Shown: in pieces, positions 1 through 60,919 of the stretch
Numbering within the stretch: position 1 is the first letter of the stretch
How the letters are laid out: each line of letters opens with the position of its first letter
Source of the DNA: a virus
Lineage: Duplodnaviria; Caudoviricetes
DNA length: 60,919 nucleotides
Direction: 5' to 3' (one strand)
IMG/VR virus record: IMGVR_UViG_3300042991_000522
Coordinates: 1-60,919 of that record
Notes under the pieces: generated by a model
Told to the model about the DNA's origin: nothing
Databases searched by the model: none
The model's input: the letters and a program-made list of their open reading frames with translations, nothing else
Program-made: the position numbers and the translations under genes

Positions 1-605
1 TTAGTACTCATAACATCTAATAAATGTTCTGGTTTATAATATAAATTTTTCACTATGTCATTATAATTATACAATTGTTCATTATCAAAAATAACATTAA
101 CAGACGGCTTTATATTAATATAAAAATCATTATAATAATCTAACATTTTAATCATTTCTAAATAAAAATAGGTTGATGTAAATACACATTTACAATTATT
201 ATTTTTAATATAATAATCCAATATAATATTTTTTTGATAATTAAAATTAAAAACCTCATCATAAATTATTAATTCGGGTTTAATTTTGTGTAATATAGAA
301 TCGTAAGAATTTATACTTTTTATAGTTACATCATTATTGTTTATAAATGACAATTTATTAATACTTTTATTATTTTTTGAAACATATGCACCAATTTCTT
401 TTAATATTTTTGAAAAAATATAATATTCACTTCTTGTATTGTGTACAAGAAGTAATATATCTTTATCTGAATTATTTTTTATAAAATCTTCAATAACAGA
501 AATAATTAAATATGACTTACCACTTTGTCTTGGCCATAATACTATTGATTTATTATATTTAGCCAACTTATTAAAAGTGTATTCTTGATAAGAATTTAAT
601 TGCAT
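1..605 (-). CDS. terminase large subunit-like P-loop ATPase domain protein (runs off window start)
   Basis: Not in ORF track. Manual translation from ATG at 605: MQLNSYQEY (Q-motif), WPRQSGKS (Walker A), LIIYDE (Walker B), VFTST (motif III-like); open to base 1. Confidence 0.65.
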   Translation of the reverse strand, partial: MQLNSYQEYTFNKLAKYNKSIVLWPRQSGKSYLIISVIEDFIKNNSDKDILLLVHNTRSEYYIFSKILKEIGAYVSKNNKSINKLSFINNNDVTIKSINSYDSILHKIKPELIIYDEVFNFNYQKNIILDYYIKNNNCKCVFTSTYFYLEMIKMLDYYNDFYINIKPSVNVIFDNEQLYNYNDIVKNLYYKPEHLLDVMST

Positions 606-606
606 T

Positions 607-646
607 AAAAAAGTCTTTTCTTATTTTAATTAGAAAAGACTTTTTT
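607..646 (-). terminator. intrinsic terminator hairpin
   Basis: AAAAAAGTCTTTTCT-10 nt-AGAAAAGACTTTTTT inverted repeat downstream of 667..894. Confidence 0.7.
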
Positions 647-666
647 GTTTATATTATTTATAAAGT

Positions 667-894
667 CTATTTATTTTTTGAAGCTTTTTTTCTAACTTCT
701 GATGACTTTTTAGATTTAAGACCATTACATTCTGGTCCAAATCCATTAACCAAACTTTCTGGTACAGTTAAAGTCCTACCACACCTTGCACAAGTACCTC
801 TGTGATAAAAATTAATATCATCATGCGTTTTATCTTTATTTAACAAATTAAAGAAAAAATTAAATGCTTTATAAGAAACAGCGTCCTCACTCAT
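667..894 (-). CDS. DUF6011-like Zn-binding protein, probably N-terminally truncated
   Basis: HRGTCARCGRTLTVPES..GFGPEC motif. Confidence 0.65.
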   Translation of the reverse strand: MSEDAVSYKAFNFFFNLLNKDKTHDDINFYHRGTCARCGRTLTVPESLVNGFGPECNGLKSKKSSEVRKKASKNK

Positions 895-1032
895 TATACA
901 TAATATCCATCATTATAAGAATTAATATGTGAAAATAATTCATATTCTTTTCCATAAATATGTAAAATTTTTCCTTCTTCGTCATATACATTTTTTATGC
1001 AAAGTACACAGTCGCCTCTTTTTAAATTATTT

Positions 1033-1263
1033 TCATTCATTTTTTAATTTCTTCAATTTAAGTTTTCTATATTCGTTTTTTGTAAAAAAAAAGTCTTTAA
1101 AATTACTTGGATGTAATATTTTTCTTTGGTTATTATCATCAAAGAATTCAAAATATTCAACTACTAACCAACCTTCATCTTTATGATATGTTGCGTCATA
1201 TGTTTTATTTTTTGTGAGTTTAGCTTTTCCTTTTTTAAAATTTTTTTTGGCTATTATTTCCAT
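1033..1263 (-). CDS. class B small protein (RxxKLxxL tail)
   Basis: ends YRKLKLKKLKNE. Confidence 0.75.
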   Translation of the reverse strand: MEIIAKKNFKKGKAKLTKNKTYDATYHKDEGWLVVEYFEFFDDNNQRKILHPSNFKDFFFTKNEYRKLKLKKLKNE

Positions 1264-1520
1264 TTTATATTATTTAGTTTTTCTCTTCTATTCATTTTTA
1301 TTGATTTTTCAACAAATGTTTCGTGTATTTTGTTGGCTTTATCAATATCATTTATATTAGGTAAATTTTTATCTAATGTTAATATATTACGATAATTATC
1401 ATGTTCAATAATTTTGAAGTGTTCTGAGGTGTACCATTTTGGTAGTTTACCGCCACACCATTTTAAAATTTCTGGTTTATATAATGTGACAATGTCTCCT
1501 ATTTTAAATAATCCTTTCAT
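1254..1520 (-). CDS. class B small protein, KIGDxV core
   Basis: FKIGDIV...PKWY...RREKLNNI; paralogue of 1521..1793. Confidence 0.8.
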   Translation of the reverse strand: MKGLFKIGDIVTLYKPEILKWCGGKLPKWYTSEHFKIIEHDNYRNILTLDKNLPNINDIDKANKIHETFVEKSIKMNRREKLNNIKWK

Positions 1521-1793
1521 TTATTTTATTAAGTTTAATTTTTTTAATTTTTCTCTTCTATTTACTTTTGTTGCTTTTTTTATAAGTGTATTACGTATTT
1601 TATTAGGTTCGACCATTGGATTTAAATTAGGTAAATCTTTATTTAATATCACCACATCTTTCATAATTTTATCATGACCAACAATTTTAAATTCATCTGC
1701 AGAATACCAAATTGGTAGTGTATTGTGACACCATTTTAGAATTTCTTTTTTATTTAATATAACAATATCTCCTATTTTAAATATTTCATCCAT
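1521..1793 (-). CDS. class B small protein, KIGDxV core
   Basis: FKIGDIV...PIWY...RREKLKKL. Confidence 0.8.
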   Translation of the reverse strand: MDEIFKIGDIVILNKKEILKWCHNTLPIWYSADEFKIVGHDKIMKDVVILNKDLPNLNPMVEPNKIRNTLIKKATKVNRREKLKKLNLIK

Positions 1794-2020
1794 TTATTTG
1801 ATTTTAGTTTTTTCAATTTTATCATTCTAACTTCTTTTTCTGATATAAAAAATTTGTCAATATACCAATATTTATTACCATCATCTGATAAAATATTAAG
1901 ATATTCTGATTTCATATCTAATATTTTATATTTTTTATTGGGTGATAGAAAGCATAGATAATTATGTTTTTCTTTTTCCCATTTATCGCCACAATATATT
2001 GTATCTCCTATTTTAAGCAT
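1772..2020 (-). CDS. class B small protein
   Basis: KIGDTI...RMIKLKKL. Confidence 0.75.
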   Translation of the reverse strand: MLKIGDTIYCGDKWEKEKHNYLCFLSPNKKYKILDMKSEYLNILSDDGNKYWYIDKFFISEKEVRMIKLKKLKSNKWMKYLK

Positions 2021-2213
2021 TTTGTAATTTTTCTAACTTTTCTTTTCTAATTTGTTTTACTGTTGCGAAACATTCTTTTTCAAATATATCTATATAACCT
2101 ATATCACAGAACATTGAATATGTTAATTCATTTTCCTTGACTACTGTGTACCATTGTTCCTTTGTTAATTGAAAGAAGTAGTAAGGTTCGTTATTTATAC
2201 ATTTAACTTTCAT
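2013..2213 (-). CDS. class B small protein
   Basis: MKVKCI...RKEKLEKL. Confidence 0.75.
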   Translation of the reverse strand: MKVKCINNEPYYFFQLTKEQWYTVVKENELTYSMFCDIGYIDIFEKECFATVKQIRKEKLEKLQNA

Positions 2214-2454
2214 TTAATTTTTGTAGTTTTTCTTTTCTTTCAGTTATTATTGATAATTTTAGAAACTCAGGTGTTATTGTATTAAAATTTTTTAAAGGGT
2301 TTGGAAATTCTGGCTCAAGATATGCGCAATCATGTGTCATATCAATTATTTCGTATGTTTCTGTTGTGTACCAATCTGGTATATGACCTTTATATTTTAA
2401 GATTTTTTCAAAGTTTAATATCACCAAATCTCCTATTTTAAATTCTCTATTCAT
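2203..2454 (-). CDS. class B small protein
   Basis: FKIGDLV...PDWY...RKEKLQKL. Confidence 0.8.
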   Translation of the reverse strand: MNREFKIGDLVILNFEKILKYKGHIPDWYTTETYEIIDMTHDCAYLEPEFPNPLKNFNTITPEFLKLSIITERKEKLQKLNES

Positions 2455-2701
2455 TTAATTTTTTTAATTTACGTTTTCTATATTGTATTAGTGTACAAAA
2501 GTGTTCATGAAATTTAAATTCATCTGTTGTATCTTTTTTTATTGTATAAAAACTTGATGAATCATTATTAGGTCTTTCATTCATAATTTGTACTCTATTA
2601 ATTCTAACTAGTTCTATTGTATAAAAATTATTTTCAAGAAAGAATGTAACACCATGTTTTTCTATAGTTTTTGTGCAATATAGTTTATCTCCTGCTTTCA
2701 T
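2447..2701 (-). CDS. class B small protein
   Basis: MKAGDKLYCTKT...RKRKLKKL; tandem paralogue of 2685..2951. Confidence 0.8.
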   Translation of the reverse strand: MKAGDKLYCTKTIEKHGVTFFLENNFYTIELVRINRVQIMNERPNNDSSSFYTIKKDTTDEFKFHEHFCTLIQYRKRKLKKLNE

Positions 2702-2954
2702 TTAGTTTTTTAAGTTTAAGTTTTCTATATGCGGTTTCTGTCATAAAATAGTCATAAAAATTATAATCATCGTCAGCATTAAATGGTGATAGATGAAAAT
2801 TTGATGATAAAAAAAGGTTTGACATATCATTTATAATTTCTATATTGTAATTATCTGCTGATTCTATTTTGTGTAGTTTATTTTCTAAAAAAAATATTCT
2901 ACCATGATGTATTAAAGTTTTAGTGCAATATAGTTTATCTCCTGCTTTCATTTA
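2673..2954. repeat. 32-bp direct repeat at the starts of two tandem class B genes
   Basis: GTGCAATATAGTTTATCTCCTGCTTTCATTTA at 2673-2704 and 2923-2954. Confidence 0.8.
2685..2951 (-). CDS. class B small protein
   Basis: MKAGDKLYCTKT...RKLKLKKL. Confidence 0.8.
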   Translation of the reverse strand: MKAGDKLYCTKTLIHHGRIFFLENKLHKIESADNYNIEIINDMSNLFLSSNFHLSPFNADDDYNFYDYFMTETAYRKLKLKKLNESRR

Positions 2955-3186
2955 TTTTTTCTATTTTAAGTTTTCTTAATTCTTTTTCTGTTATAAAATT
3001 TTCTATGTGGTAGTGATTATTTTGCTTATCTTCTTTTATCCAATAAAACACAGAATTTTCACTTATTTTCATATAAAAACCAATGTTGGCTATTGTATAT
3101 TTTTTACCATTAACCAATTGTTTAACATCTGGTTTTTTTTGATGATATATTACAACTTCACCTATTTTATATTTTACTCGACTCAT
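2935..3186 (-). CDS. class B small protein
   Basis: YKIGEVV...RKLKIEKI. Confidence 0.75.
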   Translation of the reverse strand: MSRVKYKIGEVVIYHQKKPDVKQLVNGKKYTIANIGFYMKISENSVFYWIKEDKQNNHYHIENFITEKELRKLKIEKINESRR

Positions 3187-3442
3187 TTAGTTTTTGTATT
3201 TTAAGTGTTCTCAATTCTTTTTCTGTCATAAAGTATTTTCTATATTTGATATTTAGTGAATATGTTGGATTTGTTGTGACTTTAATTTTTTCATCATAAA
3301 TATAAAAGTTATTATATTTAATAACATTTGATACATATTGTATTATATGATATTTTAAATTTTCTCTATATGTTATATTATTAATTGTGAATGTTTTTAT
3401 ACATATAACGTTTAGTGATTTCATATCATTTGGTTTTTTCAT
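3167..3442 (-). CDS. class B small protein
   Basis: VICIK...RTLKIQKL. Confidence 0.75.
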   Translation of the reverse strand: MKKPNDMKSLNVICIKTFTINNITYRENLKYHIIQYVSNVIKYNNFYIYDEKIKVTTNPTYSLNIKYRKYFMTEKELRTLKIQKLNESSKI

Positions 3443-3695
3443 TTAGTTTTTGTATTTTTTGTTTTCTAATTTCCTTTTTAGTTGCAAAATAATCTTCAAA
3501 AATATAATAATATTTTTTATTCATTTTTGATGATGGTTGATAAATATAATGACAACAAATATGATATTGATTAGTTTCAACACTAATCGAAATTTGATTT
3601 TTATCAATATCAATTTTTTGAATAGTATAAGTATTATTTTTTAAATTTATCTTTTCTCTATTCTTTATACACAATATTTTATCACCTACTTTCAT
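3426..3695 (-). CDS. class B small protein
   Basis: MKVGDKILCIK...RKQKIQKL. Confidence 0.8.
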   Translation of the reverse strand: MKVGDKILCIKNREKINLKNNTYTIQKIDIDKNQISISVETNQYHICCHYIYQPSSKMNKKYYYIFEDYFATKKEIRKQKIQKLNEKTK

Positions 3696-3952
3696 TTATT
3701 TTTTTTTATTTTATCTTTTCTTAATTCTTTTTCTGATATAAAATAGTCTGAAAATATAAAATATGTACCAAAATTTTTTATGCTCCAATATTTTTCTCCA
3801 TTTTCTGATGTAGTTTTAATATATTTATCTAGAACATCTAATTTAATTTCTAATATTGTATATTTTTTACTTTTTAATACTACAATATATTTTTGACTGT
3901 CATTTTTACGTATAAGGTTTTTTATACAAAATACTTTATCTCCTTCTTTCAT
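3692..3952 (-). CDS. class B small protein
   Basis: MKEGDKVFCIK...RKDKIKK. Confidence 0.75.
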   Translation of the reverse strand: MKEGDKVFCIKNLIRKNDSQKYIVVLKSKKYTILEIKLDVLDKYIKTTSENGEKYWSIKNFGTYFIFSDYFISEKELRKDKIKKNK

Positions 3953-4220
3953 TTAATTTTTGTATTTTTTCTCTTCTAGTTTTTTTATCATCTTTAACAA
4001 TTATTTTTTCTACTATTAATTGAGATAATGACTAACCGTAAATTCCTTCTGTCATTGCCCAGTGATTATTATGTTCTACAAATTTTAAATTTTCTATTTG
4101 ACAATAATATGGATATTTTATTCTTTTATTAACAGGACAATTTCCATTTAACGTACTAGACCAAATTGATGGTCGTTTGGTTATTATTATATAGTCTCCT
4201 ATCTTAAAATTGTGTTTCAT
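3936..4220 (-). pseudogene. class B gene interrupted by in-frame TAG at 4032-4034
   Basis: Reading past YG* continues in frame SLSQLIVEKIIVKDDKKTRREKIQKLNERRR*, restoring the class tail and the usual overlap. Confidence 0.65.
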
Positions 4221-4428
4221 TTATATTATTTAATTTTTGTATTTTTTCTTTTCTTTCTTGTTTAAGATTTATAAAAAAATTTATTGGTACCCAATGACTC
4301 ATACCTTTTTGATCTATTACATAAGCAAAATTGTTATCGTGTATATCATAGTAATCAAAATAAAAAATTCTATTTTTTTTTAATAGTATGCTACCTTCTT
4401 GATATATTAATTTATCTCCTTTTTTCAT
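4204..4428 (-). CDS. class B small protein
   Basis: MKKGDKL...RKEKIQKL. Confidence 0.75.
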   Translation of the reverse strand: MKKGDKLIYQEGSILLKKNRIFYFDYYDIHDNNFAYVIDQKGMSHWVPINFFINLKQERKEKIQKLNNINETQF

Positions 4429-4681
4429 TTATTTTTTGAATTTTAAGTTTTCTACATTCTTTGATATTATCCAGGTATGATGATGTTATTTTGTCTGAAC
4501 CCATTGATAGCACTTTATTTATATAAACTATTTGATTATCATTATTATCTACTTCTCTTGATATTTGTGTTATTGTGAAAATTTCATTTGTAAGAGTCCA
4601 TTTTGGATTGCTCTTAAGTATTGAATATACTTTTTTTGGATTTATTATTACTTTGTCTCCAATTTTAAATATTGTTTTCAT
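4412..4681 (-). CDS. class B small protein
   Basis: FKIGDKV...RKLKIQKI. Confidence 0.75.
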   Translation of the reverse strand: MKTIFKIGDKVIINPKKVYSILKSNPKWTLTNEIFTITQISREVDNNDNQIVYINKVLSMGSDKITSSYLDNIKECRKLKIQKINEKRR

Positions 4682-4865
4682 CTATTTTTTGTAATTTAAG
4701 TTTTCTAAGTTCTGTTTTATAATTAATTTTTATATATTCATCATATGTATCTGCTGAATTTTGAAATTTCGTAGCATCTTCTATATTGCTAGAAAATCTA
4801 TAGTCGTAATTATCATAAGAGCACCAATATTTACCATTTTTAATATTTTTCAGTACATATGTCAT
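4665..4865 (-). CDS. class B small protein
   Basis: LKNIKNGKY...RKLKLQKI; similar to 15041..15244 and 19138..19347. Confidence 0.7.
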   Translation of the reverse strand: MTYVLKNIKNGKYWCSYDNYDYRFSSNIEDATKFQNSADTYDEYIKINYKTELRKLKLQKIDENNI

Positions 4866-5097
4866 ATAATTTATCTAATTTATTTTTTCTATTTTGTTTA
4901 AAATCACTAAAGTAGCCATCTTTTTTATTAAAAGTTGCTAAATCAAAACTATGTCTCTCATTTTCATCATCAATTATATAATAAGAGTCACCTATAATAT
5001 CTATTACTTGGTATATTTTATTAACTGTGGTGGTATGTCTTCGGTCTGACCTCATTATACATGGATCCACACAAATTATATTATCTCCTATTTTCAT
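4840..5097 (-). CDS. class B small protein
   Basis: MKIGDNIIC...RKNKLDKL. Confidence 0.75.
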   Translation of the reverse strand: MKIGDNIICVDPCIMRSDRRHTTTVNKIYQVIDIIGDSYYIIDDENERHSFDLATFNKKDGYFSDFKQNRKNKLDKLYDICTEKY

Positions 5098-5218
5098 ATA
5101 TTGTGTTTTGAAGTTTAATTGCTATTCTATATGTTAATGGTGTTGATGGTCTATTCCAATACTCATTATTTTGTATAATAGTATTCAAATCAATATCTTC
5201 TATTATTTCTATTTTCAT
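5081..5218 (-). CDS. 45-aa hypothetical protein
   Basis: Fills the gap in the array with overlaps at both ends (MKIEIIEDIDL...). Confidence 0.5.
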   Translation of the reverse strand: MKIEIIEDIDLNTIIQNNEYWNRPSTPLTYRIAIKLQNTIYENRR

Positions 5219-5475
5219 TTATTTTCGTATATTTTATTTAATTTTTCTTTTCTATTTTTCTTTATTGCTGGTAAAAGATAATATGTTGCTATAGTATTAT
5301 TATTATTATTACGTGATAAATTTTTGTCTAAATAAGCTAATGGGTACTCAGAATTATAATCAATATTTATAATTTGAAATATCTCTGGTGAAAACCACAT
5401 GGGTCTAATACCACCAAAACATGATAATTTTTCGTTTATTTTAACAAAATCACCAATTTTTAATTTTATCTTCAT
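5215..5475 (-). CDS. class B small protein
   Basis: LKIGDFV...PMWF...RKEKLNKI. Confidence 0.8.
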   Translation of the reverse strand: MKIKLKIGDFVKINEKLSCFGGIRPMWFSPEIFQIINIDYNSEYPLAYLDKNLSRNNNNNTIATYYLLPAIKKNRKEKLNKIYENK

Positions 5476-5557
5476 ATTACATTAATATTTTACTAATATA
5501 GTTAAAAAATTATTTAAAAAAAATTTTTTTAAAATTTTTTGTTTTAAATATTTTTAT

Positions 5558-5565
5558 TATATTTG
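5558..5565 (+). promoter_or_regulatory. Bacteroidota-type -7 promoter element TAnnTTTG
   Basis: TATATTTG 16 nt upstream of ATG 5582. Confidence 0.6.
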
Positions 5566-5581
5566 AAATAAAAAAAATTAT

Positions 5582-5995
5582 ATGTATAGAATAATTGAAA
5601 AAATTAATGGTAAATCTACTTTTTATGTTCAGAAAAAATATGGATTATTTTGGTCAAAAATAGTAGCACCTTATGGTTATGCTCTTTTATCAACAGCATT
5701 TTTTGTAGCACTGACTATTATGTTTTTTATATTTGGTATAAAATTTAACAGCAATAATTTTCCTGTTGGTCTTATATCTTTACCAATTGCTTTTTTAATA
5801 ATTGCTATTTGTTCAGCTACTATGAGTGATTTTAGAATATTTATAAAATTTGATGATTTATATGATTCTAGAAATTATATAATTAATAAGGAAAAAATTA
5901 AAATAGAAAGAAAAACTATTGTACATTATATGAATGATCGTGAAGAACGTGCTGATAAATTAAAAAAAATAAATAGGAAAAAATTATTTAAATAA
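5582..5995 (+). CDS. class B membrane protein (2 TM)
   Basis: YRIIE..FYVQKK, two hydrophobic segments, RADKLKKI; paralogue of 13119 and 14599 genes. Confidence 0.75.
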   Translation: MYRIIEKINGKSTFYVQKKYGLFWSKIVAPYGYALLSTAFFVALTIMFFIFGIKFNSNNFPVGLISLPIAFLIIAICSATMSDFRIFIKFDDLYDSRNYIINKEKIKIERKTIVHYMNDREERADKLKKINRKKLFK

Positions 5996-5996
5996 T

Positions 5997-6711
5997 TTAA
6001 ATATTATATTTATTGACATGATCGCCCATTCCTACTAATGGTAATAGATAATTATATTTTTTTAAGCCATATTCTTTGGCTTTTTCAATTTCTTCAAGTT
6101 GTTCAGAATTTAATATTGGAGCATTTTTATGTATAATTATAACTTCATTTTTTCTTTCATCATTCCAAACTTTAATATTATATTTATCATTTAAATCTGA
6201 TTTTGCTATAATTTCTTTAATTGTTTTATAATCTTTCTCATTATTTCCTTCATCTCCCCATGTTCTTCTGCGATTATAATTAGTTTCAAAATATGGTTTA
6301 TTTATATATTGAGAATTTACCTGTTTTTCTAATTCTTCTGCTGTATGACTTTTTACACGATAATATGTGTTACCATTTCGACCTTTTGATTCAAAATCAC
6401 CAAAATTTTTATTTTTAAAATAGTTATAAATAGCATCATAATCACTATCAACAGCCATTTAAAATATTTCATGTAATTCTTTTGTTACTGTATCTATTAT
6501 TGGATTATATTGTGATTCTGTTTGATTAGTAAATCCAAAAAAAGGCATTGAGTATTTATATTCTATTTTATTTGTTATTTCTTTAAATAGGTCTATAAAT
6601 TTATAATAATCTTCGAAGTAATATGATAATTTTTTTTAAGTTAGAAAACAGAGTTCTAATATCATAAATATATTCTTTATTATAATTTTCGTATTTTTTT
6701 AGGTATTTCAC
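5997..6711 (-). pseudogene. class A gene disrupted by a homopolymer frameshift (~6630) and an in-frame TAA before 6458
   Basis: GTG at 6711 gives MKYLKKYENY; ORF 5997..6458 ends VNKYNI. Confidence 0.6.
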
Positions 6712-6715
6712 AGAT

Positions 6716-6760
6716 TATATATTATTTTTAAAAAATAAATTTTTATTTATATATATAATA
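6716..6760. promoter_or_regulatory. divergent TATATAA motifs (putative phage late promoters)
   Basis: AATATATAAT on - before GTG 6711; TATATATAATA on + before ATG 6763. Confidence 0.45.
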
Positions 6761-6762
6761 TT

Positions 6763-7113
6763 ATGAAATATACTAAATCATTTGAAGATTTTAATGGTAA
6801 ACAAATAACATCACCAGAAATAAATTCAATAGTGAAGTTTAGTGGTTGGAGGTTTAATAAAGATTATTATCCTTGTGATGTTTATATAATTAGTGGTCAA
6901 TATTTATCTGGTGGTAGAGTGAGTAATTTTTGGTATTGGAAAAGAATTTTACCTAATGGTGATTTATCAGAAGAAGAACACGGATATGGTGATTTTTATA
7001 CACCTTTGGTTGATATGACATCAACATATACACCAGAAGAAATTAAAGAAATATATCCTGCTAAATATAAGGAATATGAATTGAGTAAGGATGCAAAAAA
7101 ATATAATATATGA
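6763..7113 (+). CDS. class A protein (MKxxKxFE...KYNI)
   Basis: MKYTKSFE...AKKYNI. Confidence 0.8.
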   Translation: MKYTKSFEDFNGKQITSPEINSIVKFSGWRFNKDYYPCDVYIISGQYLSGGRVSNFWYWKRILPNGDLSEEEHGYGDFYTPLVDMTSTYTPEEIKEIYPAKYKEYELSKDAKKYNI

Positions 7114-7418
7114 TAGCAAATTTTGATAACTTTATAAAAGATGGTAATTATTATCATGGTTTAATTGGTGGACTTTGGGGTGATTTAAGGTCAACTTCAC
7201 CACTACGAAAGAACATTCAAAAATATTTTTTTGAAAAGTATCCACGTAAAGTTAATATATTAAACTCAAGTGGCTCAATAAATTCTATAACCTTAGGTAT
7301 TTTAATAAAATTTGCAAATAAGAGAAAAGATGAAGAATTATTAAGATTAATTCAAGTTTTTTTAGATCGTGTTGAAGAAATTAGAATTGAAAAAGAAGCA
7401 AAAAAATATAACATATAA
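7110..7418 (+). CDS. class A protein
   Basis: MIANFDNF...AKKYNI. Confidence 0.8.
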   Translation: MIANFDNFIKDGNYYHGLIGGLWGDLRSTSPLRKNIQKYFFEKYPRKVNILNSSGSINSITLGILIKFANKRKDEELLRLIQVFLDRVEEIRIEKEAKKYNI

Positions 7419-7421
7419 TAC

Positions 7422-7676
7422 GTGGAACATTTGAAAAGATATAAAAATAAATACTATAAAAAAGGTGATTATGTATATGTAGCATATGATAATTACTTAC
7501 CTTACGCTAAAATTATAGATAGGGCGGGTATTAGTTATAATGTATTAATATATACAATATACGATGATTTGCTTGACGATGCTTGGTTTTCTGAAGAATC
7601 AATCATTAGAAGCCTTATATCATCAGAAATTGAAGAGTTTGAATTAAAATTAGCAGTAAATAAATATAACATATGA
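7422..7676 (+). CDS. class A protein, KxGDxV core
   Basis: GTG start EHLKRY, KKGDYVYV...NKYNI. Confidence 0.75.
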   Translation: MEHLKRYKNKYYKKGDYVYVAYDNYLPYAKIIDRAGISYNVLIYTIYDDLLDDAWFSEESIIRSLISSEIEEFELKLAVNKYNI

Positions 7677-8101
7677 AACATTTAAAATCATATGAATCAA
7701 CAAGTAAGTATAATTGGAAGAATATTTATGAAGAGGATGGTAAATTATATATTAATGTATATAAGTTAATATATGAAATGGAAGAAACAGTGAGAGATTT
7801 GGGTAAAAATGAAATATTAAAAAAGGAAGATGAATATAGATATTTACTTGAGACATCATTTATCGGTAAGGTGATAAGTTTTCAATGTTCTGATTGTGGT
7901 GAAACTCATACAGGTATTTGTGAAGATGTAGAGTTTCATACTGGATTCGAAGATCCAGGTAACAATAGATTTCAGGTTGATTTTATACAATTTGTGATAG
8001 AAGATATTGATGATTCACATGCTATTGATGATGATAAGATAACTGTACATTTAGATATTGATCCAGAATTATATAGAAATATAAAAAGGTATAATATATG
8101 A
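7673..8101 (+). CDS. class A protein
   Basis: MKHLKSYE...KRYNI. Confidence 0.8.
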   Translation: MKHLKSYESTSKYNWKNIYEEDGKLYINVYKLIYEMEETVRDLGKNEILKKEDEYRYLLETSFIGKVISFQCSDCGETHTGICEDVEFHTGFEDPGNNRFQVDFIQFVIEDIDDSHAIDDDKITVHLDIDPELYRNIKRYNI

Positions 8102-8433
8102 TAATAGATAGATTTGGAGACTATAAAGAGCCCAATATTGGTGACTATGTTATTTGTTCAGATAATGAGGATTTTTTGAGTGCTGATGATAATGTTACCA
8201 GTAAAAATATTAATTATTATTTGGAAGTTAATGTTGGTAAAATAATAGCAAAGAATGAATTTGGTTTTGATTATATTGTCGGATATAATAATATACCAAA
8301 AGATATATCTAATTATTTTTTACATTTTGGGTATAAAAATTCCAGAGGTTTTAACTCCAACGAAATTGTAAAATTTTCAAAAGATAGAATTGAATTAGAA
8401 CTCTCATTGTCAACAAAAAAATACAATATTTAA
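8098..8433 (+). CDS. class A protein
   Basis: PNIGDYVIC...TKKYNI; paralogue of 9711 and 11515 genes. Confidence 0.8.
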   Translation: MIIDRFGDYKEPNIGDYVICSDNEDFLSADDNVTSKNINYYLEVNVGKIIAKNEFGFDYIVGYNNIPKDISNYFLHFGYKNSRGFNSNEIVKFSKDRIELELSLSTKKYNI

Positions 8434-8456
8434 AATAAATTCTAAAAATTTTTAAT

Positions 8457-8464
8457 TATATTTG
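8457..8464 (+). promoter_or_regulatory. TAnnTTTG promoter element
   Basis: TATATTTG(CA) upstream of ATG 8477. Confidence 0.65.
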
Positions 8465-8476
8465 CAATAAAAAAGT

Positions 8477-8719
8477 ATGATAAAGGCGGGTACTAAATTT
8501 GTTGTTCATAAATATGGAGATACAGAATATACTATATCTAAAGTGTATGAATATTCTTGCGACATTAAATGGAATGAAGATGGTTTTGATAATAGTGTTT
8601 CTTATAAAATTCAAGAAGTTGAAAAATATTTCAAAGACAATATATGGATTAATAGTTTAGCTTATGATAGAAGAAATAAATTAGATAGATTAAAAAATTT
8701 ATGGAACAATAATGCATAA
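8477..8719 (+). CDS. class B small protein
   Basis: RRNKLDRL. Confidence 0.75.
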   Translation: MIKAGTKFVVHKYGDTEYTISKVYEYSCDIKWNEDGFDNSVSYKIQEVEKYFKDNIWINSLAYDRRNKLDRLKNLWNNNA

Positions 8720-8990
8720 GAATTTTTATATACAATGTAATAATAGTGAGGAATTTATATTTGCTCAAAAATATTTATTTAAAAATAAATATTTATGGTA
8801 TAGTTCTGGTGAAGTTGTTAAACCTACATCTAGAATTTATCCGATATATTTATATGATGCAGATAATAGTGATAGTGATAGTTTAAGATTTCTTTATCTC
8901 AATTCAAATACTTTGGTATTAAATAAAAAATTGTTTGATATTAAAATAGAGATGAGAAAAGAAAAATTGAGCAATTTAGATTTATTGTAA
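8712..8990 (+). CDS. class B small protein
   Basis: RKEKLSNL. Confidence 0.75.
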   Translation: MHKNFYIQCNNSEEFIFAQKYLFKNKYLWYSSGEVVKPTSRIYPIYLYDADNSDSDSLRFLYLNSNTLVLNKKLFDIKIEMRKEKLSNLDLL

Positions 8991-9103
8991 TTTTTCTGGA
9001 TGACAAACGTTTTCTTTTTTACTAACTTTAAAATCACATTTTTTACATTTAAATTTAGGTGAATCAACTTTGTTATTTTTTTATCTTTACACGCTTTTGT
9101 CAT
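8982..9103 (-). pseudogene. small Cys-rich peptide, apparently frameshifted in A-runs
   Basis: Adding one A in each of two A-runs gives MTKACKDKKNNKVDSPKFKCKKCDFKVSKKENVCHPEKLQ; ATGA-coupled to the upstream gene. Confidence 0.35.
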
Positions 9104-9409
9104 AAATTATATTTTTTAGATTTAACATACAGGTTTAAAAAATTTTTGCAATCATCTAATTTTTTTTGACGTAAACAACACATTTGGTATATATTTATCA
9201 ATTTTACATTCTGATTTTATATCTGACACATCAGTATCATTAATTTCATCTGTGTCATTGTCATATTTGCATAGCATATGATATATTACACTATCACCTT
9301 TATAGTTAGCAATACGGTCAATAAAATAATCTTTATTTTCATGAACATACACTGTGTATTTTTTAATATCTTTTTTATTATAAAGTTCGTATATTTTTAA
9401 GTGTTTCAT
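9100..9409 (-). CDS. class A protein with frameshift in an A8 run (9160-9167)
   Basis: MKHLKIYE; removing one A gives ...TSKKLDDCKNFLNLYVKSKKYNL*. Confidence 0.7.
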
Positions 9410-9714
9410 ATATTATATTTATTAGCTGTTAATTTTATTTCTAATTCTTCTTTTTCTTTTGTTGTTGCTTTTCTTTCAATAAAAGTTTTATCTAAATAAA
9501 AATTTATAATACCACTTAATGTTGAAACCGCTATAGTATAATTATAATTACTATTACCATTAATTATTTTACCACAATTAAATAATCCTTTATATACATC
9601 TTTCCAATGATTCATGTATTTATCTTTAAAAATAATATAATCTCCTATTTTCAATTTTACTTTATATTTATCTAATTCAATAATATGTTTTTCGTATGCT
9701 TTAAGGTATTTCAT
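9406..9714 (-). CDS. class A protein
   Basis: MKYLKAYE...KIGDYI...ANKYNI. Confidence 0.8.
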   Translation of the reverse strand: MKYLKAYEKHIIELDKYKVKLKIGDYIIFKDKYMNHWKDVYKGLFNCGKIINGNSNYNYTIAVSTLSGIINFYLDKTFIERKATTKEKEELEIKLTANKYNI

Positions 9715-10085
9715 ATATTATATTTTTCAGAATCTTTTTTAACTTTCATAATTTCAATTTCTTCTGGTGTTGCCAATCTAATAAGGTTCTCTTTATCTGC
9801 TGTGAAAATTTCACCTTGCTCTTTTAATCCATCTGTCATCGAACCCATATATCTTGTATATTTAAAAATATTTTTTGGTACATTATCATACCTAACATTA
9901 TAAAAGTAATATTTTTTTCCAAATTTATTAAATTCTATATTATGTATTTGACCTATATTGTTATTTAGAAAATCTTTTATTTCATTATGTATATTTTCTC
10001 TGGGTGTTAATTTAACGTAATCACCAACTTTGAATTTTGCATCTGATAAATTTGTAAAATATTCATATGTTTTTAAGTGTTTCAT
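9711..10085 (-). CDS. class A protein
   Basis: MKHLKTYE...KVGDYV...EKYNI. Confidence 0.8.
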   Translation of the reverse strand: MKHLKTYEYFTNLSDAKFKVGDYVKLTPRENIHNEIKDFLNNNIGQIHNIEFNKFGKKYYFYNVRYDNVPKNIFKYTRYMGSMTDGLKEQGEIFTADKENLIRLATPEEIEIMKVKKDSEKYNI

Positions 10086-10393
10086 ATATTATATTTATTT
10101 AAATCTTTTTTCATTTTTATAAAATCTTGTAAATTCCAATAATTATCAGATGTATATACTTTAAATAAATTTGCTCTAAACTCTCCATTTTCTGTTGTAA
10201 AATATAAATCTGATCTAAAATCACGTCTGCTAATAATTGTTCCTTTATTAGTATGATCTCCTACTCCTAATTGCGATAAACCACCATTAAAATTTGTATA
10301 AAAACCATTCCATAATACATCAACCAATTTAATATTTGATGGTAGAGGTTCGCTTTTTATTATATTTTCTTCATATGTTTTTAAATGTTTCAT
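10082..10393 (-). CDS. class A protein
   Basis: MKHLKTYE...NKYNI. Confidence 0.8.
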   Translation of the reverse strand: MKHLKTYEENIIKSEPLPSNIKLVDVLWNGFYTNFNGGLSQLGVGDHTNKGTIISRRDFRSDLYFTTENGEFRANLFKVYTSDNYWNLQDFIKMKKDLNKYNI

Positions 10394-10788
10394 ATGTTAT
10401 ATTTATTTGAGTTTAATAATATTTCAAAATTATTAGTATTTAGTTTGGTATTTCTATCAAACTTAAATGAAAAATCATAATCATTTTCATACATTAATTC
10501 CATAGTTATTGAAAAATATTTTATTAGAGTATCATTTATAGTATATTTTGGATTGTAAACATTAAATGTTAATACTTTAGCGATTGTGTGAATAAATATA
10601 TGTGAAATTAGTTCTGTGAAATCGGAATTACTATTTTCATATAATGAAATTTTATTATTATTAGAAATATATACTGAATATTGATGATGTTTATCATCAA
10701 CTTTTTTAATTATTTTATTGAGAAATTTAACTATAGATTTATTATCTATAGTATAATTATTTTGTTCATATGCTTTAATGTATCTCAT
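10390..10788 (-). CDS. class A protein
   Basis: MRYIKAYE...NKYNI. Confidence 0.8.
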   Translation of the reverse strand: MRYIKAYEQNNYTIDNKSIVKFLNKIIKKVDDKHHQYSVYISNNNKISLYENSNSDFTELISHIFIHTIAKVLTFNVYNPKYTINDTLIKYFSITMELMYENDYDFSFKFDRNTKLNTNNFEILLNSNKYNI

Positions 10789-11126
10789 TATATATTATAT
10801 TTTTCTGCGTCAATTTCTGCTTCAGCTTTAATGTCCCAAGCAATACTAAATTTTTTAGCTTTTTTTGGTCCAACACACCAACTTAACACATCATCAAAAT
10901 AATGTTTTTCCATATCTGTAAATTGACCATCTTTTAATCTTTCTTTTTTATATTCTTTCCAAGAGAGATGTCTAAATTTATTACCAGTTCTAGATAAAAT
11001 TACCATTATATTTCTAGCTATTGTTTCATGTTCTGATTTTCTAAAAACGGAATTCCTTGGATTAACTTTTGCGAAATCTGATGGTTTCAACTCAATATAA
11101 TTTTCGTATTTTTTTAGATATATCAT
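10788..11126 (-). CDS. class A protein
   Basis: MIYLKKYE...EKYNI. Confidence 0.8.
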   Translation of the reverse strand: MIYLKKYENYIELKPSDFAKVNPRNSVFRKSEHETIARNIMVILSRTGNKFRHLSWKEYKKERLKDGQFTDMEKHYFDDVLSWCVGPKKAKKFSIAWDIKAEAEIDAEKYNI

Positions 11127-11518
11127 ATGTTATATTTTTTTGCATTTTTATATAAATCAAAATTATCTCTTGTAACATTCTCCCCGCTTAATTTTAATTC
11201 ATAAAACATTTCAGCATCTTCTAAACTATCTGCTTCAAACAATAACCCAGTCACCATATTTCTTTTCCAATAAGAAAGACTCACTTTATTACCTTTATAC
11301 GTATAACTAGTTTTAACAGAATTTGTAAAAAAATCATAATAATTACCATCGGTTCTTCTAATTGCATCATAGTATATAGAACCATTTAAAATGCTATTAA
11401 TTTTTATAATAGCTAATGTTATTCCAAGACCGTATCTTGCTGGAGCTTTCCAAACATAATATTTTTTATCAATATTAGTTTCTTTATATCTGGATTCATA
11501 TGTTTTTAAATATTTCAT
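11123..11518 (-). CDS. class A protein
   Basis: MKYLKTYE...AKKYNI. Confidence 0.8.
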   Translation of the reverse strand: MKYLKTYESRYKETNIDKKYYVWKAPARYGLGITLAIIKINSILNGSIYYDAIRRTDGNYYDFFTNSVKTSYTYKGNKVSLSYWKRNMVTGLLFEADSLEDAEMFYELKLSGENVTRDNFDLYKNAKKYNI

Positions 11519-11826
11519 ATATTATATTTATTTGCTGCTAATCTTAATTTTAATTTTTCTTTTGATTTATCAAAATCAACAATTCTATCCATATCAAATG
11601 TTCGTGCACCATTAAATCCAAACCATTTTTCTAATTCGGGAGGTGGATTGTCATACACCACTTTTACATTCTCTGTATATTTATATGCTATTTTACCTAT
11701 ATTATTATTAATAAAATTATTCACAACATCTTTGAGTACATACATTTTTAAATCTATTCTTACTAACACATAATCTCCAACTTCTGGTTCCTTATTTAAA
11801 TCTTCAAACATTTTAATATGTTTCAT
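11515..11826 (-). CDS. class A protein
   Basis: MKHIKMFE...EVGDYV...ANKYNI. Confidence 0.8.
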   Translation of the reverse strand: MKHIKMFEDLNKEPEVGDYVLVRIDLKMYVLKDVVNNFINNNIGKIAYKYTENVKVVYDNPPPELEKWFGFNGARTFDMDRIVDFDKSKEKLKLRLAANKYNI

Positions 11827-11873
11827 GTATTATATATTAAAAATAATAATTATAAAAAAATTATATATAAGTT

Positions 11874-12182
11874 ATGAGGATTTTAAAAACATATGAAGAG
11901 TTGAACTATTATGGTAAAAGTGAAAAATTTTTTAGAGATTTATCTAAAAATAAACCAAATTATAAAGAAGGTGATTATATAAAATTTATAGGACCAGATA
12001 AACGAGGACTAGATAAAAATGAAATATATGTTGTTGATGATATTACACTTGATAATGTTGGAGATCCAATTATGCCAGATTATTATTACTTTACCAGATT
12101 AAACAACGGATATAATATATATTCTGGTAAATTAAGAGCATTGATAGATTATGAAGCATCTATAATAAAATATAATATATAA
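11874..12182 (+). CDS. class A protein
   Basis: MRILKTYE...KEGDYI...IKYNI; TATATATAA upstream. Confidence 0.8.
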   Translation: MRILKTYEELNYYGKSEKFFRDLSKNKPNYKEGDYIKFIGPDKRGLDKNEIYVVDDITLDNVGDPIMPDYYYFTRLNNGYNIYSGKLRALIDYEASIIKYNI

Positions 12183-12185
12183 ATA

Positions 12186-12554
12186 CTATTGGTTAATTTC
12201 TATTAATTTTTCAACTTTTTGTTTTCTTATGTTATTTACGTATTTTGATATATAATTTAAATACGTTTGGTGATTGTAATCTTTTGATTTAGACATTAAA
12301 TTTTTAATTTCAACTATTTCTTTTAGTGTTGGTAATCTATACGCATAATTAGCTTCTTCTCCTATTACATATTTTTCGAATTGATACATTCCACCGTCTT
12401 CATTAAAAGTTAAACCTAAATATACAATACCAGGAAAATTATAGCAATTATATACACCTATTGCTGTTCTCCCAGATTTATAAATTCTAACTATCAAATC
12501 TCCCGATTTAGCTTTAATAAGATCTCTATGGTATTTAATTTTTTTAATTCTCAT
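12186..12554 (-). CDS. class B protein
   Basis: RKQKVEKL. Confidence 0.7.
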   Translation of the reverse strand: MRIKKIKYHRDLIKAKSGDLIVRIYKSGRTAIGVYNCYNFPGIVYLGLTFNEDGGMYQFEKYVIGEEANYAYRLPTLKEIVEIKNLMSKSKDYNHQTYLNYISKYVNNIRKQKVEKLIEINQ

Positions 12555-12816
12555 TTATTTTTTCAAGTTTTGCTTTTCTGTTGCATTTTATATCTAAATC
12601 TAAATATATAGAAGATATTCTACTATCATCAAAATTTGAATCTGGTATAGGTTCTACAACCTCTATTATTCTAAAGCCATTGAAATCTAATTCTCCTGTT
12701 ATTTTTGCAACTGTAAATATCTTATCGGTATACCACTTTGGTATAACACCGTTTGTTTTAGATAGTATTATATTTAAATTCATTCTAACTTTTGAACCAA
12801 CTATCAAATTATTCAT
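12544..12816 (-). CDS. class B protein
   Basis: VGSKV...PKWY...RKAKLEKI. Confidence 0.75.
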   Translation of the reverse strand: MNNLIVGSKVRMNLNIILSKTNGVIPKWYTDKIFTVAKITGELDFNGFRIIEVVEPIPDSNFDDSRISSIYLDLDIKCNRKAKLEKINEN

Positions 12817-12849
12817 CCAATTCTTTTAATTGTTTTTCAAAATCTGTTA

Positions 12850-13119
12850 TTATTTTTTATGATATTTTATTCTATTTTCTATGCGATTTACTTCCTCTTT
12901 TTTTATAGTTTCTTTGGATTTTAATATTTCTGCTATTGATATTGAAAATATCATAATCAAAGCAATAAACAAGCAACCAATAAAAAAGTATGTAACATAT
13001 TTTGGTTCTAAATCTAGTTCAGCAAAATCATTTCTAAATATTATACTCATTGTTATAACTACAATAATATACAATAAGAGTAATGAATGTTTAATCTTAT
13101 GTGTTGTTGTTTTTTTCAT
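12850..13119 (-). CDS. small membrane protein (2 TM)
   Basis: two hydrophobic segments, in operon. Confidence 0.65.
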   Translation of the reverse strand: MKKTTTHKIKHSLLLLYIIVVITMSIIFRNDFAELDLEPKYVTYFFIGCLFIALIMIFSISIAEILKSKETIKKEEVNRIENRIKYHKK

Positions 13120-13610
13120 TATTTTAAAATTTTTAATTTTTCTTTTCTAAGTTGAGACTCATTATAAAAGTAATGATATTTTTTAACTTTATTCTTTTTT
13201 TGATTTAATTTTTCGGCTTTCAATTTTAATTTTTTAATTTCCGAATTAACTAAATTATCAACAGAATTTTTTGATTGATTAATATTATATGATTTATCAC
13301 AAAAAAATTTAGTAAAATGAGTAATGTATATAAAACTTGATATTAAAATAATATACGGTATTATTAATAATAAAAAAACTTTATTTAATTCATGTTCATA
13401 AATAATTTTAATAATTTCTTTAATAAGTACCAGTGTATAAAAACCAATTATAATATATGATATAACAACAAATGAATTATCAGTATATTTTGATTTGTCT
13501 GTAAAATTAGACCAAAAACCAATTTTTGTTTTTTTCTGAATATAGAATTTGTTGTTTGTTTCACAAATTCTATATTTTGATTTTATTTGCTCAAAAGTTT
13601 TTATTAGCAT
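13119..13610 (-). CDS. class B membrane protein (2 TM)
   Basis: YRICE..FYIQKK...RKEKLKIL; TATATTTG at 13626-13633 (-). Confidence 0.75.
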   Translation of the reverse strand: MLIKTFEQIKSKYRICETNNKFYIQKKTKIGFWSNFTDKSKYTDNSFVVISYIIIGFYTLVLIKEIIKIIYEHELNKVFLLLIIPYIILISSFIYITHFTKFFCDKSYNINQSKNSVDNLVNSEIKKLKLKAEKLNQKKNKVKKYHYFYNESQLRKEKLKILK

Positions 13611-13695
13611 ATTATTTTTTATTTACAAATATAATAAAAATATTAATTAAAAAATAATATCAGTAAAAAAACATTTTTATAAATATATATAATGA

Positions 13696-14061
13696 ATGGT
13701 TTATGATATAGTATCGTTTGAAGATAATGAAAGCAACATAAAATATTTAGAGATTATTATAAGAAAACTTGGCTATAGTCATATTAATTTTATATTTCCA
13801 CAAAAGGGTATAGACTATGTTATGAATAATCACAAAACTATCAAATTAATATTAATGGATATAATGTTACCAGAGATTGATGGTAATGAAGTTATAAAAA
13901 TAATAAAGGCTGTTTATCCTGAAATACCTATAATTGTACAAACTGCTTTAATATCAAGTGAAGATAGATATGATTCTTTTGCTGCTGGATGTGATGGCTT
14001 TATAACTAAACCTATAAATAAAAATAGATTATCTTCTATGATAAAATCATTTGTTAAATAA
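13696..14061 (+). CDS. stand-alone response regulator receiver (CheY-like)
   Basis: ED, LILMDIMLPEIDG, QTA, AGCDGFITKP motifs. Confidence 0.9.
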   Translation: MVYDIVSFEDNESNIKYLEIIIRKLGYSHINFIFPQKGIDYVMNNHKTIKLILMDIMLPEIDGNEVIKIIKAVYPEIPIIVQTALISSEDRYDSFAAGCDGFITKPINKNRLSSMIKSFVK

Positions 14062-14220
14062 TTGTTTCATTTTAGTTTTTCTGATTTCGTTATTGGTAGG
14101 TGAACATTCACCTTCATTAAATATACATTTGCCACCGCATGTTAAACTTTTTTTGTGCAAAAATGCATGTGAACACGAATCTCCTAAACAATTTTTATAA
14201 TTACTACATCTAACTTTCAT
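14047..14220 (-). CDS. class B Cys/His-rich 57-aa protein
   Basis: Manual: MKVRCSNYKNCLGDSCSHAFLH...RKTKMKQL; similar to 17088 and 17284 genes. Confidence 0.7.
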   Translation of the reverse strand: MKVRCSNYKNCLGDSCSHAFLHKKSLTCGGKCIFNEGECSPTNNEIRKTKMKQLFNK

Positions 14221-14598
14221 TTAATTTATCTAATTTTTCTTTTCTTTGAAATTTTATAGGTAAATTATCTATTATTTTTTTTTAAGTTTATTTAAATCAG
14301 AAGAATTTTCTTTATAATATGATATTTCTTTTAATTTTAATTTTAATTTTTTGTTTTCTATTCTTAATTTTTTATTAAATAAAAATGAAAATTTAAATTT
14401 AACAGGATAAATATCATATTCATAATTTTCCCATTTAGATGCACCTTTAAATATAATCTCAAATCTATTATTATATGCATATATAATAACATTATTTTTA
14501 CTAAAACCATTGTTCCAATCTTTTTCAACATCAGAATTAAGAATAAGTTCTATTACGTATTTATTTACTTTTTCTTTTAATTCTTCTACTTTTTCCAT
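14210..14598 (-). CDS. class B protein with frameshift in an A9 run (14275-14283)
   Basis: Corrected frame continues ...LPIKFQRKEKLDKLNES*. Confidence 0.65.
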
Positions 14599-15051
14599 TT
14601 ATGATAATTTTTTTAATTTATCTCTTCTTTCTGCCTGTTCAGATAAATAATGTATTTTAAAATTTCTTCTTTTCTCTTTTATTTTTTTTAAATTTTCAGA
14701 ACGTGACTTTTTTTCTGCTTTTTTTTCATTCTTCATTATTTCTTTAATTTCTTCTTCATTTATTTCACGTGTAATAAAAACTAAAGTTTGATCATATGAA
14801 TTAAATTTTCTTTTTTTAGAGTATCTAATTAAAAGAAATATAATACTTAATAATAATACCACCAAAAAAAGTGTATGATTAAAAATAGAAGCAATTAAAA
14901 ACCCTAAAATAACAAAAAATAGTATAGATACAGTTATAAAAATTGTTTCGGTGGTATCATACATATATACCCAACCAAACATTTTACGTTTTTTTTGTAT
15001 AAAAAATTTATCCTTTTCTATAATTCTATAATAATCTTTTTTATTTTTCAT
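14599..15051 (-). CDS. class B membrane protein (2 TM)
   Basis: YRIIE..FFIQKK...RRDKLKKL. Confidence 0.75.
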   Translation of the reverse strand: MKNKKDYYRIIEKDKFFIQKKRKMFGWVYMYDTTETIFITVSILFFVILGFLIASIFNHTLFLVVLLLSIIFLLIRYSKKRKFNSYDQTLVFITREINEEEIKEIMKNEKKAEKKSRSENLKKIKEKRRNFKIHYLSEQAERRDKLKKLS

Positions 15052-15244
15052 GTTTTTCTATTTTTTGAATTTTTGATCTTCTTAATTCTTTAAAGTATTC
15101 ACATCTAATATATTTATCGTTACAAAAATCATAATGCATAAATCTACTTGCATATTGTATATTTTGAACATCTATATTTATCATATAATTTAAATATCTG
15201 CCAGTTTTTTTATTTCTAAAAACAAATAAGAATTCACTTTTCAT
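15041..15244 (-). CDS. class B small protein
   Basis: RNKKTGRY...RRSKIQKI. Confidence 0.7.
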   Translation of the reverse strand: MKSEFLFVFRNKKTGRYLNYMINIDVQNIQYASRFMHYDFCNDKYIRCEYFKELRRSKIQKIEKHEK

Positions 15245-15569
15245 TTTTTCTATTTATATGTTTTTCAATTCTATCTAATTTTGCTTTTCTTGGTGTTTTT
15301 ATGTGAACATCATAACCTTCAAATCTAATTTCTTTTGCTGAAAATTGAGAATCTAATCTAACGTAATTAGAATCACCACCCTTTGCCAAATATGTTATAA
15401 CAGCGATTCCATCATTTTCATCATGCTTATAATACCATTTTTTACTCCAGCCATTTATAACTTTTTTTATAGCTTCTTCTTTATCTTTTGCAATTACAAG
15501 AACTGATGAATCAGCACCAGATTTCCAACCGCCTGGATTATTGTCTATTGTAACTTCAAATAGTTTCAT
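15234..15569 (-). CDS. class B protein
   Basis: RKAKLDRI. Confidence 0.75.
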   Translation of the reverse strand: MKLFEVTIDNNPGGWKSGADSSVLVIAKDKEEAIKKVINGWSKKWYYKHDENDGIAVITYLAKGGDSNYVRLDSQFSAKEIRFEGYDVHIKTPRKAKLDRIEKHINRKNEK

Positions 15570-15858
15570 TTTCTAATTTTTTTAATTTTTTTAATCTACT
15601 TTCTTTCTTACTAAAAAACTCACCTTTATATTTGTGTTTTTGTTTTTTAAAATATTCATCTGTTTCTTTTTTATCATAATGCATATAGCCTAGTGAATTT
15701 TCAGAAAAACTAAAGATTGGTTTTTTATTCTTCACAATATAAATATACTTTTTTCTATCAGCTTCAATAATTTCAGTCCAAGCCATCAATTGATATTCTG
15801 TTATATTTTCAATATATTTTAAATTGTCCTTATGTACTTTCCAGTATATAGCTCCCAT
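15556..15858 (-). CDS. class B protein
   Basis: RLKKLKKL. Confidence 0.7.
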   Translation of the reverse strand: MGAIYWKVHKDNLKYIENITEYQLMAWTEIIEADRKKYIYIVKNKKPIFSFSENSLGYMHYDKKETDEYFKKQKHKYKGEFFSKKESRLKKLKKLENETI

Positions 15859-16027
15859 ATATTTTTTTTATTTTATTTTTTCTATCCAGTTTAACATTTA
15901 TGTAATGTTCATCCATTTTACAGTCACAAGAGAAATTTATGCCACAATAATCTCTAGCTTGACAATTAACACATCTACCAATTTTTTTATTTTTAATTTT
16001 TATTATTTTTAAATCTGATTTTTTCAT
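15830..16027 (-). CDS. class B Cys-rich small protein
   Basis: CVNC..C..CDC, RKNKIKKI; TATATTTG at 16047-16054 (-). Confidence 0.7.
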   Translation of the reverse strand: MKKSDLKIIKIKNKKIGRCVNCQARDYCGINFSCDCKMDEHYINVKLDRKNKIKKIYGSYILEST

Positions 16028-16095
16028 TCTAAAAATGTTATAATTACAAATATAATAAAATAAAAATTACTATCAAAAAAATTAATATATAATAT

Positions 16096-16533
16096 ATGAA
16101 GCATATTAAAACATTTGAAAACAATAAAAATGTTAATGATAGTATATTACTATTTAAAAGTTTAAATAAAGCGATTACCGATTTTTATAAAGAACTTGAG
16201 CTAATAGCTCATGACGTAACACAAGTACAAGACGATAGAATTGTTTCATATTTAAGAAAAGTTAATGATCCACGTTATCCTTTTCTTGAATCTGATCAAA
16301 ATTATTCTTTTATACGTTACTATAACAATAAATATATTGAAATTAGACATTTCAATTTAGGAGGATATGATAATTTAAATATTTTTATAAGAGAGACATT
16401 AAAATCATTTTCAATAGATAGTCACAAAGATAATATTTTTGATATATTAGTATCTGACGTACAACGCTTAATAGATAAGTTATCAATTGAAAATTATAAT
16501 GTGTTTTGCGATTCAAAAAAATATAATATATGA
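16096..16533 (+). CDS. class A protein
   Basis: MKHIKTFE...SKKYNI. Confidence 0.8.
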   Translation: MKHIKTFENNKNVNDSILLFKSLNKAITDFYKELELIAHDVTQVQDDRIVSYLRKVNDPRYPFLESDQNYSFIRYYNNKYIEIRHFNLGGYDNLNIFIRETLKSFSIDSHKDNIFDILVSDVQRLIDKLSIENYNVFCDSKKYNI

Positions 16534-16826
16534 TAACAGATTTTAAAATATATGAATTAAAAAGTTGGAGTGATAATAAATTAAAAAACCATCTTAATGA
16601 TAGAAAAGAATTATTTGAATTGTTGTCTGCATATATGGAATATAAAATTAATGACAATAACCAAATTACAGCATATGATTTTTATTTTGATAAAAATGGT
16701 TCATTTTGTATTCATTATTATGATGAAGATAATCAAAGTAAATATATTGTTAAAGACTACGATGAATTGTTAAAATTTTTAAATAATCCAGAATTATTAA
16801 AAAATAGCAAACTATATAATCTATGA
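16530..16826 (+). CDS. class A protein
   Basis: MITDFKIYE...SKLYNL. Confidence 0.8.
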   Translation: MITDFKIYELKSWSDNKLKNHLNDRKELFELLSAYMEYKINDNNQITAYDFYFDKNGSFCIHYYDEDNQSKYIVKDYDELLKFLNNPELLKNSKLYNL

Positions 16827-17119
16827 AACATTTAAAGTCATTTGAAAATATTAATTATAATAATCTTAAAAAATATATTATCTGGAAAGATCCAATTGAA
16901 AAAAGAGAATATGATATTTTAGAAATATACGATTTTAAACACGGAGTTATATATGTTAATTTTTTATATTCTTATAAAAATAAGCTTAGAAAAATTAATA
17001 TGGATTATAGAAGTTTTATCAGTGATAGTTTTTATAATATTAAATATACTTCTGATGATTTACAAGATTGTATAGATAAAATTTATACTATTGCAGATTC
17101 TGAAAAGTACAATTTATAG
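16823..17119 (+). CDS. class A protein
   Basis: MKHLKSFE...YTSDDLQDC...EKYNL. Confidence 0.8.
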   Translation: MKHLKSFENINYNNLKKYIIWKDPIEKREYDILEIYDFKHGVIYVNFLYSYKNKLRKINMDYRSFISDSFYNIKYTSDDLQDCIDKIYTIADSEKYNL

Positions 17120-17300
17120 CTTTTAATTTTTCATTTACTAAATATTTAGATGAGCACTCACACATAATATCACAACCTTTCATATCATTTAAAATTGTAG
17201 CACAACTAGCATATTCTTCATTATTTATATCATGAGCTATTGAATGGTTACACTTATAACTCAAATCACAAGTTTTATGTCCTTTACAAATTACTTTCAT
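17088..17300 (-). CDS. Cys/His-rich small protein (class B-like)
   Basis: MKVICKGHKTC...CNHS..H; degenerate tail NEKLKAI. Confidence 0.7.
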   Translation of the reverse strand: MKVICKGHKTCDLSYKCNHSIAHDINNEEYASCATILNDMKGCDIMCECSSKYLVNEKLKAINCTFQNLQ

Positions 17301-17484
17301 TAATCTTTTTCATTTTATCATTTCTTAATAATATTTGATATGATTTTGTTGTACAGTTACAACAATCCATATTCCAACCAGTACAACTTTCTTCTATAAA
17401 TTTATGTGGTTTTGAATGTAAGCAAATATCACCATTCAAACATATAGCATTACAAGTTTTATTACCGTTACAAATTACTATCAT
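17284..17484 (-). CDS. class B Cys/His-rich small protein
   Basis: MIVICNGNKTC...CLHSKPH...RNDKMKKI. Confidence 0.75.
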   Translation of the reverse strand: MIVICNGNKTCNAICLNGDICLHSKPHKFIEESCTGWNMDCCNCTTKSYQILLRNDKMKKINESNL

Positions 17485-17728
17485 TTAATATTTTTAATTT
17501 ATTTTTTCTTTCTTCTTTTATTGTTTGAAAATAATCTTCAAAAAAAATAGCATCATAATATTTCAAGTAAGGTCTATAATCTTCTTTATAAAACTTATAA
17601 ATATCTTCATTTTTTTCAAGATACACCCAAACATACTCCTTTGTTATTATATCTATATCATAAGAATTATGTTTTTTAAACAATACTCTATTATTTTCTA
17701 TGTAATTTTTTTTACAAACTACTTTCAT
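17468..17728 (-). CDS. class B small protein
   Basis: MKVVCKK...RKNKLKIL. Confidence 0.75.
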   Translation of the reverse strand: MKVVCKKNYIENNRVLFKKHNSYDIDIITKEYVWVYLEKNEDIYKFYKEDYRPYLKYYDAIFFEDYFQTIKEERKNKLKILNDSNL

Positions 17729-17969
17729 GTAATTTTAAATTTTTAAGTTTTTGTTTTCGTAATTCATTAGTAAGAATAAAAAAGTTTGGCACAAGATTAG
17801 AGCTTTTTGAAAAACAACGCATTTCAAATTTATCATCTCTTATCCAATACCTTATATCAGGTTTATCATCATATGAAATTTCTAAAATCTTATATTTTTT
17901 ACCATGCGTAAAATCATATCGTGGTTGACCGATATAAGCAACACAATCATTTAATCTAATGTCTCTCAT
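17712..17969 (-). CDS. class B small protein
   Basis: RKQKLKNL. Confidence 0.75.
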   Translation of the reverse strand: MRDIRLNDCVAYIGQPRYDFTHGKKYKILEISYDDKPDIRYWIRDDKFEMRCFSKSSNLVPNFFILTNELRKQKLKNLKLHESSL

Positions 17970-18159
17970 TTTTTATAAATACATGATTAATAGTGTTTAT
18001 AATAATAAATATCATAAATGCAGCAACTCCATATTGTAACATAGTAGCTGAAGCTTCAATAAAGCCAAATATAAATATTTGTATCATGTAATACAATGAT
18101 AAATAAAATATTGCTACAATATATAATAATAAAAATAATAATATTTTAATGTTTTTCAT
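17956..18159 (-). CDS. small membrane protein
   Basis: two hydrophobic segments, overlapping neighbours. Confidence 0.6.
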   Translation of the reverse strand: MKNIKILLFLLLYIVAIFYLSLYYMIQIFIFGFIEASATMLQYGVAAFMIFIIINTINHVFIKNERH

Positions 18160-18565
18160 AATTTAACTTTTTTAATTTTTGTTTTCTTATATCTTTTTTA
18201 TTATTAACATTTCTATTAATATTTTCTGATGTGGTTCTATTTAAATATATGAATATTAAAAATTTTATATATGATAGAAATGTAAATCTATATCTAACTC
18301 TATCTATTATTATAATAGAAGCGTGTATGTAATTTTCATGAGACATATAGTGTAAATCAAAAAAAGATTTTTTAAATCTTAAATTCCTACGCCATTCTTT
18401 TTTATTAAATGCGTTTTTAAAATCTTTAAAATTACGTTTTATGACAACATGTCCGTTAACGTATTGTGCCATCATATTCAAATGTGTCAAATATGATATG
18501 TAATAAATAAATACAATAGAGACTATTACTATAATAACTGTTATTAAAAGTGTAAGTAAAATCAT
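18146..18565 (-). CDS. class B membrane-anchored protein
   Basis: N-terminal TM, RKQKLKKL. Confidence 0.7.
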   Translation of the reverse strand: MILLTLLITVIIVIVSIVFIYYISYLTHLNMMAQYVNGHVVIKRNFKDFKNAFNKKEWRRNLRFKKSFFDLHYMSHENYIHASIIIIDRVRYRFTFLSYIKFLIFIYLNRTTSENINRNVNNKKDIRKQKLKKLNYEKH

Positions 18566-18843
18566 TTTTCAATTTTTGACATTAAATTAAGAATTTGCAT
18601 TTTTATTTTTCTTTCTTCTTGTTCTGTATTAAAACAATCCCACAAATAACAAAAATTAATTGATGAAAATGGTCCTAAGCTTTTATAAATGGAAAAAATT
18701 TTATCATTAATTACAACAATACCAGCAGCATTTAAAACATCAGTTATTTCATAATATTTTCCTATCATGATTTCTTCATATGAATCATAATTTTTTTTAC
18801 ACAATAATTTATCACCAATTTTAAAATCTTTGATATTTTTCAT
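18562..18843 (-). CDS. class B small protein
   Basis: FKIGDKLLCKK...RKIKMQIL. Confidence 0.75.
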   Translation of the reverse strand: MKNIKDFKIGDKLLCKKNYDSYEEIMIGKYYEITDVLNAAGIVVINDKIFSIYKSLGPFSSINFCYLWDCFNTEQEERKIKMQILNLMSKIEK

Positions 18844-19141
18844 TTATTGAAACTAATTTACTTGTCCTATCAGTATAAAAAAATTTATGAAAACTAAATA
18901 ATGAATTGGTTTTATCTTCTTTTTTATTAAAATGAAATCTCATTCCAGATGTAAAATCATCTCCAAATTTATCATAAATTACCCAAATTGTATCACCATG
19001 ATTTTCAAAATAATATTCATAAATATTATTTTTTTTAAATAATAATTTGTCTTTACGGTTTTTAAAAACATCACTGCAATATTCACTAATTGGAAAATCT
19101 TTTTTACAAAGACATTCTTTTATGTTGGTACTATATGTCAT
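18821..19141 (-). CDS. class B small protein
   Basis: CLCKK...RTSKLVSI. Confidence 0.7.
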   Translation of the reverse strand: MTYSTNIKECLCKKDFPISEYCSDVFKNRKDKLLFKKNNIYEYYFENHGDTIWVIYDKFGDDFTSGMRFHFNKKEDKTNSLFSFHKFFYTDRTSKLVSINEKYQRF

Positions 19142-19347
19142 TTATTTTTTTTTAATTTATTTTTTCTTAATATTCTTTGCTCATTTGAATATGAACATTC
19201 TTCATATATTTCGTAAAAAATATAATTCCATTTAGTTTTTGATAAAGAAATAATAGCAAAATTTAAATCTTGTGTTTCTGAGAAACCTAAATTTCCACAA
19301 AAATAAAGACCTGTTTTTTTATTTTTGTGTACTACCTTTTCTGTCAT
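19138..19347 (-). CDS. class B small protein
   Basis: KNKKTGLY...RKNKLKK. Confidence 0.7.
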   Translation of the reverse strand: MTEKVVHKNKKTGLYFCGNLGFSETQDLNFAIISLSKTKWNYIFYEIYEECSYSNEQRILRKNKLKKNK

Positions 19348-19513
19348 TTCTTAATTTTTTTTCTTTTTCTTTTTCTTTTTTATGATAATCCATATAAGGA
19401 TCATACCAAGACGGCTTTTTATTTGGATTTATAAAATCATATCTTGAAAAAATAAGAAAAAAACAAATACCTATAAAAACTATTACTGATAAAACTATTA
19501 CTAATGTATTCAT
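19319..19513 (-). CDS. small membrane-anchored protein
   Basis: N-terminal TM, in operon. Confidence 0.55.
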   Translation of the reverse strand: MNTLVIVLSVIVFIGICFFLIFSRYDFINPNKKPSWYDPYMDYHKKEKEKEKKLRNDRKGSTQK

Positions 19514-19788
19514 AACTTTTCCAATTTTTTTATTTTTTCGTTTCTATCTCCCTTTAAATATGGTTTAATTTCATTGAAAAAAAATGTATAACTTACCCAT
19601 CCTTGTTTGGATGATTCTGTACTGAACCATACAATAGCCTTTGATGAAAGTGGTTCTAAATATAATCCATTAAAATCCATTTTCATATTTACTATTACAC
19701 CAACACCCAAATCGGTTTCAACTTCTTGTCCTAAATAAAATCTGGGCAAATCTGAAAGAGACTCTTTTGCTCTTTTATAGTCATTCAT
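19510..19788 (-). CDS. class B small protein
   Basis: FYLGQEV...RNEKIKKL. Confidence 0.75.
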   Translation of the reverse strand: MNDYKRAKESLSDLPRFYLGQEVETDLGVGVIVNMKMDFNGLYLEPLSSKAIVWFSTESSKQGWVSYTFFFNEIKPYLKGDRNEKIKKLEKL

Positions 19789-20345
19789 TTTACAATCAAT
19801 TCGTTTAAATAATCAAACATTTCTTTATAATCAGATTCTTTTCTGAAATGAAAAAATTTATAACATTTATCAAAAATATTATCTTTCAAAGATTTTTGAA
19901 AATGCTTTTGCTCTTTTTGATACATTTTAAACATTCTATTATTAGTATCTAAACTATATTTAACGTTTGCAATTCTATCACAAAGCTTTACAAATTTTGC
20001 ATATTTAGTTCTCTTAATACCTCTGTAGTATTTTTTGTTGGCTCTTTCGGCTCTTGTCCTACCCTTTTCGTTGGTACATGCATATGCAAGTTCAGCAACT
20101 ATTTCATTAGTTGCATTTTTAACATCATTAACTGTTAATCCACAATCTTCGATAGTATCATGTTCCCATATACCACCAATTACATTATTTCTATCTTTTT
20201 CTGGAATAAGATGAATGAATCTGACACCAATATTAACAGCCATTTGTAAATGAGTTTCACCATATGGTTTACCATTATATAAATGGTTAACTGCTTTATG
20301 AGCTTCAATAGAATGAGTCTTTGATATTTCTATTATGTTTTTCAT
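19785..20345 (-). CDS. HD-domain phosphohydrolase, RelA/SpoT-hydrolase (Mesh1/SAH)-like
   Basis: AH...PY..HL, HDTIED, VKLCDRIAN motifs; TATCTTTG at 20350-20357 (-). Confidence 0.8.
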   Translation of the reverse strand: MKNIIEISKTHSIEAHKAVNHLYNGKPYGETHLQMAVNIGVRFIHLIPEKDRNNVIGGIWEHDTIEDCGLTVNDVKNATNEIVAELAYACTNEKGRTRAERANKKYYRGIKRTKYAKFVKLCDRIANVKYSLDTNNRMFKMYQKEQKHFQKSLKDNIFDKCYKFFHFRKESDYKEMFDYLNELIVK

Positions 20346-20367
20346 GCTACAAAGATAAATAAAAATA

Positions 20368-20562
20368 TTAAATTAGATTAATTTTGTTTAATTTATTTTT
20401 TCTTTCTCTATTTAATAATGATAATTTAACCAACTTATACATCTTGGTACTTGCAATAAAACAACCCTCTTCACTCATATAAATTATTTGATCCTCTTTC
20501 AAATAAGGATTTTCATAGATAGGCATATAATTTGGTATATCATGTGCATTATATATTATCAT
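20368..20562 (-). CDS. class B small protein
   Basis: RKNKLNKI. Confidence 0.7.
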   Translation of the reverse strand: MIIYNAHDIPNYMPIYENPYLKEDQIIYMSEEGCFIASTKMYKLVKLSLLNRERKNKLNKINLI

Positions 20563-20569
20563 CTATTTT

Positions 20570-20944
20570 TTAATTTTTAATATTTTTTAGGTTATTTAAT
20601 TTTTCTTGTCTTAAAAAGTAATTTATATTTTTAATATCATTAGAGCCAAATTTATCAGTACCCTTATAAATTTCATCTAATATTTTATACTTTTCTATTA
20701 ATGTATCTTCCCATTCCATTACATCAAATAAGTGTTCTGTTTTATTTGATGTGTTAATTTCTAATGCTTCTTTTAATTTATCAATATTACTCTTAATGAA
20801 AATACCACTTTGCATAGTATAATGATCAGATTTTATAAAACAATTTAGAAATTTATTATATTCATTTATTAGATATAAATTATATTTATAATAAACGCCA
20901 GTAGGGTAATAAACACAATTATCTTTTATGATACTTATTGACAT
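20570..20944 (-). CDS. class B protein
   Basis: RQEKLNNL. Confidence 0.7.
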   Translation of the reverse strand: MSISIIKDNCVYYPTGVYYKYNLYLINEYNKFLNCFIKSDHYTMQSGIFIKSNIDKLKEALEINTSNKTEHLFDVMEWEDTLIEKYKILDEIYKGTDKFGSNDIKNINYFLRQEKLNNLKNIKN

Positions 20945-20955
20945 TTTTATTTATA

Positions 20956-21237
20956 CTATTTTTTTTGAAAACACTCTTTCCAAAATGAAGTTTTACCAGC
21001 AAAATAGTGACAACCAGTTAATTGTTGATAAATAGCATAAGCATTATCATTAAAATACTCCATATCTTCTTTTGTTCTATCTGGAAAATTTTTTTTAAAT
21101 AACTCTTCTCCTTTTTTTCTATATTCCGTTGCTTTTTCCCAACTAACATTAGAAGAATTAGTTATTTCATATATTTGATTACAAAATGGAATTACTGTTT
21201 CAAGAACTAATAAATTATGTGGATCATCAAGTATCAT
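20956..21237 (-). CDS. hypothetical protein
   Basis: ORF in operon. Confidence 0.65.
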   Translation of the reverse strand: MILDDPHNLLVLETVIPFCNQIYEITNSSNVSWEKATEYRKKGEELFKKNFPDRTKEDMEYFNDNAYAIYQQLTGCHYFAGKTSFWKECFQKK

Positions 21238-21245
21238 ATTTTTAA

Positions 21246-21518
21246 TTATTTATTTTCTCTATTTTTACCTAAATGATAACCATCGCAATAAATGCACTTA
21301 TACACAGAGAAATGTTTATCCATTTTCTTTTTCATACTTTCTGCTGCTTTTTGTGCTGTCTCTTTCGTATTATACATCACCTTGAGCTTACCATTATCTC
21401 TCTGGTGGCTTCTAATACTAAATAGACCCCAAGCATTACCTGTAATAATAAAGTTCCTAAAAGCTCTATTTAAAGGTCCCTGGTCATATAGTGCTAATAT
21501 TAAATTTTTAAATTTCAT
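21246..21518 (-). CDS. hypothetical protein with CxxC-H motif
   Basis: YKCIYCDGYHLG. Confidence 0.7.
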   Translation of the reverse strand: MKFKNLILALYDQGPLNRAFRNFIITGNAWGLFSIRSHQRDNGKLKVMYNTKETAQKAAESMKKKMDKHFSVYKCIYCDGYHLGKNRENK

Positions 21519-21526
21519 TTTTATTC

Positions 21527-21754
21527 TTAAAATGTATTATAAAAAGGATCTTCAGTATAAAACACAACACTATTCATTCCATCATCAGAATGACCTTTTT
21601 GAAGTCTACCTTCTTTAACTAATCTATTTGCTACTTTAATTTCAATTCTAGTTAGCAGTTTTCTCAAAACTGGAAACTCTGATGAAATAGATAGTAAATA
21701 TTCTTCAGCTTCTTTTATAGCATATTGTTCTTTCATTGTTAAATTTTTTTTCAA
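21527..21754 (-). CDS. hypothetical protein
   Basis: ORF in operon; start uncertain. Confidence 0.6.
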   Translation of the reverse strand: MKKNLTMKEQYAIKEAEEYLLSISSEFPVLRKLLTRIEIKVANRLVKEGRLQKGHSDDGMNSVVFYTEDPFYNTF

Positions 21755-21775
21755 AATTAATAATAATAAATGAAA

Positions 21776-22216
21776 TTAAAAAATATTTTTAAACAGCTTT
21801 TTAAAAAAGTTAATTTTTAATTCTATTTTAGCTTCTTTTGAATCTTCTAATTTTTCTAATGCTATTAACTTATTTCTTCTTGTATTTATATTTAAAAACT
21901 CTGATATTTTTTTAATATTTTCCTTATCTTTTTCATTTTTAAGTATATCATATTTTATATTTTGTAGATTTTTAGCTTCTTTATGAAGTTTTTTCATTAG
22001 ATTATCATCTTTAAATTTATAAGAATATGGTTTATGTATTTCAACATTATTAAAAGTAGAAACGTTTAATTCAAACTGGTCTTTTATTCTTCTTAAACCC
22101 ATAATAGATGTTTCCCATATTTCTGGTTCATTTTTTAAACTCTTAATTATAGTTTCTACTAATAAAAATTCAAAGTTGTTATTATTATTATTATTATTAT
22201 TATTCATAGTGTTCAC
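21776..22216 (-). CDS. class B protein with N-terminal poly-Asn
   Basis: (AAT)n tract; RRNKLIAL. Confidence 0.65.
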   Translation of the reverse strand: MNTMNNNNNNNNNNFEFLLVETIIKSLKNEPEIWETSIMGLRRIKDQFELNVSTFNNVEIHKPYSYKFKDDNLMKKLHKEAKNLQNIKYDILKNEKDKENIKKISEFLNINTRRNKLIALEKLEDSKEAKIELKINFFKKLFKNIF

Positions 22217-22280
22217 ATTTTAAAATTTATAATATAAATATAATATTTTTTAATTAAATAAAAAAATTTATATATAATAT

Positions 22281-23321
22281 ATGATAAAAAAGTTTACTAG
22301 TTTTAATAAATTAAACGAGAGTCCAGATAGTATTTTTTTTAATAATAAAAAAAGCACATATAAATCTGATGATGCTGTACCTTTTTCAATTTTTAAAAAT
22401 TTAAAAACCGATGAATATTTTTTATATGTGCATAATAAAAAAGGTGTAACACACTATGAAATGCAGTATGTTCCATATGGAAACGAAAAGATGCCAAAGT
22501 ATGAAAAAATATGGAGTATATTTTATGGTAGATTATGGTTAGATAGTAAAGTTATAGCTTTTTGGAAGATACCTTTAAAAAATAGAATAGAGGGAAAAAA
22601 TATTTTAGATATTGAGCAATATTACAAAGAAAAAATACCAACCAATAAGGAAAATGATATTGATGTATTTAATTATTATATGAAAGATTTAAAAAACAAA
22701 TTAGTAAAAAGAGGATTTATAAGTAAAAATGAGGATATGGGTGAATGGTACATTGAAACTACTAATGAACTTGATTTTATAAAAGTTAAAGATTTTACGG
22801 GGGATTTTACACCAAATGAAGATGAACTTAAATATCATTTAATGAAAAGTGAAGACGAGAGAAGAAAATTTAGAACAAAAAAATATTTTGGTAATGTAGA
22901 TGATTCTAAACCACTTAAATTTAAACAAGCATTATTAAAATCAGAAAAATTAATAAATGAAAGTATTGTTGATGAAGAATCATTAATTAATAAAATAAAA
23001 GATATTATTAATGAAATATCTAATGATGCTTATGATGATGATGATAATGAGTTATTAAATATAGATGATTGTCCATTTTATACTGAAATAAATATATTAT
23101 ATCAACAAGAATATATAGAAGAGTTGTATTGGGATTATGAGTGGTCAGAAAATTTAACAATAGGAGAATTTAGAAGAGTATATAAAAAATTAATTTCAGA
23201 AGCAGAAAAAACAATAATTAAGCAATTAGAGGATAATCCAAAATTATATGACGAATATAAAGATTACATTTATATAGATGTTCCAGATTGGATAGTTCAA
23301 CAAAATAAATATAATATATGA
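22281..23321 (+). CDS. large class A protein
   Basis: MIKKFTSFNKLNES...internal KLINES...NKYNI. Confidence 0.8.
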   Translation: MIKKFTSFNKLNESPDSIFFNNKKSTYKSDDAVPFSIFKNLKTDEYFLYVHNKKGVTHYEMQYVPYGNEKMPKYEKIWSIFYGRLWLDSKVIAFWKIPLKNRIEGKNILDIEQYYKEKIPTNKENDIDVFNYYMKDLKNKLVKRGFISKNEDMGEWYIETTNELDFIKVKDFTGDFTPNEDELKYHLMKSEDERRKFRTKKYFGNVDDSKPLKFKQALLKSEKLINESIVDEESLINKIKDIINEISNDAYDDDDNELLNIDDCPFYTEINILYQQEYIEELYWDYEWSENLTIGEFRRVYKKLISEAEKTIIKQLEDNPKLYDEYKDYIYIDVPDWIVQQNKYNI

Positions 23322-24315
23322 TAGCAAAATATAATATATTTGAAAGTGCTGGTTTATTTCGTGCTAGTGATTGGAAAAATAATGATATTGATAAAGTAAA
23401 AAGTATTATTAAAAATAGTAAAAAAATAAAAATTTTGATATAGATTATAGAGATTGGAACAACCGCACACCACTAATAAATGCTGCCGATAATAACAATT
23501 TAGAAATGGTAAAAGTGTTAATAGATGCTGGAGCTGATGTTAATGCAAAAACAAGAGAATCATTAACACCATTAATTGCTGCATCATATAAAAAAAATTT
23601 AAAAATGATGTTATTATTAATAGATGCTGGTGCAGATTGGAATATAAAAATTAGAAATATAACATCCAAATCAGTATATTTTTATGAAAATTTACCTGAA
23701 AATATGCAAAAAATAATAAGAGAAAAATATCCAGAAAAATATAATGAACTTAAAAAAATACTTGATAAAGAGGAAATGATTCTAAAAAAATACAAACCAG
23801 CAGAAGAATTAATGTATGCAGCAGCAAATGCAGATATAAATAAAGTTAAAATGTTAATCAATAAAGGAGTAGATATAAATATAAAATTTGATCCAAATAT
23901 TAACAATGGTGGTAATAATAATAAAAATAAAACCGCTTTAATTTTTGCATTAGCAGCTATTTTTAGAAGTGGTAAAACTCCAATAGTTGTTGATGAATTA
24001 ATAAATGCTGGAATAGATTTAAATGTACAAGATAACGAACATGGACGTACTGCATTAATAGAGGCTGCATATATGAGTAATATTGGTTGGTCAGGAGATA
24101 GAAGTAATGGATTATATTCAGAAACTTATGAATATATTGAAATGCTAAAAAACTTAATTAAAGCTGGTGCAAAATTAGATATTAAAGATAATTATGGTAA
24201 AGAATTTTTTTATTATTTAAAAAATGATATTAAAGAAATTTTAATAAGAGAATTTCCTAAAAATGATTATTTTATTAAAAAAGAAATGGATATAAATATA
24301 ATATATAATATATGA
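23318..24315 (+). CDS. class A ankyrin-repeat protein; frameshift in an A7 run (23420-23426)
   Basis: MIAKYNIFE start at 23318; TPLINAA, TPLIAAS, GADVNAK, GRTALIEA repeats; ends IYNI. Confidence 0.75.
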
Positions 24316-24668
24316 AACACTTAAAAAAATATGAATCAAGTAAAAAAGATATAGAATTTGTAAATAACCTTAAAAAATATTCTATATTAAAATATACAAA
24401 TGATTTATTTGAAATATTAGAATTAATATCATTCGAAGATAAAGAAAGAGAATTTTATGAAAATCGTTCATGGGAAGAAAAATATGCGACATTCTTAATA
24501 AAATATAATATAGAGTATGGAAACCTAATTAAAGTATTGAAAAAAACCAGAAAATCTATATCATATTCAGATATTAAATATAGAACAATATATACATCAG
24601 ATGATTTGAATGATTGCTTAAAAGAAATGGAATTAGAAATATCAACAAAAAAAAAATATAATATATGA
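24312..24668 (+). CDS. class A protein
   Basis: MKHLKKYE...YTSDDLNDC...KKYNI. Confidence 0.8.
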   Translation: MKHLKKYESSKKDIEFVNNLKKYSILKYTNDLFEILELISFEDKEREFYENRSWEEKYATFLIKYNIEYGNLIKVLKKTRKSISYSDIKYRTIYTSDDLNDCLKEMELEISTKKKYNI

Positions 24669-24973
24669 AAAATTTAAAAACATACGAAGCAAAAAAAGTA
24701 AGTGATTACGTAAAATATTATCCATACTTATATAAATTATTTGAATGTACAGTAAGAATAGATGATAGATATGGCGAAATTAATATAATTCTTGAGAAAC
24801 AAAATTTCAATCAAAATGATATCAAAAATCTACATGAAAATTTTAAAGATTTAGATATAATCATTAAAAATAAAAATTATAGTACATTTGTGATTATTCG
24901 TATAGAAAATGTACCATGGAGTTTTTTTAAACCATTTGATTTAGATATAGATGCAAATAAATATAATTTATAA
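24665..24973 (+). CDS. class A protein
   Basis: MKNLKTYE...NKYNL; paralogue of 49998..50309. Confidence 0.8.
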   Translation: MKNLKTYEAKKVSDYVKYYPYLYKLFECTVRIDDRYGEINIILEKQNFNQNDIKNLHENFKDLDIIIKNKNYSTFVIIRIENVPWSFFKPFDLDIDANKYNL

Positions 24974-25267
24974 TTATTTTTTAAATAATTTATAACCTAA
25001 ATATATCATATAAATTAAAATTAATACCACTCCAACAGGTATAGCAATCATCAAAAATCTAATAGACAAGATAATTAATATAATTGCCATTATTATTATA
25101 AATATAATAAACATGGTTATTATGGAACCAGCTCTTATGAAATCTAAAAATGTTGGTAGTTTAGAATAGTTAACCAATTTATCATTTAAAAGCTTTTTTT
25201 GAATGGCTAACTTACCAAAAAAATAACACACCAACAACGCCAATCCAAAACCTATTAAAATTTTCAT
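24974..25267 (-). CDS. membrane protein
   Basis: three hydrophobic segments. Confidence 0.65.
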   Translation of the reverse strand: MKILIGFGLALLVCYFFGKLAIQKKLLNDKLVNYSKLPTFLDFIRAGSIITMFIIFIIIMAIILIILSIRFLMIAIPVGVVLILIYMIYLGYKLFKK

Positions 25268-25271
25268 GTCT

Positions 25272-25493
25272 TTAAAATTTAAATTTTATTTCTCTATCAT
25301 CAATCATTCTATTGAATTCTCCCAATATTGCTTTTTCTTGTTTATCAATATGACCATCTTCTGTTGCGATATGAATAATTTTATCATATTCTACACGTGT
25401 TATAAAACCATCTTTAATGGCTTTTTCAACAGCTTCTCTTAAATTTAAAGCACTTTGACTAACCTTAGCATCATCTAACAATTTGTGTTTCAT
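25272..25493 (-). CDS. small helical protein with two DGxI motifs (TerB/EF-hand-like)
   Basis: AIKDGFIT..E, ATEDGHID..E; TATATTTG at 25526-25533 (-). Confidence 0.6.
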   Translation of the reverse strand: MKHKLLDDAKVSQSALNLREAVEKAIKDGFITRVEYDKIIHIATEDGHIDKQEKAILGEFNRMIDDREIKFKF

Positions 25494-25542
25494 AATTTAT
25501 TTTTTACTTGTTTATAATTAAAGCACAAATATAATAAAAATA

Positions 25543-26562
25543 TTAATCACGGTCATTATAATCTTTATAATAATCAATAAAAATTGGCATAATTTTCACT
25601 TTATATAATTGTCTTAATATTTCATTTATTTGCATAATATTTTTATTTGCTTTTGTTTTTCTAAATGTTTCATCTTCAATGTGATATTCCCAAACTCTTT
25701 CCCAATACCTACGTTCAATATATTGACAGTCTAATATCCATTCATAAAAACCAGTGGTATTAATATCAAATGTATCTTCTATCCATTTTTCTAAATCAGA
25801 TAAAAAATATGCTTTTTCTAATCTTGGCCAATATTTTTCTTTTTCATAATATAATCTATTAACACCAGGATATATAATTCCAATGGAATCTTGAGAACCT
25901 GATATTATTTTTGTTCCTGGAATATTTTCAAATCCAAATAATGTTTTAGCTAATATTTCTTTATCATCATTAGGAATATTTGTTTTCCACAATTCAATAG
26001 CTTTCTTACGTGTACTACTTGACATACCACTTCTATCATTAAAATTGTAATCTGGATATACACTTATAGTAATTACATTACCTGGACAATATTTTGAAAC
26101 AAATGGTTGATCTAACCAACCACCAGCTAAATCAAGACGATAAGGAATATTACAAATTGATCTGAGTTCTGTTGTTGAACGTGCTGGTAATCCATCGTGT
26201 GGTATTCTTTTACTAACTATTAATTCTGTGCCTGTATCATTGCAAATCTTTATTTTATCTGGTGTAAATCCATCATCATTAACAAAGAAAATGTCAGGCT
26301 TTAACATTACAAATTCATCTTTAAAATCAATTAAACCTTCACCGCTATTAATCCACGCATCTTTTACATACTTAATAGATTTAACCATAAAAAGTCTTTC
26401 AATATCTGTATTAATTGTGGTTCTACCTTTCAATTTTTGTATTGTGCTATCTGATCCTATACCAACATATAAATCACCATATTCGGATGCTTCTTTAAAA
26501 AAGGCAACATGCCCACTATGTAACATATCAAAACAACCAGATACAAAAACTTTTTTATTCAT
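25543..26562 (-). CDS. cytidylyltransferase fused to an N-terminal part of a GHMP-kinase-like domain
   Basis: GCFDMLHSGH (HxGH), RSTT, PYRLDLAGGWLDQP, SGMSSS, SGSQD. Confidence 0.8.
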   Translation of the reverse strand: MNKKVFVSGCFDMLHSGHVAFFKEASEYGDLYVGIGSDSTIQKLKGRTTINTDIERLFMVKSIKYVKDAWINSGEGLIDFKDEFVMLKPDIFFVNDDGFTPDKIKICNDTGTELIVSKRIPHDGLPARSTTELRSICNIPYRLDLAGGWLDQPFVSKYCPGNVITISVYPDYNFNDRSGMSSSTRKKAIELWKTNIPNDDKEILAKTLFGFENIPGTKIISGSQDSIGIIYPGVNRLYYEKEKYWPRLEKAYFLSDLEKWIEDTFDINTTGFYEWILDCQYIERRYWERVWEYHIEDETFRKTKANKNIMQINEILRQLYKVKIMPIFIDYYKDYNDRD

Positions 26563-27319
26563 TAATTAAATTTAATTTAATTTCAATTTCTCTGATAGTA
26601 TCATTGTATATATTATTATATAGTATCTTTTTAGAGTCAAAATAGTAAATATTCTTACTATTTTGACATATATGTTCAGTAACATAGTCATCATATTCCA
26701 TACTAAAATATAGATATAAACTCCTTATAAAATCATTATAAAATAATAATCTACCAGAACCTATAATACTATCATTATCAGCTTTTATAGATTGTTCCAC
26801 TACAAATTTTGGATGTAACAATTCTTTATAATAATATGTGTTTATATCTATATTAATTTTATTTTTATTTATTATAGAATCAAAAATATTATAGAACAAA
26901 TGATTATTATTTATATTAATAGAATTAAATTCAAATGGATATAAAACTATTATATTTTTATATAATTTTTTAGATATTTCTATTAATAATCTCTTTGAAT
27001 CTATATAGTCATTTGTATTATATTTAAATGGTAAGTTTATATTAATAGCGCCATTGTAGGCATTCCAAAATTCTGTTGTACCATATATGATTATATTATT
27101 ACAATTTTTTGAATAGTGATCAATAATTTTTAATGTATAATCTATATTTATAGAATAATATAAATCTTTATCTAAATTCTCTCTTCGTTCTGAAAAACAT
27201 AAATAAACTCTATCATATTTTTCATTTGTAAATTGTATATTTCTTGATGATATTTTTTCATATTCATTTGGAAAATATTTAGCTAATTGTGATGTGTTTC
27301 CTATTACTAAATTTTTCAT
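26555..27319 (-). CDS. NAD-dependent epimerase/dehydratase-like protein
   Basis: N-terminal Rossmann-like LVIGNTSQLA; YxxxK (YIDSK). Confidence 0.6.
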   Translation of the reverse strand: MKNLVIGNTSQLAKYFPNEYEKISSRNIQFTNEKYDRVYLCFSERRENLDKDLYYSINIDYTLKIIDHYSKNCNNIIIYGTTEFWNAYNGAININLPFKYNTNDYIDSKRLLIEISKKLYKNIIVLYPFEFNSININNNHLFYNIFDSIINKNKINIDINTYYYKELLHPKFVVEQSIKADNDSIIGSGRLLFYNDFIRSLYLYFSMEYDDYVTEHICQNSKNIYYFDSKKILYNNIYNDTIREIEIKLNLINE

Positions 27320-27320
27320 A

Positions 27321-28072
27321 TTATTTTAAATAATTTTTTGAATCTTCATAAAATTCTTCAGATAATTCGCTACCTATATAATTACAATTTTTGTTTATAC
27401 AACCTTTTGCAGTTGTACCTATGCCCATAAATGGATCATATATTAAAGAGTTTTCTGGAAAATATATATGAATTAGTTTTTCAACCAATTCGCTTGAAAA
27501 TGATGCTTTTAAATTTGATTTAAATCTATCATTATTTTTTGCTTCTATTAAATTTGTATAATTTTTATAAAATTTTTGACCAGTTTTTTCATTAATTTTA
27601 CTAACTTCTTTGTTAGTTAAAAATGTATGTAAACTATCTTTTTTTACTATTATATAAATTAATTCGCAAATCCTGCTTAATTTTGTCGGCGAAGTTTGAA
27701 ACGGTATGCTACTTTTTTTTTTTTTTTCCAGCTTATCACATCTGCAAGTGCTAAGTTGGTTCTTTTATATATCTCTGTAATTAGTAATTGTGGTAATATT
27801 GGATTTTCGTTGTGGTATGATATATTGTAACATATTACTCCATCATCTCTGAGTATTCTCTCAAATTCTTTAAATTCATTTAATCTAGTATTTATATAAT
27901 CATATTCTGATAAATTATCATTATCACTATAACCATTATTATAATAGCAATCATTTCTTTTTGTTGTGACATTGTATGGGGGTGATGTTATAATTCCAGA
28001 TATAAATTTGTCTGGCATTTTACTCATTGTAATTAAATTATTTTCATTATAAATTTTATTTATTTCAACCAT
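27321..28072 (-). CDS. beta-class N4/N6 DNA methyltransferase, split at an A15 tract (27713-27727)
   Basis: TSPPY in 27677..28072; shifted frame continues to YDPFMGIGTT...IGSEL and TAA at 27321. Confidence 0.85.
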
Positions 28073-28137
28073 AAATTAAAAGTGTTTTTTATTTTATAGA
28101 ATAAAGGATCATAAAAGTTTTATATATAAATCAATAA

Positions 28138-29289
28138 ATGATAATTCAAAAGACAATAAAATTCAAAGTAAATTCTAAAGATATAAAATATTATAATAAT
28201 TTAGGTTATAATATAAATTCTTGTGCTGAAATAGAAATACCAATAATAGATTTGCAAAAAGGTAGCAGTAGAAAAATAGAAGCTGTGTGTGATATATGCG
28301 GAAATAAAAAAAACATATCATATAAAGATTATAATATAAATATTAAAAAAACTAATATTTATTGTTGTTGTTCAAGATGTGCAAACATTAAAAGAGAAAA
28401 AACTAATATTGAAAAATATGGTAAAAAATATCAAGTTGAAACTAATAATTTTAAAATTAAATCTAAACAAACAAAAATAAAAAAGTATGGTGATGAAAAT
28501 TATACAAATAGAATAAAATATAAAAAAACTTGTCAGAAAAAATATAATTGTGAAAATGTATTCGAAATAGAAGAAGTTAAAATTAAATTAAAGAAAACCA
28601 AATTAGAAAGATATAATAATGAAAATTTTACAAACAGAGAAAAGGCAATAACGACTAATTTAAAAAAATATGGTAAAAAATATTATAATAATCATGAAAA
28701 AGCCATAAAAACCAATTTAGAAAAATATGGTGTTAAAAGTATATTTGAATTATTATATCACAATAAATTTCATAATTATAATAATCTTTATAATTTTGAT
28801 ATTAAAAATTGGTTTAAAAATAATCCTGATGAAATAAAAAAGAGACAAATATGGATGTCATCAGATGAATTTAAACAAAAATCAAAAAAAACCTGTAATG
28901 AAAAGTATGGTGTATCTCATCCTATGCATATAGATTCGGTTGTTTTAAAAAATCATATATCTGGGTATTGGTTAAAAAAATATAAAGAGACAGAATTATA
29001 TTATAGAGGAACATATGAGTATGATTTTTTAGATAAATATTATAATAAAATAGGTATTAAAAACTGTGATTCCCTATATTATACTTTTGATAATAAAAAA
29101 AGAAAATATTATCCAGATTTTTTTATTGAACGTTTAAATTTAATAGTTGAAATAAAATCTACTTACACTTATAATAGATGTTTAGAGTTAAATTTAGAAA
29201 AGAAGTCTCAATGTATAAAAAATGGATTTAATTATATTTTTATTATTGATAAAAACTATACAGAATTTGAAAAATTTTTAAAATATTAA
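28138..29289 (+). CDS. putative homing endonuclease: Zn-ribbon, KTNxEKYG repeats, C-terminal PD-(D/E)xK (TnsA-like) domain
   Basis: CDICG, repeated EKYG units, YYPDFF..LIVEIKS. Confidence 0.7.
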   Translation: MIIQKTIKFKVNSKDIKYYNNLGYNINSCAEIEIPIIDLQKGSSRKIEAVCDICGNKKNISYKDYNINIKKTNIYCCCSRCANIKREKTNIEKYGKKYQVETNNFKIKSKQTKIKKYGDENYTNRIKYKKTCQKKYNCENVFEIEEVKIKLKKTKLERYNNENFTNREKAITTNLKKYGKKYYNNHEKAIKTNLEKYGVKSIFELLYHNKFHNYNNLYNFDIKNWFKNNPDEIKKRQIWMSSDEFKQKSKKTCNEKYGVSHPMHIDSVVLKNHISGYWLKKYKETELYYRGTYEYDFLDKYYNKIGIKNCDSLYYTFDNKKRKYYPDFFIERLNLIVEIKSTYTYNRCLELNLEKKSQCIKNGFNYIFIIDKNYTEFEKFLKY

Positions 29290-29745
29290 CATTCCCGCTA
29301 AAATACTAACAAATGCTGAAATTTCAATCCACCAAGTTAAGTTTTTAATCTTTAATGATGATAATAATATTGATGCTAAAATAAATACGCCAAGTGGTAT
29401 CCATGAACTAATAATTCCAATTCCAATTAATGCACCTCCAATACCAATAGCTGCACCAACACTATGAACAATATCTGTATGATCCTTTTTCATTTTAAAT
29501 TGTGTTGAAGCTCCAACAAAGCATAAACCTGATCCAGATATAAAAAATAATGATGTCTGTTCATTTCCTTGGAATAACATTAAAATACCAATAGACCAAC
29601 AAAATAAAACAAATAAAAAACTTAATTTTAATGGTTTAAGTCTATACCAAGACTCAGAAATTGATGGTAGTGGACCTTTAAATTTAATCCATAAAAAAAT
29701 GACATAGGATAAAAATATTAATCCTTGTAATAATGTTAGTATCAT
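29278..29745 (-). CDS. multi-pass membrane protein
   Basis: LPSISESWY, about 5 TM segments. Confidence 0.75.
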   Translation of the reverse strand: MILTLLQGLIFLSYVIFLWIKFKGPLPSISESWYRLKPLKLSFLFVLFCWSIGILMLFQGNEQTSLFFISGSGLCFVGASTQFKMKKDHTDIVHSVGAAIGIGGALIGIGIISSWIPLGVFILASILLSSLKIKNLTWWIEISAFVSILAGMLIF

Positions 29746-29766
29746 ATTTTTTTTATTATTATATAT

Positions 29767-29800
29767 AAAAAAAAGAGATGTAATAAATATTACATCTCTT
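29767..29800 (-). terminator. intrinsic terminator after the TonB-dependent receptor gene
   Basis: AAGAGATGTAATA-aa-TATTACATCTCTT with a U-tract on the minus strand. Confidence 0.75.
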
Positions 29801-29838
29801 GTTTAAATTTTTTAGTATATTTGTACTATAAGTACATT

Positions 29839-32800
29839 TTAATTACCAAAAATATATCTAATACCAAATTGAGCAGTCCAAACATCATAAACAGATGAAT
29901 TTTGACTATAAGTATCTTGTATTAACTTTTTTGTACCATCTAAATTGGTTTGTGTTGCTAAATTATAAACAGGTTCACCATTTGCAACAGATTTATATGC
30001 TAGAATTGATGGATTTGTTGCTCTTTGAGAAACACCCCAAGAATCATTTAACATATTACCAAAATTTAAAATATCAAATCTAAATTGTAAAGTATTTTTA
30101 CTTTCTTTAACTTTTAAAGTAATATCTTGAACAAATGATAAATCAAATCTGTGTAGCATTGGTAAGACTGAACCATTTCTTTCAGCATATGTACCTCTAT
30201 TATTAGATAAATATTCATCTTGATTAATATATGCTTCTAATGCTTCTTGTTGTTGTGCTTCAGTATAAACAGTTGTTCCAACAGTTAACGGTGAGAATTT
30301 AATATCAGAACCTTTTTCTGGTATCCACATTAATTCATTATTAGATATACCGTCACCATTCATATCACCACTTATATTATAAGAGAATGGTGAACCTTGA
30401 TTACCAACATATCCAAGTGTTACTGATGTTGCGCCACCTGCTTTTTTACCATATTCAATTCTATAACCAACCAAACCAACTAAACGATTTGGAGACACAA
30501 AATCTGATCTTGATAAACTAAGATCATTATTACCATTAACTGATCTTGCACCTGTCCAACTACCACTAGCAATTGAACCAGCACTCATATAATCTTTAGC
30601 ATTTGATTTTGTCCAAGCAAAAGAACCAAATAATCCTTTTTGATAAGGATATTCTAATTTTAATGTTATAGAATTAAAATCAGAACCATCACTATTTGTT
30701 AAAACAATTGCATTTGAAACATTGTCATTTATTCTATTACCATTATTATTTCTTGCATACATTGCTCTGTTATCAACACCAGTAAAATTACCAGTTGGTG
30801 ATTCCATATTAGCATTATAGTAATGAACAGCATTTAAATTTTTATTATAAAAATATTCTGCTGTTACTATAAAACCTAATGGTAATTTTTGATCTATCGC
30901 AATATTAGTTTTCCAAACTTGTGGAAATTTATAATTTTCGTCTGTTAATGCTATATCAAATGTCGTAGGAAGTGTAGGTGTTTCTGGTATATAATATTCA
31001 TTAGGATTAGCAGTAAAACCAAATTTGGAAGTACCTTTATTATCACTATCAATATAACCAGTCAAAACACCATTGTTTCCAATCTGATTAGAAATAAATA
31101 CATAAGGTGGTCTACCTGTAAACACTCCACTTCCACCTCTAAGTTGTGTTTTTGCATTACCAAATAAGTCATAGTTAAAACTAAATCTTGGCTCCCACAA
31201 AACAGATGTTGTTGGCATTGTTGATGTGTTATGTTTTTCACCATTAACAAATGTCATGTCTGATATTGCTGGATTTTCTAAGGATGTTTGAGCAAAGCTA
31301 ACTATAGCATTTCTTAATCCAACTGTAACATTTAATTTATCTGTTACTTTATATTGATCTTGTACATATAGATCTAATCTATTTGTTTTTAAGATTTGTA
31401 ATGGTTCTTCTGCATTAGGTAATGCAGAATATCTAAGTTGAAATCTTGCAGGTAAATATTGAGTTGATGGTGCTCCATCATTAGCTAAACTCTCATTAGA
31501 TGCATTATAAAAATCACTTAAACTATTAAAAATATAAACACCATTTGAAGCTGGATAAAATAAATTATTAGATTTATAATTTTCATAGTTAAATCCAGTA
31601 GTTATTGTATGTTTACCAATATATTTAGTTAAATTATTAGTAATATGAAAAGTATAATAGTCTAATTTATTACTTGGAGTAAATGGATCAAATCCAACAG
31701 AAGTATAAGTTGAGCTACCTTCTCTAATATCAATAGTAGGAAACATAGATGAGCGATACGCTCTATCTTCAATTTGTTTATCATATCCAACAATCAAATT
31801 ATTAAATAAACTTTCAGACAATTTACTATTTAATTCTAATACTGCTGAACGAGTGTTGTCCATAATTATATATCCACTATTTTCAAATGACATGGCAAGT
31901 TGAGATTGTGTTCTACTACCAGCACCAGCAGATGAAGAATTTGAAATATTTATTTCTGCACCTGAATTGTGATGTACATATCTTGCTGATAATTTGTGAT
32001 TATCATTAATGTTCCAGTCTAGTTTTAATAAGAATTTATCAGACGTATTAGAATTAGAATAACCTTCCCATGCACCTGTATAATAATTATAATTCGTTTT
32101 CATATAATTAGAAAGAGTTTCCATATCTGAATAAGTAACTCTACTGATTTGTGAACCTGTTAATGGTGAACCTGTTGATATCCATGTTGTACCTGGTTCA
32201 GTTTTTGATAATGTTTCAAAATTACCAAAAAAGAATAATTTATTTTTAATAATTGGCATACCTAAACGACCACCAATAACTCTTTCATTAAATTCTGATG
32301 CTGTTACTGGAACACCATTTGCAGAATTACCAACAAAATTAGAACTATTGTCTCTTTGTGATGTGTATATAGAACCTTCAATACTATTAGTACCACTTCT
32401 TGTTACAGCGTTAATACCAGCTCCTGTGAATCCACTTTGACGAATATCATAAGGAGCAACATTAATTTGAAGTTGTTCAATTGCATCTAATGATATTGCT
32501 GATGAGCCAGTTCTACCACCTGCTTGTGCTGATGATCCTAAACCAAAACCATTATTAAATACAGAACCATCAATAGTAAAATTATTTAATCTACTATCTT
32601 GTGATCCAAATGAATTTCCATTACCATTTGGGTTATACTTAGTAATACCATCAATAGTTCTCGCACCAACAATAGGAATACTTTGAATTTCTTTCCTACT
32701 AAATTGCTGAGATGCTCCTGTTCTCTCTTTAGAAATTATACTACTTCTATTAGATAAAACTACTACTTCCTCAATTCCTAAATTTTCTTCCTTTAATAAG

Positions 32801-33141
32801 AAATCAATATTACTTGTTATACCTAAAGATGTATTAATATCTATAATTTCTTCTTTAGACATACCAATAAATGAAGCTTTCATAGTATAAGGTCCACCAA
32901 CTCTAACAGATGGTAATACATACACACCTGATTTGTTGGTCGTGGCATAGTACTTAGTGCCTGTCGGTGTATGTTCTGCCTGAATTGTCGCACCGACTAA
33001 CAATTCATCTTTATCACTTTTTACTATACCTGATATTGAGGATGTCGTAACCTGGGAATATGTTATTAATCCACTTATCGAAAATAGTAAAATAAAAATT
33101 AATTTTTTTATCATATAATTTAATTTTTTTTTTATATCCAA
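29839..33141 (-). CDS. TonB-dependent receptor, Oar-like, with N-terminal carboxypeptidase-regulatory-like domain
   Basis: Signal peptide (likely start MIKKLIF), QVTTSSISG, NNFTIDG, GAGINAVTRSGTN, C-terminal QFGIRYIF. Confidence 0.9.
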   Translation of the reverse strand: MDIKKKLNYMIKKLIFILLFSISGLITYSQVTTSSISGIVKSDKDELLVGATIQAEHTPTGTKYYATTNKSGVYVLPSVRVGGPYTMKASFIGMSKEEIIDINTSLGITSNIDFLLKEENLGIEEVVVLSNRSSIISKERTGASQQFSRKEIQSIPIVGARTIDGITKYNPNGNGNSFGSQDSRLNNFTIDGSVFNNGFGLGSSAQAGGRTGSSAISLDAIEQLQINVAPYDIRQSGFTGAGINAVTRSGTNSIEGSIYTSQRDNSSNFVGNSANGVPVTASEFNERVIGGRLGMPIIKNKLFFFGNFETLSKTEPGTTWISTGSPLTGSQISRVTYSDMETLSNYMKTNYNYYTGAWEGYSNSNTSDKFLLKLDWNINDNHKLSARYVHHNSGAEINISNSSSAGAGSRTQSQLAMSFENSGYIIMDNTRSAVLELNSKLSESLFNNLIVGYDKQIEDRAYRSSMFPTIDIREGSSTYTSVGFDPFTPSNKLDYYTFHITNNLTKYIGKHTITTGFNYENYKSNNLFYPASNGVYIFNSLSDFYNASNESLANDGAPSTQYLPARFQLRYSALPNAEEPLQILKTNRLDLYVQDQYKVTDKLNVTVGLRNAIVSFAQTSLENPAISDMTFVNGEKHNTSTMPTTSVLWEPRFSFNYDLFGNAKTQLRGGSGVFTGRPPYVFISNQIGNNGVLTGYIDSDNKGTSKFGFTANPNEYYIPETPTLPTTFDIALTDENYKFPQVWKTNIAIDQKLPLGFIVTAEYFYNKNLNAVHYYNANMESPTGNFTGVDNRAMYARNNNGNRINDNVSNAIVLTNSDGSDFNSITLKLEYPYQKGLFGSFAWTKSNAKDYMSAGSIASGSWTGARSVNGNNDLSLSRSDFVSPNRLVGLVGYRIEYGKKAGGATSVTLGYVGNQGSPFSYNISGDMNGDGISNNELMWIPEKGSDIKFSPLTVGTTVYTEAQQQEALEAYINQDEYLSNNRGTYAERNGSVLPMLHRFDLSFVQDITLKVKESKNTLQFRFDILNFGNMLNDSWGVSQRATNPSILAYKSVANGEPVYNLATQTNLDGTKKLIQDTYSQNSSVYDVWTAQFGIRYIFGN

Positions 33142-33198
33142 AATTAGATATATTTATCAAACATCTTATAAAAAAAAATATTAAATGTTTAATAAAAT

Positions 33199-33465
33199 TT
33201 AACCAACTTTATCGTTTAATTCTTTTAATTTTTCATTTCTAATCTTAATTAATAAAAATGGACAAAATTCAGGAGTTATTTTATCTGATGTTATATCACC
33301 AGCCATAATATTAAATCTATTATTTTTACTTATTATACTATCGTGATAACATTTATATTGATATTTACTAGTAATACCATTTAATGTTGCTGTGCTTAAA
33401 TATTTACAACCATCACATGTAAATACTTTTTTTAAAGTTGGTCCATCAATTCCATTAATATTCAA
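33199..33465 (-). CDS. class B Cys-containing protein
   Basis: CDGCKY...TPEFCP...RNEKLKEL. Confidence 0.7.
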   Translation of the reverse strand: MNINGIDGPTLKKVFTCDGCKYLSTATLNGITSKYQYKCYHDSIISKNNRFNIMAGDITSDKITPEFCPFLLIKIRNEKLKELNDKVG

Positions 33466-33468
33466 TTT

Positions 33469-34710
33469 CTATTTAATCATTTTTATAATATTTAATGCTT
33501 TCTTTGCAGCATTATTCCAAGAAAACTCATTTCTAATTATTTCAGAATCGGTTATAGCTTTTAATTTATATTGCCAATAATTAATATAAACATCTCTCAT
33601 AATTTTTGATAAATCTTCAAAATCTGGTTCATAATAATTACCAATACTATTAGGTATAGGTTTTTCACCTAAAATTTTAACAGGATGTCCTTTACCATTA
33701 GTAAATTCAAGTTGTCCACTACAATTAGAATATATTGATGGTGTACCACAAGACATTGCTTCTATAAGAGGTAAGTTCCATCCTTCTGATCTTGAACAAG
33801 ATAAAAAAACATGACCATTTTGTAAGTATTTTATATAATCTTGTCTATCTACAAAATGTAATATTTTAAGTCTATCATCTTTTAAATTAAATTTATTTAA
33901 TCTTTCTTCTGTTGTTTTCATTCCATCATTAGAATAATCAGAATTATCTACAGCTAATATTAGATCAACTGGCTCTTCTTTTTTAAAAGTTTTAATAAAC
34001 GTTTCTATAATTTCTTTTGTTGCTTTTCTATATTCCCATCTACCAAAAAGTACAAATTTAAATCTATTATCCTTATACATTTCTAAATCATAATTAAAAT
34101 ATTCAGGATTAAAAATTTTACCATCAACTGCTTCAGGTACAACAAATACTTTCTCATATGGATATCCTTGATTAATTATACATTGTTTTTGCCATTCAGA
34201 TGGACACCAAAATTGATCATATTGTTTTAGTAATTCAAAAAATTTTTCATCATAAAGTGTTGATTCCCAAACATTATAAGCAATTTTGAATCCTTTATAT
34301 CTATCAATACAATGAAAATAATGATGATTTGTTTCACTCAATATTATATTAATAACATTTTCTTTATTAAAATTTTCTAATCCGCTATTAATTTCATAAT
34401 CACACAAACCAATACCATACATATTTGCAACATCATTACAATATAGTGTTTGTTCACAAATTAATTTTCTTTGATATTCTGTCAAATAATTTTCATTTTT
34501 ATGTGGGTCATTATATATTGCTCTTGATCCATTTGGTATATTATGTATTTTATATGGTGTTCCTAATCCATTCCAAGATTTGCCTACTGTAAAGTTTCTT
34601 ATTTTAAGATTAACTAAATGACTTAATGCTGTAAAAAAATCTCTTGCATGTGCATTATATCCAGTTTGTCCAATAAAACTTGTATGACCTTTTATAAAAA
34701 TATTATTCAT
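33469..34710 (-). CDS. glycosyltransferase family 4 (GT-B)
   Basis: GRWEYRK, SRSEGWNLPLIEAMSCGTP. Confidence 0.9.
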   Translation of the reverse strand: MNNIFIKGHTSFIGQTGYNAHARDFFTALSHLVNLKIRNFTVGKSWNGLGTPYKIHNIPNGSRAIYNDPHKNENYLTEYQRKLICEQTLYCNDVANMYGIGLCDYEINSGLENFNKENVINIILSETNHHYFHCIDRYKGFKIAYNVWESTLYDEKFFELLKQYDQFWCPSEWQKQCIINQGYPYEKVFVVPEAVDGKIFNPEYFNYDLEMYKDNRFKFVLFGRWEYRKATKEIIETFIKTFKKEEPVDLILAVDNSDYSNDGMKTTEERLNKFNLKDDRLKILHFVDRQDYIKYLQNGHVFLSCSRSEGWNLPLIEAMSCGTPSIYSNCSGQLEFTNGKGHPVKILGEKPIPNSIGNYYEPDFEDLSKIMRDVYINYWQYKLKAITDSEIIRNEFSWNNAAKKALNIIKMIK

Positions 34711-35137
34711 TTATTTTAATTAATTTTTCTTTTCTTATCATATTTTTGCATATTAACATATCATTTTTAAATAACTTTTCTATACCATAACACTCATAGA
34801 TTTTTTTATCTTCTAAATATATTTTACTTGAATCATCACAAACACATTTTAATATATTTTTATCATACTTAATAAGATTAAATTCGAATTTATTATTATA
34901 ATCATTTTTAACTAATAAATAATTATATTCTTTACCAATAATCACAATTTGTTTATAACTATAATCTATAAAATAATAATTATCTCTACGTTGATTTAAT
35001 TTTGAACTTTTATATATTGCAAAAGTATATCCACTACCATTTTTTATATATGATTCATATATAAAATAATCTTTATCTTCAATTCTTATTAAAAAAGTAT
35101 TAGTTACAATTCTCATCTCTTTATTTTCAGCTTCCAT
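34703..35137 (-). CDS. class B protein
   Basis: RKEKLIKI. Confidence 0.7.
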   Translation of the reverse strand: MEAENKEMRIVTNTFLIRIEDKDYFIYESYIKNGSGYTFAIYKSSKLNQRRDNYYFIDYSYKQIVIIGKEYNYLLVKNDYNNKFEFNLIKYDKNILKCVCDDSSKIYLEDKKIYECYGIEKLFKNDMLICKNMIRKEKLIKINE

Positions 35138-35141
35138 ATAT

Positions 35142-36014
35142 TTATTTTATTCTTTGCAATTTTTTATTCCTATAATATTCTAATGTTCTAGTGTTTATTT
35201 TAATATATTGGTATTCTGGATTTTTTCCAATATCAAATACTTCATAAAACATAATTAATTTGTTATTAAAATTATCAAATGATTTTACCTCTTGAAATAT
35301 AATATCATTATTTTCATCGGTTAAAATAGCACAATGTACACCACTTTGATCATTTTGAGTTTTTCTACCAAAAATAATAATATCATCATCTATCAAATCA
35401 TCAATTAAATATGGTGTATGTCCATTATCAATAAAAAAATTACCTTTTTTATCATAAGTAAGATCAATAGGATCTAAATTATTTAAAATATAATTATATG
35501 TTTTAAAATTTGAAATTACATATTGTGCTGGTACTATTCTACCGTTATTTGCAATATAATTACTTAAACTAATAAATTTAGCAATGATACTTCTTGATAA
35601 TCTATCATTATATTTATCTTTTAATTTTTTTATATTAAAATCTGAAAGATTTGTAGGCATTGTTATTCTACTTTTTTCACCTAATAATGTTATCATTTTA
35701 TAAGCATCTTTATTAATTTCATGTTTTATTATATTAAATATTTGTTCTGTGTTATTTGTGTTACATAAAAAAGTATTGATTGGTATTTCTAATCTTTTCA
35801 GTTGAATATTTTTTAAATATACATTAGGACTAACTGTACCATATGCTGAAGATGAAGAAGCATTTAATGTTGGTTGTGGTTGTGTATAACTAAAGTCAAT
35901 ATAGGATATTGATGATGTAATATTTTTTGAACTTATTATTGAATAAATATCATTTTCTAAATACTTTATATTTATTTTTGGAATCATTAGTAATATTTTT
36001 TTATAATATATCAT
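35142..36014 (-). CDS. degenerate T4 gp23-like major capsid protein paralogue with class B tail
   Basis: IIAKFISLSNYIANNGRIVPAQYVISN and YLIDD..DDDIIIFGRK resemble the gp23 C-terminal region; ends RNKKLQRI. Confidence 0.5.
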   Translation of the reverse strand: MIYYKKILLMIPKINIKYLENDIYSIISSKNITSSISYIDFSYTQPQPTLNASSSSAYGTVSPNVYLKNIQLKRLEIPINTFLCNTNNTEQIFNIIKHEINKDAYKMITLLGEKSRITMPTNLSDFNIKKLKDKYNDRLSRSIIAKFISLSNYIANNGRIVPAQYVISNFKTYNYILNNLDPIDLTYDKKGNFFIDNGHTPYLIDDLIDDDIIIFGRKTQNDQSGVHCAILTDENNDIIFQEVKSFDNFNNKLIMFYEVFDIGKNPEYQYIKINTRTLEYYRNKKLQRIK

Positions 36015-36052
36015 TAAAATAATTTTTTGTTTTTAATATATAAATATAATTT

Positions 36053-36403
36053 ATGAAACATTTAGAAATATATGAGAAATATTCTGGTAAATTTATATTA
36101 GAACGAAAGCCTGATGATAAAATAGATCCACAAAAAATACATAAAAAATTGAATGTTAATGATTGGATTGAATATTATTTTACATATTGGAGCTATGAAC
36201 AAAATAAAACATTGACAGGAAAAGAAATTGGTCAAATTGTAGAAAAAGGTGATCCTAATGTTGATTTAGATATTATAGTTAAACCATTAAATACAATTAT
36301 TAAAGATGAAATGTGGAAAACTGGAGAAAGACCAATCAGATCACATTATATAATTAGGAAGTTAGAAGAACACGAAATTAATTCAATGAAATATAATATA
36401 TGA
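36053..36403 (+). CDS. class A protein
   Basis: MKHLEIYE...MKYNI. Confidence 0.8.
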   Translation: MKHLEIYEKYSGKFILERKPDDKIDPQKIHKKLNVNDWIEYYFTYWSYEQNKTLTGKEIGQIVEKGDPNVDLDIIVKPLNTIIKDEMWKTGERPIRSHYIIRKLEEHEINSMKYNI

Positions 36404-36843
36404 AACATTTAAAAATATATGAGAATTATATACCATCAGAATATGATGTTAATTTGGAAAAATTAAAAATATTACTTAAGCACTTTAGGATAGTATTAGA
36501 AGAATTTGGCTTTAATTATAGAAATTATGTAGATGGACATACATATGAAATTGAATTTGATGATCAAAATGACGATTATGTATTTTATTTAAATATGAAA
36601 ATTGATTCGTTTCAAAAAAATAATATAATATTACAATTTAAAAAATCTTTAGCACATAAAAATAATATTGTGACTTTTATTACTGAATATTTAAAAAATA
36701 TAAATGGTATTAAATTTATTAGCTATGATAATAGTCATACATATACTTATTATATAAATATTAAAGATGTAGATAAATTAATTAATCAAATATCTGTGAA
36801 TGATATAAATTTTAAATTAAACGCAAATAATTATAATATATGA
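36400..36843 (+). CDS. class A protein
   Basis: MKHLKIYE...NNYNI. Confidence 0.8.
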   Translation: MKHLKIYENYIPSEYDVNLEKLKILLKHFRIVLEEFGFNYRNYVDGHTYEIEFDDQNDDYVFYLNMKIDSFQKNNIILQFKKSLAHKNNIVTFITEYLKNINGIKFISYDNSHTYTYYINIKDVDKLINQISVNDINFKLNANNYNI

Positions 36844-37115
36844 AATATTTAAAAAGATTCGAAAGAAAATATTTTTTATTTGAAGTTGGTGATAAAGTAA
36901 AATTAGACACCTTAATAAGAGATTATAAAAATAGAATATATATCATATTACAGCAACATTTTGATCCTACTGATGGTTGGACACGATATTATATTACAAG
37001 TGATGACGATGATAAACTTAAGTTTTGGGAGTATGAACAAAATTTAAAAAAAGCAACTAAAAAAGAAATAGAAGATTATCAATTAAAAATAATAGCAAAA
37101 AAATATAATATATGA
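36840..37115 (+). CDS. class A protein, KxGDxV core
   Basis: MKYLKRFE...EVGDKV...KKYNI. Confidence 0.8.
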   Translation: MKYLKRFERKYFLFEVGDKVKLDTLIRDYKNRIYIILQQHFDPTDGWTRYYITSDDDDKLKFWEYEQNLKKATKKEIEDYQLKIIAKKYNI

Positions 37116-37663
37116 GATATTTAAAAACATATGATAAAATGATAAATTTTGATTTAGATGAAAATATTCAATCATTAGTACTCGTTGATGCCATAAAAAG
37201 AAATAATATAGATTTGATAAAAAAATTATTTGATAGTGGATTAGATCCGAATATGAATTTTAGTGATTATGGTCAACCAATATTTTTAACAATACTCGAA
37301 CAAACACCTGTTAATATTGATATTGTCAAACTTTTTATAAAATATGGTGTAAATATTCACGAAAAATTTTATAATGATGGACTTTCAATATTTCATTATG
37401 TAATGGGTTTGTTATTAGATAAAAAAACTAAGCATGATTATTATATTGAACTTCTATCTATTTTCTTAGAGGCTGGTGCTAATTTACTATTAGAAGATAA
37501 ACATAAAAAAGAAAATTATTTAGAAACAATAGAAAGATTTTTTATAAACGAATATATAACAAAAAAAATGGCTATTAAAATATTTGATACAATTAAAGAA
37601 AAAGCACCAGAACAATATGAGCAGTATGCTATGAAAAAAGCAGCTAAAAAATATAATATATGA
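37112..37663 (+). CDS. class A ankyrin-repeat protein
   Basis: AIKRNNIDLIKKLFDSGLDPN, VKLFIKYGVNI, LEAGAN; ends KKYNI. Confidence 0.8.
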   Translation: MRYLKTYDKMINFDLDENIQSLVLVDAIKRNNIDLIKKLFDSGLDPNMNFSDYGQPIFLTILEQTPVNIDIVKLFIKYGVNIHEKFYNDGLSIFHYVMGLLLDKKTKHDYYIELLSIFLEAGANLLLEDKHKKENYLETIERFFINEYITKKMAIKIFDTIKEKAPEQYEQYAMKKAAKKYNI

Positions 37664-38034
37664 AATATATTAAAAAATTTGAAATAAGATTTGATTTAGA
37701 TGTCGAAGAAATATATTTGGAAGACATTTATAAAAAATCTAAATATAGGTTTTTGTATAGTAACATGTATAGACATAAAGATCATAAAATAGTAAAAGAT
37801 ATACTTGAAGAAAAATTAAAAGGTAAGATTATATCATTTACTCACAGAGAAACCACAAATACTTATGTTCACACACAACTTAAAAAAGATAAAATATTAG
37901 ATGTTGAATATGATAATGATGGTGGTAATCGAATATCGTATGTAAAGACAAAAGATAGTTGGTATTCAATTTACGAAGAAGAACCAATATATATTCATAA
38001 TACCGAATCAGACGCTGATAAATATAATTTGTAA
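37660..38034 (+). CDS. class A protein
   Basis: MKYIKKFE...DKYNL. Confidence 0.8.
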   Translation: MKYIKKFEIRFDLDVEEIYLEDIYKKSKYRFLYSNMYRHKDHKIVKDILEEKLKGKIISFTHRETTNTYVHTQLKKDKILDVEYDNDGGNRISYVKTKDSWYSIYEEEPIYIHNTESDADKYNL

Positions 38035-38069
38035 TATTAGATTTTAATATATAAAAGAAAAATCTTTTA

Positions 38070-38651
38070 ATGGAAAAATTTACAAAAATGAAAGATAAGC
38101 CAGCATTACCTCAAGAAGAAGTTTTATATAAAGGCAAACATCTTGATATGATAAAATATAAAGATACTGAAATATTACAAATTGGAGATAAAGTTGCAAT
38201 ATTACCATATTTTAAAGATGAAGGTACATTTCTAATGAGATTAGAATACACACCAGCTTTTCAATTTAAAAATAGAGATAAATCAGAGTTGAAAAAAATA
38301 ACAAATTATTTAACTGTTATTACAGGAACAATAGAAGAAGGTGAAACACCAGAAAAAACAATTAGAAGAGAATTATATGAAGAAGGTGGTGTAGTATTAA
38401 ATAATTTATTTCAATTTGAAATTGAAGGACCATTTTTTGTTCAAAAATATAGTACTGGACAAGCTTATTTGTGTTTATTAGAATTACCTGTTAATTCCTA
38501 TCGTCAAATTAAACCACCAACAGATGGCTCTGAAAAAGAAAAATTATCAAAAAACATTAGAATATCTGTAGCTGATGTTAATCAAATTGTAAATAATGAC
38601 CTTATAACTAAATATTTAATAACTAAATTAAAAACTGTTCTTGAAGGATGA
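38070..38651 (+). CDS. Nudix hydrolase (ADP-ribose pyrophosphatase-like)
   Basis: Nudix box GTIEEGETPEKTIRRELYEEGG. Confidence 0.9.
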   Translation: MEKFTKMKDKPALPQEEVLYKGKHLDMIKYKDTEILQIGDKVAILPYFKDEGTFLMRLEYTPAFQFKNRDKSELKKITNYLTVITGTIEEGETPEKTIRRELYEEGGVVLNNLFQFEIEGPFFVQKYSTGQAYLCLLELPVNSYRQIKPPTDGSEKEKLSKNIRISVADVNQIVNNDLITKYLITKLKTVLEG

Positions 38652-38932
38652 AATATTTAAAGAAATTTGAAGAATTAGATGAAGATAATGAACCTATTGA
38701 TATTATAAGTTATCCAGATGGATATATTATTACAGTCAATAATAGTGAATTTGAATTATTGAAACAAGAATTTGACATTTCTTGGGATGATGAACCAGAT
38801 TATGAAGAGGGTGTAATAGGACAATGGAGATTTAATGATGATGATAGTGATGAGATAGAAAAATGGTTAGAAGGATATAGATTAATTAAAGATCCAAAAT
38901 TGTATAAAGACACAAAGAATTATAATATATGA
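38648..38932 (+). CDS. class A protein (acidic)
   Basis: MKYLKKFE...KNYNI. Confidence 0.8.
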   Translation: MKYLKKFEELDEDNEPIDIISYPDGYIITVNNSEFELLKQEFDISWDDEPDYEEGVIGQWRFNDDDSDEIEKWLEGYRLIKDPKLYKDTKNYNI

Positions 38933-39210
38933 TTAAAAATTTTAAAATATTTGAAGAATATTCAATTAATTCATTTAAAAAAGGAGATTATGTAAAATGT
39001 ATTTATGATGAAACTTTATTTGATAAATATTTAAAAAAAGATAAAATATATATAGTTACCAGTACAGTAGGTGAGGCTGGTTCTGACAAAAGATTTATTA
39101 AAATTGATAATTATCCACAACTTAATAATATTAGAAGATTTGTAAAAGCTACAGAAAAAGAAATAGAAGAATATAAATTTAATAATGCAATAAAAAATTA
39201 TAATATATGA
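38929..39210 (+). CDS. class A protein, KxGDxV core
   Basis: MIKNFKIFE...KKGDYVKC...KNYNI. Confidence 0.8.
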   Translation: MIKNFKIFEEYSINSFKKGDYVKCIYDETLFDKYLKKDKIYIVTSTVGEAGSDKRFIKIDNYPQLNNIRRFVKATEKEIEEYKFNNAIKNYNI

Positions 39211-39518
39211 AAATATTAAAATTTAATGAAAATAATAACGATGATGATTCTTACAAAAAATTTGTAAAAATTACATTTGAAGGTGAACTTGAAGTACCAT
39301 TTGAGGATATAAAAAGAACTGAGGCTTATCAAAATGCATTTTATAAAAAATATGATAATCCTTTATTTTATGGTGTTGAAGGATATTTAGAACAAAATAC
39401 TGATAATATAAATTACAATTATAGATTAGTTGATGGTAATGGTAATCCAATTGATGATGAGGAAGAATTTGATAAGAAAGTAGAATTATATAACGCTGGA
39501 AAAAAATATAATATATGA
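39207..39518 (+). CDS. class A protein
   Basis: MKILKFNE...KKYNI. Confidence 0.8.
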   Translation: MKILKFNENNNDDDSYKKFVKITFEGELEVPFEDIKRTEAYQNAFYKKYDNPLFYGVEGYLEQNTDNINYNYRLVDGNGNPIDDEEEFDKKVELYNAGKKYNI

Positions 39519-39808
39519 GATTTTTAAAAACATATGAATTATATACTGGAAATAATGTTGATTACAGTGTTGGTGATATCGTAGTTTGTGCAGATGATAA
39601 AATAAAAGGTATTAAAACAACATCATTAAAAGAAGGTGATAAATATAACGTTTTAAAAATTTATAGTAATCCAGAAGATAAATTTTTAAAAACACCATTT
39701 TTAAGAGTAGATGTTGAGAATATAGAAACAGGTGAAATATCAAAAGGATGGGATTCAAATAGATTCAAATTAGAATTTGAATTTGATGCAGGAAAATATA
39801 ATATTTAA
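39515..39808 (+). CDS. class A protein, KxGDxV core
   Basis: MRFLKTYE...SVGDIVVC...GKYNI. Confidence 0.8.
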   Translation: MRFLKTYELYTGNNVDYSVGDIVVCADDKIKGIKTTSLKEGDKYNVLKIYSNPEDKFLKTPFLRVDVENIETGEISKGWDSNRFKLEFEFDAGKYNI

Positions 39809-40098
39809 TGAAACATTTAAAAACATTTGAAAATATAGAATTAAAAAGATATATAATATGTGATGATATTAGAGTAGATGGTACATCTATATATCAAATT
39901 CTTGGTGATAGAAATAGAGATATAACACTTAAAATTATAGCAAGATATAATAATGGTGTGGACGTTGGTTATATAAGAGATATGATATATTATGGAAATA
40001 AATATGAAAATTTAAATATTTATTATCAAACCGATGATTTAGATGATGCTCTTGATAAATTAAAAATGGTTGACATTTCAAAAAAATATAATATATAA
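39808..40098 (+). CDS. class A protein
   Basis: MKHLKTFE...KKYNI. Confidence 0.8.
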   Translation: MKHLKTFENIELKRYIICDDIRVDGTSIYQILGDRNRDITLKIIARYNNGVDVGYIRDMIYYGNKYENLNIYYQTDDLDDALDKLKMVDISKKYNI

Positions 40099-40101
40099 TA
40101 T

Positions 40102-40461
40102 ATGAAACATTTAAAAACATACGAAGAAAAACAAGAATATGACTTACCTAATGAAACAGATAAAAAATATTGGACACTTCTTGATAAAGATTATAAGCCA
40201 GTTGCAGTATTTGAGCTTGAGGAAATTATAAAAGAAATTAAAAATGGTATTGAAAGAATAACATATATGTTTGAAGGGTTAACAATAGATAAATCTAACA
40301 AATTTAAAGGTGGTAGTTTTGATATAAACCAATTAATTATTGCAGATATTGAGAAAAAAACATTTGAAAAAAAGAAAAAGGATAAAAGATTTAGACTTGC
40401 AAATGAAGAAGAAATTAATACTTATAACATGTTAAGAAATTCAGCAAAATATAATATATGA
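40102..40461 (+). CDS. class A protein
   Basis: MKHLKTYE...AKYNI. Confidence 0.8.
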   Translation: MKHLKTYEEKQEYDLPNETDKKYWTLLDKDYKPVAVFELEEIIKEIKNGIERITYMFEGLTIDKSNKFKGGSFDINQLIIADIEKKTFEKKKKDKRFRLANEEEINTYNMLRNSAKYNI

Positions 40462-40780
40462 AACATTTAAAAACATATGAAATAGTAAATAAATCTAAAT
40501 ATAAAGTAGGTGATTATATATTACATGAAAAACCTTTTTATGGTAGTTTATCTATAAAAGATATAGAGATGGATAGAAGACAAAAAATAATAAAAATTAT
40601 AGAACCAAGATATTATTTGGTAGAAGTTTATAGATTAGATACATTATCAAAAATAAACATAAATCTTGGATGTAGAGAAGACAATATAGAAAGAGAATTA
40701 ACGTCAAAAGAAACAGAAGATTTTAAAATAGAACTAATGGCAGCGAAATATAATATATGAAACATTTAAAAACATACGAA
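40447..40780 (+). repeat. example pair of the class A junction repeat AAATATAATATATGAAACATTTAAAAACATA(T/C)GAA
   Basis: Copies at 40447-40481 and 40746-40780; near copies at 36389 (+) and 10062-10096 (-). Confidence 0.85.
40458..40760 (+). CDS. class A protein, KxGDxV core
   Basis: MKHLKTYE...KVGDYI...AKYNI. Confidence 0.8.
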   Translation: MKHLKTYEIVNKSKYKVGDYILHEKPFYGSLSIKDIEMDRRQKIIKIIEPRYYLVEVYRLDTLSKININLGCREDNIERELTSKETEDFKIELMAAKYNI

Positions 40781-40939
40781 GAACATACAGCGGTTGAATA
40801 CGTTGCTCCAGAAAGAGAACAACCATCTTATAAAAATGAAATTAAGAAAAAGAAAAGAAAAAAACGTGGTGAGTTAGGTACTGTTAATGTATTACCTAAT
40901 CATGTTAAAGATGTGATTTCATTCAAAACTTACGCATAA
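40757..40939 (+). CDS. small basic protein with class A N-terminus only
   Basis: MKHLKTYE, KKKKRKKR, no YNI end. Confidence 0.65.
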   Translation: MKHLKTYEEHTAVEYVAPEREQPSYKNEIKKKKRKKRGELGTVNVLPNHVKDVISFKTYA

Positions 40940-40941
40940 TT

Positions 40942-41427
40942 ATGAAATATATTAAAAAATTTGAAAAAACAGAAGAATTACAAGAATATAAAGGTAAAAT
41001 TTATATTAACAAACCATCAACAAATTATTTCAAAAGTTCTATCGTATTTCAAGTCATTTTTGTGGATAGAGTATATAGCTATACATCAAAAAGTCATAAT
41101 AATGAGTATGATATTTCAAGTGATGTGATAAATATAGAAGGAGAAGATATGATTCAATTTAATAGAAATAGCAATAAAGAATATTTTACATATAACAACA
41201 GCACTCAGACATATAATATAGATGAATTTGAAATGATTAATTTTATGACAGCACAAGAATTTTATAATAAATACAAAAGTTCATATTTACGCATATTAGA
41301 AGAGTTGCTAGATTATTCAGAAAAAAAACTAACAGAATACGGTAGATCTAAAGCTGATAGAATGATTAATAAATTAACAATACCAGATGTTGAACACATA
41401 ATTAGTTCAAGAAAATATAATATCTAA
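40942..41427 (+). CDS. class A protein
   Basis: MKYIKKFE...RKYNI. Confidence 0.8.
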   Translation: MKYIKKFEKTEELQEYKGKIYINKPSTNYFKSSIVFQVIFVDRVYSYTSKSHNNEYDISSDVINIEGEDMIQFNRNSNKEYFTYNNSTQTYNIDEFEMINFMTAQEFYNKYKSSYLRILEELLDYSEKKLTEYGRSKADRMINKLTIPDVEHIISSRKYNI

Positions 41428-41449
41428 TATAATTTATTATATTTGTATT

Positions 41450-41791
41450 ATGGTTATAACAAATTTATTAGATATTATTGAAAATCTTGGTTTCAAATGG
41501 AATGGAACTTGTTATACTTGTGGTTTTTATAGAATTAAAGAAAATAATCATTATTTATATCTTCAAAAATTTAAAGGTTATAAATATAAAAGAGTTGTAT
41601 ATGATGAAATATATTCAATATTTTTAAGAGATGATAAGTATTCGTGGTTTGATTATCATGTTAATGAAGAAGAATTTAATAAATTTAAAAATTCAATAAA
41701 AATTGCTTTAAGAGACACAAAATTAAAAAGAATAGAAGGACATTTTAAACATTCCGAAGAACATTATTCACATTTACATTCAATGCATTAA
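41450..41791 (+). CDS. class B protein, probably near-leaderless
   Basis: RDTKLKRI; TATATTTG at 41438-41445, 4 nt before ATG. Confidence 0.7.
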   Translation: MVITNLLDIIENLGFKWNGTCYTCGFYRIKENNHYLYLQKFKGYKYKRVVYDEIYSIFLRDDKYSWFDYHVNEEEFNKFKNSIKIALRDTKLKRIEGHFKHSEEHYSHLHSMH

Positions 41792-41823
41792 ATTTTAAAT
41801 ATTAATCTTTTATATATAATCAT

Positions 41824-42384
41824 ATGAAATATATTAAATCATATGAAAGCATAAGAGATGAATATCCAGGTATGTTTCCACCAAAAAAGGAAGAAGATAT
41901 ACCACAAACTGTACCAGGCTTTGAACTTGGTACAATAGATCCAGATGATAATGAGCCTTATAATTTTAAAGGAGATGGTCATATAGAAAAATCCGATGCC
42001 GAATCTTATAAAACATTTTTAAAAGTAACTAAAGAAAGAAATTTTATAGAAACTTCAACAGAAATTAAAATAAATATCAAAAGATTATATCAAGATTATT
42101 ATATGTCTATATATAATTATCATAAGCATTTTAGAAAATTTTTAAATGATGAACTATTAGGTAAATATGTTTCTGATGGTTTCTTTTCAATATTTACGAA
42201 TGATAATAATGAACCAGATAAATTTTTTCAAGGTGTAATTGAAAGAATTTATATAATTTTTCAGGAAGACTATGCATTTATTAATTTTAAATTAAAAAAT
42301 CAAGAATATTCAGAAGATAATATGTGTGGAGATTTTATAACTATTGATAAAATTAAATCAACAGCAAATCAATATAACATATAA
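41824..42384 (+). CDS. class A protein
   Basis: MKYIKSYE...NQYNI. Confidence 0.8.
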   Translation: MKYIKSYESIRDEYPGMFPPKKEEDIPQTVPGFELGTIDPDDNEPYNFKGDGHIEKSDAESYKTFLKVTKERNFIETSTEIKINIKRLYQDYYMSIYNYHKHFRKFLNDELLGKYVSDGFFSIFTNDNNEPDKFFQGVIERIYIIFQEDYAFINFKLKNQEYSEDNMCGDFITIDKIKSTANQYNI

Positions 42385-42390
42385 TAATTA

Positions 42391-42618
42391 TTATTTACTA
42401 AATAATTTATCAAGCTTACTTTTTCTAATAAGTTTTACACCATATTTAAATCTTTTCAAATTATAATATATATCAGAATCTTCAATTAAAATTAGAATAT
42501 CATTTCCTCTATGATAAACTTCTGAAATTTTATATTCTTTACCTATTTCTAATTCATAGATACTATGCGCTTTGTCATGTTTTAATATAACAGTGTCTCC
42601 TACATTAACAATTTCCAT
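42391..42618 (-). CDS. class B small protein, KxGDxV core
   Basis: NVGDTV...RKSKLDKL. Confidence 0.75.
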   Translation of the reverse strand: MEIVNVGDTVILKHDKAHSIYELEIGKEYKISEVYHRGNDILILIEDSDIYYNLKRFKYGVKLIRKSKLDKLFSK

Positions 42619-42653
42619 ATTTACATATATTAAAATTAAAAAATATGTAATTT

Positions 42654-43508
42654 TTAATCACTTTTATTTTTTCTAAAATTAAATTGAAATATGTCATAAT
42701 GTACACCAACGCCAGCATTAAATCCAAAATGTGCAGGATTGCTACCACTAATAGTAACTCCATAACCTACATATGGTCCAATACCCCACCTTTTTGGTAC
42801 TTTATTTGGTGGTACAATTTGTTTATTAATAAAATATCCACCAGTTAAATCTGTGAATGTAATTTTCTTTGATTGTGATATTGCAAAAACTTGGTACTTA
42901 TCATTTAGTTCTTTAAATCCATATGTTATTTTAATGTTACTACTAAGTGTATCAATTTGTGTTGAATCTGGTGTTATTGTCCATTTATTTGTTAAATTAT
43001 TAGGCGTAACATAAAACTTACTAATACCAGATAATTTAGCTTCAAATCCAGGATCAATATAATTTTTATTAAATCTTAGCCCATAATAATTTGTTGTTGG
43101 ATTTAAAACTAATAATTCATTAGGAAGTGTTAATCCACCTAAGTCTGTTTTTGCTTCTGTTTTAATTGCAGCCAAAACATCACCTTTTACATTTTCTAAT
43201 TGTTTAGCTAATTGTTTATCGTATTTTTCTAATTCTTCTAATTTATCTAAAACATAATTATCTTTTGTAGATTCCCATGCTTTTAATTTTTTGTCAAATA
43301 CAGTAGAAATACTATCGGTCACCGCTCTAATATTTTGTTCATTCATTTTTTGATAAAATTCCATATTCTTTCTTTCAGTTACCAAATTAGTATAAGTTCT
43401 AAATAAAAGAAAACCTAATACAATTACAATTGCTGAAAATATAAGAATCACCTTTAACAATATGCTATTGCTCATAATTGCTGATAAAAAACCATTATTT
43501 GTTGCCAT
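42654..43508 (-). CDS. membrane-anchored coiled-coil protein with C-terminal beta-hairpin (possibly spanin-like)
   Basis: N-terminal TM, coiled coil, KRWGIGPYVGYG...GVGVHY. Confidence 0.55.
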   Translation of the reverse strand: MATNNGFLSAIMSNSILLKVILIFSAIVIVLGFLLFRTYTNLVTERKNMEFYQKMNEQNIRAVTDSISTVFDKKLKAWESTKDNYVLDKLEELEKYDKQLAKQLENVKGDVLAAIKTEAKTDLGGLTLPNELLVLNPTTNYYGLRFNKNYIDPGFEAKLSGISKFYVTPNNLTNKWTITPDSTQIDTLSSNIKITYGFKELNDKYQVFAISQSKKITFTDLTGGYFINKQIVPPNKVPKRWGIGPYVGYGVTISGSNPAHFGFNAGVGVHYDIFQFNFRKNKSD

Positions 43509-43588
43509 AATTTTAATTTTTATTAATATTTATCTAATATAAACATTAAATATAAAAAAGTTTTTTAAATCTACAAAAATTTTTAAGA

Positions 43589-44953
43589 TTATTTTCTAAC
43601 TATGAAGTTTTTAGGCTTGATTTGATATTTTAAATATTCAACACCATTCTTTAAACCATAGTGGAATGTACCACCATACCAATTACCTACAAATATACCA
43701 CCATAAAAATGTCCATCATACCAATTAGCATTTGATGAACCAGAAGAACTATCATAATTACATTCAATAAAACCAGCTAATGAGCATCCTGAATAGCCAT
43801 CCTCATCAATTTCACCACCAATATAGCAATTATTAATTGTTCCATGACCAAAATAACCATCGTTCCAATAACCATTATACCAATTAGAATTATACATATT
43901 ACCTTCTGTATATACACCATAATTCCAAGTTATATTATAAGCATCACAATTAGTAAAAACGCCATTGTGTACTATGATAGAATCAAAATAACATTTATTA
44001 AAAATACCATTGTGTATAATTGTATCCACATTAACTATATCACAATTTATATATTGTCCATTATATATATCACCTTTACGAAAAATACTATCATTGTATA
44101 TACCATTATGAAAATGACCATCATTAACAATTAAATTATATCCATCCATATATAAAACAACAGCATCATTTATAGTACAATCATAAAATCTTCCACCGTT
44201 AATAGTAGTACCACTATATATTGTACAACCTGAAAAATTACCACCATTGATAGTACCACCACTTATAGTAGAATTTATCATATCTCCGCCATTAAAAATA
44301 CCATCCAAAAATAGACTATCACTAAATATTCCATCGTTAAATGTTCCACTCTCAAATATACAACCATCTCTAAATTCAGCATATCTAACTAGTCCGTGTT
44401 TCCAGGTTATTCCACTAAATATTCCACCATTTGCAACGCCATTATACCATATGGCAGGTGGCATAAATGTACCTCCATTAAATGTACCATTAAGCCAACC
44501 AGATGGATTATCAAATATACCACCATTCCAAGCACCGCCATTCCAAGCAGCATTAAAATCTAAATTACCATTAGGATTTTCAACATAACCACTCTCCCAT
44601 ATATTATTAGATGTTATTATACAATTATAAAATTTACCACCTCTAATAATATAACCTGAAATAGTACAACCACTAAAATATCCGTTATTAATATAGTGTG
44701 TAATTCCAGATAAACCAGTCAATTCACTATTAATAAATCTACCATTTTCAACATTACAATTTGTTAATATACAATTTAAAACTGTGTTATAATAAACTTT
44801 ATTTGTTGTTTGTACAGATGATGTACTAGACACATTAGTATATGTAGAATTATAATTTTCTTTTGTTAATATAGTTTTAGTATTTATGTATTTATTTTCA
44901 AATGTTAATCCATAAGCATTTGAATATGCTAGCACACCTTGAGTTATTATCAT
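43589..44953 (-). CDS. Gly-aromatic pentapeptide-repeat (beta-helix-like) protein
   Basis: dozens of xxGxF/W units (WNGGAWNGGIF, NGTFNGGTF, WYNGYWNDGYF). Confidence 0.75.
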   Translation of the reverse strand: MIITQGVLAYSNAYGLTFENKYINTKTILTKENYNSTYTNVSSTSSVQTTNKVYYNTVLNCILTNCNVENGRFINSELTGLSGITHYINNGYFSGCTISGYIIRGGKFYNCIITSNNIWESGYVENPNGNLDFNAAWNGGAWNGGIFDNPSGWLNGTFNGGTFMPPAIWYNGVANGGIFSGITWKHGLVRYAEFRDGCIFESGTFNDGIFSDSLFLDGIFNGGDMINSTISGGTINGGNFSGCTIYSGTTINGGRFYDCTINDAVVLYMDGYNLIVNDGHFHNGIYNDSIFRKGDIYNGQYINCDIVNVDTIIHNGIFNKCYFDSIIVHNGVFTNCDAYNITWNYGVYTEGNMYNSNWYNGYWNDGYFGHGTINNCYIGGEIDEDGYSGCSLAGFIECNYDSSSGSSNANWYDGHFYGGIFVGNWYGGTFHYGLKNGVEYLKYQIKPKNFIVRK

Positions 44954-45039
44954 TTATATTATTTACTTTTTCATTCTTATATATAAAAATTTTATTACTC
45001 ACTTATATTTTTAATTGGTATTATTTTATATATAACAAT

Positions 45040-45345
45040 ATGGATATATCTAATAAAAAAGAATTATTAAAATCTGCACTTATTCAATCCTTTGTTGATA
45101 GTCATGATATATATATGAATGCTATTAATTTTATAAATAGTGATTTAGAGTTATATAATATTAATTTTAAATATACTTATGATAATTTTTGTATAGATTT
45201 TTTAAATTATGCATTATCTAATATTGAAAAGAATGATATTTTCAATGAAACAAATATTGATAATTTCTACTATAAATTTTGCCAGTTTAATTTAAAAATT
45301 TTTGAGGATATGTTGAATGAAAAAATAGATAATTATAGAAAATAA
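45040..45345 (+). CDS. hypothetical protein (start revised to MDISNKK)
   Basis: ATG 45040 follows TATATAA; the 44902 start overlaps the opposite gene. Confidence 0.6.
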   Translation: MDISNKKELLKSALIQSFVDSHDIYMNAINFINSDLELYNINFKYTYDNFCIDFLNYALSNIEKNDIFNETNIDNFYYKFCQFNLKIFEDMLNEKIDNYRK

Positions 45346-45447
45346 AATCTATAAAAAATATTTTTTTGGACAGTAGGAGGGAGGATAAAGTGTTGATATA
45401 AAAACTTTTAACAATATATTAAAATTATAAAAATAAACAACTATAAA

Positions 45448-45789
45448 ATGAAAATTAAACCTATAAACAAATTTTTAAAAGCGTTTTTAAAACCAACAGT
45501 TGCTGGTATAACATTATGCCCTTTTGGAATTTATGTCAAAGAGGAATATCTTAATGATTTAAATTCTGAATTAATAAATCACGAAAAAATACATTGGAAA
45601 CAACAATTAGAAATGTTGGTTATACCATTTTATATATGGTATTTAGTGGAGTATTCAATAAGATATTTTAAATCACCTAGAACAGCATATAAAAATATAT
45701 CTTTTGAAAAGGAAGCATTTGATAATGATCAAAATTTAGAATATTTAAAATCAAGAAAAAAATATTCTTGGATAAAATATTTAAAATAA
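45448..45789 (+). CDS. HExxH zincin-like small protein
   Basis: GITLCPFG, NHEKIHWKQQLE, ISFEKEA. Confidence 0.75.
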   Translation: MKIKPINKFLKAFLKPTVAGITLCPFGIYVKEEYLNDLNSELINHEKIHWKQQLEMLVIPFYIWYLVEYSIRYFKSPRTAYKNISFEKEAFDNDQNLEYLKSRKKYSWIKYLK

Positions 45790-45891
45790 TAAAAACTTTT
45801 TTTTTATATATACTATAACTTATAAATGTTTTAAGGCTTAAATGTGTTTTAAAATATAAGGCTTAAAGGCTTCAAAAATTAATTAAAGGCA

Positions 45892-46833
45892 ATGAAAGAA
45901 TTTGAAAATGTTGATATTTTCGACAGTATCGACGCTCAGAGTGAAACACTCGATTTTTTAGAAAAAAAAGGTGGTAGTTTAGATGGTATTTACAGACCAA
46001 AAATAACCGACAAGAAAAAGGGTTATGTCTCAACTATTAGATTCTTACCAAATCTATCAAAAGAAGGTAAAGTATTACAAGCAGCAATTGAAAAACATCA
46101 ACATTATGTTGATTTTAAAAATCATCCTGAATTAGCAGGTTATTATGACTGCATAAAAAACTTTACAGACAAATGTGATTTTTGCACAATGTATTGGAAA
46201 TTGAGAAATTCAAAAAATGCATCTGATGTAGAAAAAGCAGAACTTATTAGTAGAAGTACTAAATACTATTCTTACATTTTAGTTGTAGAAGATGAACAAA
46301 ATCGTGAATTAGAAGGTAAGATATTAATTTATCCATATGGATATAAAATTAAAGAGAAAATTAAAGACCAAAAAGATGGAATGGCAGGTGATCCTTGTAA
46401 TGTTTTTGACTTAGCTAATGGTAAAAATTTTAAACTTGTAATGAAACAACTTGGAGATTTTCCAAATTATGATTCAAGTACATTTATGGAAGTTTCTCCA
46501 TTATCAATTCAAGGACATAAAGTTCCAGTAGAAGTTGATCCAAAAACTGGTAAAAATAAAATTACCAACACTAAGGTTAAAGATAAAATTACTAAATTTT
46601 TATTAGACAGAACTGTTGATTTAGAAGATCATATGGCTAAAGAATGGACTGCAGAAGATAAATATAAAGTATCACAAATTCTTGAAATTCTCTCTGGTGC
46701 AGATGTCCACACATCAAAACGTGAAGTAACAAAATCTTCTTCTGATAATTTATTAAAAGATATGGATGAAGATGAATCAACATTTGGTGAAACAGATGAT
46801 GCCGAAGATTTCTTCGAACTTGATGACAATTGA
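45892..46833 (+). CDS. single-stranded DNA-binding protein, T4 gp32-like
   Basis: IRFLP, Cys/His Zn site, YGYKIKEKI, FDLANGKNFKL, NYDSS, acidic tail. Confidence 0.85.
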   Translation: MKEFENVDIFDSIDAQSETLDFLEKKGGSLDGIYRPKITDKKKGYVSTIRFLPNLSKEGKVLQAAIEKHQHYVDFKNHPELAGYYDCIKNFTDKCDFCTMYWKLRNSKNASDVEKAELISRSTKYYSYILVVEDEQNRELEGKILIYPYGYKIKEKIKDQKDGMAGDPCNVFDLANGKNFKLVMKQLGDFPNYDSSTFMEVSPLSIQGHKVPVEVDPKTGKNKITNTKVKDKITKFLLDRTVDLEDHMAKEWTAEDKYKVSQILEILSGADVHTSKREVTKSSSDNLLKDMDEDESTFGETDDAEDFFELDDN

Positions 46834-46841
46834 TTTGATAA

Positions 46842-47753
46842 TCAAGTATTTACAAAAAAACTATAATCTTTATTGATTATAAATTTAAAATCGAAGCCAC
46901 TATTTATAGTGGCTTCTTTTTTTGCTTCATTTTTTTCTTTATCTCGTTCATAAATATATAATGATTTTATTTCAATTACCATATTTAATTTTCTAATAAA
47001 AAAATCTGGAAAATATTTTCTATTTTTCCCATCAAAAAAATAGTTAATAGTACCATTAAAATTTTCAATTTCTATATTATGTATTAAACAATAATCTATA
47101 AAATCTTTTTCATATGTTCCTCTATAATGCAGTCCACTAATATGATGTTTTTGTATATATCCAGAATGTTGTTTTTTATGTATTTCAAATGATTTTGATG
47201 GGCTTGTAACACCATAATTCTTAAAACACGTTTCTTCCTTTTTCAGTTTAATCTTAGATGATTTTGATGGATTTGAGACACCATAATTTTTAAGACAAGT
47301 TTCTTCCTTTTTTAATTTAATTTTAGATGATTTTGATGGATTTGAGAAACCATATTTATCTATCATAAATTTTTCATATTCTTCTGTTTTAAAAAAATAA
47401 TTATTACCATTTTCTATCATTGTTTTTTTAACTTTTTCTTTAACTTTTTCGTTTTTAGAAACATTATCAGTACCATATTTTTTTAGACATGTATTTTTTC
47501 TTTTCTCTAAATTACATATTTTACAAGTATAAATACCATCTTTACTAATATATTTACAATAATTATTATATTTAATTTCTTTCTCATTACCACAAATATC
47601 ACAAGCACATAATACTTTAAGATGACTGTATTTACTTAATTTATCTATAGTTAATTCTATATTATCATGTTGTTTAACGTTAAACCCCATTTCTTTATAT
47701 TTTTTAACCATTTTACCATTTACTTTTAAACTAATCGTTTTTGTTAATATCAT
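46842..47753 (-). CDS. putative homing endonuclease, paralogue of 28138..29289
   Basis: CDICG, KNYGVSNPSKS repeats, YRGTYE, YFPDFF..VIEIKS. Confidence 0.7.
   Translation of the reverse strand: MILTKTISLKVNGKMVKKYKEMGFNVKQHDNIELTIDKLSKYSHLKVLCACDICGNEKEIKYNNYCKYISKDGIYTCKICNLEKRKNTCLKKYGTDNVSKNEKVKEKVKKTMIENGNNYFFKTEEYEKFMIDKYGFSNPSKSSKIKLKKEETCLKNYGVSNPSKSSKIKLKKEETCFKNYGVTSPSKSFEIHKKQHSGYIQKHHISGLHYRGTYEKDFIDYCLIHNIEIENFNGTINYFFDGKNRKYFPDFFIRKLNMVIEIKSLYIYERDKEKNEAKKEATINSGFDFKFIINKDYSFFVNT
46893..46924 (+). terminator. intrinsic terminator of the gp32-like gene, inside the antisense endonuclease ORF
   Basis: GAAGCCACTAT-tt-ATAGTGGCTTC followed by a T-run. Confidence 0.7.
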
Positions 47754-47816
47754 ACTTTTTTATTTGTATATATTAAAAATGTTAGGTCAAAAAAGTCATC
47801 AGAAATTATAAATAAG

Positions 47817-47868
47817 AAAAAGACCATTTTACTATTGTTTCACGTGAAACATAGTAAATGGTCTTTTT
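47817..47868. terminator. long hairpin terminator downstream of 47892..48338
   Basis: AAAAAGACCATTTTACTAT...ATAGTAAATGGTCTTTTT. Confidence 0.7.
47836..47851. other. parS: parS centromere-like site
   Basis: Perfect palindrome TGTTTCACGTGAAACA, the canonical bacterial parS. Confidence 0.7.
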
Positions 47869-47891
47869 TATTACTCTTTTAATTTAAAACG

Positions 47892-48338
47892 TTATGTAGT
47901 AATCGTAATTGGCACTGTCACTGCTGCTACTACATCTGGATGTCTTACTATAACACTTGATGAACCTGCTGGTCCTACTAATGTAACTAATCCAACATAA
48001 TTAACAACTGTTACACTTGCTGTTGTTCCTGAGAATGTACATTCTGTTGTAACATTAACAGCATTTTGATCAGTAACTGTTATTTGAAAAGTTGAACCTG
48101 ATGCTGCTGTACGTCCTGTTGGTGAAACTGTTATAGCTGTGGTATAAGAATTTTCAATTATAATACCAGATGGGTTTAAAGGATCTCTTCCAGTCCAGCC
48201 TGATAATTTTTTTAAATTTCCTGAAGTATCAGTAAAATGGTAAAAATAATCTGATGTTAAACTATCAACACTATCTACGCCTGAAAAACTTTGGTTATTT
48301 GAGTAAAAAGAATCATTCATTAATTTTTTTGCTTTCAT
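47892..48338 (-). CDS. Ig-like domain protein (probable virion protein)
   Basis: Thr/Val-rich TAITVSP...FQITVTDQ...VATVPITITT-like C-terminal half. Confidence 0.6.
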   Translation of the reverse strand: MKAKKLMNDSFYSNNQSFSGVDSVDSLTSDYFYHFTDTSGNLKKLSGWTGRDPLNPSGIIIENSYTTAITVSPTGRTAASGSTFQITVTDQNAVNVTTECTFSGTTASVTVVNYVGLVTLVGPAGSSSVIVRHPDVVAAVTVPITITT

Positions 48339-48450
48339 TTTTCTATAATTATTTTTTAAAATATATCTTTATATATTAAAATAAAAATATGATTTTTTAA
48401 TTTTATTTAAAATATATTTTTATTTTTTTTATATATATAAAATAATAAAT

Positions 48451-49269
48451 ATGAAATTTTTACAAACATACAAATTATTTGAAAAATCATCACTAATAAA
48501 TATTGGTGTACCATATATAGTTATGCAAGACATTCAAAAAAATTATAATATATCATCAAATGCTCAATGGGAAAAAATAAATAAGCTTTCTTATGAAAAT
48601 TTATTTATATCTATTTGCAATGATAATATAGATATTATATTTAATGATGATGATGAATATTACATTCAAAGTTATATACTATTAAATAAAGATGATTTTG
48701 GTACAGAAGAATGGAAAAAATTGAAAAAATCAAAAATGACAATAGGAAATGTAATTGATAAAATTAAAACATGTACATCATATAAATTAGTATCTGGAGA
48801 TTGGAATATTAATAAAAAACCGAATAATCCTCACCAAAAAATAGAAGAAATTACAAACAACTTTAAATTAGATTTTATTAAAAATTTTAATAAAATAGTA
48901 AAAAAATTATATGGTGATAAAGCAAATAAAATATCAAATGATATTATTAATAATTTAAAAGATGTTAAAAAAGGAATCACAAAAGATGAGATAGTTGATA
49001 TATTTTTAAAAAGTACAGAAAAAGTTAAAGAAATAGAATATTATAAAAATAAAGCAAAATCAAATGATCCATATAATATGTCAGATAATACTATTAAATC
49101 AAATTCTTTAGCTATATTTGATGAATATTTAATAAGTTTTGAAAATGCATATTCAGAAAAATATGATGAATATTTAAATATACCAATAATGATAAAAAAA
49201 TATGATAGAGATAAAATTATGAGAGCGTTTTGTTATTATCTATATTCAGGTGCTTTAATAAATTTATAA
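48451..49269 (+). CDS. hypothetical protein with class A-type N-terminus
   Basis: MKFLQTYKLFE; TATATATAA upstream. Confidence 0.7.
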   Translation: MKFLQTYKLFEKSSLINIGVPYIVMQDIQKNYNISSNAQWEKINKLSYENLFISICNDNIDIIFNDDDEYYIQSYILLNKDDFGTEEWKKLKKSKMTIGNVIDKIKTCTSYKLVSGDWNINKKPNNPHQKIEEITNNFKLDFIKNFNKIVKKLYGDKANKISNDIINNLKDVKKGITKDEIVDIFLKSTEKVKEIEYYKNKAKSNDPYNMSDNTIKSNSLAIFDEYLISFENAYSEKYDEYLNIPIMIKKYDRDKIMRAFCYYLYSGALINL

Positions 49270-49951
49270 TATTATCATTATATTTTATAATAATCAATTT
49301 AATATTATTATTATTACAAAAATTTTCTTTTATTTTAAATCTCTCTTCATTTACATTGTATTTTTTTATACCACCAAAATATTTTATTGGTTTATAATGC
49401 TGAATGCCATTATATTCTATACAAATATTATAATCTGGTAAATAAAAATCAAATCTTAATACATATTTATATTTACAATCTTTAAATGTTTTTTGTGTTT
49501 CATATTTAATATTATATCTATCCAATATTTCTGATATATTATTTTCACCTTTAGATGTATTACAAATAGGACAACCTTTACCATTTAGATGATTATATGG
49601 CAGTTGTTCAAATACACCATGTTTATTACATATAATATTAATTTTCTTGTGTGAATTAATATATTTAATTTGAGAATAGTTATATTTGTTTTTATGAATA
49701 TTTTTAGCCTTTTCTATAAATTCATTATCACTTGATAACATTAATTGGCTTTTCAATAAATTAGCACATTTCGGACAACCTTGATTATTATTTATGTGTG
49801 CAGATGGTGTTTGTTCAAATATACCATGTTTATTACATATAATTTTAACTTTTATATTATTTTTTTTATATTTAACTTGAGAATAATCATATTTATATTT
49901 ATGTATATTATTAGATTTTTCGATAAACTCATTTAATGTTAATTTTTTCAT
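49217..49951 (-). CDS. putative homing endonuclease (DUF723-like repeats plus PD-(D/E)xK/Vsr-like domain)
   Basis: two KYDYS..Y..KVKIIC.KHG.F.Q..H..GCP units; FDFYLP..CIEYNG.QHY. Confidence 0.75.
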   Translation of the reverse strand: MKKLTLNEFIEKSNNIHKYKYDYSQVKYKKNNIKVKIICNKHGIFEQTPSAHINNNQGCPKCANLLKSQLMLSSDNEFIEKAKNIHKNKYNYSQIKYINSHKKINIICNKHGVFEQLPYNHLNGKGCPICNTSKGENNISEILDRYNIKYETQKTFKDCKYKYVLRFDFYLPDYNICIEYNGIQHYKPIKYFGGIKKYNVNEERFKIKENFCNNNNIKLIIIKYNDNIINLLKHLNIDNNKTLS

Positions 49952-49997
49952 AATTATTTTAAAATATTATATTTATATATAAATTAAATAAGATTCT

Positions 49998-50309
49998 ATG
50001 AAATATTTAAAAAATTATGAAAGAAGAAATTTTAAAGATTATAAAAAATATAATATAATATTAAAAAAGAATTTTATTGCAGATAAAGCATCAGTTTTTG
50101 AAGAATATGGAGAATTAATTATATCTTTACAGTATAGTTATATAATAAGAAATGAAATTCTTGTAAATCTTTTTAATATTTTTAAAGGTTTAGATTTTAG
50201 AATTTATAATGGCACATCAAATAGTATAATTTTTGAAGTTTCTGATGTTCCTGCTCAATATTTTGAGAGAATTGATATTGAAAAAGATAGTAATAAATAT
50301 AATATATAA
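49998..50309 (+). CDS. class A protein
   Basis: MKYLKNYE...NKYNI. Confidence 0.8.
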   Translation: MKYLKNYERRNFKDYKKYNIILKKNFIADKASVFEEYGELIISLQYSYIIRNEILVNLFNIFKGLDFRIYNGTSNSIIFEVSDVPAQYFERIDIEKDSNKYNI

Positions 50310-50324
50310 AAAAAAATTATAAAA

Positions 50325-50792
50325 ATGAAACACGTAAAAAGTTTTGAAAGATTAACTTCAGATGAAGTATTTGATATATTTAAAGATACATATAATCAAA
50401 ATCCATTAAAAGAGGATCATGATTTTTATATATTTTTAGCTGGTGAAAAATTTGAAGAAGCTGAAAATGGTTTATATAAAAAAGTTTTAGATATTGAAAA
50501 TATGGTGAGAATTAAACTAGATAAAGAAAGTGTTGGTGCTATGCAAGGATTAAAAATGAGAGCAATGACTCAACAAGGTGTTAAAATGTATCATATTTGG
50601 TTACCAAATGATATTAGAGAACTAGTTGATGGTAAAGGTTCCAATAGTATTGAATCATGGTTAGTTGATTTAATAGATAAACATAAACAAACTGGTTCTG
50701 ATGATCATGGTAAAAAAATATATAAGGAAGTTATAAATAAACACGAAGAAAGAGAAAAGATAAAAAAAGATTCAAACAGATATAATATATGA
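50325..50792 (+). CDS. class A protein
   Basis: MKHVKSFE...NRYNI. Confidence 0.8.
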   Translation: MKHVKSFERLTSDEVFDIFKDTYNQNPLKEDHDFYIFLAGEKFEEAENGLYKKVLDIENMVRIKLDKESVGAMQGLKMRAMTQQGVKMYHIWLPNDIRELVDGKGSNSIESWLVDLIDKHKQTGSDDHGKKIYKEVINKHEEREKIKKDSNRYNI

Positions 50793-51262
50793 AGCACATT
50801 AAATATTTTAAAGAAAAAAAAGAAGTTGAATATCATGATATTGATGATATATTAAAACACTATCTTGAGGCTGCATTATGGACAAATGAAGGAGATGAAG
50901 GTTTTGAAGATAAAACTATTTATGATTTCTCTGAAGAATCAACAAATAACGCAAAAAATGAAATAGAATGGTTTGTAAAAAGTGCAGGAAAATATATTAA
51001 TGATATAAGTGACGAAAGTATTGGACATGATATATGGCTAACTAGAAATGGACACGGTACTGGTTTTTGGGATAGAGGATATTCTGATAAAAAAACCACA
51101 CTTTTTAATCATCTGTGTGACATATTAGGTTCTGCTGATGCTTATGTTGGTGACGATGAAAAAGTTTATATTAATAGTTATCAAGAACTTCCTGAATTTG
51201 ATTTATACACTTATATGAAAGAATTAAAATTTAAAGGTGACATTAAAAAATATAATGTATAA
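50789..51262 (+). CDS. class A protein
   Basis: MKHIKYFKE, GHDIWLTRNGHGTGFWDR core, ends KKYNV. Confidence 0.8.
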   Translation: MKHIKYFKEKKEVEYHDIDDILKHYLEAALWTNEGDEGFEDKTIYDFSEESTNNAKNEIEWFVKSAGKYINDISDESIGHDIWLTRNGHGTGFWDRGYSDKKTTLFNHLCDILGSADAYVGDDEKVYINSYQELPEFDLYTYMKELKFKGDIKKYNV

Positions 51263-51314
51263 TTTTTTATTTTAAAAATATTTCATATCTTTGCATCAAT
51301 TAATTTTTGATATC

Positions 51315-51653
51315 ATGACAGAATATGATGAAATATTTGAGATTGTTTTATATTACAAACGAAGTATAATTGAAAAACCAATTAAACCAATTTTCAAAGA
51401 ATTACAATTATCTAATCCAACATTAAATACAAATGATGTTCTTGATATATATTCTAAGTCTTTAAATACCTATAAAGAAGAATTATCTCAATTAAAAATA
51501 ATGGAAGATAAAATTTTAACTGGTTATGTATTTGTAAAAGAAGATGAAAATTTCATGTCAAATGTTAAAAAATTTGAAGAAAATGATTTTTTTATTGAAT
51601 GGGAGAATGACACAAAAGAAACTATTAAATTAGTCACACTTAATTTAAAATAA
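51315..51653 (+). CDS. hypothetical protein (start revised to MTEYDE)
   Basis: TATCTTTG promoter at 51286-51293 overlaps the TTG start in the ORF track. Confidence 0.65.
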   Translation: MTEYDEIFEIVLYYKRSIIEKPIKPIFKELQLSNPTLNTNDVLDIYSKSLNTYKEELSQLKIMEDKILTGYVFVKEDENFMSNVKKFEENDFFIEWENDTKETIKLVTLNLK

Positions 51654-51654
51654 C

Positions 51655-51942
51655 ATGAAAAAATTTTTCTCACTTAATTATCTCTATGAATTAAAAATAT
51701 TATTCTTTTTAGAATTAATTATTCTATCATTAATATTATTATTAAATGCATCAGGAGATAATTTAATATCTTTTTTACTACAAAAAAGCACATTCAATTT
51801 ATATGCACTTATTATGTCAGTATCAACATGGTTATTGTCTAGTATTGTAGATCCTAAAAAATATTTTAATTTTTTTACATTTATAGCTTTAACACCATTT
51901 GTATATGGCTGTTTTTGGTTTATGATTACAGTTATAAAATAA
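51655..51942 (+). CDS. membrane protein
   Basis: three hydrophobic segments. Confidence 0.6.
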   Translation: MKKFFSLNYLYELKILFFLELIILSLILLLNASGDNLISFLLQKSTFNLYALIMSVSTWLLSSIVDPKKYFNFFTFIALTPFVYGCFWFMITVIK

Positions 51943-51943
51943 T

Positions 51944-52549
51944 ATGTATCACGATACAATTCATATAAGATTTAAATATTATAATCATAAAGATATTAAT
52001 TTCGATTATAGTTTTTTTATTTCAAAATATGAAAACAATAGTAATTATAAAACTAATAATTTATTTTCACCTATAAAATATGGTGAACTTTTACACAAAT
52101 TTTATAGCATTGGTTTTAATTTAAAATATTTAAGATTTAATGATATATCAGAAGATGATACTGTTTATTGTAGTTATAATTATCAGCCAAATTTTAATAA
52201 ATTTTTTTTACTGTATAGCAAATTAATTGAACAAAAAAACTTTGAAATAAGTCTTGAATATGGTAATATAATACACGGAAATTTCATACCTAATAATATG
52301 AATTTTTTTGCAGGTGTGCATTTTATTCCACATAAAAAAGAGGTTCAAACTGAATTTTCAGAGAGTGTAGTTGGAGGTAAATTACATAAAAAATATACTG
52401 AATTATATCAAATAATAGATAAAAACGGTTTAGTTATAGCAAATGAGGTAACAAGTGGAATTTTAAATTTCGAACAGCATTTTTTTGAAAAACACGAAGT
52501 TAAAGTTGCACTCAGAAAATATAAATTGAGTAGATTAGATTCTCTATAA
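51944..52549 (+). CDS. class B protein
   Basis: RKYKLSRL. Confidence 0.7.
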   Translation: MYHDTIHIRFKYYNHKDINFDYSFFISKYENNSNYKTNNLFSPIKYGELLHKFYSIGFNLKYLRFNDISEDDTVYCSYNYQPNFNKFFLLYSKLIEQKNFEISLEYGNIIHGNFIPNNMNFFAGVHFIPHKKEVQTEFSESVVGGKLHKKYTELYQIIDKNGLVIANEVTSGILNFEQHFFEKHEVKVALRKYKLSRLDSL

Positions 52550-53719
52550 ATTTTCAATCAAATTATTAAAATGCTTATTAAATATTAACTCAACCTTATC
52601 TCTATAAGAGATAGGAAATAATATAGAATCATGTACCGTAAATAATATTATATCTGGATATGTTTCAAAAATTTCCTTAATTACAACATTAAATACAAAA
52701 TCACTTTCCTTTTTTTGTAATTCGTGTGCTAATTCCTTATAATTTTTTCTGTTCTCTTTAAACTCTAAAATATATTCATAAACAGATGGATATATCTTCT
52801 TAAATATATTATTTACTTTTTTACCAGACTTTAAATTGTTTCCAAATAAAACTTTATATATCAACTCTTTAGCCTCCCTCCTACTATTCAAATCAGAATT
52901 ATTTATGATGTCATCGTATAATAAACCTGACTTAACTAAATCAAAATATTTTTTAGTGTCGCCATTTATATGTAATAATTCATTTTTTAAGATAACAGCA
53001 AAAAATAATGGTTGTGAATTTTTTATATCTAACTCTGTAATCAATTCATTATTTATTGTTAGATAATTATTTCTTATTTCTTTTTTAAGAATAGTGAAAT
53101 TTGTGTGTAATCTACCATAATCATCAAAGTTAAAATATATGTGGTTGTGTTCAATATTATCAATTGATATTATATTCTTTTTGTATTTATTTTCATCAAT
53201 ATCTGGCTTTATTTTGTGCATATATTTTATAGCACCATTATAATCAATATCTATTTTATCAAGACAGTTTATTAATTTTTTTCTTATATCAGGTTGAATT
53301 GAACTTTGAGTAATTTCTGTAATAGTAGTTTCACATCTATTATTATTTTTCTTAACTAAGAAAGCATCAAAATTTTTCCATCTAATTATATCGTAAGCGT
53401 ATTTAACATTTATTTTATATGAATTTGTTTTTTTACCAACGTAGTATTTTGATGATAAATTGATGAAATTATTATCACATAAATAACTTATATAATAATT
53501 ATAAAATTCACCATATTTTTTTCTTAATATTTTAGATGATAAATTAAACTTATCATCATCTATAAAATAAAATTTACTTATTAATTCATGTATAATATTA
53601 ATCAAATAAGAACATTTTAAATTGATACCTTTGTATTCAATTTTTTTTTGTTGAGTGAGATATTGAAACTCTTTTGGAACGAATTGTATTAGGTAATTGT
53701 TATTAGATGTAGAAATCAC
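52544..53719 (-). CDS. minimal PolA/T7-RNAP-superfamily polymerase-like protein
   Basis: YGRLHT, ELDIKNSQP (motif A), RREAKELIYKVLFG (motif B), TVHDSIL (motif C). Confidence 0.65.
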   Translation of the reverse strand: MISTSNNNYLIQFVPKEFQYLTQQKKIEYKGINLKCSYLINIIHELISKFYFIDDDKFNLSSKILRKKYGEFYNYYISYLCDNNFINLSSKYYVGKKTNSYKINVKYAYDIIRWKNFDAFLVKKNNNRCETTITEITQSSIQPDIRKKLINCLDKIDIDYNGAIKYMHKIKPDIDENKYKKNIISIDNIEHNHIYFNFDDYGRLHTNFTILKKEIRNNYLTINNELITELDIKNSQPLFFAVILKNELLHINGDTKKYFDLVKSGLLYDDIINNSDLNSRREAKELIYKVLFGNNLKSGKKVNNIFKKIYPSVYEYILEFKENRKNYKELAHELQKKESDFVFNVVIKEIFETYPDIILFTVHDSILFPISYRDKVELIFNKHFNNLIENL

Positions 53720-53838
53720 AGATATATTTTTTTTTCTTAATATATGAAAAAATAGTATTTTTGTTTTATAAAAAATGCGTGTATTTTTTTTTTATTAAAT
53801 TATTTTTATATATTTGCAAAGAAATTAAATATTAAAAA

Positions 53839-54018
53839 ATGAAAGAAGAAGATATTTTGAAAATAATAGATGAAACTTTTGATGAAGAGATTTCATCTTA
53901 TGCATTTGAATCAATTCTTGGTTTAGAGAGTTCAGTAGAAGGTAAGAAAGAATTTATGAAAAGTGTATCAGAAAAATTAAAAGTTCTTTTTGGTGATAAT
54001 GATTTATCTAAATTTTAA
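53839..54018 (+). CDS. 59-aa hypothetical protein
   Basis: Manual: MKEEDILKIIDE...; TATATTTG at 53809-53816. Confidence 0.6.
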   Translation: MKEEDILKIIDETFDEEISSYAFESILGLESSVEGKKEFMKSVSEKLKVLFGDNDLSKF

Positions 54019-54021
54019 ACA

Positions 54022-54309
54022 ATGGAAAACGAAACTTGGAAAGAAGCTTTTTGTGATCAGGTAGATGATGGAAAATTTTGGAAAAATTTGTTTAAAGATG
54101 AATTTGACAATCATCAATTTTTAGATAGGAGTGATGCTGTTTATTTGTGTAAAAAAGCACAAGCTGATGCATATGAAAATATCATATCTAAATTAGAAGG
54201 AAAAGTGAGTGATGATATCATTAATGACATTAAACAAATTTTGGAGGATAATTGGAATAAAGATGATTCAACACTTGGTATGTATTTTAACGGTGAACAA
54301 ATAAAATGA
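54022..54309 (+). CDS. hypothetical protein
   Basis: ORF in operon. Confidence 0.7.
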   Translation: MENETWKEAFCDQVDDGKFWKNLFKDEFDNHQFLDRSDAVYLCKKAQADAYENIISKLEGKVSDDIINDIKQILEDNWNKDDSTLGMYFNGEQIK

Positions 54310-54488
54310 AAAAAATATTAAACATATTATTTCAAAGGTATATATTAATACCTATATCATTTTTGCTAGGTATTTCAATTGACCAGTTTTTTATACGTAA
54401 GAATGAAACTTGGTTATTTGTTTTAATATTAACTGCAATTTATACGATATTATATTTTTACTATTTAATAAAAAATAAAAATAAATGA
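54306..54488 (+). CDS. small membrane protein
   Basis: 2 TM, ATGA overlaps. Confidence 0.6.
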   Translation: MKKILNILFQRYILIPISFLLGISIDQFFIRKNETWLFVLILTAIYTILYFYYLIKNKNK

Positions 54489-54937
54489 AAAAGTTTTTAA
54501 AAATTTACAACAAGGACAGAAATATTTTTAAGATGATAAATCCTTCAGAAAAAGGTTTTGAATTAATTATCTTAAATGATGCGCTATTTAAAGAATATTT
54601 AAGCATATTAAATTTTCATGGTGATAAAGGTGTTAATGTTTTGTGGCAAATGAAATTTAAAGAACATTCTTATGCTCTATATAAAAATTGTAAATTTTCA
54701 GATCCAATGGACAATTTTTATGCAGAACCAACTAACAGGTTTTTTGGTTTACAGTATAATATTAAAAGTGGTACAGATTTGAAACCTTTTGGTAAAAAAT
54801 TTAAAGTTACTTGTGATTGTGTAGAATACTATTCTAATTCTGTTAGAAAACCAGCAGTTGCAAAAAATAAATTTAAAGACTTTCTTTTATTAGAAAGAAT
54901 GTTAAAAATTGACGAACTTAATTCAAAAAGTGAATAA
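54485..54937 (+). CDS. class B protein
   Basis: RMLKIDEL. Confidence 0.65.
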   Translation: MKKFLKIYNKDRNIFKMINPSEKGFELIILNDALFKEYLSILNFHGDKGVNVLWQMKFKEHSYALYKNCKFSDPMDNFYAEPTNRFFGLQYNIKSGTDLKPFGKKFKVTCDCVEYYSNSVRKPAVAKNKFKDFLLLERMLKIDELNSKSE

Positions 54938-55016
54938 TGGATAATTATATAAATTATTAATATTTTAATTATAAGGACGGTTTGATTTTTATATATAATA
55001 TAAAAATAAAACCAAA

Positions 55017-55826
55017 ATGAAAAAATATTATATTTATGTATATTTAGATCCAAGAAAAAGTGAAAATTATAATTATTCAGATTTGAATTTTGAATATGAA
55101 CCATTCTATGTCGGAAAAGGAATAGATGATAGATATAAATATCATTTAACTGATAAAAGAAGAAATAAATTAAAAATAAACAAAATAACAAAAATATTAG
55201 AAAGTGGTTATGAACCTATAATAATAAAACTATATGAAAATTTAACAGAAGAGGAAGCATTTGATAAAGAAAAAATGGTCATAGATAAAATAGGTAAATA
55301 TATTAATAATAATGGTCCATTAACAAATATATTAGATGGCGGTAATGTGTTTAATTATTCTGAAATATCAAAAGATAATATAAGAAAAAACCACAAAACT
55401 AAAGAATATAGAGAAAAAATGAGTAAGAAAATGACTGGAATTGTTAATATAACAGATGATATAAAACAAAAAATTAGTAAATCATTAAAATCAAAAAATT
55501 TAAAAAGAAGTGATGAGACAAAATCAAAAATAAGTTATGCTAATAAAAATAGAAAACATAGTGATCAATCAAGAAAAAATATGAGTTTATCTCACATCGG
55601 AATATCTATAATACAATTTAAATATATTTTAATTTCACCCACTAATGAAATATATATTTTTATTGGTGAGGATGAGTTAGCTAAGTTTATTAAAGAAAAT
55701 AATATGTCATATAGTTTGATTATTAATAATATTAATAAAGAAAAAATTACAATAAAAAGAAAAACAAGTAAAACATTAAATACTGAAAATTGGATTTCTA
55801 AAAAAGAAAAATATGATAGAATATAA
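55017..55826 (+). CDS. GIY-YIG-like homing endonuclease with NUMOD3 repeats
   Basis: YYIYVYLDP, PFYVGKG..R, LTNI.DGG; SDETKSKIS, HSDQSRKNMS. Confidence 0.8.
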   Translation: MKKYYIYVYLDPRKSENYNYSDLNFEYEPFYVGKGIDDRYKYHLTDKRRNKLKINKITKILESGYEPIIIKLYENLTEEEAFDKEKMVIDKIGKYINNNGPLTNILDGGNVFNYSEISKDNIRKNHKTKEYREKMSKKMTGIVNITDDIKQKISKSLKSKNLKRSDETKSKISYANKNRKHSDQSRKNMSLSHIGISIIQFKYILISPTNEIYIFIGEDELAKFIKENNMSYSLIINNINKEKITIKRKTSKTLNTENWISKKEKYDRI

Positions 55827-56436
55827 ACCTCAAATATTAGTTTGGATAGAAAAAATGTTTCAACATGCGGAAGAAAAAAAATGGTATGAAACATATTGGT
55901 TTATTGATTTGCATGGAGTAATATCTATACCAGATTATAGAAAAAATTCAAAAGAAATTATATATTATCCTTATGTTAAGCAAACATTGCAATTTATTAC
56001 AAATAGTAGACCAGATATTATTATGATTTTATTTACATCTTCTTATCCTGATGAAATTGAATCTTATATAAATCAATTTAATAATGATGGAATTTTATTT
56101 AAATATGTAAATGAAAATCCTGAAGTTTCAGATGCAAAAGGTTCTTTTGGATTTTATGATAAAAAACCATATTATAATGTACTTATAGATGATAAATGTG
56201 GATTTGATCCATTTTTAGATTGGAAACCAATTTATGAATATTTCATTAATTCTGAATATAAACCAGATCCAAATTGGTCAACAAAAACAATTGAAAAATA
56301 TCATACTTCTGATGAAGAAATAAAACCTATATATTCAGATTTTATAATTGAAAATGGTAATGGTATAATGGGTGCTGATGGTATGTATTATCATTTTTCA
56401 GAAGTTATAAAAATGTTGAAATTATTTAAAAAATAA
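55813..56436 (+). CDS. HAD-superfamily-like protein
   Basis: FIDLHGVI, LFTSS, VNENPE, LIDDK. Confidence 0.65.
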   Translation: MIEYKPQILVWIEKMFQHAEEKKWYETYWFIDLHGVISIPDYRKNSKEIIYYPYVKQTLQFITNSRPDIIMILFTSSYPDEIESYINQFNNDGILFKYVNENPEVSDAKGSFGFYDKKPYYNVLIDDKCGFDPFLDWKPIYEYFINSEYKPDPNWSTKTIEKYHTSDEEIKPIYSDFIIENGNGIMGADGMYYHFSEVIKMLKLFKK

Positions 56437-56501
56437 TCATATTATATTTTTTTATTCCAATTATTATATCTATATTTGTACCATAATTAATAACAACAAT
56501 T

Positions 56502-56642
56502 ATGAAAACTGTTCAAGTAAAAAGTAAAAAAGAAAGAAACAAGTTTTTAACTGATGTGGAATTTAATTATTCTTTAGGAATACAGCCAAATTTTAATTTT
56601 GAAAAAGAGAATCAAATTCTAAATAAAAAAATTTTAAATTAA
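56502..56642 (+). CDS. 46-aa hypothetical protein
   Basis: Manual ORF after TATATTTG at 56471-56478. Confidence 0.45.
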   Translation: MKTVQVKSKKERNKFLTDVEFNYSLGIQPNFNFEKENQILNKKILN

Positions 56643-56647
56643 TTATC

Positions 56648-56926
56648 ATGAAAAACAAAAATGGATATATTAGTATTTCAATATTCTCGGCTTTGACAGT
56701 ATTAATTGGTAGTATTATTTTTAATTCCTATACTTATATAGTATATAATGCAATAGTTCCATTTAAATATTTTATGCTTTTTGCAATATTTATTATTGCA
56801 TTTGGAAATTTATTGGTTTTTGTTAATAATGGCACAAAAAGAAAAATGATTAAAGATATTGTCAAAAAATTTCCAGAAACTGAACAACAAAAAATAAAAC
56901 AAGAATTAGAAGAAAAATTTTTATAA
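56648..56926 (+). CDS. membrane protein (2 TM)
   Basis: hydrophobic segments. Confidence 0.65.
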   Translation: MKNKNGYISISIFSALTVLIGSIIFNSYTYIVYNAIVPFKYFMLFAIFIIAFGNLLVFVNNGTKRKMIKDIVKKFPETEQQKIKQELEEKFL

Positions 56927-57312
56927 AAAATTAAAATTATGAATAGAGGAAAAGATCCGCCGTCATTATATTAATATAATAATTTAATAATATAATAGAT
57001 AGCCAAAAAAGCAAAAAAGTTAGAATAATAGATAAAAAAATAAAATAACAAATAAAAATTACAAATATGAATAAAGGACACGATCCTCCCAAGAGGTAAA
57101 CTATAATATATAATAAATAAAGATAAAAGAAGCCAAAAAAGCAAATAGATAATAAGGCTAACAATATATAAAACCAAACCAAAATTTAATTTTGGCTGTT
57201 AGATTAAAGGTTATATTTAATGAGATAGTAAAAGACTGACAAAATATCCGTTACAATAATACCGAACCAAGATTTAAAAGTCTATCTTGGCTGTCAGAAT
57301 AGATAGGTATAA

Positions 57313-57340
57313 AAAAAGCCACCTCGATAGGTGGCTTTTT
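57313..57340. terminator. bidirectional intrinsic terminator
   Basis: AAAAAGCCACCT-CGAT-AGGTGGCTTTTT between convergent units. Confidence 0.85.
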
Positions 57341-57346
57341 CCATTT

Positions 57347-58210
57347 TTAATTTATATTAAAATCAGATATTTTTTCAGCTTCAATATCTTTCCAATTTTT
57401 ACCTCTAATTATATTATTTAGACTTGAACTTGATATATTAAAAAAATTTTTAATTTTTTTCTTATCTGTATTATTCTCAATTAAATATTTAATGTGTTTA
57501 ACTTCTTTTTCAATTAAAACTGAATTTTTCCTTATATTTTTATTAGACTCAAAAATATTTTTATAATATTTTATTTCATCGTTTGTTAACTTTTCGGTTA
57601 TTATTAAATATTTCCATCTTATATTATATTTTATATTACCAATTGTTCTAAAATTAACATTAAAAAATTTAGATATATCAGTTATACTTAAATCGGAATT
57701 TAACATTTTTTTAATTATAATTACTTCATTTTCTTTTAATTTTGATAAATGATTATTATTTTCACCACAGCATATACCTATTCTATTATTTGCCATTTTA
57801 ATTTTTGATTCCACAGAAAAAATTCTATTTTTTGATTTTTCTCCTATTTTTATTTTAGTTTCATCTGTGTGTTTATATCCATTAGTGGTGGATTCAACAA
57901 TAGGAACTATATTAAATCCATTATCGCACGAATTATATAAATCTATATAATATTGTTCTTTAATTAATAAGTCTTCTATTTTTTCAACAATTTCAATAAT
58001 TTCAAATTCTAAATTATTTATTCCATGTTTATTTGAAAATCTTTGTAATTTAAAATTCCTATGATAATTACCAACTAAACACTCAAAATGATGAAGATTT
58101 CTACCATATAAATTTTTAGTTGATCCAATATATATTTTATTATCAATTAAACTTTTAATTTTATAGACACCATATATATTATTGTATTCACTTCTTTTTA
58201 GTGTTTTCAT
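57347..58210 (-). CDS. GIY-YIG homing endonuclease with NUMOD3 and HTH repeats
   Basis: GVYKI...KIYIGST, HTDETKIKI, two KL.E.EV..IK repeats; start revised to MKTLKR. Confidence 0.85.
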   Translation of the reverse strand: MKTLKRSEYNNIYGVYKIKSLIDNKIYIGSTKNLYGRNLHHFECLVGNYHRNFKLQRFSNKHGINNLEFEIIEIVEKIEDLLIKEQYYIDLYNSCDNGFNIVPIVESTTNGYKHTDETKIKIGEKSKNRIFSVESKIKMANNRIGICCGENNNHLSKLKENEVIIIKKMLNSDLSITDISKFFNVNFRTIGNIKYNIRWKYLIITEKLTNDEIKYYKNIFESNKNIRKNSVLIEKEVKHIKYLIENNTDKKKIKNFFNISSSSLNNIIRGKNWKDIEAEKISDFNIN

Positions 58211-58211
58211 A

Positions 58212-58751
58212 TTAATTATATAAATCTTTAAATATCTCATCAATTTTCCATTTAGGCATATCTAAATTTATTTTATCTAAAACATCTCTAAACTTATTTT
58301 CTTCAGATATTTGTTCAGTTAAAAACCATTGAGCAAATTCAAATGTTGTACTATCATCTTCTTCTTTAGAAATTCTTGAAATTTCTTCCCATTCAGTTGA
58401 AACTAGCATCTCATGTTTTAATGATTCTCTTAAAACTTCCTCAATTGAATCAAAATCCTGTTTAACTTCCTCTGTAACTGGAACTTTAGCTACAACATTT
58501 CTATTAAATAAATACTGATAAACTTTATCCATATGAGTTAATTCTTCTTGAGCAGCTTTAAAATAGTATTTTGCACCATCAACCCATCCTGCATTATCTA
58601 GCCAACAAGACATAGCCCTGTAAATTTGTGATGATTGCAATTCATTCTTAATTTGTTTATTTAACAACTCTGTTATTTTATTTGGCAATCTACCTTCATC
58701 TTCGATATTTTCAAATAAACTAAATTTTACTATTCTATTCCTGGTTTTCAT
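58212..58751 (-). CDS. ftn: non-heme ferritin with N-terminal extension
   Basis: LNKQIKNELQSSQIY.AMS.W, EELTHM, HE, QWFLTEQISEE ferroxidase pattern. Confidence 0.9.
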   Translation of the reverse strand: MKTRNRIVKFSLFENIEDEGRLPNKITELLNKQIKNELQSSQIYRAMSCWLDNAGWVDGAKYYFKAAQEELTHMDKVYQYLFNRNVVAKVPVTEEVKQDFDSIEEVLRESLKHEMLVSTEWEEISRISKEEDDSTTFEFAQWFLTEQISEENKFRDVLDKINLDMPKWKIDEIFKDLYN

Positions 58752-58768
58752 ATCTTATTGTATTTTTT

Positions 58769-59263
58769 TTATATATTATATTTCCTATAATCTAACATCC
58801 ACCTACAAGCATCTTTAACTGTATCTGTTACCAAATCACCCATTGAGATAAGTCTATTTTTATATTTTGTTGGTTCTTTTTCTAACAATTTTATCAATTT
58901 TTTTTCCATTTTATTATCTAAATTTAAAGCTTTCATTTTAGAATCAATAATATTAAATGCTGAATTTCTAATTTGTGGTGCTGTTATTGATGTACCTTTA
59001 GATTTAAATTGAGTATCAATTTGATAGAATATATTATTTGAATCATATTTTTTACTAGTTAGCATATCTTCAAATATACTCTTATAATCAAAATCAGCAT
59101 CATAAAAATCACTATATGTTAATTTATTTATATTACCATCAATATCAATATTTTTAATAAAATTTGTAATAAATATTTTTAATTCTTTACTATCTTCTTC
59201 ACCTAAATATTTATATTTGGATTTTCTTTCATATCTATCTTCAAATTTCTTTATAAATTTCAT
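58769..59263 (-). CDS. class A protein
   Basis: MKFIKKFE...RKYNI. Confidence 0.8.
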   Translation of the reverse strand: MKFIKKFEDRYERKSKYKYLGEEDSKELKIFITNFIKNIDIDGNINKLTYSDFYDADFDYKSIFEDMLTSKKYDSNNIFYQIDTQFKSKGTSITAPQIRNSAFNIIDSKMKALNLDNKMEKKLIKLLEKEPTKYKNRLISMGDLVTDTVKDACRWMLDYRKYNI

Positions 59264-59349
59264 TATATTGAATATATTTTTAAGTATATATTAATTTTTT
59301 TTATTAATAATATTTTTGTATATTTGCACAAAATTAAAATGTAATTATT

Positions 59350-59856
59350 ATGAAAAATTTATTTTTAGCATTATTTTTATCGTTTGGTTTATTAAATTCA
59401 GAATCTCAAATTGGAGAATTATCCAAATTTAAATTGAACAAAGACACAAAAAAAACAGTTATTAATAAATTAGAACAAAGTTCTTTTGTAGAAAACAAAC
59501 TGTTTGATGGAGTAACTGTCACTACTATTACTGTTGAAGACAAATTAAATTATAATAAATATGAATTTAAATTTGTTGGTAATAGTACCAATAGTGTTGA
59601 TGATACATTATATAGTATGAAATTTTATCCTTGCATTACTTATAACAAGGTGGAAGTAAATTCAAAGAAAATTAAAAATTGTGAAAAACAAATTGAAAAT
59701 TATATTAATTTTTTAAATAGAAATTATGAGGAAATTTTTAATAGACAAGAATGGTCAGATGAAGAAACATTAATTGAATATAAAGCTATTAGAAATGATG
59801 AATTTTTTATACATTATAGCAAAAAATTATTGGAAAAATATCCAAAATATAAATAA
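59350..59856 (+). CDS. putative exported protein
   Basis: signal-peptide-like N-terminus; TATATTTG at 59319-59326. Confidence 0.7.
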   Translation: MKNLFLALFLSFGLLNSESQIGELSKFKLNKDTKKTVINKLEQSSFVENKLFDGVTVTTITVEDKLNYNKYEFKFVGNSTNSVDDTLYSMKFYPCITYNKVEVNSKKIKNCEKQIENYINFLNRNYEEIFNRQEWSDEETLIEYKAIRNDEFFIHYSKKLLEKYPKYK

Positions 59857-59893
59857 TTTAATTATCTTTGTACAGTATTTAAAAATAAATATT

Positions 59894-60091
59894 ATGGTTT
59901 TTGGAAAATTAAGTGATATTGAAAAATTAAAACTCAAAAAAATTTGCAGGGTAAATGAAGAATTAAAAGGCTGGTTACCTTCAGATGATGATCATGTTAT
60001 TTTTAAAAATGGTCAACTTGATGCTCTTTTTTCTGAAAATTTAGAAATTGAATTTGAAAATAACAATATTAAGTCTGTAAATAGATTTTAA
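59894..60091 (+). CDS. hypothetical protein (start revised to MVFGKL)
   Basis: TATCTTTG at 59863-59870. Confidence 0.6.
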   Translation: MVFGKLSDIEKLKLKKICRVNEELKGWLPSDDDHVIFKNGQLDALFSENLEIEFENNNIKSVNRF

Positions 60092-60136
60092 TATTTTATA
60101 AATAAACCTTAAATTATTAATTAAAAATTAAAAATT

Positions 60137-60509
60137 ATGAAAAAAGTTGTATTAAGTCTTATTGTTATATTAAGCTTTGTTTTAGGTTTAATGTTGCCAC
60201 AAACAGCATTATCAAAAAACAAAAAAGAGAAAAGGGGCAATGGATGGTGTAGAATTCACTGACGAATCAGGTAATTTACTTGAAATTGGTCCAATTTATG
60301 AATTTACATTTACATTTATAATTGAAGAAAAAGAATCTTTAAAATATATAAATTCATTTCCTAAAAATACAGAATGTAATTTTAAAGTTAAACAGTGTAA
60401 AAACGTGTGTTTTGGTGGAACTTGTGAAGTTCAAGAAGTAACTTATTTAAATAATGTTGTTAATATAACAGTACTAACTAAAACTGTTTCGAGTACAAAG
60501 GCTTTTTGA
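60137..60509 (+). CDS. putative exported protein, frameshifted near 60230
   Basis: MKKVVLSLIVILSFVLGLMLPQTALS signal peptide joins 60240..60509 after a 1-nt shift. Confidence 0.55.
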
Positions 60510-60919
60510 TTTTGTTTTTTAAATCAGATATTGTTGATTTATGACCAATAAGTTCATAAGGTATACTTAACTTCCATAATATATCTTCTGAACTTTTATC
60601 ATGACTAGTTAAATAAATTTTTTTGATATATTTTATAATATTTGGTATTTCTTTAGTTACTATTAATTCTTCTGATATATCATGATCAGATGCATCCTTA
60701 TTTGTTTTTAAATCCCAATATTGTTTGCCATATTTTTTGTTTCTTAAAGCTTTATCTACTTTATCATTTAATTTTGGTGACTTTCCTTTTATACTATGAC
60801 CCCATTCATCACCACTATACCATAAATAATAATCTGGATTTTCAGAAAATGGTATAATTTTATAATTATCACTTAATTTTTGAGTATCAAATTCTATAAC
60901 AGCACCACCATAATATCTT
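60478..60919 (-). CDS. 3' part of a gene entering from beyond the window end
   Basis: Open frame DYGGAVIEFDTQKLSDNYKIIPF...SEELIV...KYIKKIYL...KQF*. Confidence 0.65.
   Translation of the reverse strand, partial: RYYGGAVIEFDTQKLSDNYKIIPFSENPDYYLWYSGDEWGHSIKGKSPKLNDKVDKALRNKKYGKQYWDLKTNKDASDHDISEELIVTKEIPNIIKYIKKIYLTSHDKSSEDILWKLSIPYELIGHKSTISDLKNKIKKPLYSKQF

Follow-up and report, generated by a model that had tools for sequence, protein, structure and literature searches.

A basic C-terminal helix shared by roughly one in three small genes of a T4-related huge phage fragment

Two analogous units are found in parts of the published record, namely the PeSL cassettes of T4-type phages (PMC2839356, PMC4122927) and a unit at the junction between the 3' part of one ORF and the 5' part of the next in a tandem paralogue cluster (PMC2568036). 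We analysed a window of 60,919 nt (the whole stretch of IMG/VR record IMGVR_UViG_3300042991_000522 studied here), which is a fragment of a T4-related huge phage genome with a GC content of 21%. Its host is probably a member of the Bacteroidota, and the genome size in the lineage of T4-related huge phages using the tail described below is estimated at roughly 0.7 Mb. In related loci, tandem arrays are conserved across each junction, at the 3' end of one gene and at the 5' end of its successor, and vary in the centre.

Occurrence of the tail in the window

Choosing ATG-initiated ORFs greedily by length, with a minimum of 35 aa, yielded a set of 138 (18,301 aa) that likely includes a few spurious ones. 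The strict tail, defined as R..K[LIMV]..[LI] ending no more than 15 aa from the C-terminus, was present in 43 of the 138, and away from tails the pattern occurred only five times in the 18,301 aa. In 1000 shuffles of whole-protein residues, tail matches averaged 0.43 (maximum 4), and 1000 shuffles of the last 23 residues alone gave a mean of 0.80 (maximum 4), so that the shared tail proposed in the sequence-only reading does exist; a basic C-terminal helix is common to about a third of the small genes of the window. A six-frame count yielded 44 in-frame tail matches, five inner in-frame matches and 19 off-frame or non-coding matches, the last being mostly regex artefacts that run across stop codons. 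Against the earlier total of about 49 proteins, we count 43 strict cases, to which can be added two near-misses, two orphan tails and one motif, in ORF 41450-41791, lying more than 15 aa from the C-terminus; 16 of the 18 genes assigned to 1033-5475 carry the strict tail, the others being a near-miss and a broken gene. None of the 138 ORFs combines the R..K tail with KYNI, as had been stated, and 38 of the 138 end in [YF]N[ILV]. The loci are as follows (class B genes, that is, genes with the tail, unless described otherwise; strand in brackets).

1033-1263 (-): 76 aa, RKLKLKKL at 1045-1068
1254-1520 (-): 88 aa, RREKLNNI at 1266-1289
1521-1793 (-): 90 aa, RREKLKKL at 1536-1559
1772-2020 (-): 82 aa, barrel family, RMIKLKKL at 1805-1828
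2013-2213 (-): 66 aa, RKEKLEKL at 2025-2048
2203-2454 (-): 83 aa, RKEKLQKL at 2215-2238
2447-2701 (-): 84 aa, barrel family, RKRKLKKL at 2456-2479
2685-2951 (-): 88 aa, barrel family, RKLKLKKL at 2703-2726
2935-3186 (-): 83 aa, barrel family, RKLKIEKI at 2953-2976
3167-3442 (-): 91 aa, RTLKIQKL at 3188-3211
3426-3695 (-): 89 aa, RKQKIQKL at 3444-3467; folded example
3692-3952 (-): class B near-miss, 86 aa, barrel family, ending in RKDKIKKNK, without the final hydrophobic residue
3954-4220 (-): probably a broken class B gene, a tail-less 62-aa barrel ORF (4032-4220) followed by an orphan frame of 31 codons ending RREKIQKLNERRR, motif at 3954-3977
4204-4428 (-): 74 aa, barrel family, RKEKIQKL at 4231-4254
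4412-4681 (-): 89 aa, RKLKIQKI at 4430-4453
4665-4865 (-): 66 aa, RKLKLQKI at 4683-4706
4840-5097 (-): 85 aa, barrel family, RKNKLDKL at 4867-4890
5215-5475 (-): 86 aa, first in the 1033-5475 array, RKEKLNKI at 5230-5253
5582-5995 (+): 137 aa, two TM-like segments, convergent end, RADKLKKI at 5948-5971, Arg codon CGT
8477-8719 (+): 80 aa, RRNKLDRL at 8669-8692; TATATTTG box upstream
8712-8990 (+): 92 aa, convergent end, RKEKLSNL at 8955-8978
12186-12554 (-): 122 aa, convergent end, RKQKVEKL at 12204-12227
12544-12816 (-): 90 aa, RKAKLEKI at 12556-12579
13119-13610 (-): 163 aa, two TM-like segments, RKEKLKIL at 13125-13148
14047-14220 (-): 57 aa, 6 Cys, RKTKMKQL at 14059-14082
14222-14245 (-): orphan tail RKEKLDKL in a body-less 23-codon open frame; a remnant or frameshifted end of 14272-14598
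14599-15051 (-): 150 aa, TM-like stretch 33-80, RRDKLKKL at 14605-14628
15041-15244 (-): 67 aa, RRSKIQKI at 15059-15082
15234-15569 (-): 111 aa, RKAKLDRI at 15267-15290
15556-15858 (-): 100 aa, RLKKLKKL at 15574-15597
15830-16027 (-): 65 aa, 5 Cys, RKNKIKKI at 15860-15883; TATATTTG box upstream
17284-17484 (-): 66 aa, 8 Cys, RNDKMKKI at 17302-17325
17468-17728 (-): 86 aa, RKNKLKIL at 17486-17509
17712-17969 (-): 85 aa, barrel family, RKQKLKNL at 17736-17759, Arg codon CGA
18146-18565 (-): 139 aa, N-terminal TM-like segment, RKQKLKKL at 18164-18187
18562-18843 (-): 93 aa, barrel family, RKIKMQIL at 18589-18612
18821-19141 (-): 106 aa, RTSKLVSI at 18845-18868
19138-19347 (-): near-miss, 69 aa, ends RKNKLKKNK
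19510-19788 (-): 92 aa, RNEKIKKL at 19522-19545
20368-20562 (-): 64 aa, RKNKLNKI at 20380-20403
20570-20944 (-): 124 aa, RQEKLNNL at 20588-20611
33199-33306 (-): class B ORF, 35 aa, the shortest and the weakest as a gene, RNEKLKEL at 33217-33240
34703-35137 (-): 144 aa, RKEKLIKI at 34712-34735; orthologue (45% identity) keeps the tail
35142-36014 (-): 290 aa, no family match, RNKKLQRI at 35148-35171
42391-42618 (-): 75 aa, barrel family, convergent end, RKSKLDKL at 42403-42426
51944-52549 (+): 201 aa, convergent end, RKYKLSRL at 52514-52537
54485-54937 (+): 150 aa, RMLKIDEL at 54896-54919

The full motif extends over about 18 residues, [FY][FYI]-x-[TS]-x-x-E-x-RKxKLxKL, and corresponds to an N-capped helix, with T, S, D or N at position -5 in 52% of tails and E at position -2 in 41%. 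In the AlphaFold2 model of the product of gene 3426-3695, five strands are followed by a C-terminal helix (residues 73-88) with a pLDDT of about 90.

Constraint on the encoded peptide

We compared four sets of orthologues (2, 2, 6 and 6 distinct sequences, 32-57% identity), in which R(0) and K(+3) were unchanged throughout, L/I exchange was the sole change at +4 and +7, and residues after the motif diverged freely. Codons at the motif positions turned over synonymously (AGA/AGG/CGA; TTA/TTG/CTA/CTG/CTT). For example, the orthologue of 35142-36014 (32% identity) keeps the tail with AGG against CGA for Arg, R, K, L and L are invariant in the six orthologues of 51944-52549 despite synonymous codons, and RMLKI.ELN is invariant in the six distinct orthologues of 54485-54937, an alignment with only 32 invariant columns of 165. 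Codon usage in the motif equals the background (TTA for 67% of Leu in both), and in the tandem arrays of relatives identity was highest at second codon positions (0.89-0.93), followed by first (0.75-0.78) and third (0.62-0.69). Taken together, these comparisons show that the constraint on the tail acts on the protein and not on the DNA, through purifying selection on amino acids.

The position of the tail relative to neighbouring genes was also considered. The tail is retained in seven genes with convergent neighbours, the five already named as such (beginning at 5582, 8712, 12186, 42391 and 51944) and two further ones (13119-13610 and 14047-14220). No motif nucleotides were found upstream of any of the 12 class B genes lacking an upstream neighbour, the one apparent exception being a decayed upstream gene. 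Between the motif and the following ATG lie 1 to 102 nt in the window. Conservation limited to nucleotides at one set spacing from that ATG was not observed, and the earlier view that the tail is an amino-acid-level feature, and not a mere by-product of the next gene's initiation region, was supported. In 15 of 36 co-directional pairs the next ATG lies exactly 1 nt past the motif, within Asn-Glu codons, and gene junctions therefore use the motif sequence as well.

Bodies carrying the tail and its possible role

The bodies preceding the tail include SH3/KOW-like barrels, 2-TM proteins, Cys-rich peptides and larger proteins. The 43 tail proteins of the window include three with two TM-like segments, in which the tail sits after the last segment, one with an N-terminal TM segment and three Cys-rich ones (5-8 Cys). 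In BLASTP comparisons only seven of the 43 bodies clustered, in groups of four and three, and a barrel-only HMM (E<=0.01) matched 14 of the 43, 10 of which were in its training set. The description of the bodies as unrelated was therefore largely right but overstated, and that of a capsid-like protein was not supported, as 35142-36014 had no Pfam or PHROG match. Proteins in relatives carry the tail behind two Pfam domains, Acb3 (E 6.4e-29) in one case and Tad3 (E 1.4e-35) in another. Within the Acb3 family it was found in 15 of 49 proteins (the query included), all among the 18 closest, with 58-100% identity to the query, whereas none of 31 distant homologues (33-46% identity) had it, their proteins stopping about 15 residues earlier. 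This pattern shows a modular gain of the tail on an Acb3-family body, and the comparisons support the view that the tail has been joined to different bodies, including families whose members elsewhere lack it.

The tail might instead be a framework helix of one hyper-diversified small-barrel superfamily to which class B would roughly correspond, capping the barrel, evolving most slowly and having no partner. The barrel-only HMM matches (14 of 43 in the window and, among all tail proteins, 68 of 199, of which 47 had trained the HMM; E<=0.01), the high confidence of the modelled helix adjoining the barrel and the peak of conservation in the family alignment, at G4, D5, F70, R77 and K80, agree with such an origin, as do five strands predicted ahead of the tail in a low-confidence model of the 201-aa protein (51944-52549), for which hhalign similarity reaches 42 columns upstream of the tail (probability 8%), and the absence of class switching among homologous bodies, with no A-B pairs versus 302 B-B pairs. 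However, of the 38 tail proteins with 120 aa or more the HMM matched none, the tail is also present on 2-TM and Cys-rich bodies and after a Tad3 domain, the Acb3-family body exists without it, barrels without the helix occur in tandem-barrel proteins and others of the same type in the KYNI class, and the invariant residues are charged, not core, making this explanation unlikely. We consider somewhat less probable still that the basic helix tethers proteins to DNA, RNA, ribosomes or acidic lipids and not to a protein hub. Measured between N-cap and C-terminus, about 18 residues, its net charge has a mean of +3.4 among window tails and +3.1 among those of relatives, with 47% of tails at +4 or above, and the folds closest to the barrel in Foldseek, at E values of only 0.03-0.7, are KOW/Tudor domains of NusG/Spt5 and ribosomal proteins; yet in 9-22% of tails the charge does not exceed +1 although R, K and both hydrophobic residues are exactly retained, bulk electrostatic binding does not usually go with such invariance at particular positions, and two or three hydrophobic face residues would bind membranes weakly.

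Improbable, in our judgement, is self-association, in which the tails would zip into a short coiled coil, form homo- or hetero-oligomers and themselves be the hub. A short a/d-like stripe may be formed by hydrophobic positions +4 and +7, often joined by -1, but it spans just about two heptads and includes the invariant Arg. Least credible is a DNA- or RNA-level element, either the next gene's initiation region or a recombination junction for cassette shuffling, with the peptide as a by-product. The 15 close junctions, the arrays of relatives and the two published units fit it, but the synonymous turnover, background codon usage, least conserved third positions, convergent genes and motif-free regions upstream of first-of-array genes do not, and nucleotide identity in the window drops to the background level (0.33-0.38) no more than about 30 nt from the motif in both directions; this reading is largely refuted.

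We tentatively prefer, with a probability of about 0.4, a portable helix that would dock its carriers, early proteins with accessory and anti-defence roles, to a putative hub. Because selection acts at the peptide level and the tail has been added to unrelated proteins, it is probably a common docking handle; the earlier term, a docking or localisation tag, reflects this modularity and the two invariant charged residues beside a short hydrophobic stripe. In the module, a short strand ([FY][FYI]) would lead through a helix N-cap ([TS]-x-x-E) into a basic helix of two to three turns, with Arg(0), Lys(+3) and the hydrophobic residues +4 and +7 on one face. We infer that this face binds a partner and that the carriers are early and cytoplasmic. 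In a lineage of T4-related huge phages, probably infecting Bacteroidota, the carriers form a large, fast-diversifying accessory set in which SH3/KOW-like mini-barrels predominate, beside 2-TM proteins, Cys-rich peptides and homologues of known anti-defence proteins. The most likely role of the tail would be a common interaction surface docking all of them to one conserved partner, possibly a hub protein or else an anionic surface, for instance that of nucleic acid. Counting against docking, the helix may be part of the fold in the barrel-family tail proteins (68 of 199), five strands are also modelled ahead of the tail in the 201-aa protein, with hhalign similarity upstream of it at a probability of 8%, the motif sequence is used at gene junctions too, and host sensors could readily exploit a tag that hundreds of proteins share, which would make it costly.

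Spread among related phages

The tail was present in 199 of 1109 distinct ORF products from the window and related loci. With its HMM, a relative of 256 kb gave 79 sites and one of 330 kb gave 48, but a 501-kb relative with a similar GC content gave only 6, so the motif is not created by AT-richness. These counts show a clade-wide expansion. The barrel-plus-tail family had no match in Pfam, PHROG or PDB; its profile matched 4087 cluster representatives (E<=1e-3), and the strict tail was present in 145 of the best 150 matches.

Occurrence and anatomy of the tail

Among the 138 ATG ORFs selected greedily in the window, 43 ended in the tail, a C-terminal R-x-x-K-[LIMV]-x-x-[LI] helix, with 1-10 residues following the motif, and the pattern occurred only five times outside gene ends in 18,301 residues. 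Shuffling of whole proteins gave a mean of 0.43 matches and shuffling of the last 23 residues a mean of 0.80, with a maximum of 4 (1000 shuffles of each), and 44 of the matches in a six-frame count were in-frame gene ends. The sequence-only reading had put the number of such proteins at about 49, a figure that holds if the count also takes in two near-misses, two orphan tails and a motif whose distance from the end exceeds 15 residues; its description of one body as capsid-like found no backing in Pfam or PHROGs. Two tail-bearing (class B) genes, at 3954-4220 (minus strand) and 14222-14598 (minus strand), look broken, each consisting of a tail-less body ORF followed by a short tail-only frame, which a frameshift, a mutation to a stop codon or faulty assembly could explain. 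A second C-terminal tag, [YF]N[ILV], defines the KYNI class (class A), to which 38 of the 138 ORFs belong; no ORF carried both tags, so that the mutual exclusion noticed earlier is borne out.

Regions of the window occupied by KYNI-class genes
6763-8433
9406-12182
16096-17119
22281-24973
36053-42384
49998-51262
58769-59263

We aligned 199 distinct tails, taken from the window and from related loci, and in all of them the motif lay within 12 residues of the C-terminus. With the arginine numbered 0, the core comprises R(0), K(+1, 70%), K(+3), L/I(+4), K(+6, 63%) and L/I(+7), and is preceded by Phe at -7 (43%), an aromatic or aliphatic residue at -6, an N-cap residue at -5 (T, S, D or N, 52% in total), Glu at -2 (41%) and an often hydrophobic residue at -1; T/S-x-x-E is the classical helix capping box. 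Drawn on a helical wheel, the residues at +4 and +7 would share an arc of about 100 degrees with R(0) and K(+3). AlphaFold2 modelling of the product of 3426-3695, based on 47 family sequences, predicted five strands followed by a short one (residues 70-72) and then a helix (residues 73-88), with a mean pLDDT of 81.6 and values of about 90 across the final 20 residues; the model of a 201-aa protein, based on six sequences, had a mean pLDDT of 57.7 with the tail below 50, and gives a weak hint. Two structural or processing candidates were rejected. Specifically, a coiled coil or leucine zipper would need at least three heptads with hydrophobic a and d positions, and the tail has a helix of about 16 residues in which +4 and +7 are consistently, and -1 partly, hydrophobic; a T4-like L/I-x-E protease site at the tail end was dropped since Glu occupies +9 in only 25% of the 199 tails.

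Conservation of residues and of nucleotides

Four class B genes of the window were compared with their orthologues on related contigs, to which they are 32-57% identical. R(0) and K(+3) were invariant in every set, and +4 and +7 alternated solely between Leu and Ile, with the residues after the motif varying in both sequence and length. The codons turned over beneath these residues: for example, among the six orthologues of 51944-52549, Leu(+4) was encoded by TTG, CTA, CTG or TTA, Leu(+7) by TTA, CTA or TTG and Arg by AGA or AGG, and the orthologue pair of 35142-36014 differed in its Arg codon (AGG against CGA). Across the 43 paralogues, codons at the four fixed positions were used much as in the background (Leu TTA 67% in both; Arg AGA 91% against 81%). 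Around the motif in two tandem arrays of the relatives, identity was highest at second codon positions (0.89 and 0.93) and lowest at third positions (0.69 and 0.62), and in the window nucleotide identity had fallen to that of random sequence (0.33) by about 30 nt to either side.

In 36 co-directional cases the next start codon followed the motif at a distance of 1 to 102 nt. In 15 of these the next ATG lay exactly 1 nt past the motif, inside the frequent Asn-Glu codons, a junction that was probably kept by tandem duplication and is probably used for coupled translation. The tail was also retained in seven genes facing convergent neighbours, namely the five that had been named earlier (at 5582, 8712, 12186, 42391 and 51944), all of which we recovered, and two more. 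Upstream of the 12 class B genes that lack an upstream neighbour, the motif nucleotides were absent, the one apparent exception, 14047-14220, being preceded by the remnant of a decayed gene. If the conserved sequence were a DNA-level cassette, it should be kept irrespective of frame and residues, be present before the first genes of arrays and be dispensable at convergent ends; however, synonymous codons turn over, codon usage follows background, third positions are the least conserved and neither of the two positional expectations holds. Since the orthologue, codon-usage, codon-position, distance and first-gene tests agree, conservation is at the amino-acid level, as the sequence-only reading had supposed, and is not confined to nucleotides near the next ATG; a purely DNA-level explanation appears extremely improbable.

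The KYNI tag may be different in this respect. A TATATAAT-like box ended 1-4 nt before the ATG in seven of the 13 KYNI-class genes without an upstream neighbour, and the KYNI codons together with an overlapping start spell the same sequence, suggesting that KYNI, unlike the class B tail, may partly be a nucleotide-level signal.

TATATAAT-like boxes, by the ATG that each precedes
ATG at 6763
ATG at 11826 (minus strand)
ATG at 11874
ATG at 16096
ATG at 22281
ATG at 36053
ATG at 41824

Bodies carrying the tail and its spread among relatives

When the tails were removed, BLASTP linked only seven of the 43 class B bodies, in groups of four and three, and left 36 as singletons. The commonest body is a predicted five-stranded barrel with weak resemblance to KOW, Tudor and SH3-like domains (Foldseek E 0.03-0.7), and a barrel-only profile matched 14 of the 43 tail proteins of the window (10 of them training members) and 68 of 199 overall, including none of the 38 that have at least 120 aa. 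The tail was also present in the window on three proteins with two TM-like segments, where it follows the last TM segment, on one protein with an N-terminal TM segment and on three Cys-rich peptides. The barrel profile matched KYNI-class proteins as well (e.g., 39515-39808, E 1.5e-6). Body-only BLASTP gave 302 pairs within class B, 491 within class A and none between the two, and the 21 pairs joining a class B protein to an untagged homologue mostly reflected decayed tails, such as RKLQLIKI; judged from these comparisons, class membership is evolutionarily stable.

Database searches named few of these bodies. Pfam and PHROGs gave nothing meaningful for 10 class B proteins, with no Pfam family at E<=1 except noise, and a word-based homologue search with 1521-1793 returned two proteins, the query included. 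Foldseek of the barrel model against PDB and BFVD had no match at E<=0.001 and unnamed viral matches only, and the ESM Atlas returned solely viral clusters, all unnamed. In sequence searches of PDB, the tail profile had no match at E<=10 and the barrel-plus-tail profile none of significance (best E 0.22). Among 139 non-barrel tail proteins, KOW (PF00467) and the Pfam SH3-like families had no match at E<=1e-3, PHROGs matched six families, with one member each and none with an annotated function, and Pfam matched Tad3 (E 1.4e-35), Acb3 (E 6.4e-29) and DUF7448 strongly, with one member each and all in relatives, and SAS4 weakly.

No window protein matched Tad3 or Acb3. In the relatives, the product of 8593-9162 in locus L062 matched Tad3 (PF25185) with 122.1 bits against a cut-off of 27, covering profile positions 1-117 of 119, and that of 17534-18259 in locus L035 matched Acb3 (PF25187) with 101.9 bits against a cut-off of 27, covering positions 24-244 of 245; well above the Pfam cut-offs, these two tail-bearing proteins are predicted members of the two families. 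Tad3 binds ThsB and is a direct inhibitor of this Thoeris protein according to the accessible part of PMC13728456, and Acb3 is described as an anti-CBASS protein in the available portion of 10.1101/2025.06.06.658234. In the Acb3 homologue the profile stops at residue 225 of 242, after which the tail follows. Comparison of 49 Acb3-family proteins, counting the query, placed the tail in 15, all within the 18 closest (58-100% identity), the other three of which have a truncated or altered end, whereas the 31 distant homologues (33-46% identity) all lack it and end about 15 residues sooner, at ...RMEKERKF. Because 15 of 18 close relatives and none of the 31 distant ones carry the tail, it was gained by an already existing family, Acb3, within this phage lineage. 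One family thus occurs with and without the tail, which is itself found on non-homologous bodies (barrels, 2-TM and Cys-rich proteins and, in the relatives, Tad3 and Acb3), and the Acb3 gain is the strongest evidence that the tail is a portable module rather than only an element of a single fold.

The tail marked 18% of ORF products across the related loci, where tandem arrays of 10-20 genes of about 88 aa each have conserved ends and variable centres. With a tail HMM, a 256-kb relative gave 79 sites and a 330-kb relative 48. The 501-kb relative G002 (loci L012, L038 and L067), which has 77% gp32 identity and a GC content of 22%, gave six, and in the 21 kb round gp32 of this contig there were no class A or class B ORFs, which makes G002 a natural tail-poor counterpart for comparison; since a relative of similar GC has only six sites, the motif does not arise from base composition. 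Two more distant contigs had no match to the HMM. Copy number of the tail is lineage-specific. Contigs with gp32 at 51-52% identity keep tails of the form R.KKI..I (e.g., seven of 37 ORFs in L035), and three barrel proteins of the 636-kb GenBank phage LR756504 end in RKSRIENL, RKSRIEKL and RKERINSL, with Arg at +3. The HMM matched LR756504 weakly (10 matches at E<=10, best 0.0074) and had no match in LR756501. Searching 1.84 billion cluster representatives with a profile of 47 barrel-plus-tail proteins gave 4087 representatives at E<=1e-3 and 219 at E<=1e-10, and the strict tail was present in 145 of the best 150 matches.

Some proteins from this search had other arrangements. P0052, P0075 and P0102 (325-737 aa) consist of 4-6 tandem FKVGD...RFELV barrel copies without the RK.KL helix, and P0047 and P0137 look like two complete barrel-plus-tail units fused; Pfam SH3_15, SH3_13 and SH3_12 were matched solely in tail-less tandem-barrel proteins of the search, and neither KOW nor any SH3 family of Pfam was matched by a class B protein of the window. 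In two relatives a 544-aa helicase gene lies amid class B arrays (L060, 2375-4009, minus strand; L064, 5130-6764, minus strand), the L060 copy matching Helicase_C_2 and, more weakly, DEAD_2 in Pfam.

Genome context and possible roles of the tail

The 60,919 bases of the window are the complete record of this genome, with a GC content of 21% throughout and no tRNA genes. Every gene class uses all three stop codons, and the standard genetic code therefore applies. The closest GenBank phage gp32 proteins belong to uncultured huge phages of 634-735 kb (42-44% identity), a phage genome of 735 kb being described in the accessible part of PMC7162821. Nearer relatives are numerous in IMG/VR (gp32 identity 76-82%), some on contigs of 200-501 kb with a CheckV completeness of 36-70%, which suggests a full genome of roughly 0.7 Mb. 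Besides the gp32-type single-strand DNA-binding protein, the window encodes a glycosyltransferase and a cytidylyltransferase-like protein and has matches to ferritin, a response-regulator receiver, ankyrin repeats, GIY-YIG, DNA methylase and NUDIX, together with the genes below.

Further genes of the window
29839-33114, minus strand, SusC/TonB-type outer-membrane barrel with CarboxypepD_reg domain, 1091 aa (Pfam OMP_b-brl_4, E 5.4e-58)
28138-29289, plus strand, DUF7487 homing-endonuclease-like paralogue
46842-47753, minus strand, DUF7487 homing-endonuclease-like paralogue directly adjoining gp32

The SusC/TonB-type gene is adjoined by a GT4 glycosyltransferase gene, whose product also matches GT4-conflict (E 1.1e-6). 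The consensus of the Bacteroidota -7 promoter element is TAnnTTTG, which we take the TATATTTG box of the window to fit. This box occurred at 29 sites against 18.7 expected, a number attained in 1 of 100 shuffles, and nine of the 29 were correctly oriented and no more than about 35 nt ahead of a start codon, four of them before class B genes; host-type promoter boxes were present at four of the 12 first-of-array class B genes. The fit of the box and the SusC-like gene point to a Bacteroidota host.

Start-proximal TATATTTG boxes, correctly oriented and about 10-25 nt ahead of the start codon
5558
8457
13626, minus strand
16047, minus strand
25526, minus strand
41438
53809
56471
59319

We tentatively favour the view, with a probability of roughly 0.4, that accessory proteins made early and located in the cytoplasm share the tail as a docking surface and would attach to one common partner through the helix face. 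This is suggested by a short helix with one face on which two charged residues and two hydrophobic ones are exactly conserved, by the gain of the tail by unrelated bodies and its position after the last TM segment in membrane proteins, and by host-type promoter boxes at four of the 12 first-of-array genes together with the presence of the tail on anti-defence homologues. The tail might instead cap the structure of barrels that form one hyper-diverse superfamily, in keeping with the barrel being the commonest body and with the confidently modelled terminal helix of 3426-3695; the longer tail proteins that escape the barrel profile and the Acb3 family make this unlikely, but even as a fold element only it would still define a very large new mini-barrel protein family. 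Anchoring to nucleic acid or another anionic surface would suit the mean net charge from N-cap to C-terminus (+3.4 in the window and +3.1 in the relatives) and appears unlikely, 9-22% of tails having a net charge of +1 or less. Self-association through the tails, for which hydrophobic residues at +4 and +7 might speak, seems very unlikely. Prediction of a homodimer of a barrel-plus-tail protein (two copies) scored 0.19 against a mark of 0.42, a score that we count neither for nor against this reading.

The docking reading can be carried further, to a proposal that we consider improbable, in which the tail would be an address label by which a library of diversified binders and anti-defence proteins, more than 100 in all, is loaded onto one phage or host machine, such as the virion interior or ejection apparatus for proteins entering with the DNA, or an unfoldase or protease clearing early proteins on schedule. 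KYNI would then be an alternative label, never combined with the first, for another destination or time. If true, this would represent a two-tag protein-sorting system in a bacteriophage. Huge phages have hundreds of small genes of unknown function, and here roughly a third of the window's ORFs and more than 4000 metagenome protein clusters share one motif about 18 residues long, so that the role and organisation of these accessory genes become addressable with one peptide. Since it is appended to homologues of Thoeris and CBASS inhibitors, the tail may flag a large and so far little explored set of candidate host-takeover or anti-defence proteins and lead to a single partner that all of them need.

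Portable terminal tags are already known as a kind; the motif itself had no matching Pfam, PHROG or PDB entry, and no description of it was found in the main texts of the literature searched. The T4 capsid targeting sequence is an N-terminal peptide shared by internal proteins and cleaved at L/I-x-E by the prohead protease. Like it, the tail is a short terminal peptide common to unrelated phage proteins and, as we propose, directs them to one partner, but it is C-terminal, predicted helical and also present on 2-TM proteins; a T4-type targeting sequence was rejected on its position within 12 residues of the C-terminus and the low frequency of Glu at +9. Poxvirus ankyrin proteins carry the F-box-like PRANC module at their C-terminus, and ESCRT-III subunits dock to the MIT domain of Vps4 through C-terminal helices of the MIM1 type, which have a basic residue and then L-x-x-L close to the C-terminus. 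In both, as in the arrangement proposed here, a variable binding body is joined to a conserved, short terminal helix by which many members dock to one hub, although the tail comes from a bacteriophage and has no sequence or profile match to either. Thus, by analogy, the tail may work like known terminal address or docking peptides, but it lacks their defining sequence features where these were checked. The Tad3 and Acb3 families do not themselves have the tail, as its absence from 31 of 31 distant Acb3 homologues illustrates, and the SH3, KOW and Tudor barrels with a weak fold likeness (NusG and Spt5 KOW, 53BP1 Tudor and NdhS) are also without it. As described in the accessible parts of PMC2839356 and PMC4122927, the PeSL cassettes of T4-type phages are promoter-terminator motifs mediating modular shuffling and, like the tail motif, are short repeats bordering small accessory genes in plastic regions of T4-related genomes; they are DNA-level regulatory elements, whereas the tail motif is coding and selected as a peptide.

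The KYNI class has a conserved N-terminus, M-K-[HY]-[LI]-K-x-[FY]-E (K5 77% and E8 78% in 103 distinct proteins), and a strand-like C-terminus of the form phi-E-phi-K-phi-[DN]-[AST]-x-K-[YF]-N-[IL]. We dropped as unsupported the possibility that the helices of the KYNI class and of class B are homologous and pair through complementary charges; the KYNI C-termini mostly follow this alternating, strand-like pattern. One member of the KYNI class, encoded at 23506-24315, is an ankyrin-repeat protein.

Follow-up and report, generated by a model that had tools for sequence, protein, structure and literature searches.

The window analysed here, the whole 60,919-nucleotide stretch of viral DNA with a GC content of 21%, is a fragment of a Mahaphage-like megaphage of roughly 700 kb, a phage of Bacteroidota. 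When stop-to-stop frames of at least 40 codons are listed on both strands, the most common last-three-residue strings are YNI (34 frames), YNL (5) and then KNK (4). Forty frames end in YN[ILV], among them 49339-49485 (48 codons), a chance frame that is not counted as a gene. The C-tagged genes number 39 (34 YNI, 4 YNL and 1 YNV) and, together with two genes that have only the leader (9152-9409 on the minus strand and 40757-40939), make up the 41 class A genes, which form seven arrays (Table 1). The C-terminal tag is summarized by [K/R/N/Q]YN[I/L/V] in 39 of the 41, with LYNL and IYNI also represented, and the N-terminal leader, MK[H/Y][L/I]Kx[Y/F]E or a variant offset by one residue, is present in 38. 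The pattern M[KRI][HYFINK][LIVT][KE]x[YF][EDKN] fits 32 of the 41 genes, and the shifted leader, MI(K/T/A)x(F/Y)xx(F/Y)(E/N), is found in the six genes that start at 7110, 8098, 16530, 22281, 23318 and 38929.

Table 1. Class A genes, associated TATATA motifs and intervening genes in the window.
Feature	Coordinates	Strand	Length	Remarks
Class A	5997-6458	-	153 aa	ends KYNI (ATT, TAA); ATG without leader; array-terminal; convergent with 5582-5995
ORF fragment	6601-6711	-	36 codons	GTG start; KYLKKYEN
TATATA promoter-like motif	6748-6757	+		5 nt upstream of ATG, array head 6763
Class A	6763-7113	+	116 aa	MKYTKSFE...KYNI; array head
Class A	7110-7418	+	102 aa	shifted leader MIANFDNF...KYNI
Class A	7422-7676	+	84 aa	GTG start; EHLKRYK...KYNI
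Class A	7673-8101	+	142 aa	MKHLKSYE...RYNI
Class A	8098-8433	+	111 aa	MIIDRFGDY...KYNI (TAC, ATT); array-terminal; SH3-like subfamily
Class A	9152-9409	-	85 aa	MKHLKIYE; ends KKIR, without C-tag
Class A	9406-9714	-	102 aa	MKYLKAYE...KYNI
Class A	9711-10085	-	124 aa	MKHLKTYE...KYNI; SH3-like subfamily
Class A	10082-10393	-	103 aa	MKHLKTYE...KYNI
Class A	10390-10788	-	132 aa	MRYIKAYE...KYNI
Class A	10788-11126	-	112 aa	MIYLKKYE...KYNI
Class A	11123-11518	-	131 aa	MKYLKTYE...KYNI
Class A	11515-11826	-	103 aa	MKHIKMFE...KYNI; array head; modelled with AlphaFold2
TATATA motif	11831-11836	-		4 nt upstream of ATG, head 11515-11826
TATATA motif	11862-11869	+		4 nt upstream of ATG of 11874
Class A	11874-12182	+	102 aa	MRILKTYE...KYNI; single gene, convergent end
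TATATA motif	16086-16091	+		4 nt upstream of ATG, head 16096
Class A	16096-16533	+	145 aa	MKHIKTFE...KYNI
Class A	16530-16826	+	98 aa	shifted leader MITDFKIYE...LYNL (CTA TGA)
Class A	16823-17119	+	98 aa	MKHLKSFE...KYNL (AAG TAC AAT TTA TAG); array-terminal, convergent
TATATA motif	22269-22276	+		4 nt upstream of ATG, head 22281
Class A	22281-23321	+	346 aa	shifted leader MIKKFTSFN...KYNI
Class A, ankyrin repeats, frameshift-split	23318-24315	+		23318-23443 starts MIAKYNIFE; frame 23422-24315 ends IYNI
Class A	24312-24668	+	118 aa	MKHLKKYE...KYNI
Class A	24665-24973	+	102 aa	MKNLKTYE...KYNL; array-terminal, convergent
TATATA motif	36037-36042	+		10 nt upstream of ATG, head 36053
Class A run of five genes	36053-38034	+		entire run missing from syntenic contig G004
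Class A	36053-36403	+		MKHLEIYE...KYNI; array head
Class A	36400-36843	+		MKHLKIYE...NYNI
Class A	36840-37115	+		MKYLKRFE...KYNI
Class A, ankyrin	37112-37663	+		MRYLKTYD...KYNI
Class A	37660-38034	+		MKYIKKFE...KYNL
NUDIX gene, not class A	38070-38651			inside array 36053-42384
Class A run, ~9-10 genes	38648-41427	+
Class A genes of this run, part 1	38648-38932, 38929-39210, 39207-39518, 39515-39808, 39808-40098	+
Class A genes of this run, part 2	40102-40461, 40458-40760, 40757-40939, 40942-41427	+
Class A, leader only	40757-40939	+		ends KTYA; G004 orthologue also without C-tag
ORF, not class A	41450-41791			inside array 36053-42384
TATATA motif	41811-41818	+		5 nt upstream of ATG of 41824
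Class A	41824-42384	+	186 aa	MKYIKSYE...QYNI (CAA TAT AAC ATA TAA); convergent end
TATATA motif	49974-49981	+		16 nt upstream of ATG, head 49998
Class A	49998-50309	+		MKYLKNYE...KYNI; head of three-gene array 49998-51262
Class A	50325-50792	+		MKHVKSFE...RYNI
Class A	50789-51262	+		MKHIKYFK...KYNV
Class A	58769-59263	-	164 aa	MKFIKKFE...KYNI; single gene, then ferritin-like gene
TATATA motif	59285-59290			21 nt upstream of 58769-59263 (-)

The initial annotation had described about 40 genes with only their ends in common, in seven arrays, and this picture holds, except that the second array begins at 9152 rather than 9100, that the array 36053-42384 includes two genes that do not belong to class A, and that the ankyrin-repeat member 23318-24315 proves to be split by a frameshift. 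The gene at 5997-6458 looks as if a break had left only its tail, since a short leader-bearing fragment on the minus strand, 6601-6711, lies upstream of it and is probably its severed leader. The consensus 23-mer at the gene junctions occurs 20 times at no more than three mismatches, compared with 0.00 times in 100 dinucleotide shuffles; the sharing of ends is real and far above chance expectation.

The terminal tags, which are previously undescribed, are widespread in giant phages. The 636-kb genome LR756504 encodes 16 leader genes, against 0 for a control pattern, and these leaders are also found outside arrays and in many synonymous variants; there is no excess of KYNI in this genome, and all 17 leader ORFs listed there lack the C-tag. 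In IMG/VR, at least 120 stretches match the leader, many of them on contigs of 100-500 kb. One subfamily by itself accounts for 3066 cluster representatives. Because the leader is present without the C-tag in LR756504 and on many of the 100-500 kb contigs, it is older and broader than the C-tag. Co-occurrence of the two tags, which the initial annotation had suggested examining in related phages, is strong (odds ratio 20.7 in 1651 ORFs); 111 of these ORFs carry just the leader and 74 just the C-tag. The two tags are separable, as LR756504 shows.

The middles of the class A proteins are as diverse as originally claimed. In an all-against-all BLASTP comparison of 45 sequences (41 class A and 4 neighbours), from which 9 N-terminal and 6 C-terminal residues were removed, a single pair was detected at E<1e-3. 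Pfam identifies ankyrin repeats in two of the 41 class A proteins and gives no significant match for the others, and 13 different PHROGs families are matched by one class A member each. On other megaphage contigs, the leader is fused to a SET domain (48.6 bits) and, in a gene that immediately follows the capsid gene, to an NFACT-R domain (64.6 bits). The tags thus sit on mutually unrelated domains. The single member that was modelled with AlphaFold2 (mean pLDDT 85.8 with an alignment of 21 sequences and 88.0 with 150) is predicted to be an SH3-like barrel with a C-terminal helix. Neither tag is placed in the model, with pLDDT below 50 for residues 1-8 and 2-8 of the leader in the two models and about 61 for the last block; the prediction is thus of two flexible tags that extend beyond the folded domain.

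The gap between the TATATA motif and the ATG at array heads is 4-5 nt in six of nine cases and 10-21 nt in the other three. In relatives, TATATA is found 20-30 nt upstream of the portal, protease-scaffold and capsid genes. Homing endonuclease and other non-structural genes have it upstream as well; adjoining arrays of other small genes have a host-type TAnnTTTG motif instead. Given that this promoter-like motif is common to the head genes of relatives, we infer that the class A arrays are expressed late. The relatives behind this assignment share only 42-44% gp32 identity with the window phage. The TATATA-ATG spacing is bimodal, with modes at 4-5 nt and 18-24 nt. Leader genes prefer the short spacing (47 short vs 24 long, of 264 genes), whereas other ORFs, of 150 aa or longer, prefer the long one (40 vs 152, of 551), and most of the 165 additional short-spacing ORFs outside the strict leader pattern have leader-like N-termini, for example, MKILRFEEF, MRLKKYSQFNES and MNYIKLFEDF. 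The short spacing is thus linked to leader-like N-termini generally, and a translation-linked role would also account for it. In particular, the leader might be a peptide-level expression signal rather than an address tag, serving Shine-Dalgarno-independent, 70S-type initiation on leaderless mRNAs at array heads or by stop-start reinitiation within arrays, for instance by ensuring, as the nascent N-terminus, that early elongation proceeds; a gap of 4-5 nt is too short for any 5' untranslated region. We consider this unlikely, however: the most conserved leader positions are residue 5 (K), residue 7 (Y/F) and residue 8 (E), with residue 6 free, which resembles a recognition motif and not a codon ramp, and neither the C-tag nor its association with the leader is explained.

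Exposed and unstructured tags, as in the models, could also be recognized, as docking sites or degrons, by a chaperone or an AAA+ protease of the phage or its host, giving the accessory proteome a controlled lifetime or folding route. C-terminal degrons and PDZ ligands are typically fixed at the extreme C-terminus and end in an aliphatic residue, which is the form of the C-tag, and a 1184-aa protein encoded on a related fragment (G005) resembles an ATP-dependent protease (phrog_4871, 826 bits). Nevertheless, this gene lies on another fragment, and destroying about 40 late-made proteins would be costly, so that such a role seems improbable.

The tags could, alternatively, be a by-product of a signal that the junctions between genes carry in their nucleic acid (AAATATAATATATGAAACATTTAAAA) and that serves for stop-start coupling, as an internal promoter or in the recombination that shuffles cassettes, with the conserved residues being merely its translation. 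Apart from the recurrent 23-mer, 24 of the 39 C-tagged genes have a terminal ATA-TGA that overlaps the following ATG, ATA encodes the Ile in 30 of 34 cases (background about 50%), and array heads are preceded by non-coding DNA of the form TATATAATAT-ATG, a near-match to the coding junction. Gain and loss of cassettes in the arrays is fast, and shuffling mediated by conserved junctions has been described for T4-type hyperplastic regions (PMC2839356). However, the overlap with ATG demands only a final A in the last codon, and therefore the Tyr, the Asn and the aliphatic last residue are left unexplained. At the invariant Tyr and Asn of the 39 C-tagged genes, the minor codons TAC (2/39) and AAC (5/39) occur at about the background rate of 7-9%, whereas the first and second codon positions are invariant, with no non-synonymous change, and TATAAC, which would be ruinous to a -10-like box, is present five times. 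All the codon variants first reported for the C-tag (TAT/TAC, AAT/AAC, ATA/ATT/ATC/TTA/CTA/TTG/GTA) are present. The C-tag, as [K/Q]YN[I/L/V], is retained in all 10 array-terminal genes (last codons ATA 3, ATT 2, ATC 1, TTA 2, TTG 1 and GTA 1), five of which have a convergent neighbour and hence no downstream gene on the same strand. In metagenomic relatives, the tag is mainly KYNL or KFNL; among the best 150 of the 3066 profile matches, [YF]N[ILVM] is the ending of 145, with KYNL as the commonest form (104). Third codon positions of the leader are under no consistent constraint in a set of 191 leader genes drawn from the window and its relatives, and in LR756504 leaders occur outside arrays and without C-tags. 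Hence a junction signal as the sole cause is largely refuted and very unlikely, and selection acts on the tag peptide, as the initial annotation had argued.

Pairing of the two tags, to clasp the ends of one protein or to join separate proteins head to tail, with a Lys-Asn contact as a possible link, is very unlikely: each tag does combine a Lys with an aromatic, an aliphatic and a polar (Glu or Asn) residue, and the tags strongly co-occur, but AlphaFold2 docks neither tag on the domain or on the other tag with either alignment, and single-tag proteins are numerous, in LR756504 as in the 1651 ORFs.

In the best explanation, the class A library consists of small globular proteins that are unrelated to one another, with SH3-like barrels, ankyrin repeats and a large number of orphan folds among them. 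They are encoded in fast-changing arrays within megaphage accessory regions, carry two flexible peptide address tags, the N-terminal octapeptide M-K-[H/Y]-[L/I]-K-x-[Y/F]-E and the strictly C-terminal K-[Y/F]-N-[I/L/V], and would be delivered via the capsid, to which we assign a probability of about 0.4. Capsid loading is plausible but unproven. Under this scheme, the arrays would be transcribed from a late-type promoter of the phage itself, and a conserved phage component would recognize the leader and recruit class A proteins into the assembling prohead, in the manner of the capsid-targeting sequence (CTS) of T4 internal proteins; we infer this reader, the incorporation into the capsid and any cleavage. 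The virion would then carry an exchangeable library of accessory or anti-host proteins and deliver it together with the DNA. The leader would be the old, general signal, and the C-tag a second signal gained in some sub-clades, with a possible role in retention, docking or release.

The initial interpretation of the leader as a capsid-targeting and cleavage signal is partly supported. Relatives share the TATATA motif, and their head module is of T4 type, with the portal at 222 bits, Gp23 at 77-83 bits and, as a weak match, an S77 protease domain at 24 bits (cut-off 27); the window contig, from an uncultured phage, is without head genes of its own. PMC3012670 describes T4 internal proteins as a diverse set with the CTS as the sole common element, and class A proteins similarly share the leader, mostly with the C-tag, on unrelated middles. 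The leader, however, departs from the L/I-x-E site of T4 gp21: three residues ahead of its Glu, this clade has mainly T/K/S/A (T in 36, K in 18 and S in 7 of 81 leaders), and the first 25 residues show no enrichment of [LI]xE (13/38 class A vs 25/90 other ORFs). The claimed likeness of the leader to the T4 CTS, the sequence and single cleavage of which are described in PMC8442874, is not supported either: the T4-CTS-like heptad YSEY[I/L]AE is found in the scaffold domain of relatives (12-13 copies) and once near the N-terminus of the capsid protein but in no class A protein. Furthermore, T4 internal proteins are described as highly basic (PMC8442874), whereas the isoelectric points of class A proteins are spread evenly from 4.1 to 9.7. 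The numbers of C-tagged ORFs, 39 in the 61-kb window and 28, 17, 1, 9 and 2 in five related fragments, are very large for packaged cargo and count against capsid loading.

The proposed similarity to the hypervariable T-even IP loci, which also turn over quickly, is borne out. The genes that flank the arrays in the window are 72-76% identical to those of contig G004, from which the five-gene array 36053-38034 is absent, and of the run 38648-41427 the G004 array shares only two genes, the orthologues of those at 39515 and 40757. Class A arrays thus turn over fast between related phages.

The small genes designated class A lie in seven arrays and encode proteins that combine unrelated middle parts with two common termini, an N-terminal leader, MK[H/Y][L/I]Kx[Y/F]E, and a C-terminal tag (C-tag), K[Y/F]N[I/L/V]. 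In a survey of the window that covered every stop-to-stop frame of at least 40 codons, the most common frame endings were YNI (34) and YNL (5), followed by KNK (4). With one chance frame removed, 39 genes end in YN[ILV] and, together with two genes that carry the leader only, they make up a set of 41, in agreement with the initial annotation, which had claimed about 40 diverse genes sharing only their termini. The strict leader pattern is matched by 32 of the 41 genes, and six have a variant with a one-residue shift, such as MIKNFKIFE. The three genes outside both forms are 7422, which has a GTG start, 39207, whose leader MKILKFNE is a near-variant that fails the strict pattern, and 5997-6458, which is probably the tail of a broken gene. 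The middle parts are indeed unrelated: BLASTP among 45 tag-trimmed sequences detected one similar pair, Pfam identified ankyrin repeats in only two of the 41 proteins, and PHROGs gave 13 different single-member matches, nearly all of unknown function. Homology over the whole length was not found across class A, which argues against one paralogous family with conserved ends. The information content drops abruptly after residue 8 and before residue -4, and positions -15 to -5 show a weak amphipathic-helix signal, in a set that was chosen by the tag patterns and for which independent evidence comes from the flanking positions alone. At up to three mismatches, a junction 23-mer occurs 20 times in the window and never in shuffled sequence, an excess over the shuffled background that had been anticipated. 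Two class A loci look broken: a leader-bearing fragment at 6601-6711 (minus strand) lies apart from ORF 5997-6458, which ends in KYNI, and a frameshift near 23422-23443 splits the frame of the ankyrin gene 23318-24315. Both cases (5997-6711 and 23318-24315) may reflect decay or assembly errors.

The pair of terminal peptide tags on this hypervariable accessory proteome of megaphages is genuine, widespread and apparently undescribed. A junction scan of IMG/VR gave 22 loci from several samples, and 14 of them contain tagged arrays; among prokaryote genome contigs, the scan yielded 8 loci, none of them with tagged ORFs, and these matches were taken as chance in AT-rich DNA. Within class A, the SH3-like barrel subfamily is a true family, with profile matches to 3066 cluster representatives at E<=0.001, of which 605 reach E<=1e-10; the best 150 of the 3066 include 137 with the leader and 145 with the C-tag, and the ten clusters that were looked up are all unnamed. 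A word-index homologue search with 40458-40757 returned the query alone from 3 candidates, a blank that is due to the index and not to rarity, given that the exhaustive profile search gave thousands. No cultured or GenBank phage carrier of this subfamily was found by tblastn with two queries (40102-40458 and P0013), and in LR756504 and LR756501, which are more distant megaphage relatives, the profile gave weak matches only (best E 0.0012).

The leader is older than the C-tag. LR756504 contains 16 exact leader matches, against 0 for a control pattern, in ORFs of 67-354 aa that are scattered genome-wide and show many synonymous variants, and KYNI-stop in this genome is at the control level (3 vs 2); LR756501 has zero strict leader matches. 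The codon pattern of MKYLKx[Y/F]E was found in at least 120 IMG/VR stretches, many of them on contigs of 100-500 kb. Among the 1651 mechanically called ORFs (a count that includes spurious frames and misses short genes and non-ATG starts) of 118 such loci (1.02 Mb), all of these loci being ascertained by a leader pattern, 127 carry both tags, 111 the leader only, 74 the C-tag only and 1339 neither (odds ratio 20.7). The tags are thus separable, and the recurrence and co-occurrence that the initial annotation had proposed to look for in related phages are indeed observed. The ORF calling behind these co-occurrence counts, and behind the spacing, codon and fragment counts, took the first ATG and at least 50-60 codons, in some cases with greedy overlap removal. 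At closer range, the contig G004 is syntenic with the window at 26.5-41 kb, and the flanking proteins share 72-76% identity. Where the window has the five-gene array 36053-38034, G004 contains a single unrelated gene instead, and the next array consists of 10 genes in the window vs 6 in G004, with two orthologous pairs (55% and 64% identity). Nothing relevant to KYNI, KYNL, KFNL or KFNI was found in the article texts searched (the supplements of PMC7162821 may list huge-phage protein families); together with the Pfam and PHROG scans, this is the basis for considering the tags apparently undescribed, as had been claimed for KYNI. Both tags are absent from Pfam as well as from the searched literature.

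The GC content of the window is 0.20-0.29 throughout (2-kb windows). The encoded proteins include a T4-type gp32 (PF08804, 81.6 bits), a 1091-aa outer-membrane beta-barrel with a CarboxypepD_reg domain, a glycosyltransferase, a cytidylyltransferase, a NUDIX protein, a ferritin-like protein and products of several homing-endonuclease-like genes; no virion genes were recognised on the 60,919-bp contig. The nearest GenBank phage genes of gp32 are 42-44% identical and come from uncultured phages of 735,411, 636,363, 634,780 and 642,428 bp. According to excerpts of PMC7162821, Bacteroidetes are the predicted hosts of Mahaphage clade members larger than 634 kb. For five related IMG/VR fragments (38-65 kb), the completeness rating of 5-9% implies genomes near 700 kb.

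Many of the window's small genes have TTATTATATTTG-like sequences upstream, which match the Bacteroidota sigma-A -7 element TAnnTTTG. Two classes of upstream motifs are present, this host-type motif, located ahead of small-gene arrays other than class A, and a phage-type motif, T(T/A)ATATATAA, found upstream of every class A array head and of several further genes, among them homing endonucleases. TATATA is located 20-30 nt upstream of the portal, protease-scaffold and capsid genes in LR756504, LR756501 and four IMG/VR head-module loci, and because the same motif precedes these head genes of the relatives, it is predicted to be a late promoter. This comparison drew on the more distant relatives since no head genes were found in the five related fragments, where a Gp23 search gave one sub-threshold match, lying in no capsid gene, and a PHROG scan of 10 large proteins identified no structural gene.

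The head genes of LR756504, LR756501 and the IMG/VR loci are recognised by Portal_T4 (222 bits, the score of the T4-type portal in LR756504) and Gp23 (77-83 bits), with Peptidase_S77 at 18-25 bits, under the cut-off of 27. In LR756504, a 764-aa ORF starts with such a weak Peptidase_S77 match (24.7 bits), continues as 12-13 tandem 14-residue repeats, NLDKNIAYSEY[I/L]AE, and is followed by a Gp23-type capsid gene; the same protease-scaffold fusion is encoded in three IMG/VR loci. The T4 capsid-targeting sequence (CTS) is MKTYQEFIAE in an excerpt of PMC8442874. The repeat core YSEYIAE shares 5 of its 7 positions with this sequence and has a T4-type site, I-A-E, at its end, and SEYAE is found near the N-termini of the relatives' capsid proteins. 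The relatives appear to use T4-like head-maturation chemistry, and the similarity suggests that the T4 CTS mimics a scaffold repeat. Phage_sheath_1 was not found in LR756504. A 511-aa protein encoded downstream of the capsid gene in one of the loci (L221) was considered as a capsid paralogue and rejected, and in the relatives a homing-endonuclease-like gene is located between the portal and protease genes.

Loading of class A proteins into the prohead is the best single reading, with a rough probability of 0.4, and is based on the precedent of T4, the late-type motif and the relatives' T4-type head module. In the T4 internal proteins (IPs) IPI, IPII and IPIII and in Alt, as in class A, an N-terminus of ~8-10 residues ending in Glu is the sole shared part, the loci are hypervariable in both cases, and the lineage itself is T4-like in its gp32 (in the window) and its portal and capsid genes (in relatives). 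The differences are that there are ~40 class A genes in 61 kb vs three IPs and Alt in T4, that a second, C-terminal tag is present, that class A proteins are not uniformly basic (their isoelectric points are uninformative), and that packaging and cleavage, which are features of T4 IPs, are only putative in class A. The leader, moreover, is MKHLKTYE in class A, without an L/I-x-E site, vs MKTYQEFIAE in T4, and the T4-CTS-like heptad of these megaphages resides in the scaffold and not in class A.

The initial annotation had taken the leader for a capsid-targeting and cleavage signal. Of the features of T4-type CTS proteins, the short N-terminus common to unrelated proteins is present in class A, whereas the L/I-x-E site and the likeness to the T4 CTS were not found. 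Among 81 leaders, the residue three before Glu is T in 36, K in 18 and S in 7, as opposed to the frequent L or I in LR756504 leaders; within the N-terminal 25 residues, [LI]xE occurs in 13 of 38 class A proteins vs 25 of 90 other ORFs; and CTS-like E[YF][ILVA]AE is present in 0 class A proteins, as against the 12-13 copies of YSEY[IL]AE in the scaffold domains of the relatives. In phiKZ-like giant phages (SPN3US, 201phi2-1), according to excerpts of PMC5694885, a gp21-family prohead protease strips propeptides from ejection and inner-head proteins, diverged paralogues may have identical N-termini, cleavage occurs after Glu in small-residue-x-Glu, and T-F-E is reported as a cleavage site in 201phi2-1. 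Because of the latter report, cleavage after the leader Glu, where T-[Y/F]-E is the most common ending, is possible in class A but is not indicated. These phages are giant, as here, and have many head-internal proteins, but they belong to other lineages, most of their propeptides exceed 100 residues, only ~8 of ~50 head proteins are processed, and neither a C-terminal tag nor tandem arrays of tagged cassettes are present. Encapsulins load unrelated cargo into an HK97-fold shell, for which a short terminal peptide, frequently located at the extreme C-terminus, is sufficient. K[Y/F]N[I/L/V] is likewise terminal and attached to unrelated proteins, but the motif differs, and the shell is a bacterial nanocompartment rather than a phage capsid.

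A broader version of prohead loading is rather doubtful. In this version, a two-ended peptide address code, of which the N-terminal MK[H/Y][L/I]Kx[Y/F]E is ancient and the C-terminal K[Y/F]N[I/L/V] is younger, would load well over 100 interchangeable, fast-evolving accessory proteins per genome into the capsid for delivery with the DNA. If true, no phage is known with an arsenal of injected proteins that comes near this size, and the C-tag would represent a novel type of signal for cargo loading or release.

It is unlikely that the tags are a degron or an adaptor site. A related fragment, G005, encodes a 1184-aa ATP-dependent protease-like AAA+ protein (phrog_4871, 826 bits), which is a possible reader of exposed terminal tags. 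A role of the tags linked to translation is also improbable; its main support is the connection between the leader and promoter spacing. Six of the nine class A heads have TATATA ending 4-5 nt upstream of the ATG, and across the window and 118 IMG/VR loci (L081-L198) the spacing is sharply bimodal, at 4-5 nt and 18-24 nt. Short vs long spacing is found in 47 vs 24 of the leader genes (n=264) and in 40 vs 152 of the other long ORFs (n=551), and many further short-spacing genes show leader-like N-termini. The short spacing would imply that these megaphages have a sizeable class of late mRNAs that are leaderless or nearly so.

A signal at the DNA level had to be tested because 24 of 39 class A genes end in ATA-TGA, overlapping the next ATG, and the final Ile codon is ATA in 30 of 34 cases. 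However, the Y and N residues of the C-tag are invariant in the window set, whereas minor synonyms of their codons occur at the background rate (TAC 2/39, AAC 5/39; background 7-9%). The C-tag is kept in all 10 array-terminal genes, 5 of which face a convergent gene, and these genes have varied last codons and include 4 of the window's 5 L/V endings. The wider family mostly ends in KYNL (104 of the best 150 profile matches), with KFNL or KFNI in other contigs. No consistent constraint at synonymous sites was found in 191 leader genes (351 minus 160 that match an ascertainment pattern, a removal that biases residues 2-5 towards minor codons). Selection thus acts on the peptide, as the initial annotation had maintained, the ATA preference of the final Ile comes from the overlap with the next ATG, and the DNA-level explanation fails as the main cause of the tags; a junction signal as their pure cause is very improbable. 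The conserved junction could help cassette exchange as a side effect. PeSL cassettes in hyperplastic regions of T4-type phages resemble these arrays in their small variable ORFs, conserved junction and rapid gene turnover, but PeSLs, as presented in the titles and abstracts of PMC2839356 and PMC4122927, are non-coding promoter-terminator motifs between ORFs. In class A, the genes overlap and the conserved bases are coding and peptide-selected; non-coding promoters with stem-loop terminators were not found between the ORFs, and 24 of 39 junctions are 4-nt ATGA overlaps without intergenic DNA.

Two AlphaFold2 models of the SH3-like subfamily (class A gene 11515..11826, minus strand), built from alignments of 21 and 150 sequences (mean pLDDT 85.8 and 88.0, respectively), both have a small beta-barrel and, after it, a C-terminal helix (residues 89-100). 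Foldseek against PDB gave nothing at E<=0.001, with weak rows for SH3-like ribosomal proteins and MazF, and a fold search of the ESM Atlas returned only viral "hypothetical protein" clusters. The pLDDT is below 50 at leader residues 1-8 (or 2-8) and ~61 at the last three residues, and because these low-scoring termini lie outside the fold, the tags are predicted to behave as free, flexible linear motifs; that they pair with each other is hardly credible.

Huge phages contain hundreds of small orphan genes without a functional handle, a large share of which is marked here by two strictly positioned tags that are conserved over a clade of ~700-kb Bacteroidota phages and are borne by thousands of metagenomic protein clusters. 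The reader of the tags, whether it loads cargo, acts in translation or serves as a protease adaptor, would be a central, undiscovered part of megaphage biology. If the tags load capsids, the injected proteome of uncultured megaphages could be defined directly from sequence, and foreign proteins could be packaged with a portable tag, as was the case with the T4 CTS. The analysis also yields rules for annotation, which concern the two promoter classes, late genes that are probably leaderless, and the fusion of a repeat-built scaffold with the prohead protease.

Coordinates of features in the window and in related megaphage loci
Feature	Sequence	Position	Strand	Remark
Protease-scaffold fusion	L080 (LR756504)	9343-11637 (= LR756504 185342-187636)	minus	weak Peptidase_S77 + repeats
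Protease-scaffold fusion	L221	14970-17057		
Protease-scaffold fusion	L251	14587-16767		
Protease-scaffold fusion	L261	14609-16798		
Homing-endonuclease-like genes	window	28138-29289, 46842-47753, 49217-49951, 55017-55826, 57347-58240		
Class B small genes	window	1254-5475, 8477-8990, 12186-16027, 17088-21518	mostly minus	
TAnnTTTG ahead of other small-gene arrays	window	5582, 8477, 13119, 15830, 19785, 25272, 41450, 51315, 53839, 59350		
TonB-dependent-receptor-like barrel	window	29839-33114	minus	1091 aa
gp32 5' region	window	45790-45891		AAGGCTT(A/C)AA x3
AAA+ protein	L056 (G005)	7424-10975		
Leader-tagged SET-domain protein	L221	1557-2006		
Leader-tagged NFACT-R protein	L221	18945-19325		

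Several other genes deserve mention. Class B is a second population of small genes, the members of which often have MK(x)GDK or FKIGD at the start and a K/L-rich tail resembling KLxKLNE at the end; the host-type TAnnTTTG motif precedes those with an upstream gap, and class B genes are probably early. The five homing-endonuclease-like genes in 61 kb are DUF7487/TnsA-like, HNH-like and GIY-YIG, and several of them sit behind the phage-type motif. The TonB-dependent-receptor-like barrel shows 34.6% identity to its G004 counterpart, compared with 72-76% for its neighbours, and seems to evolve unusually fast. T4 gp32 is known for autoregulation; in the window, three copies of AAGGCTT(A/C)AA lie within 60 nt of the gp32 start codon and may be an operator for autoregulation. 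Finally, leader-tagged SET-domain and NFACT-R RNA-binding proteins are encoded near or inside the head module of another megaphage contig (L221), where the NFACT-R gene directly follows the capsid gene, and both are candidate host-directed factors.
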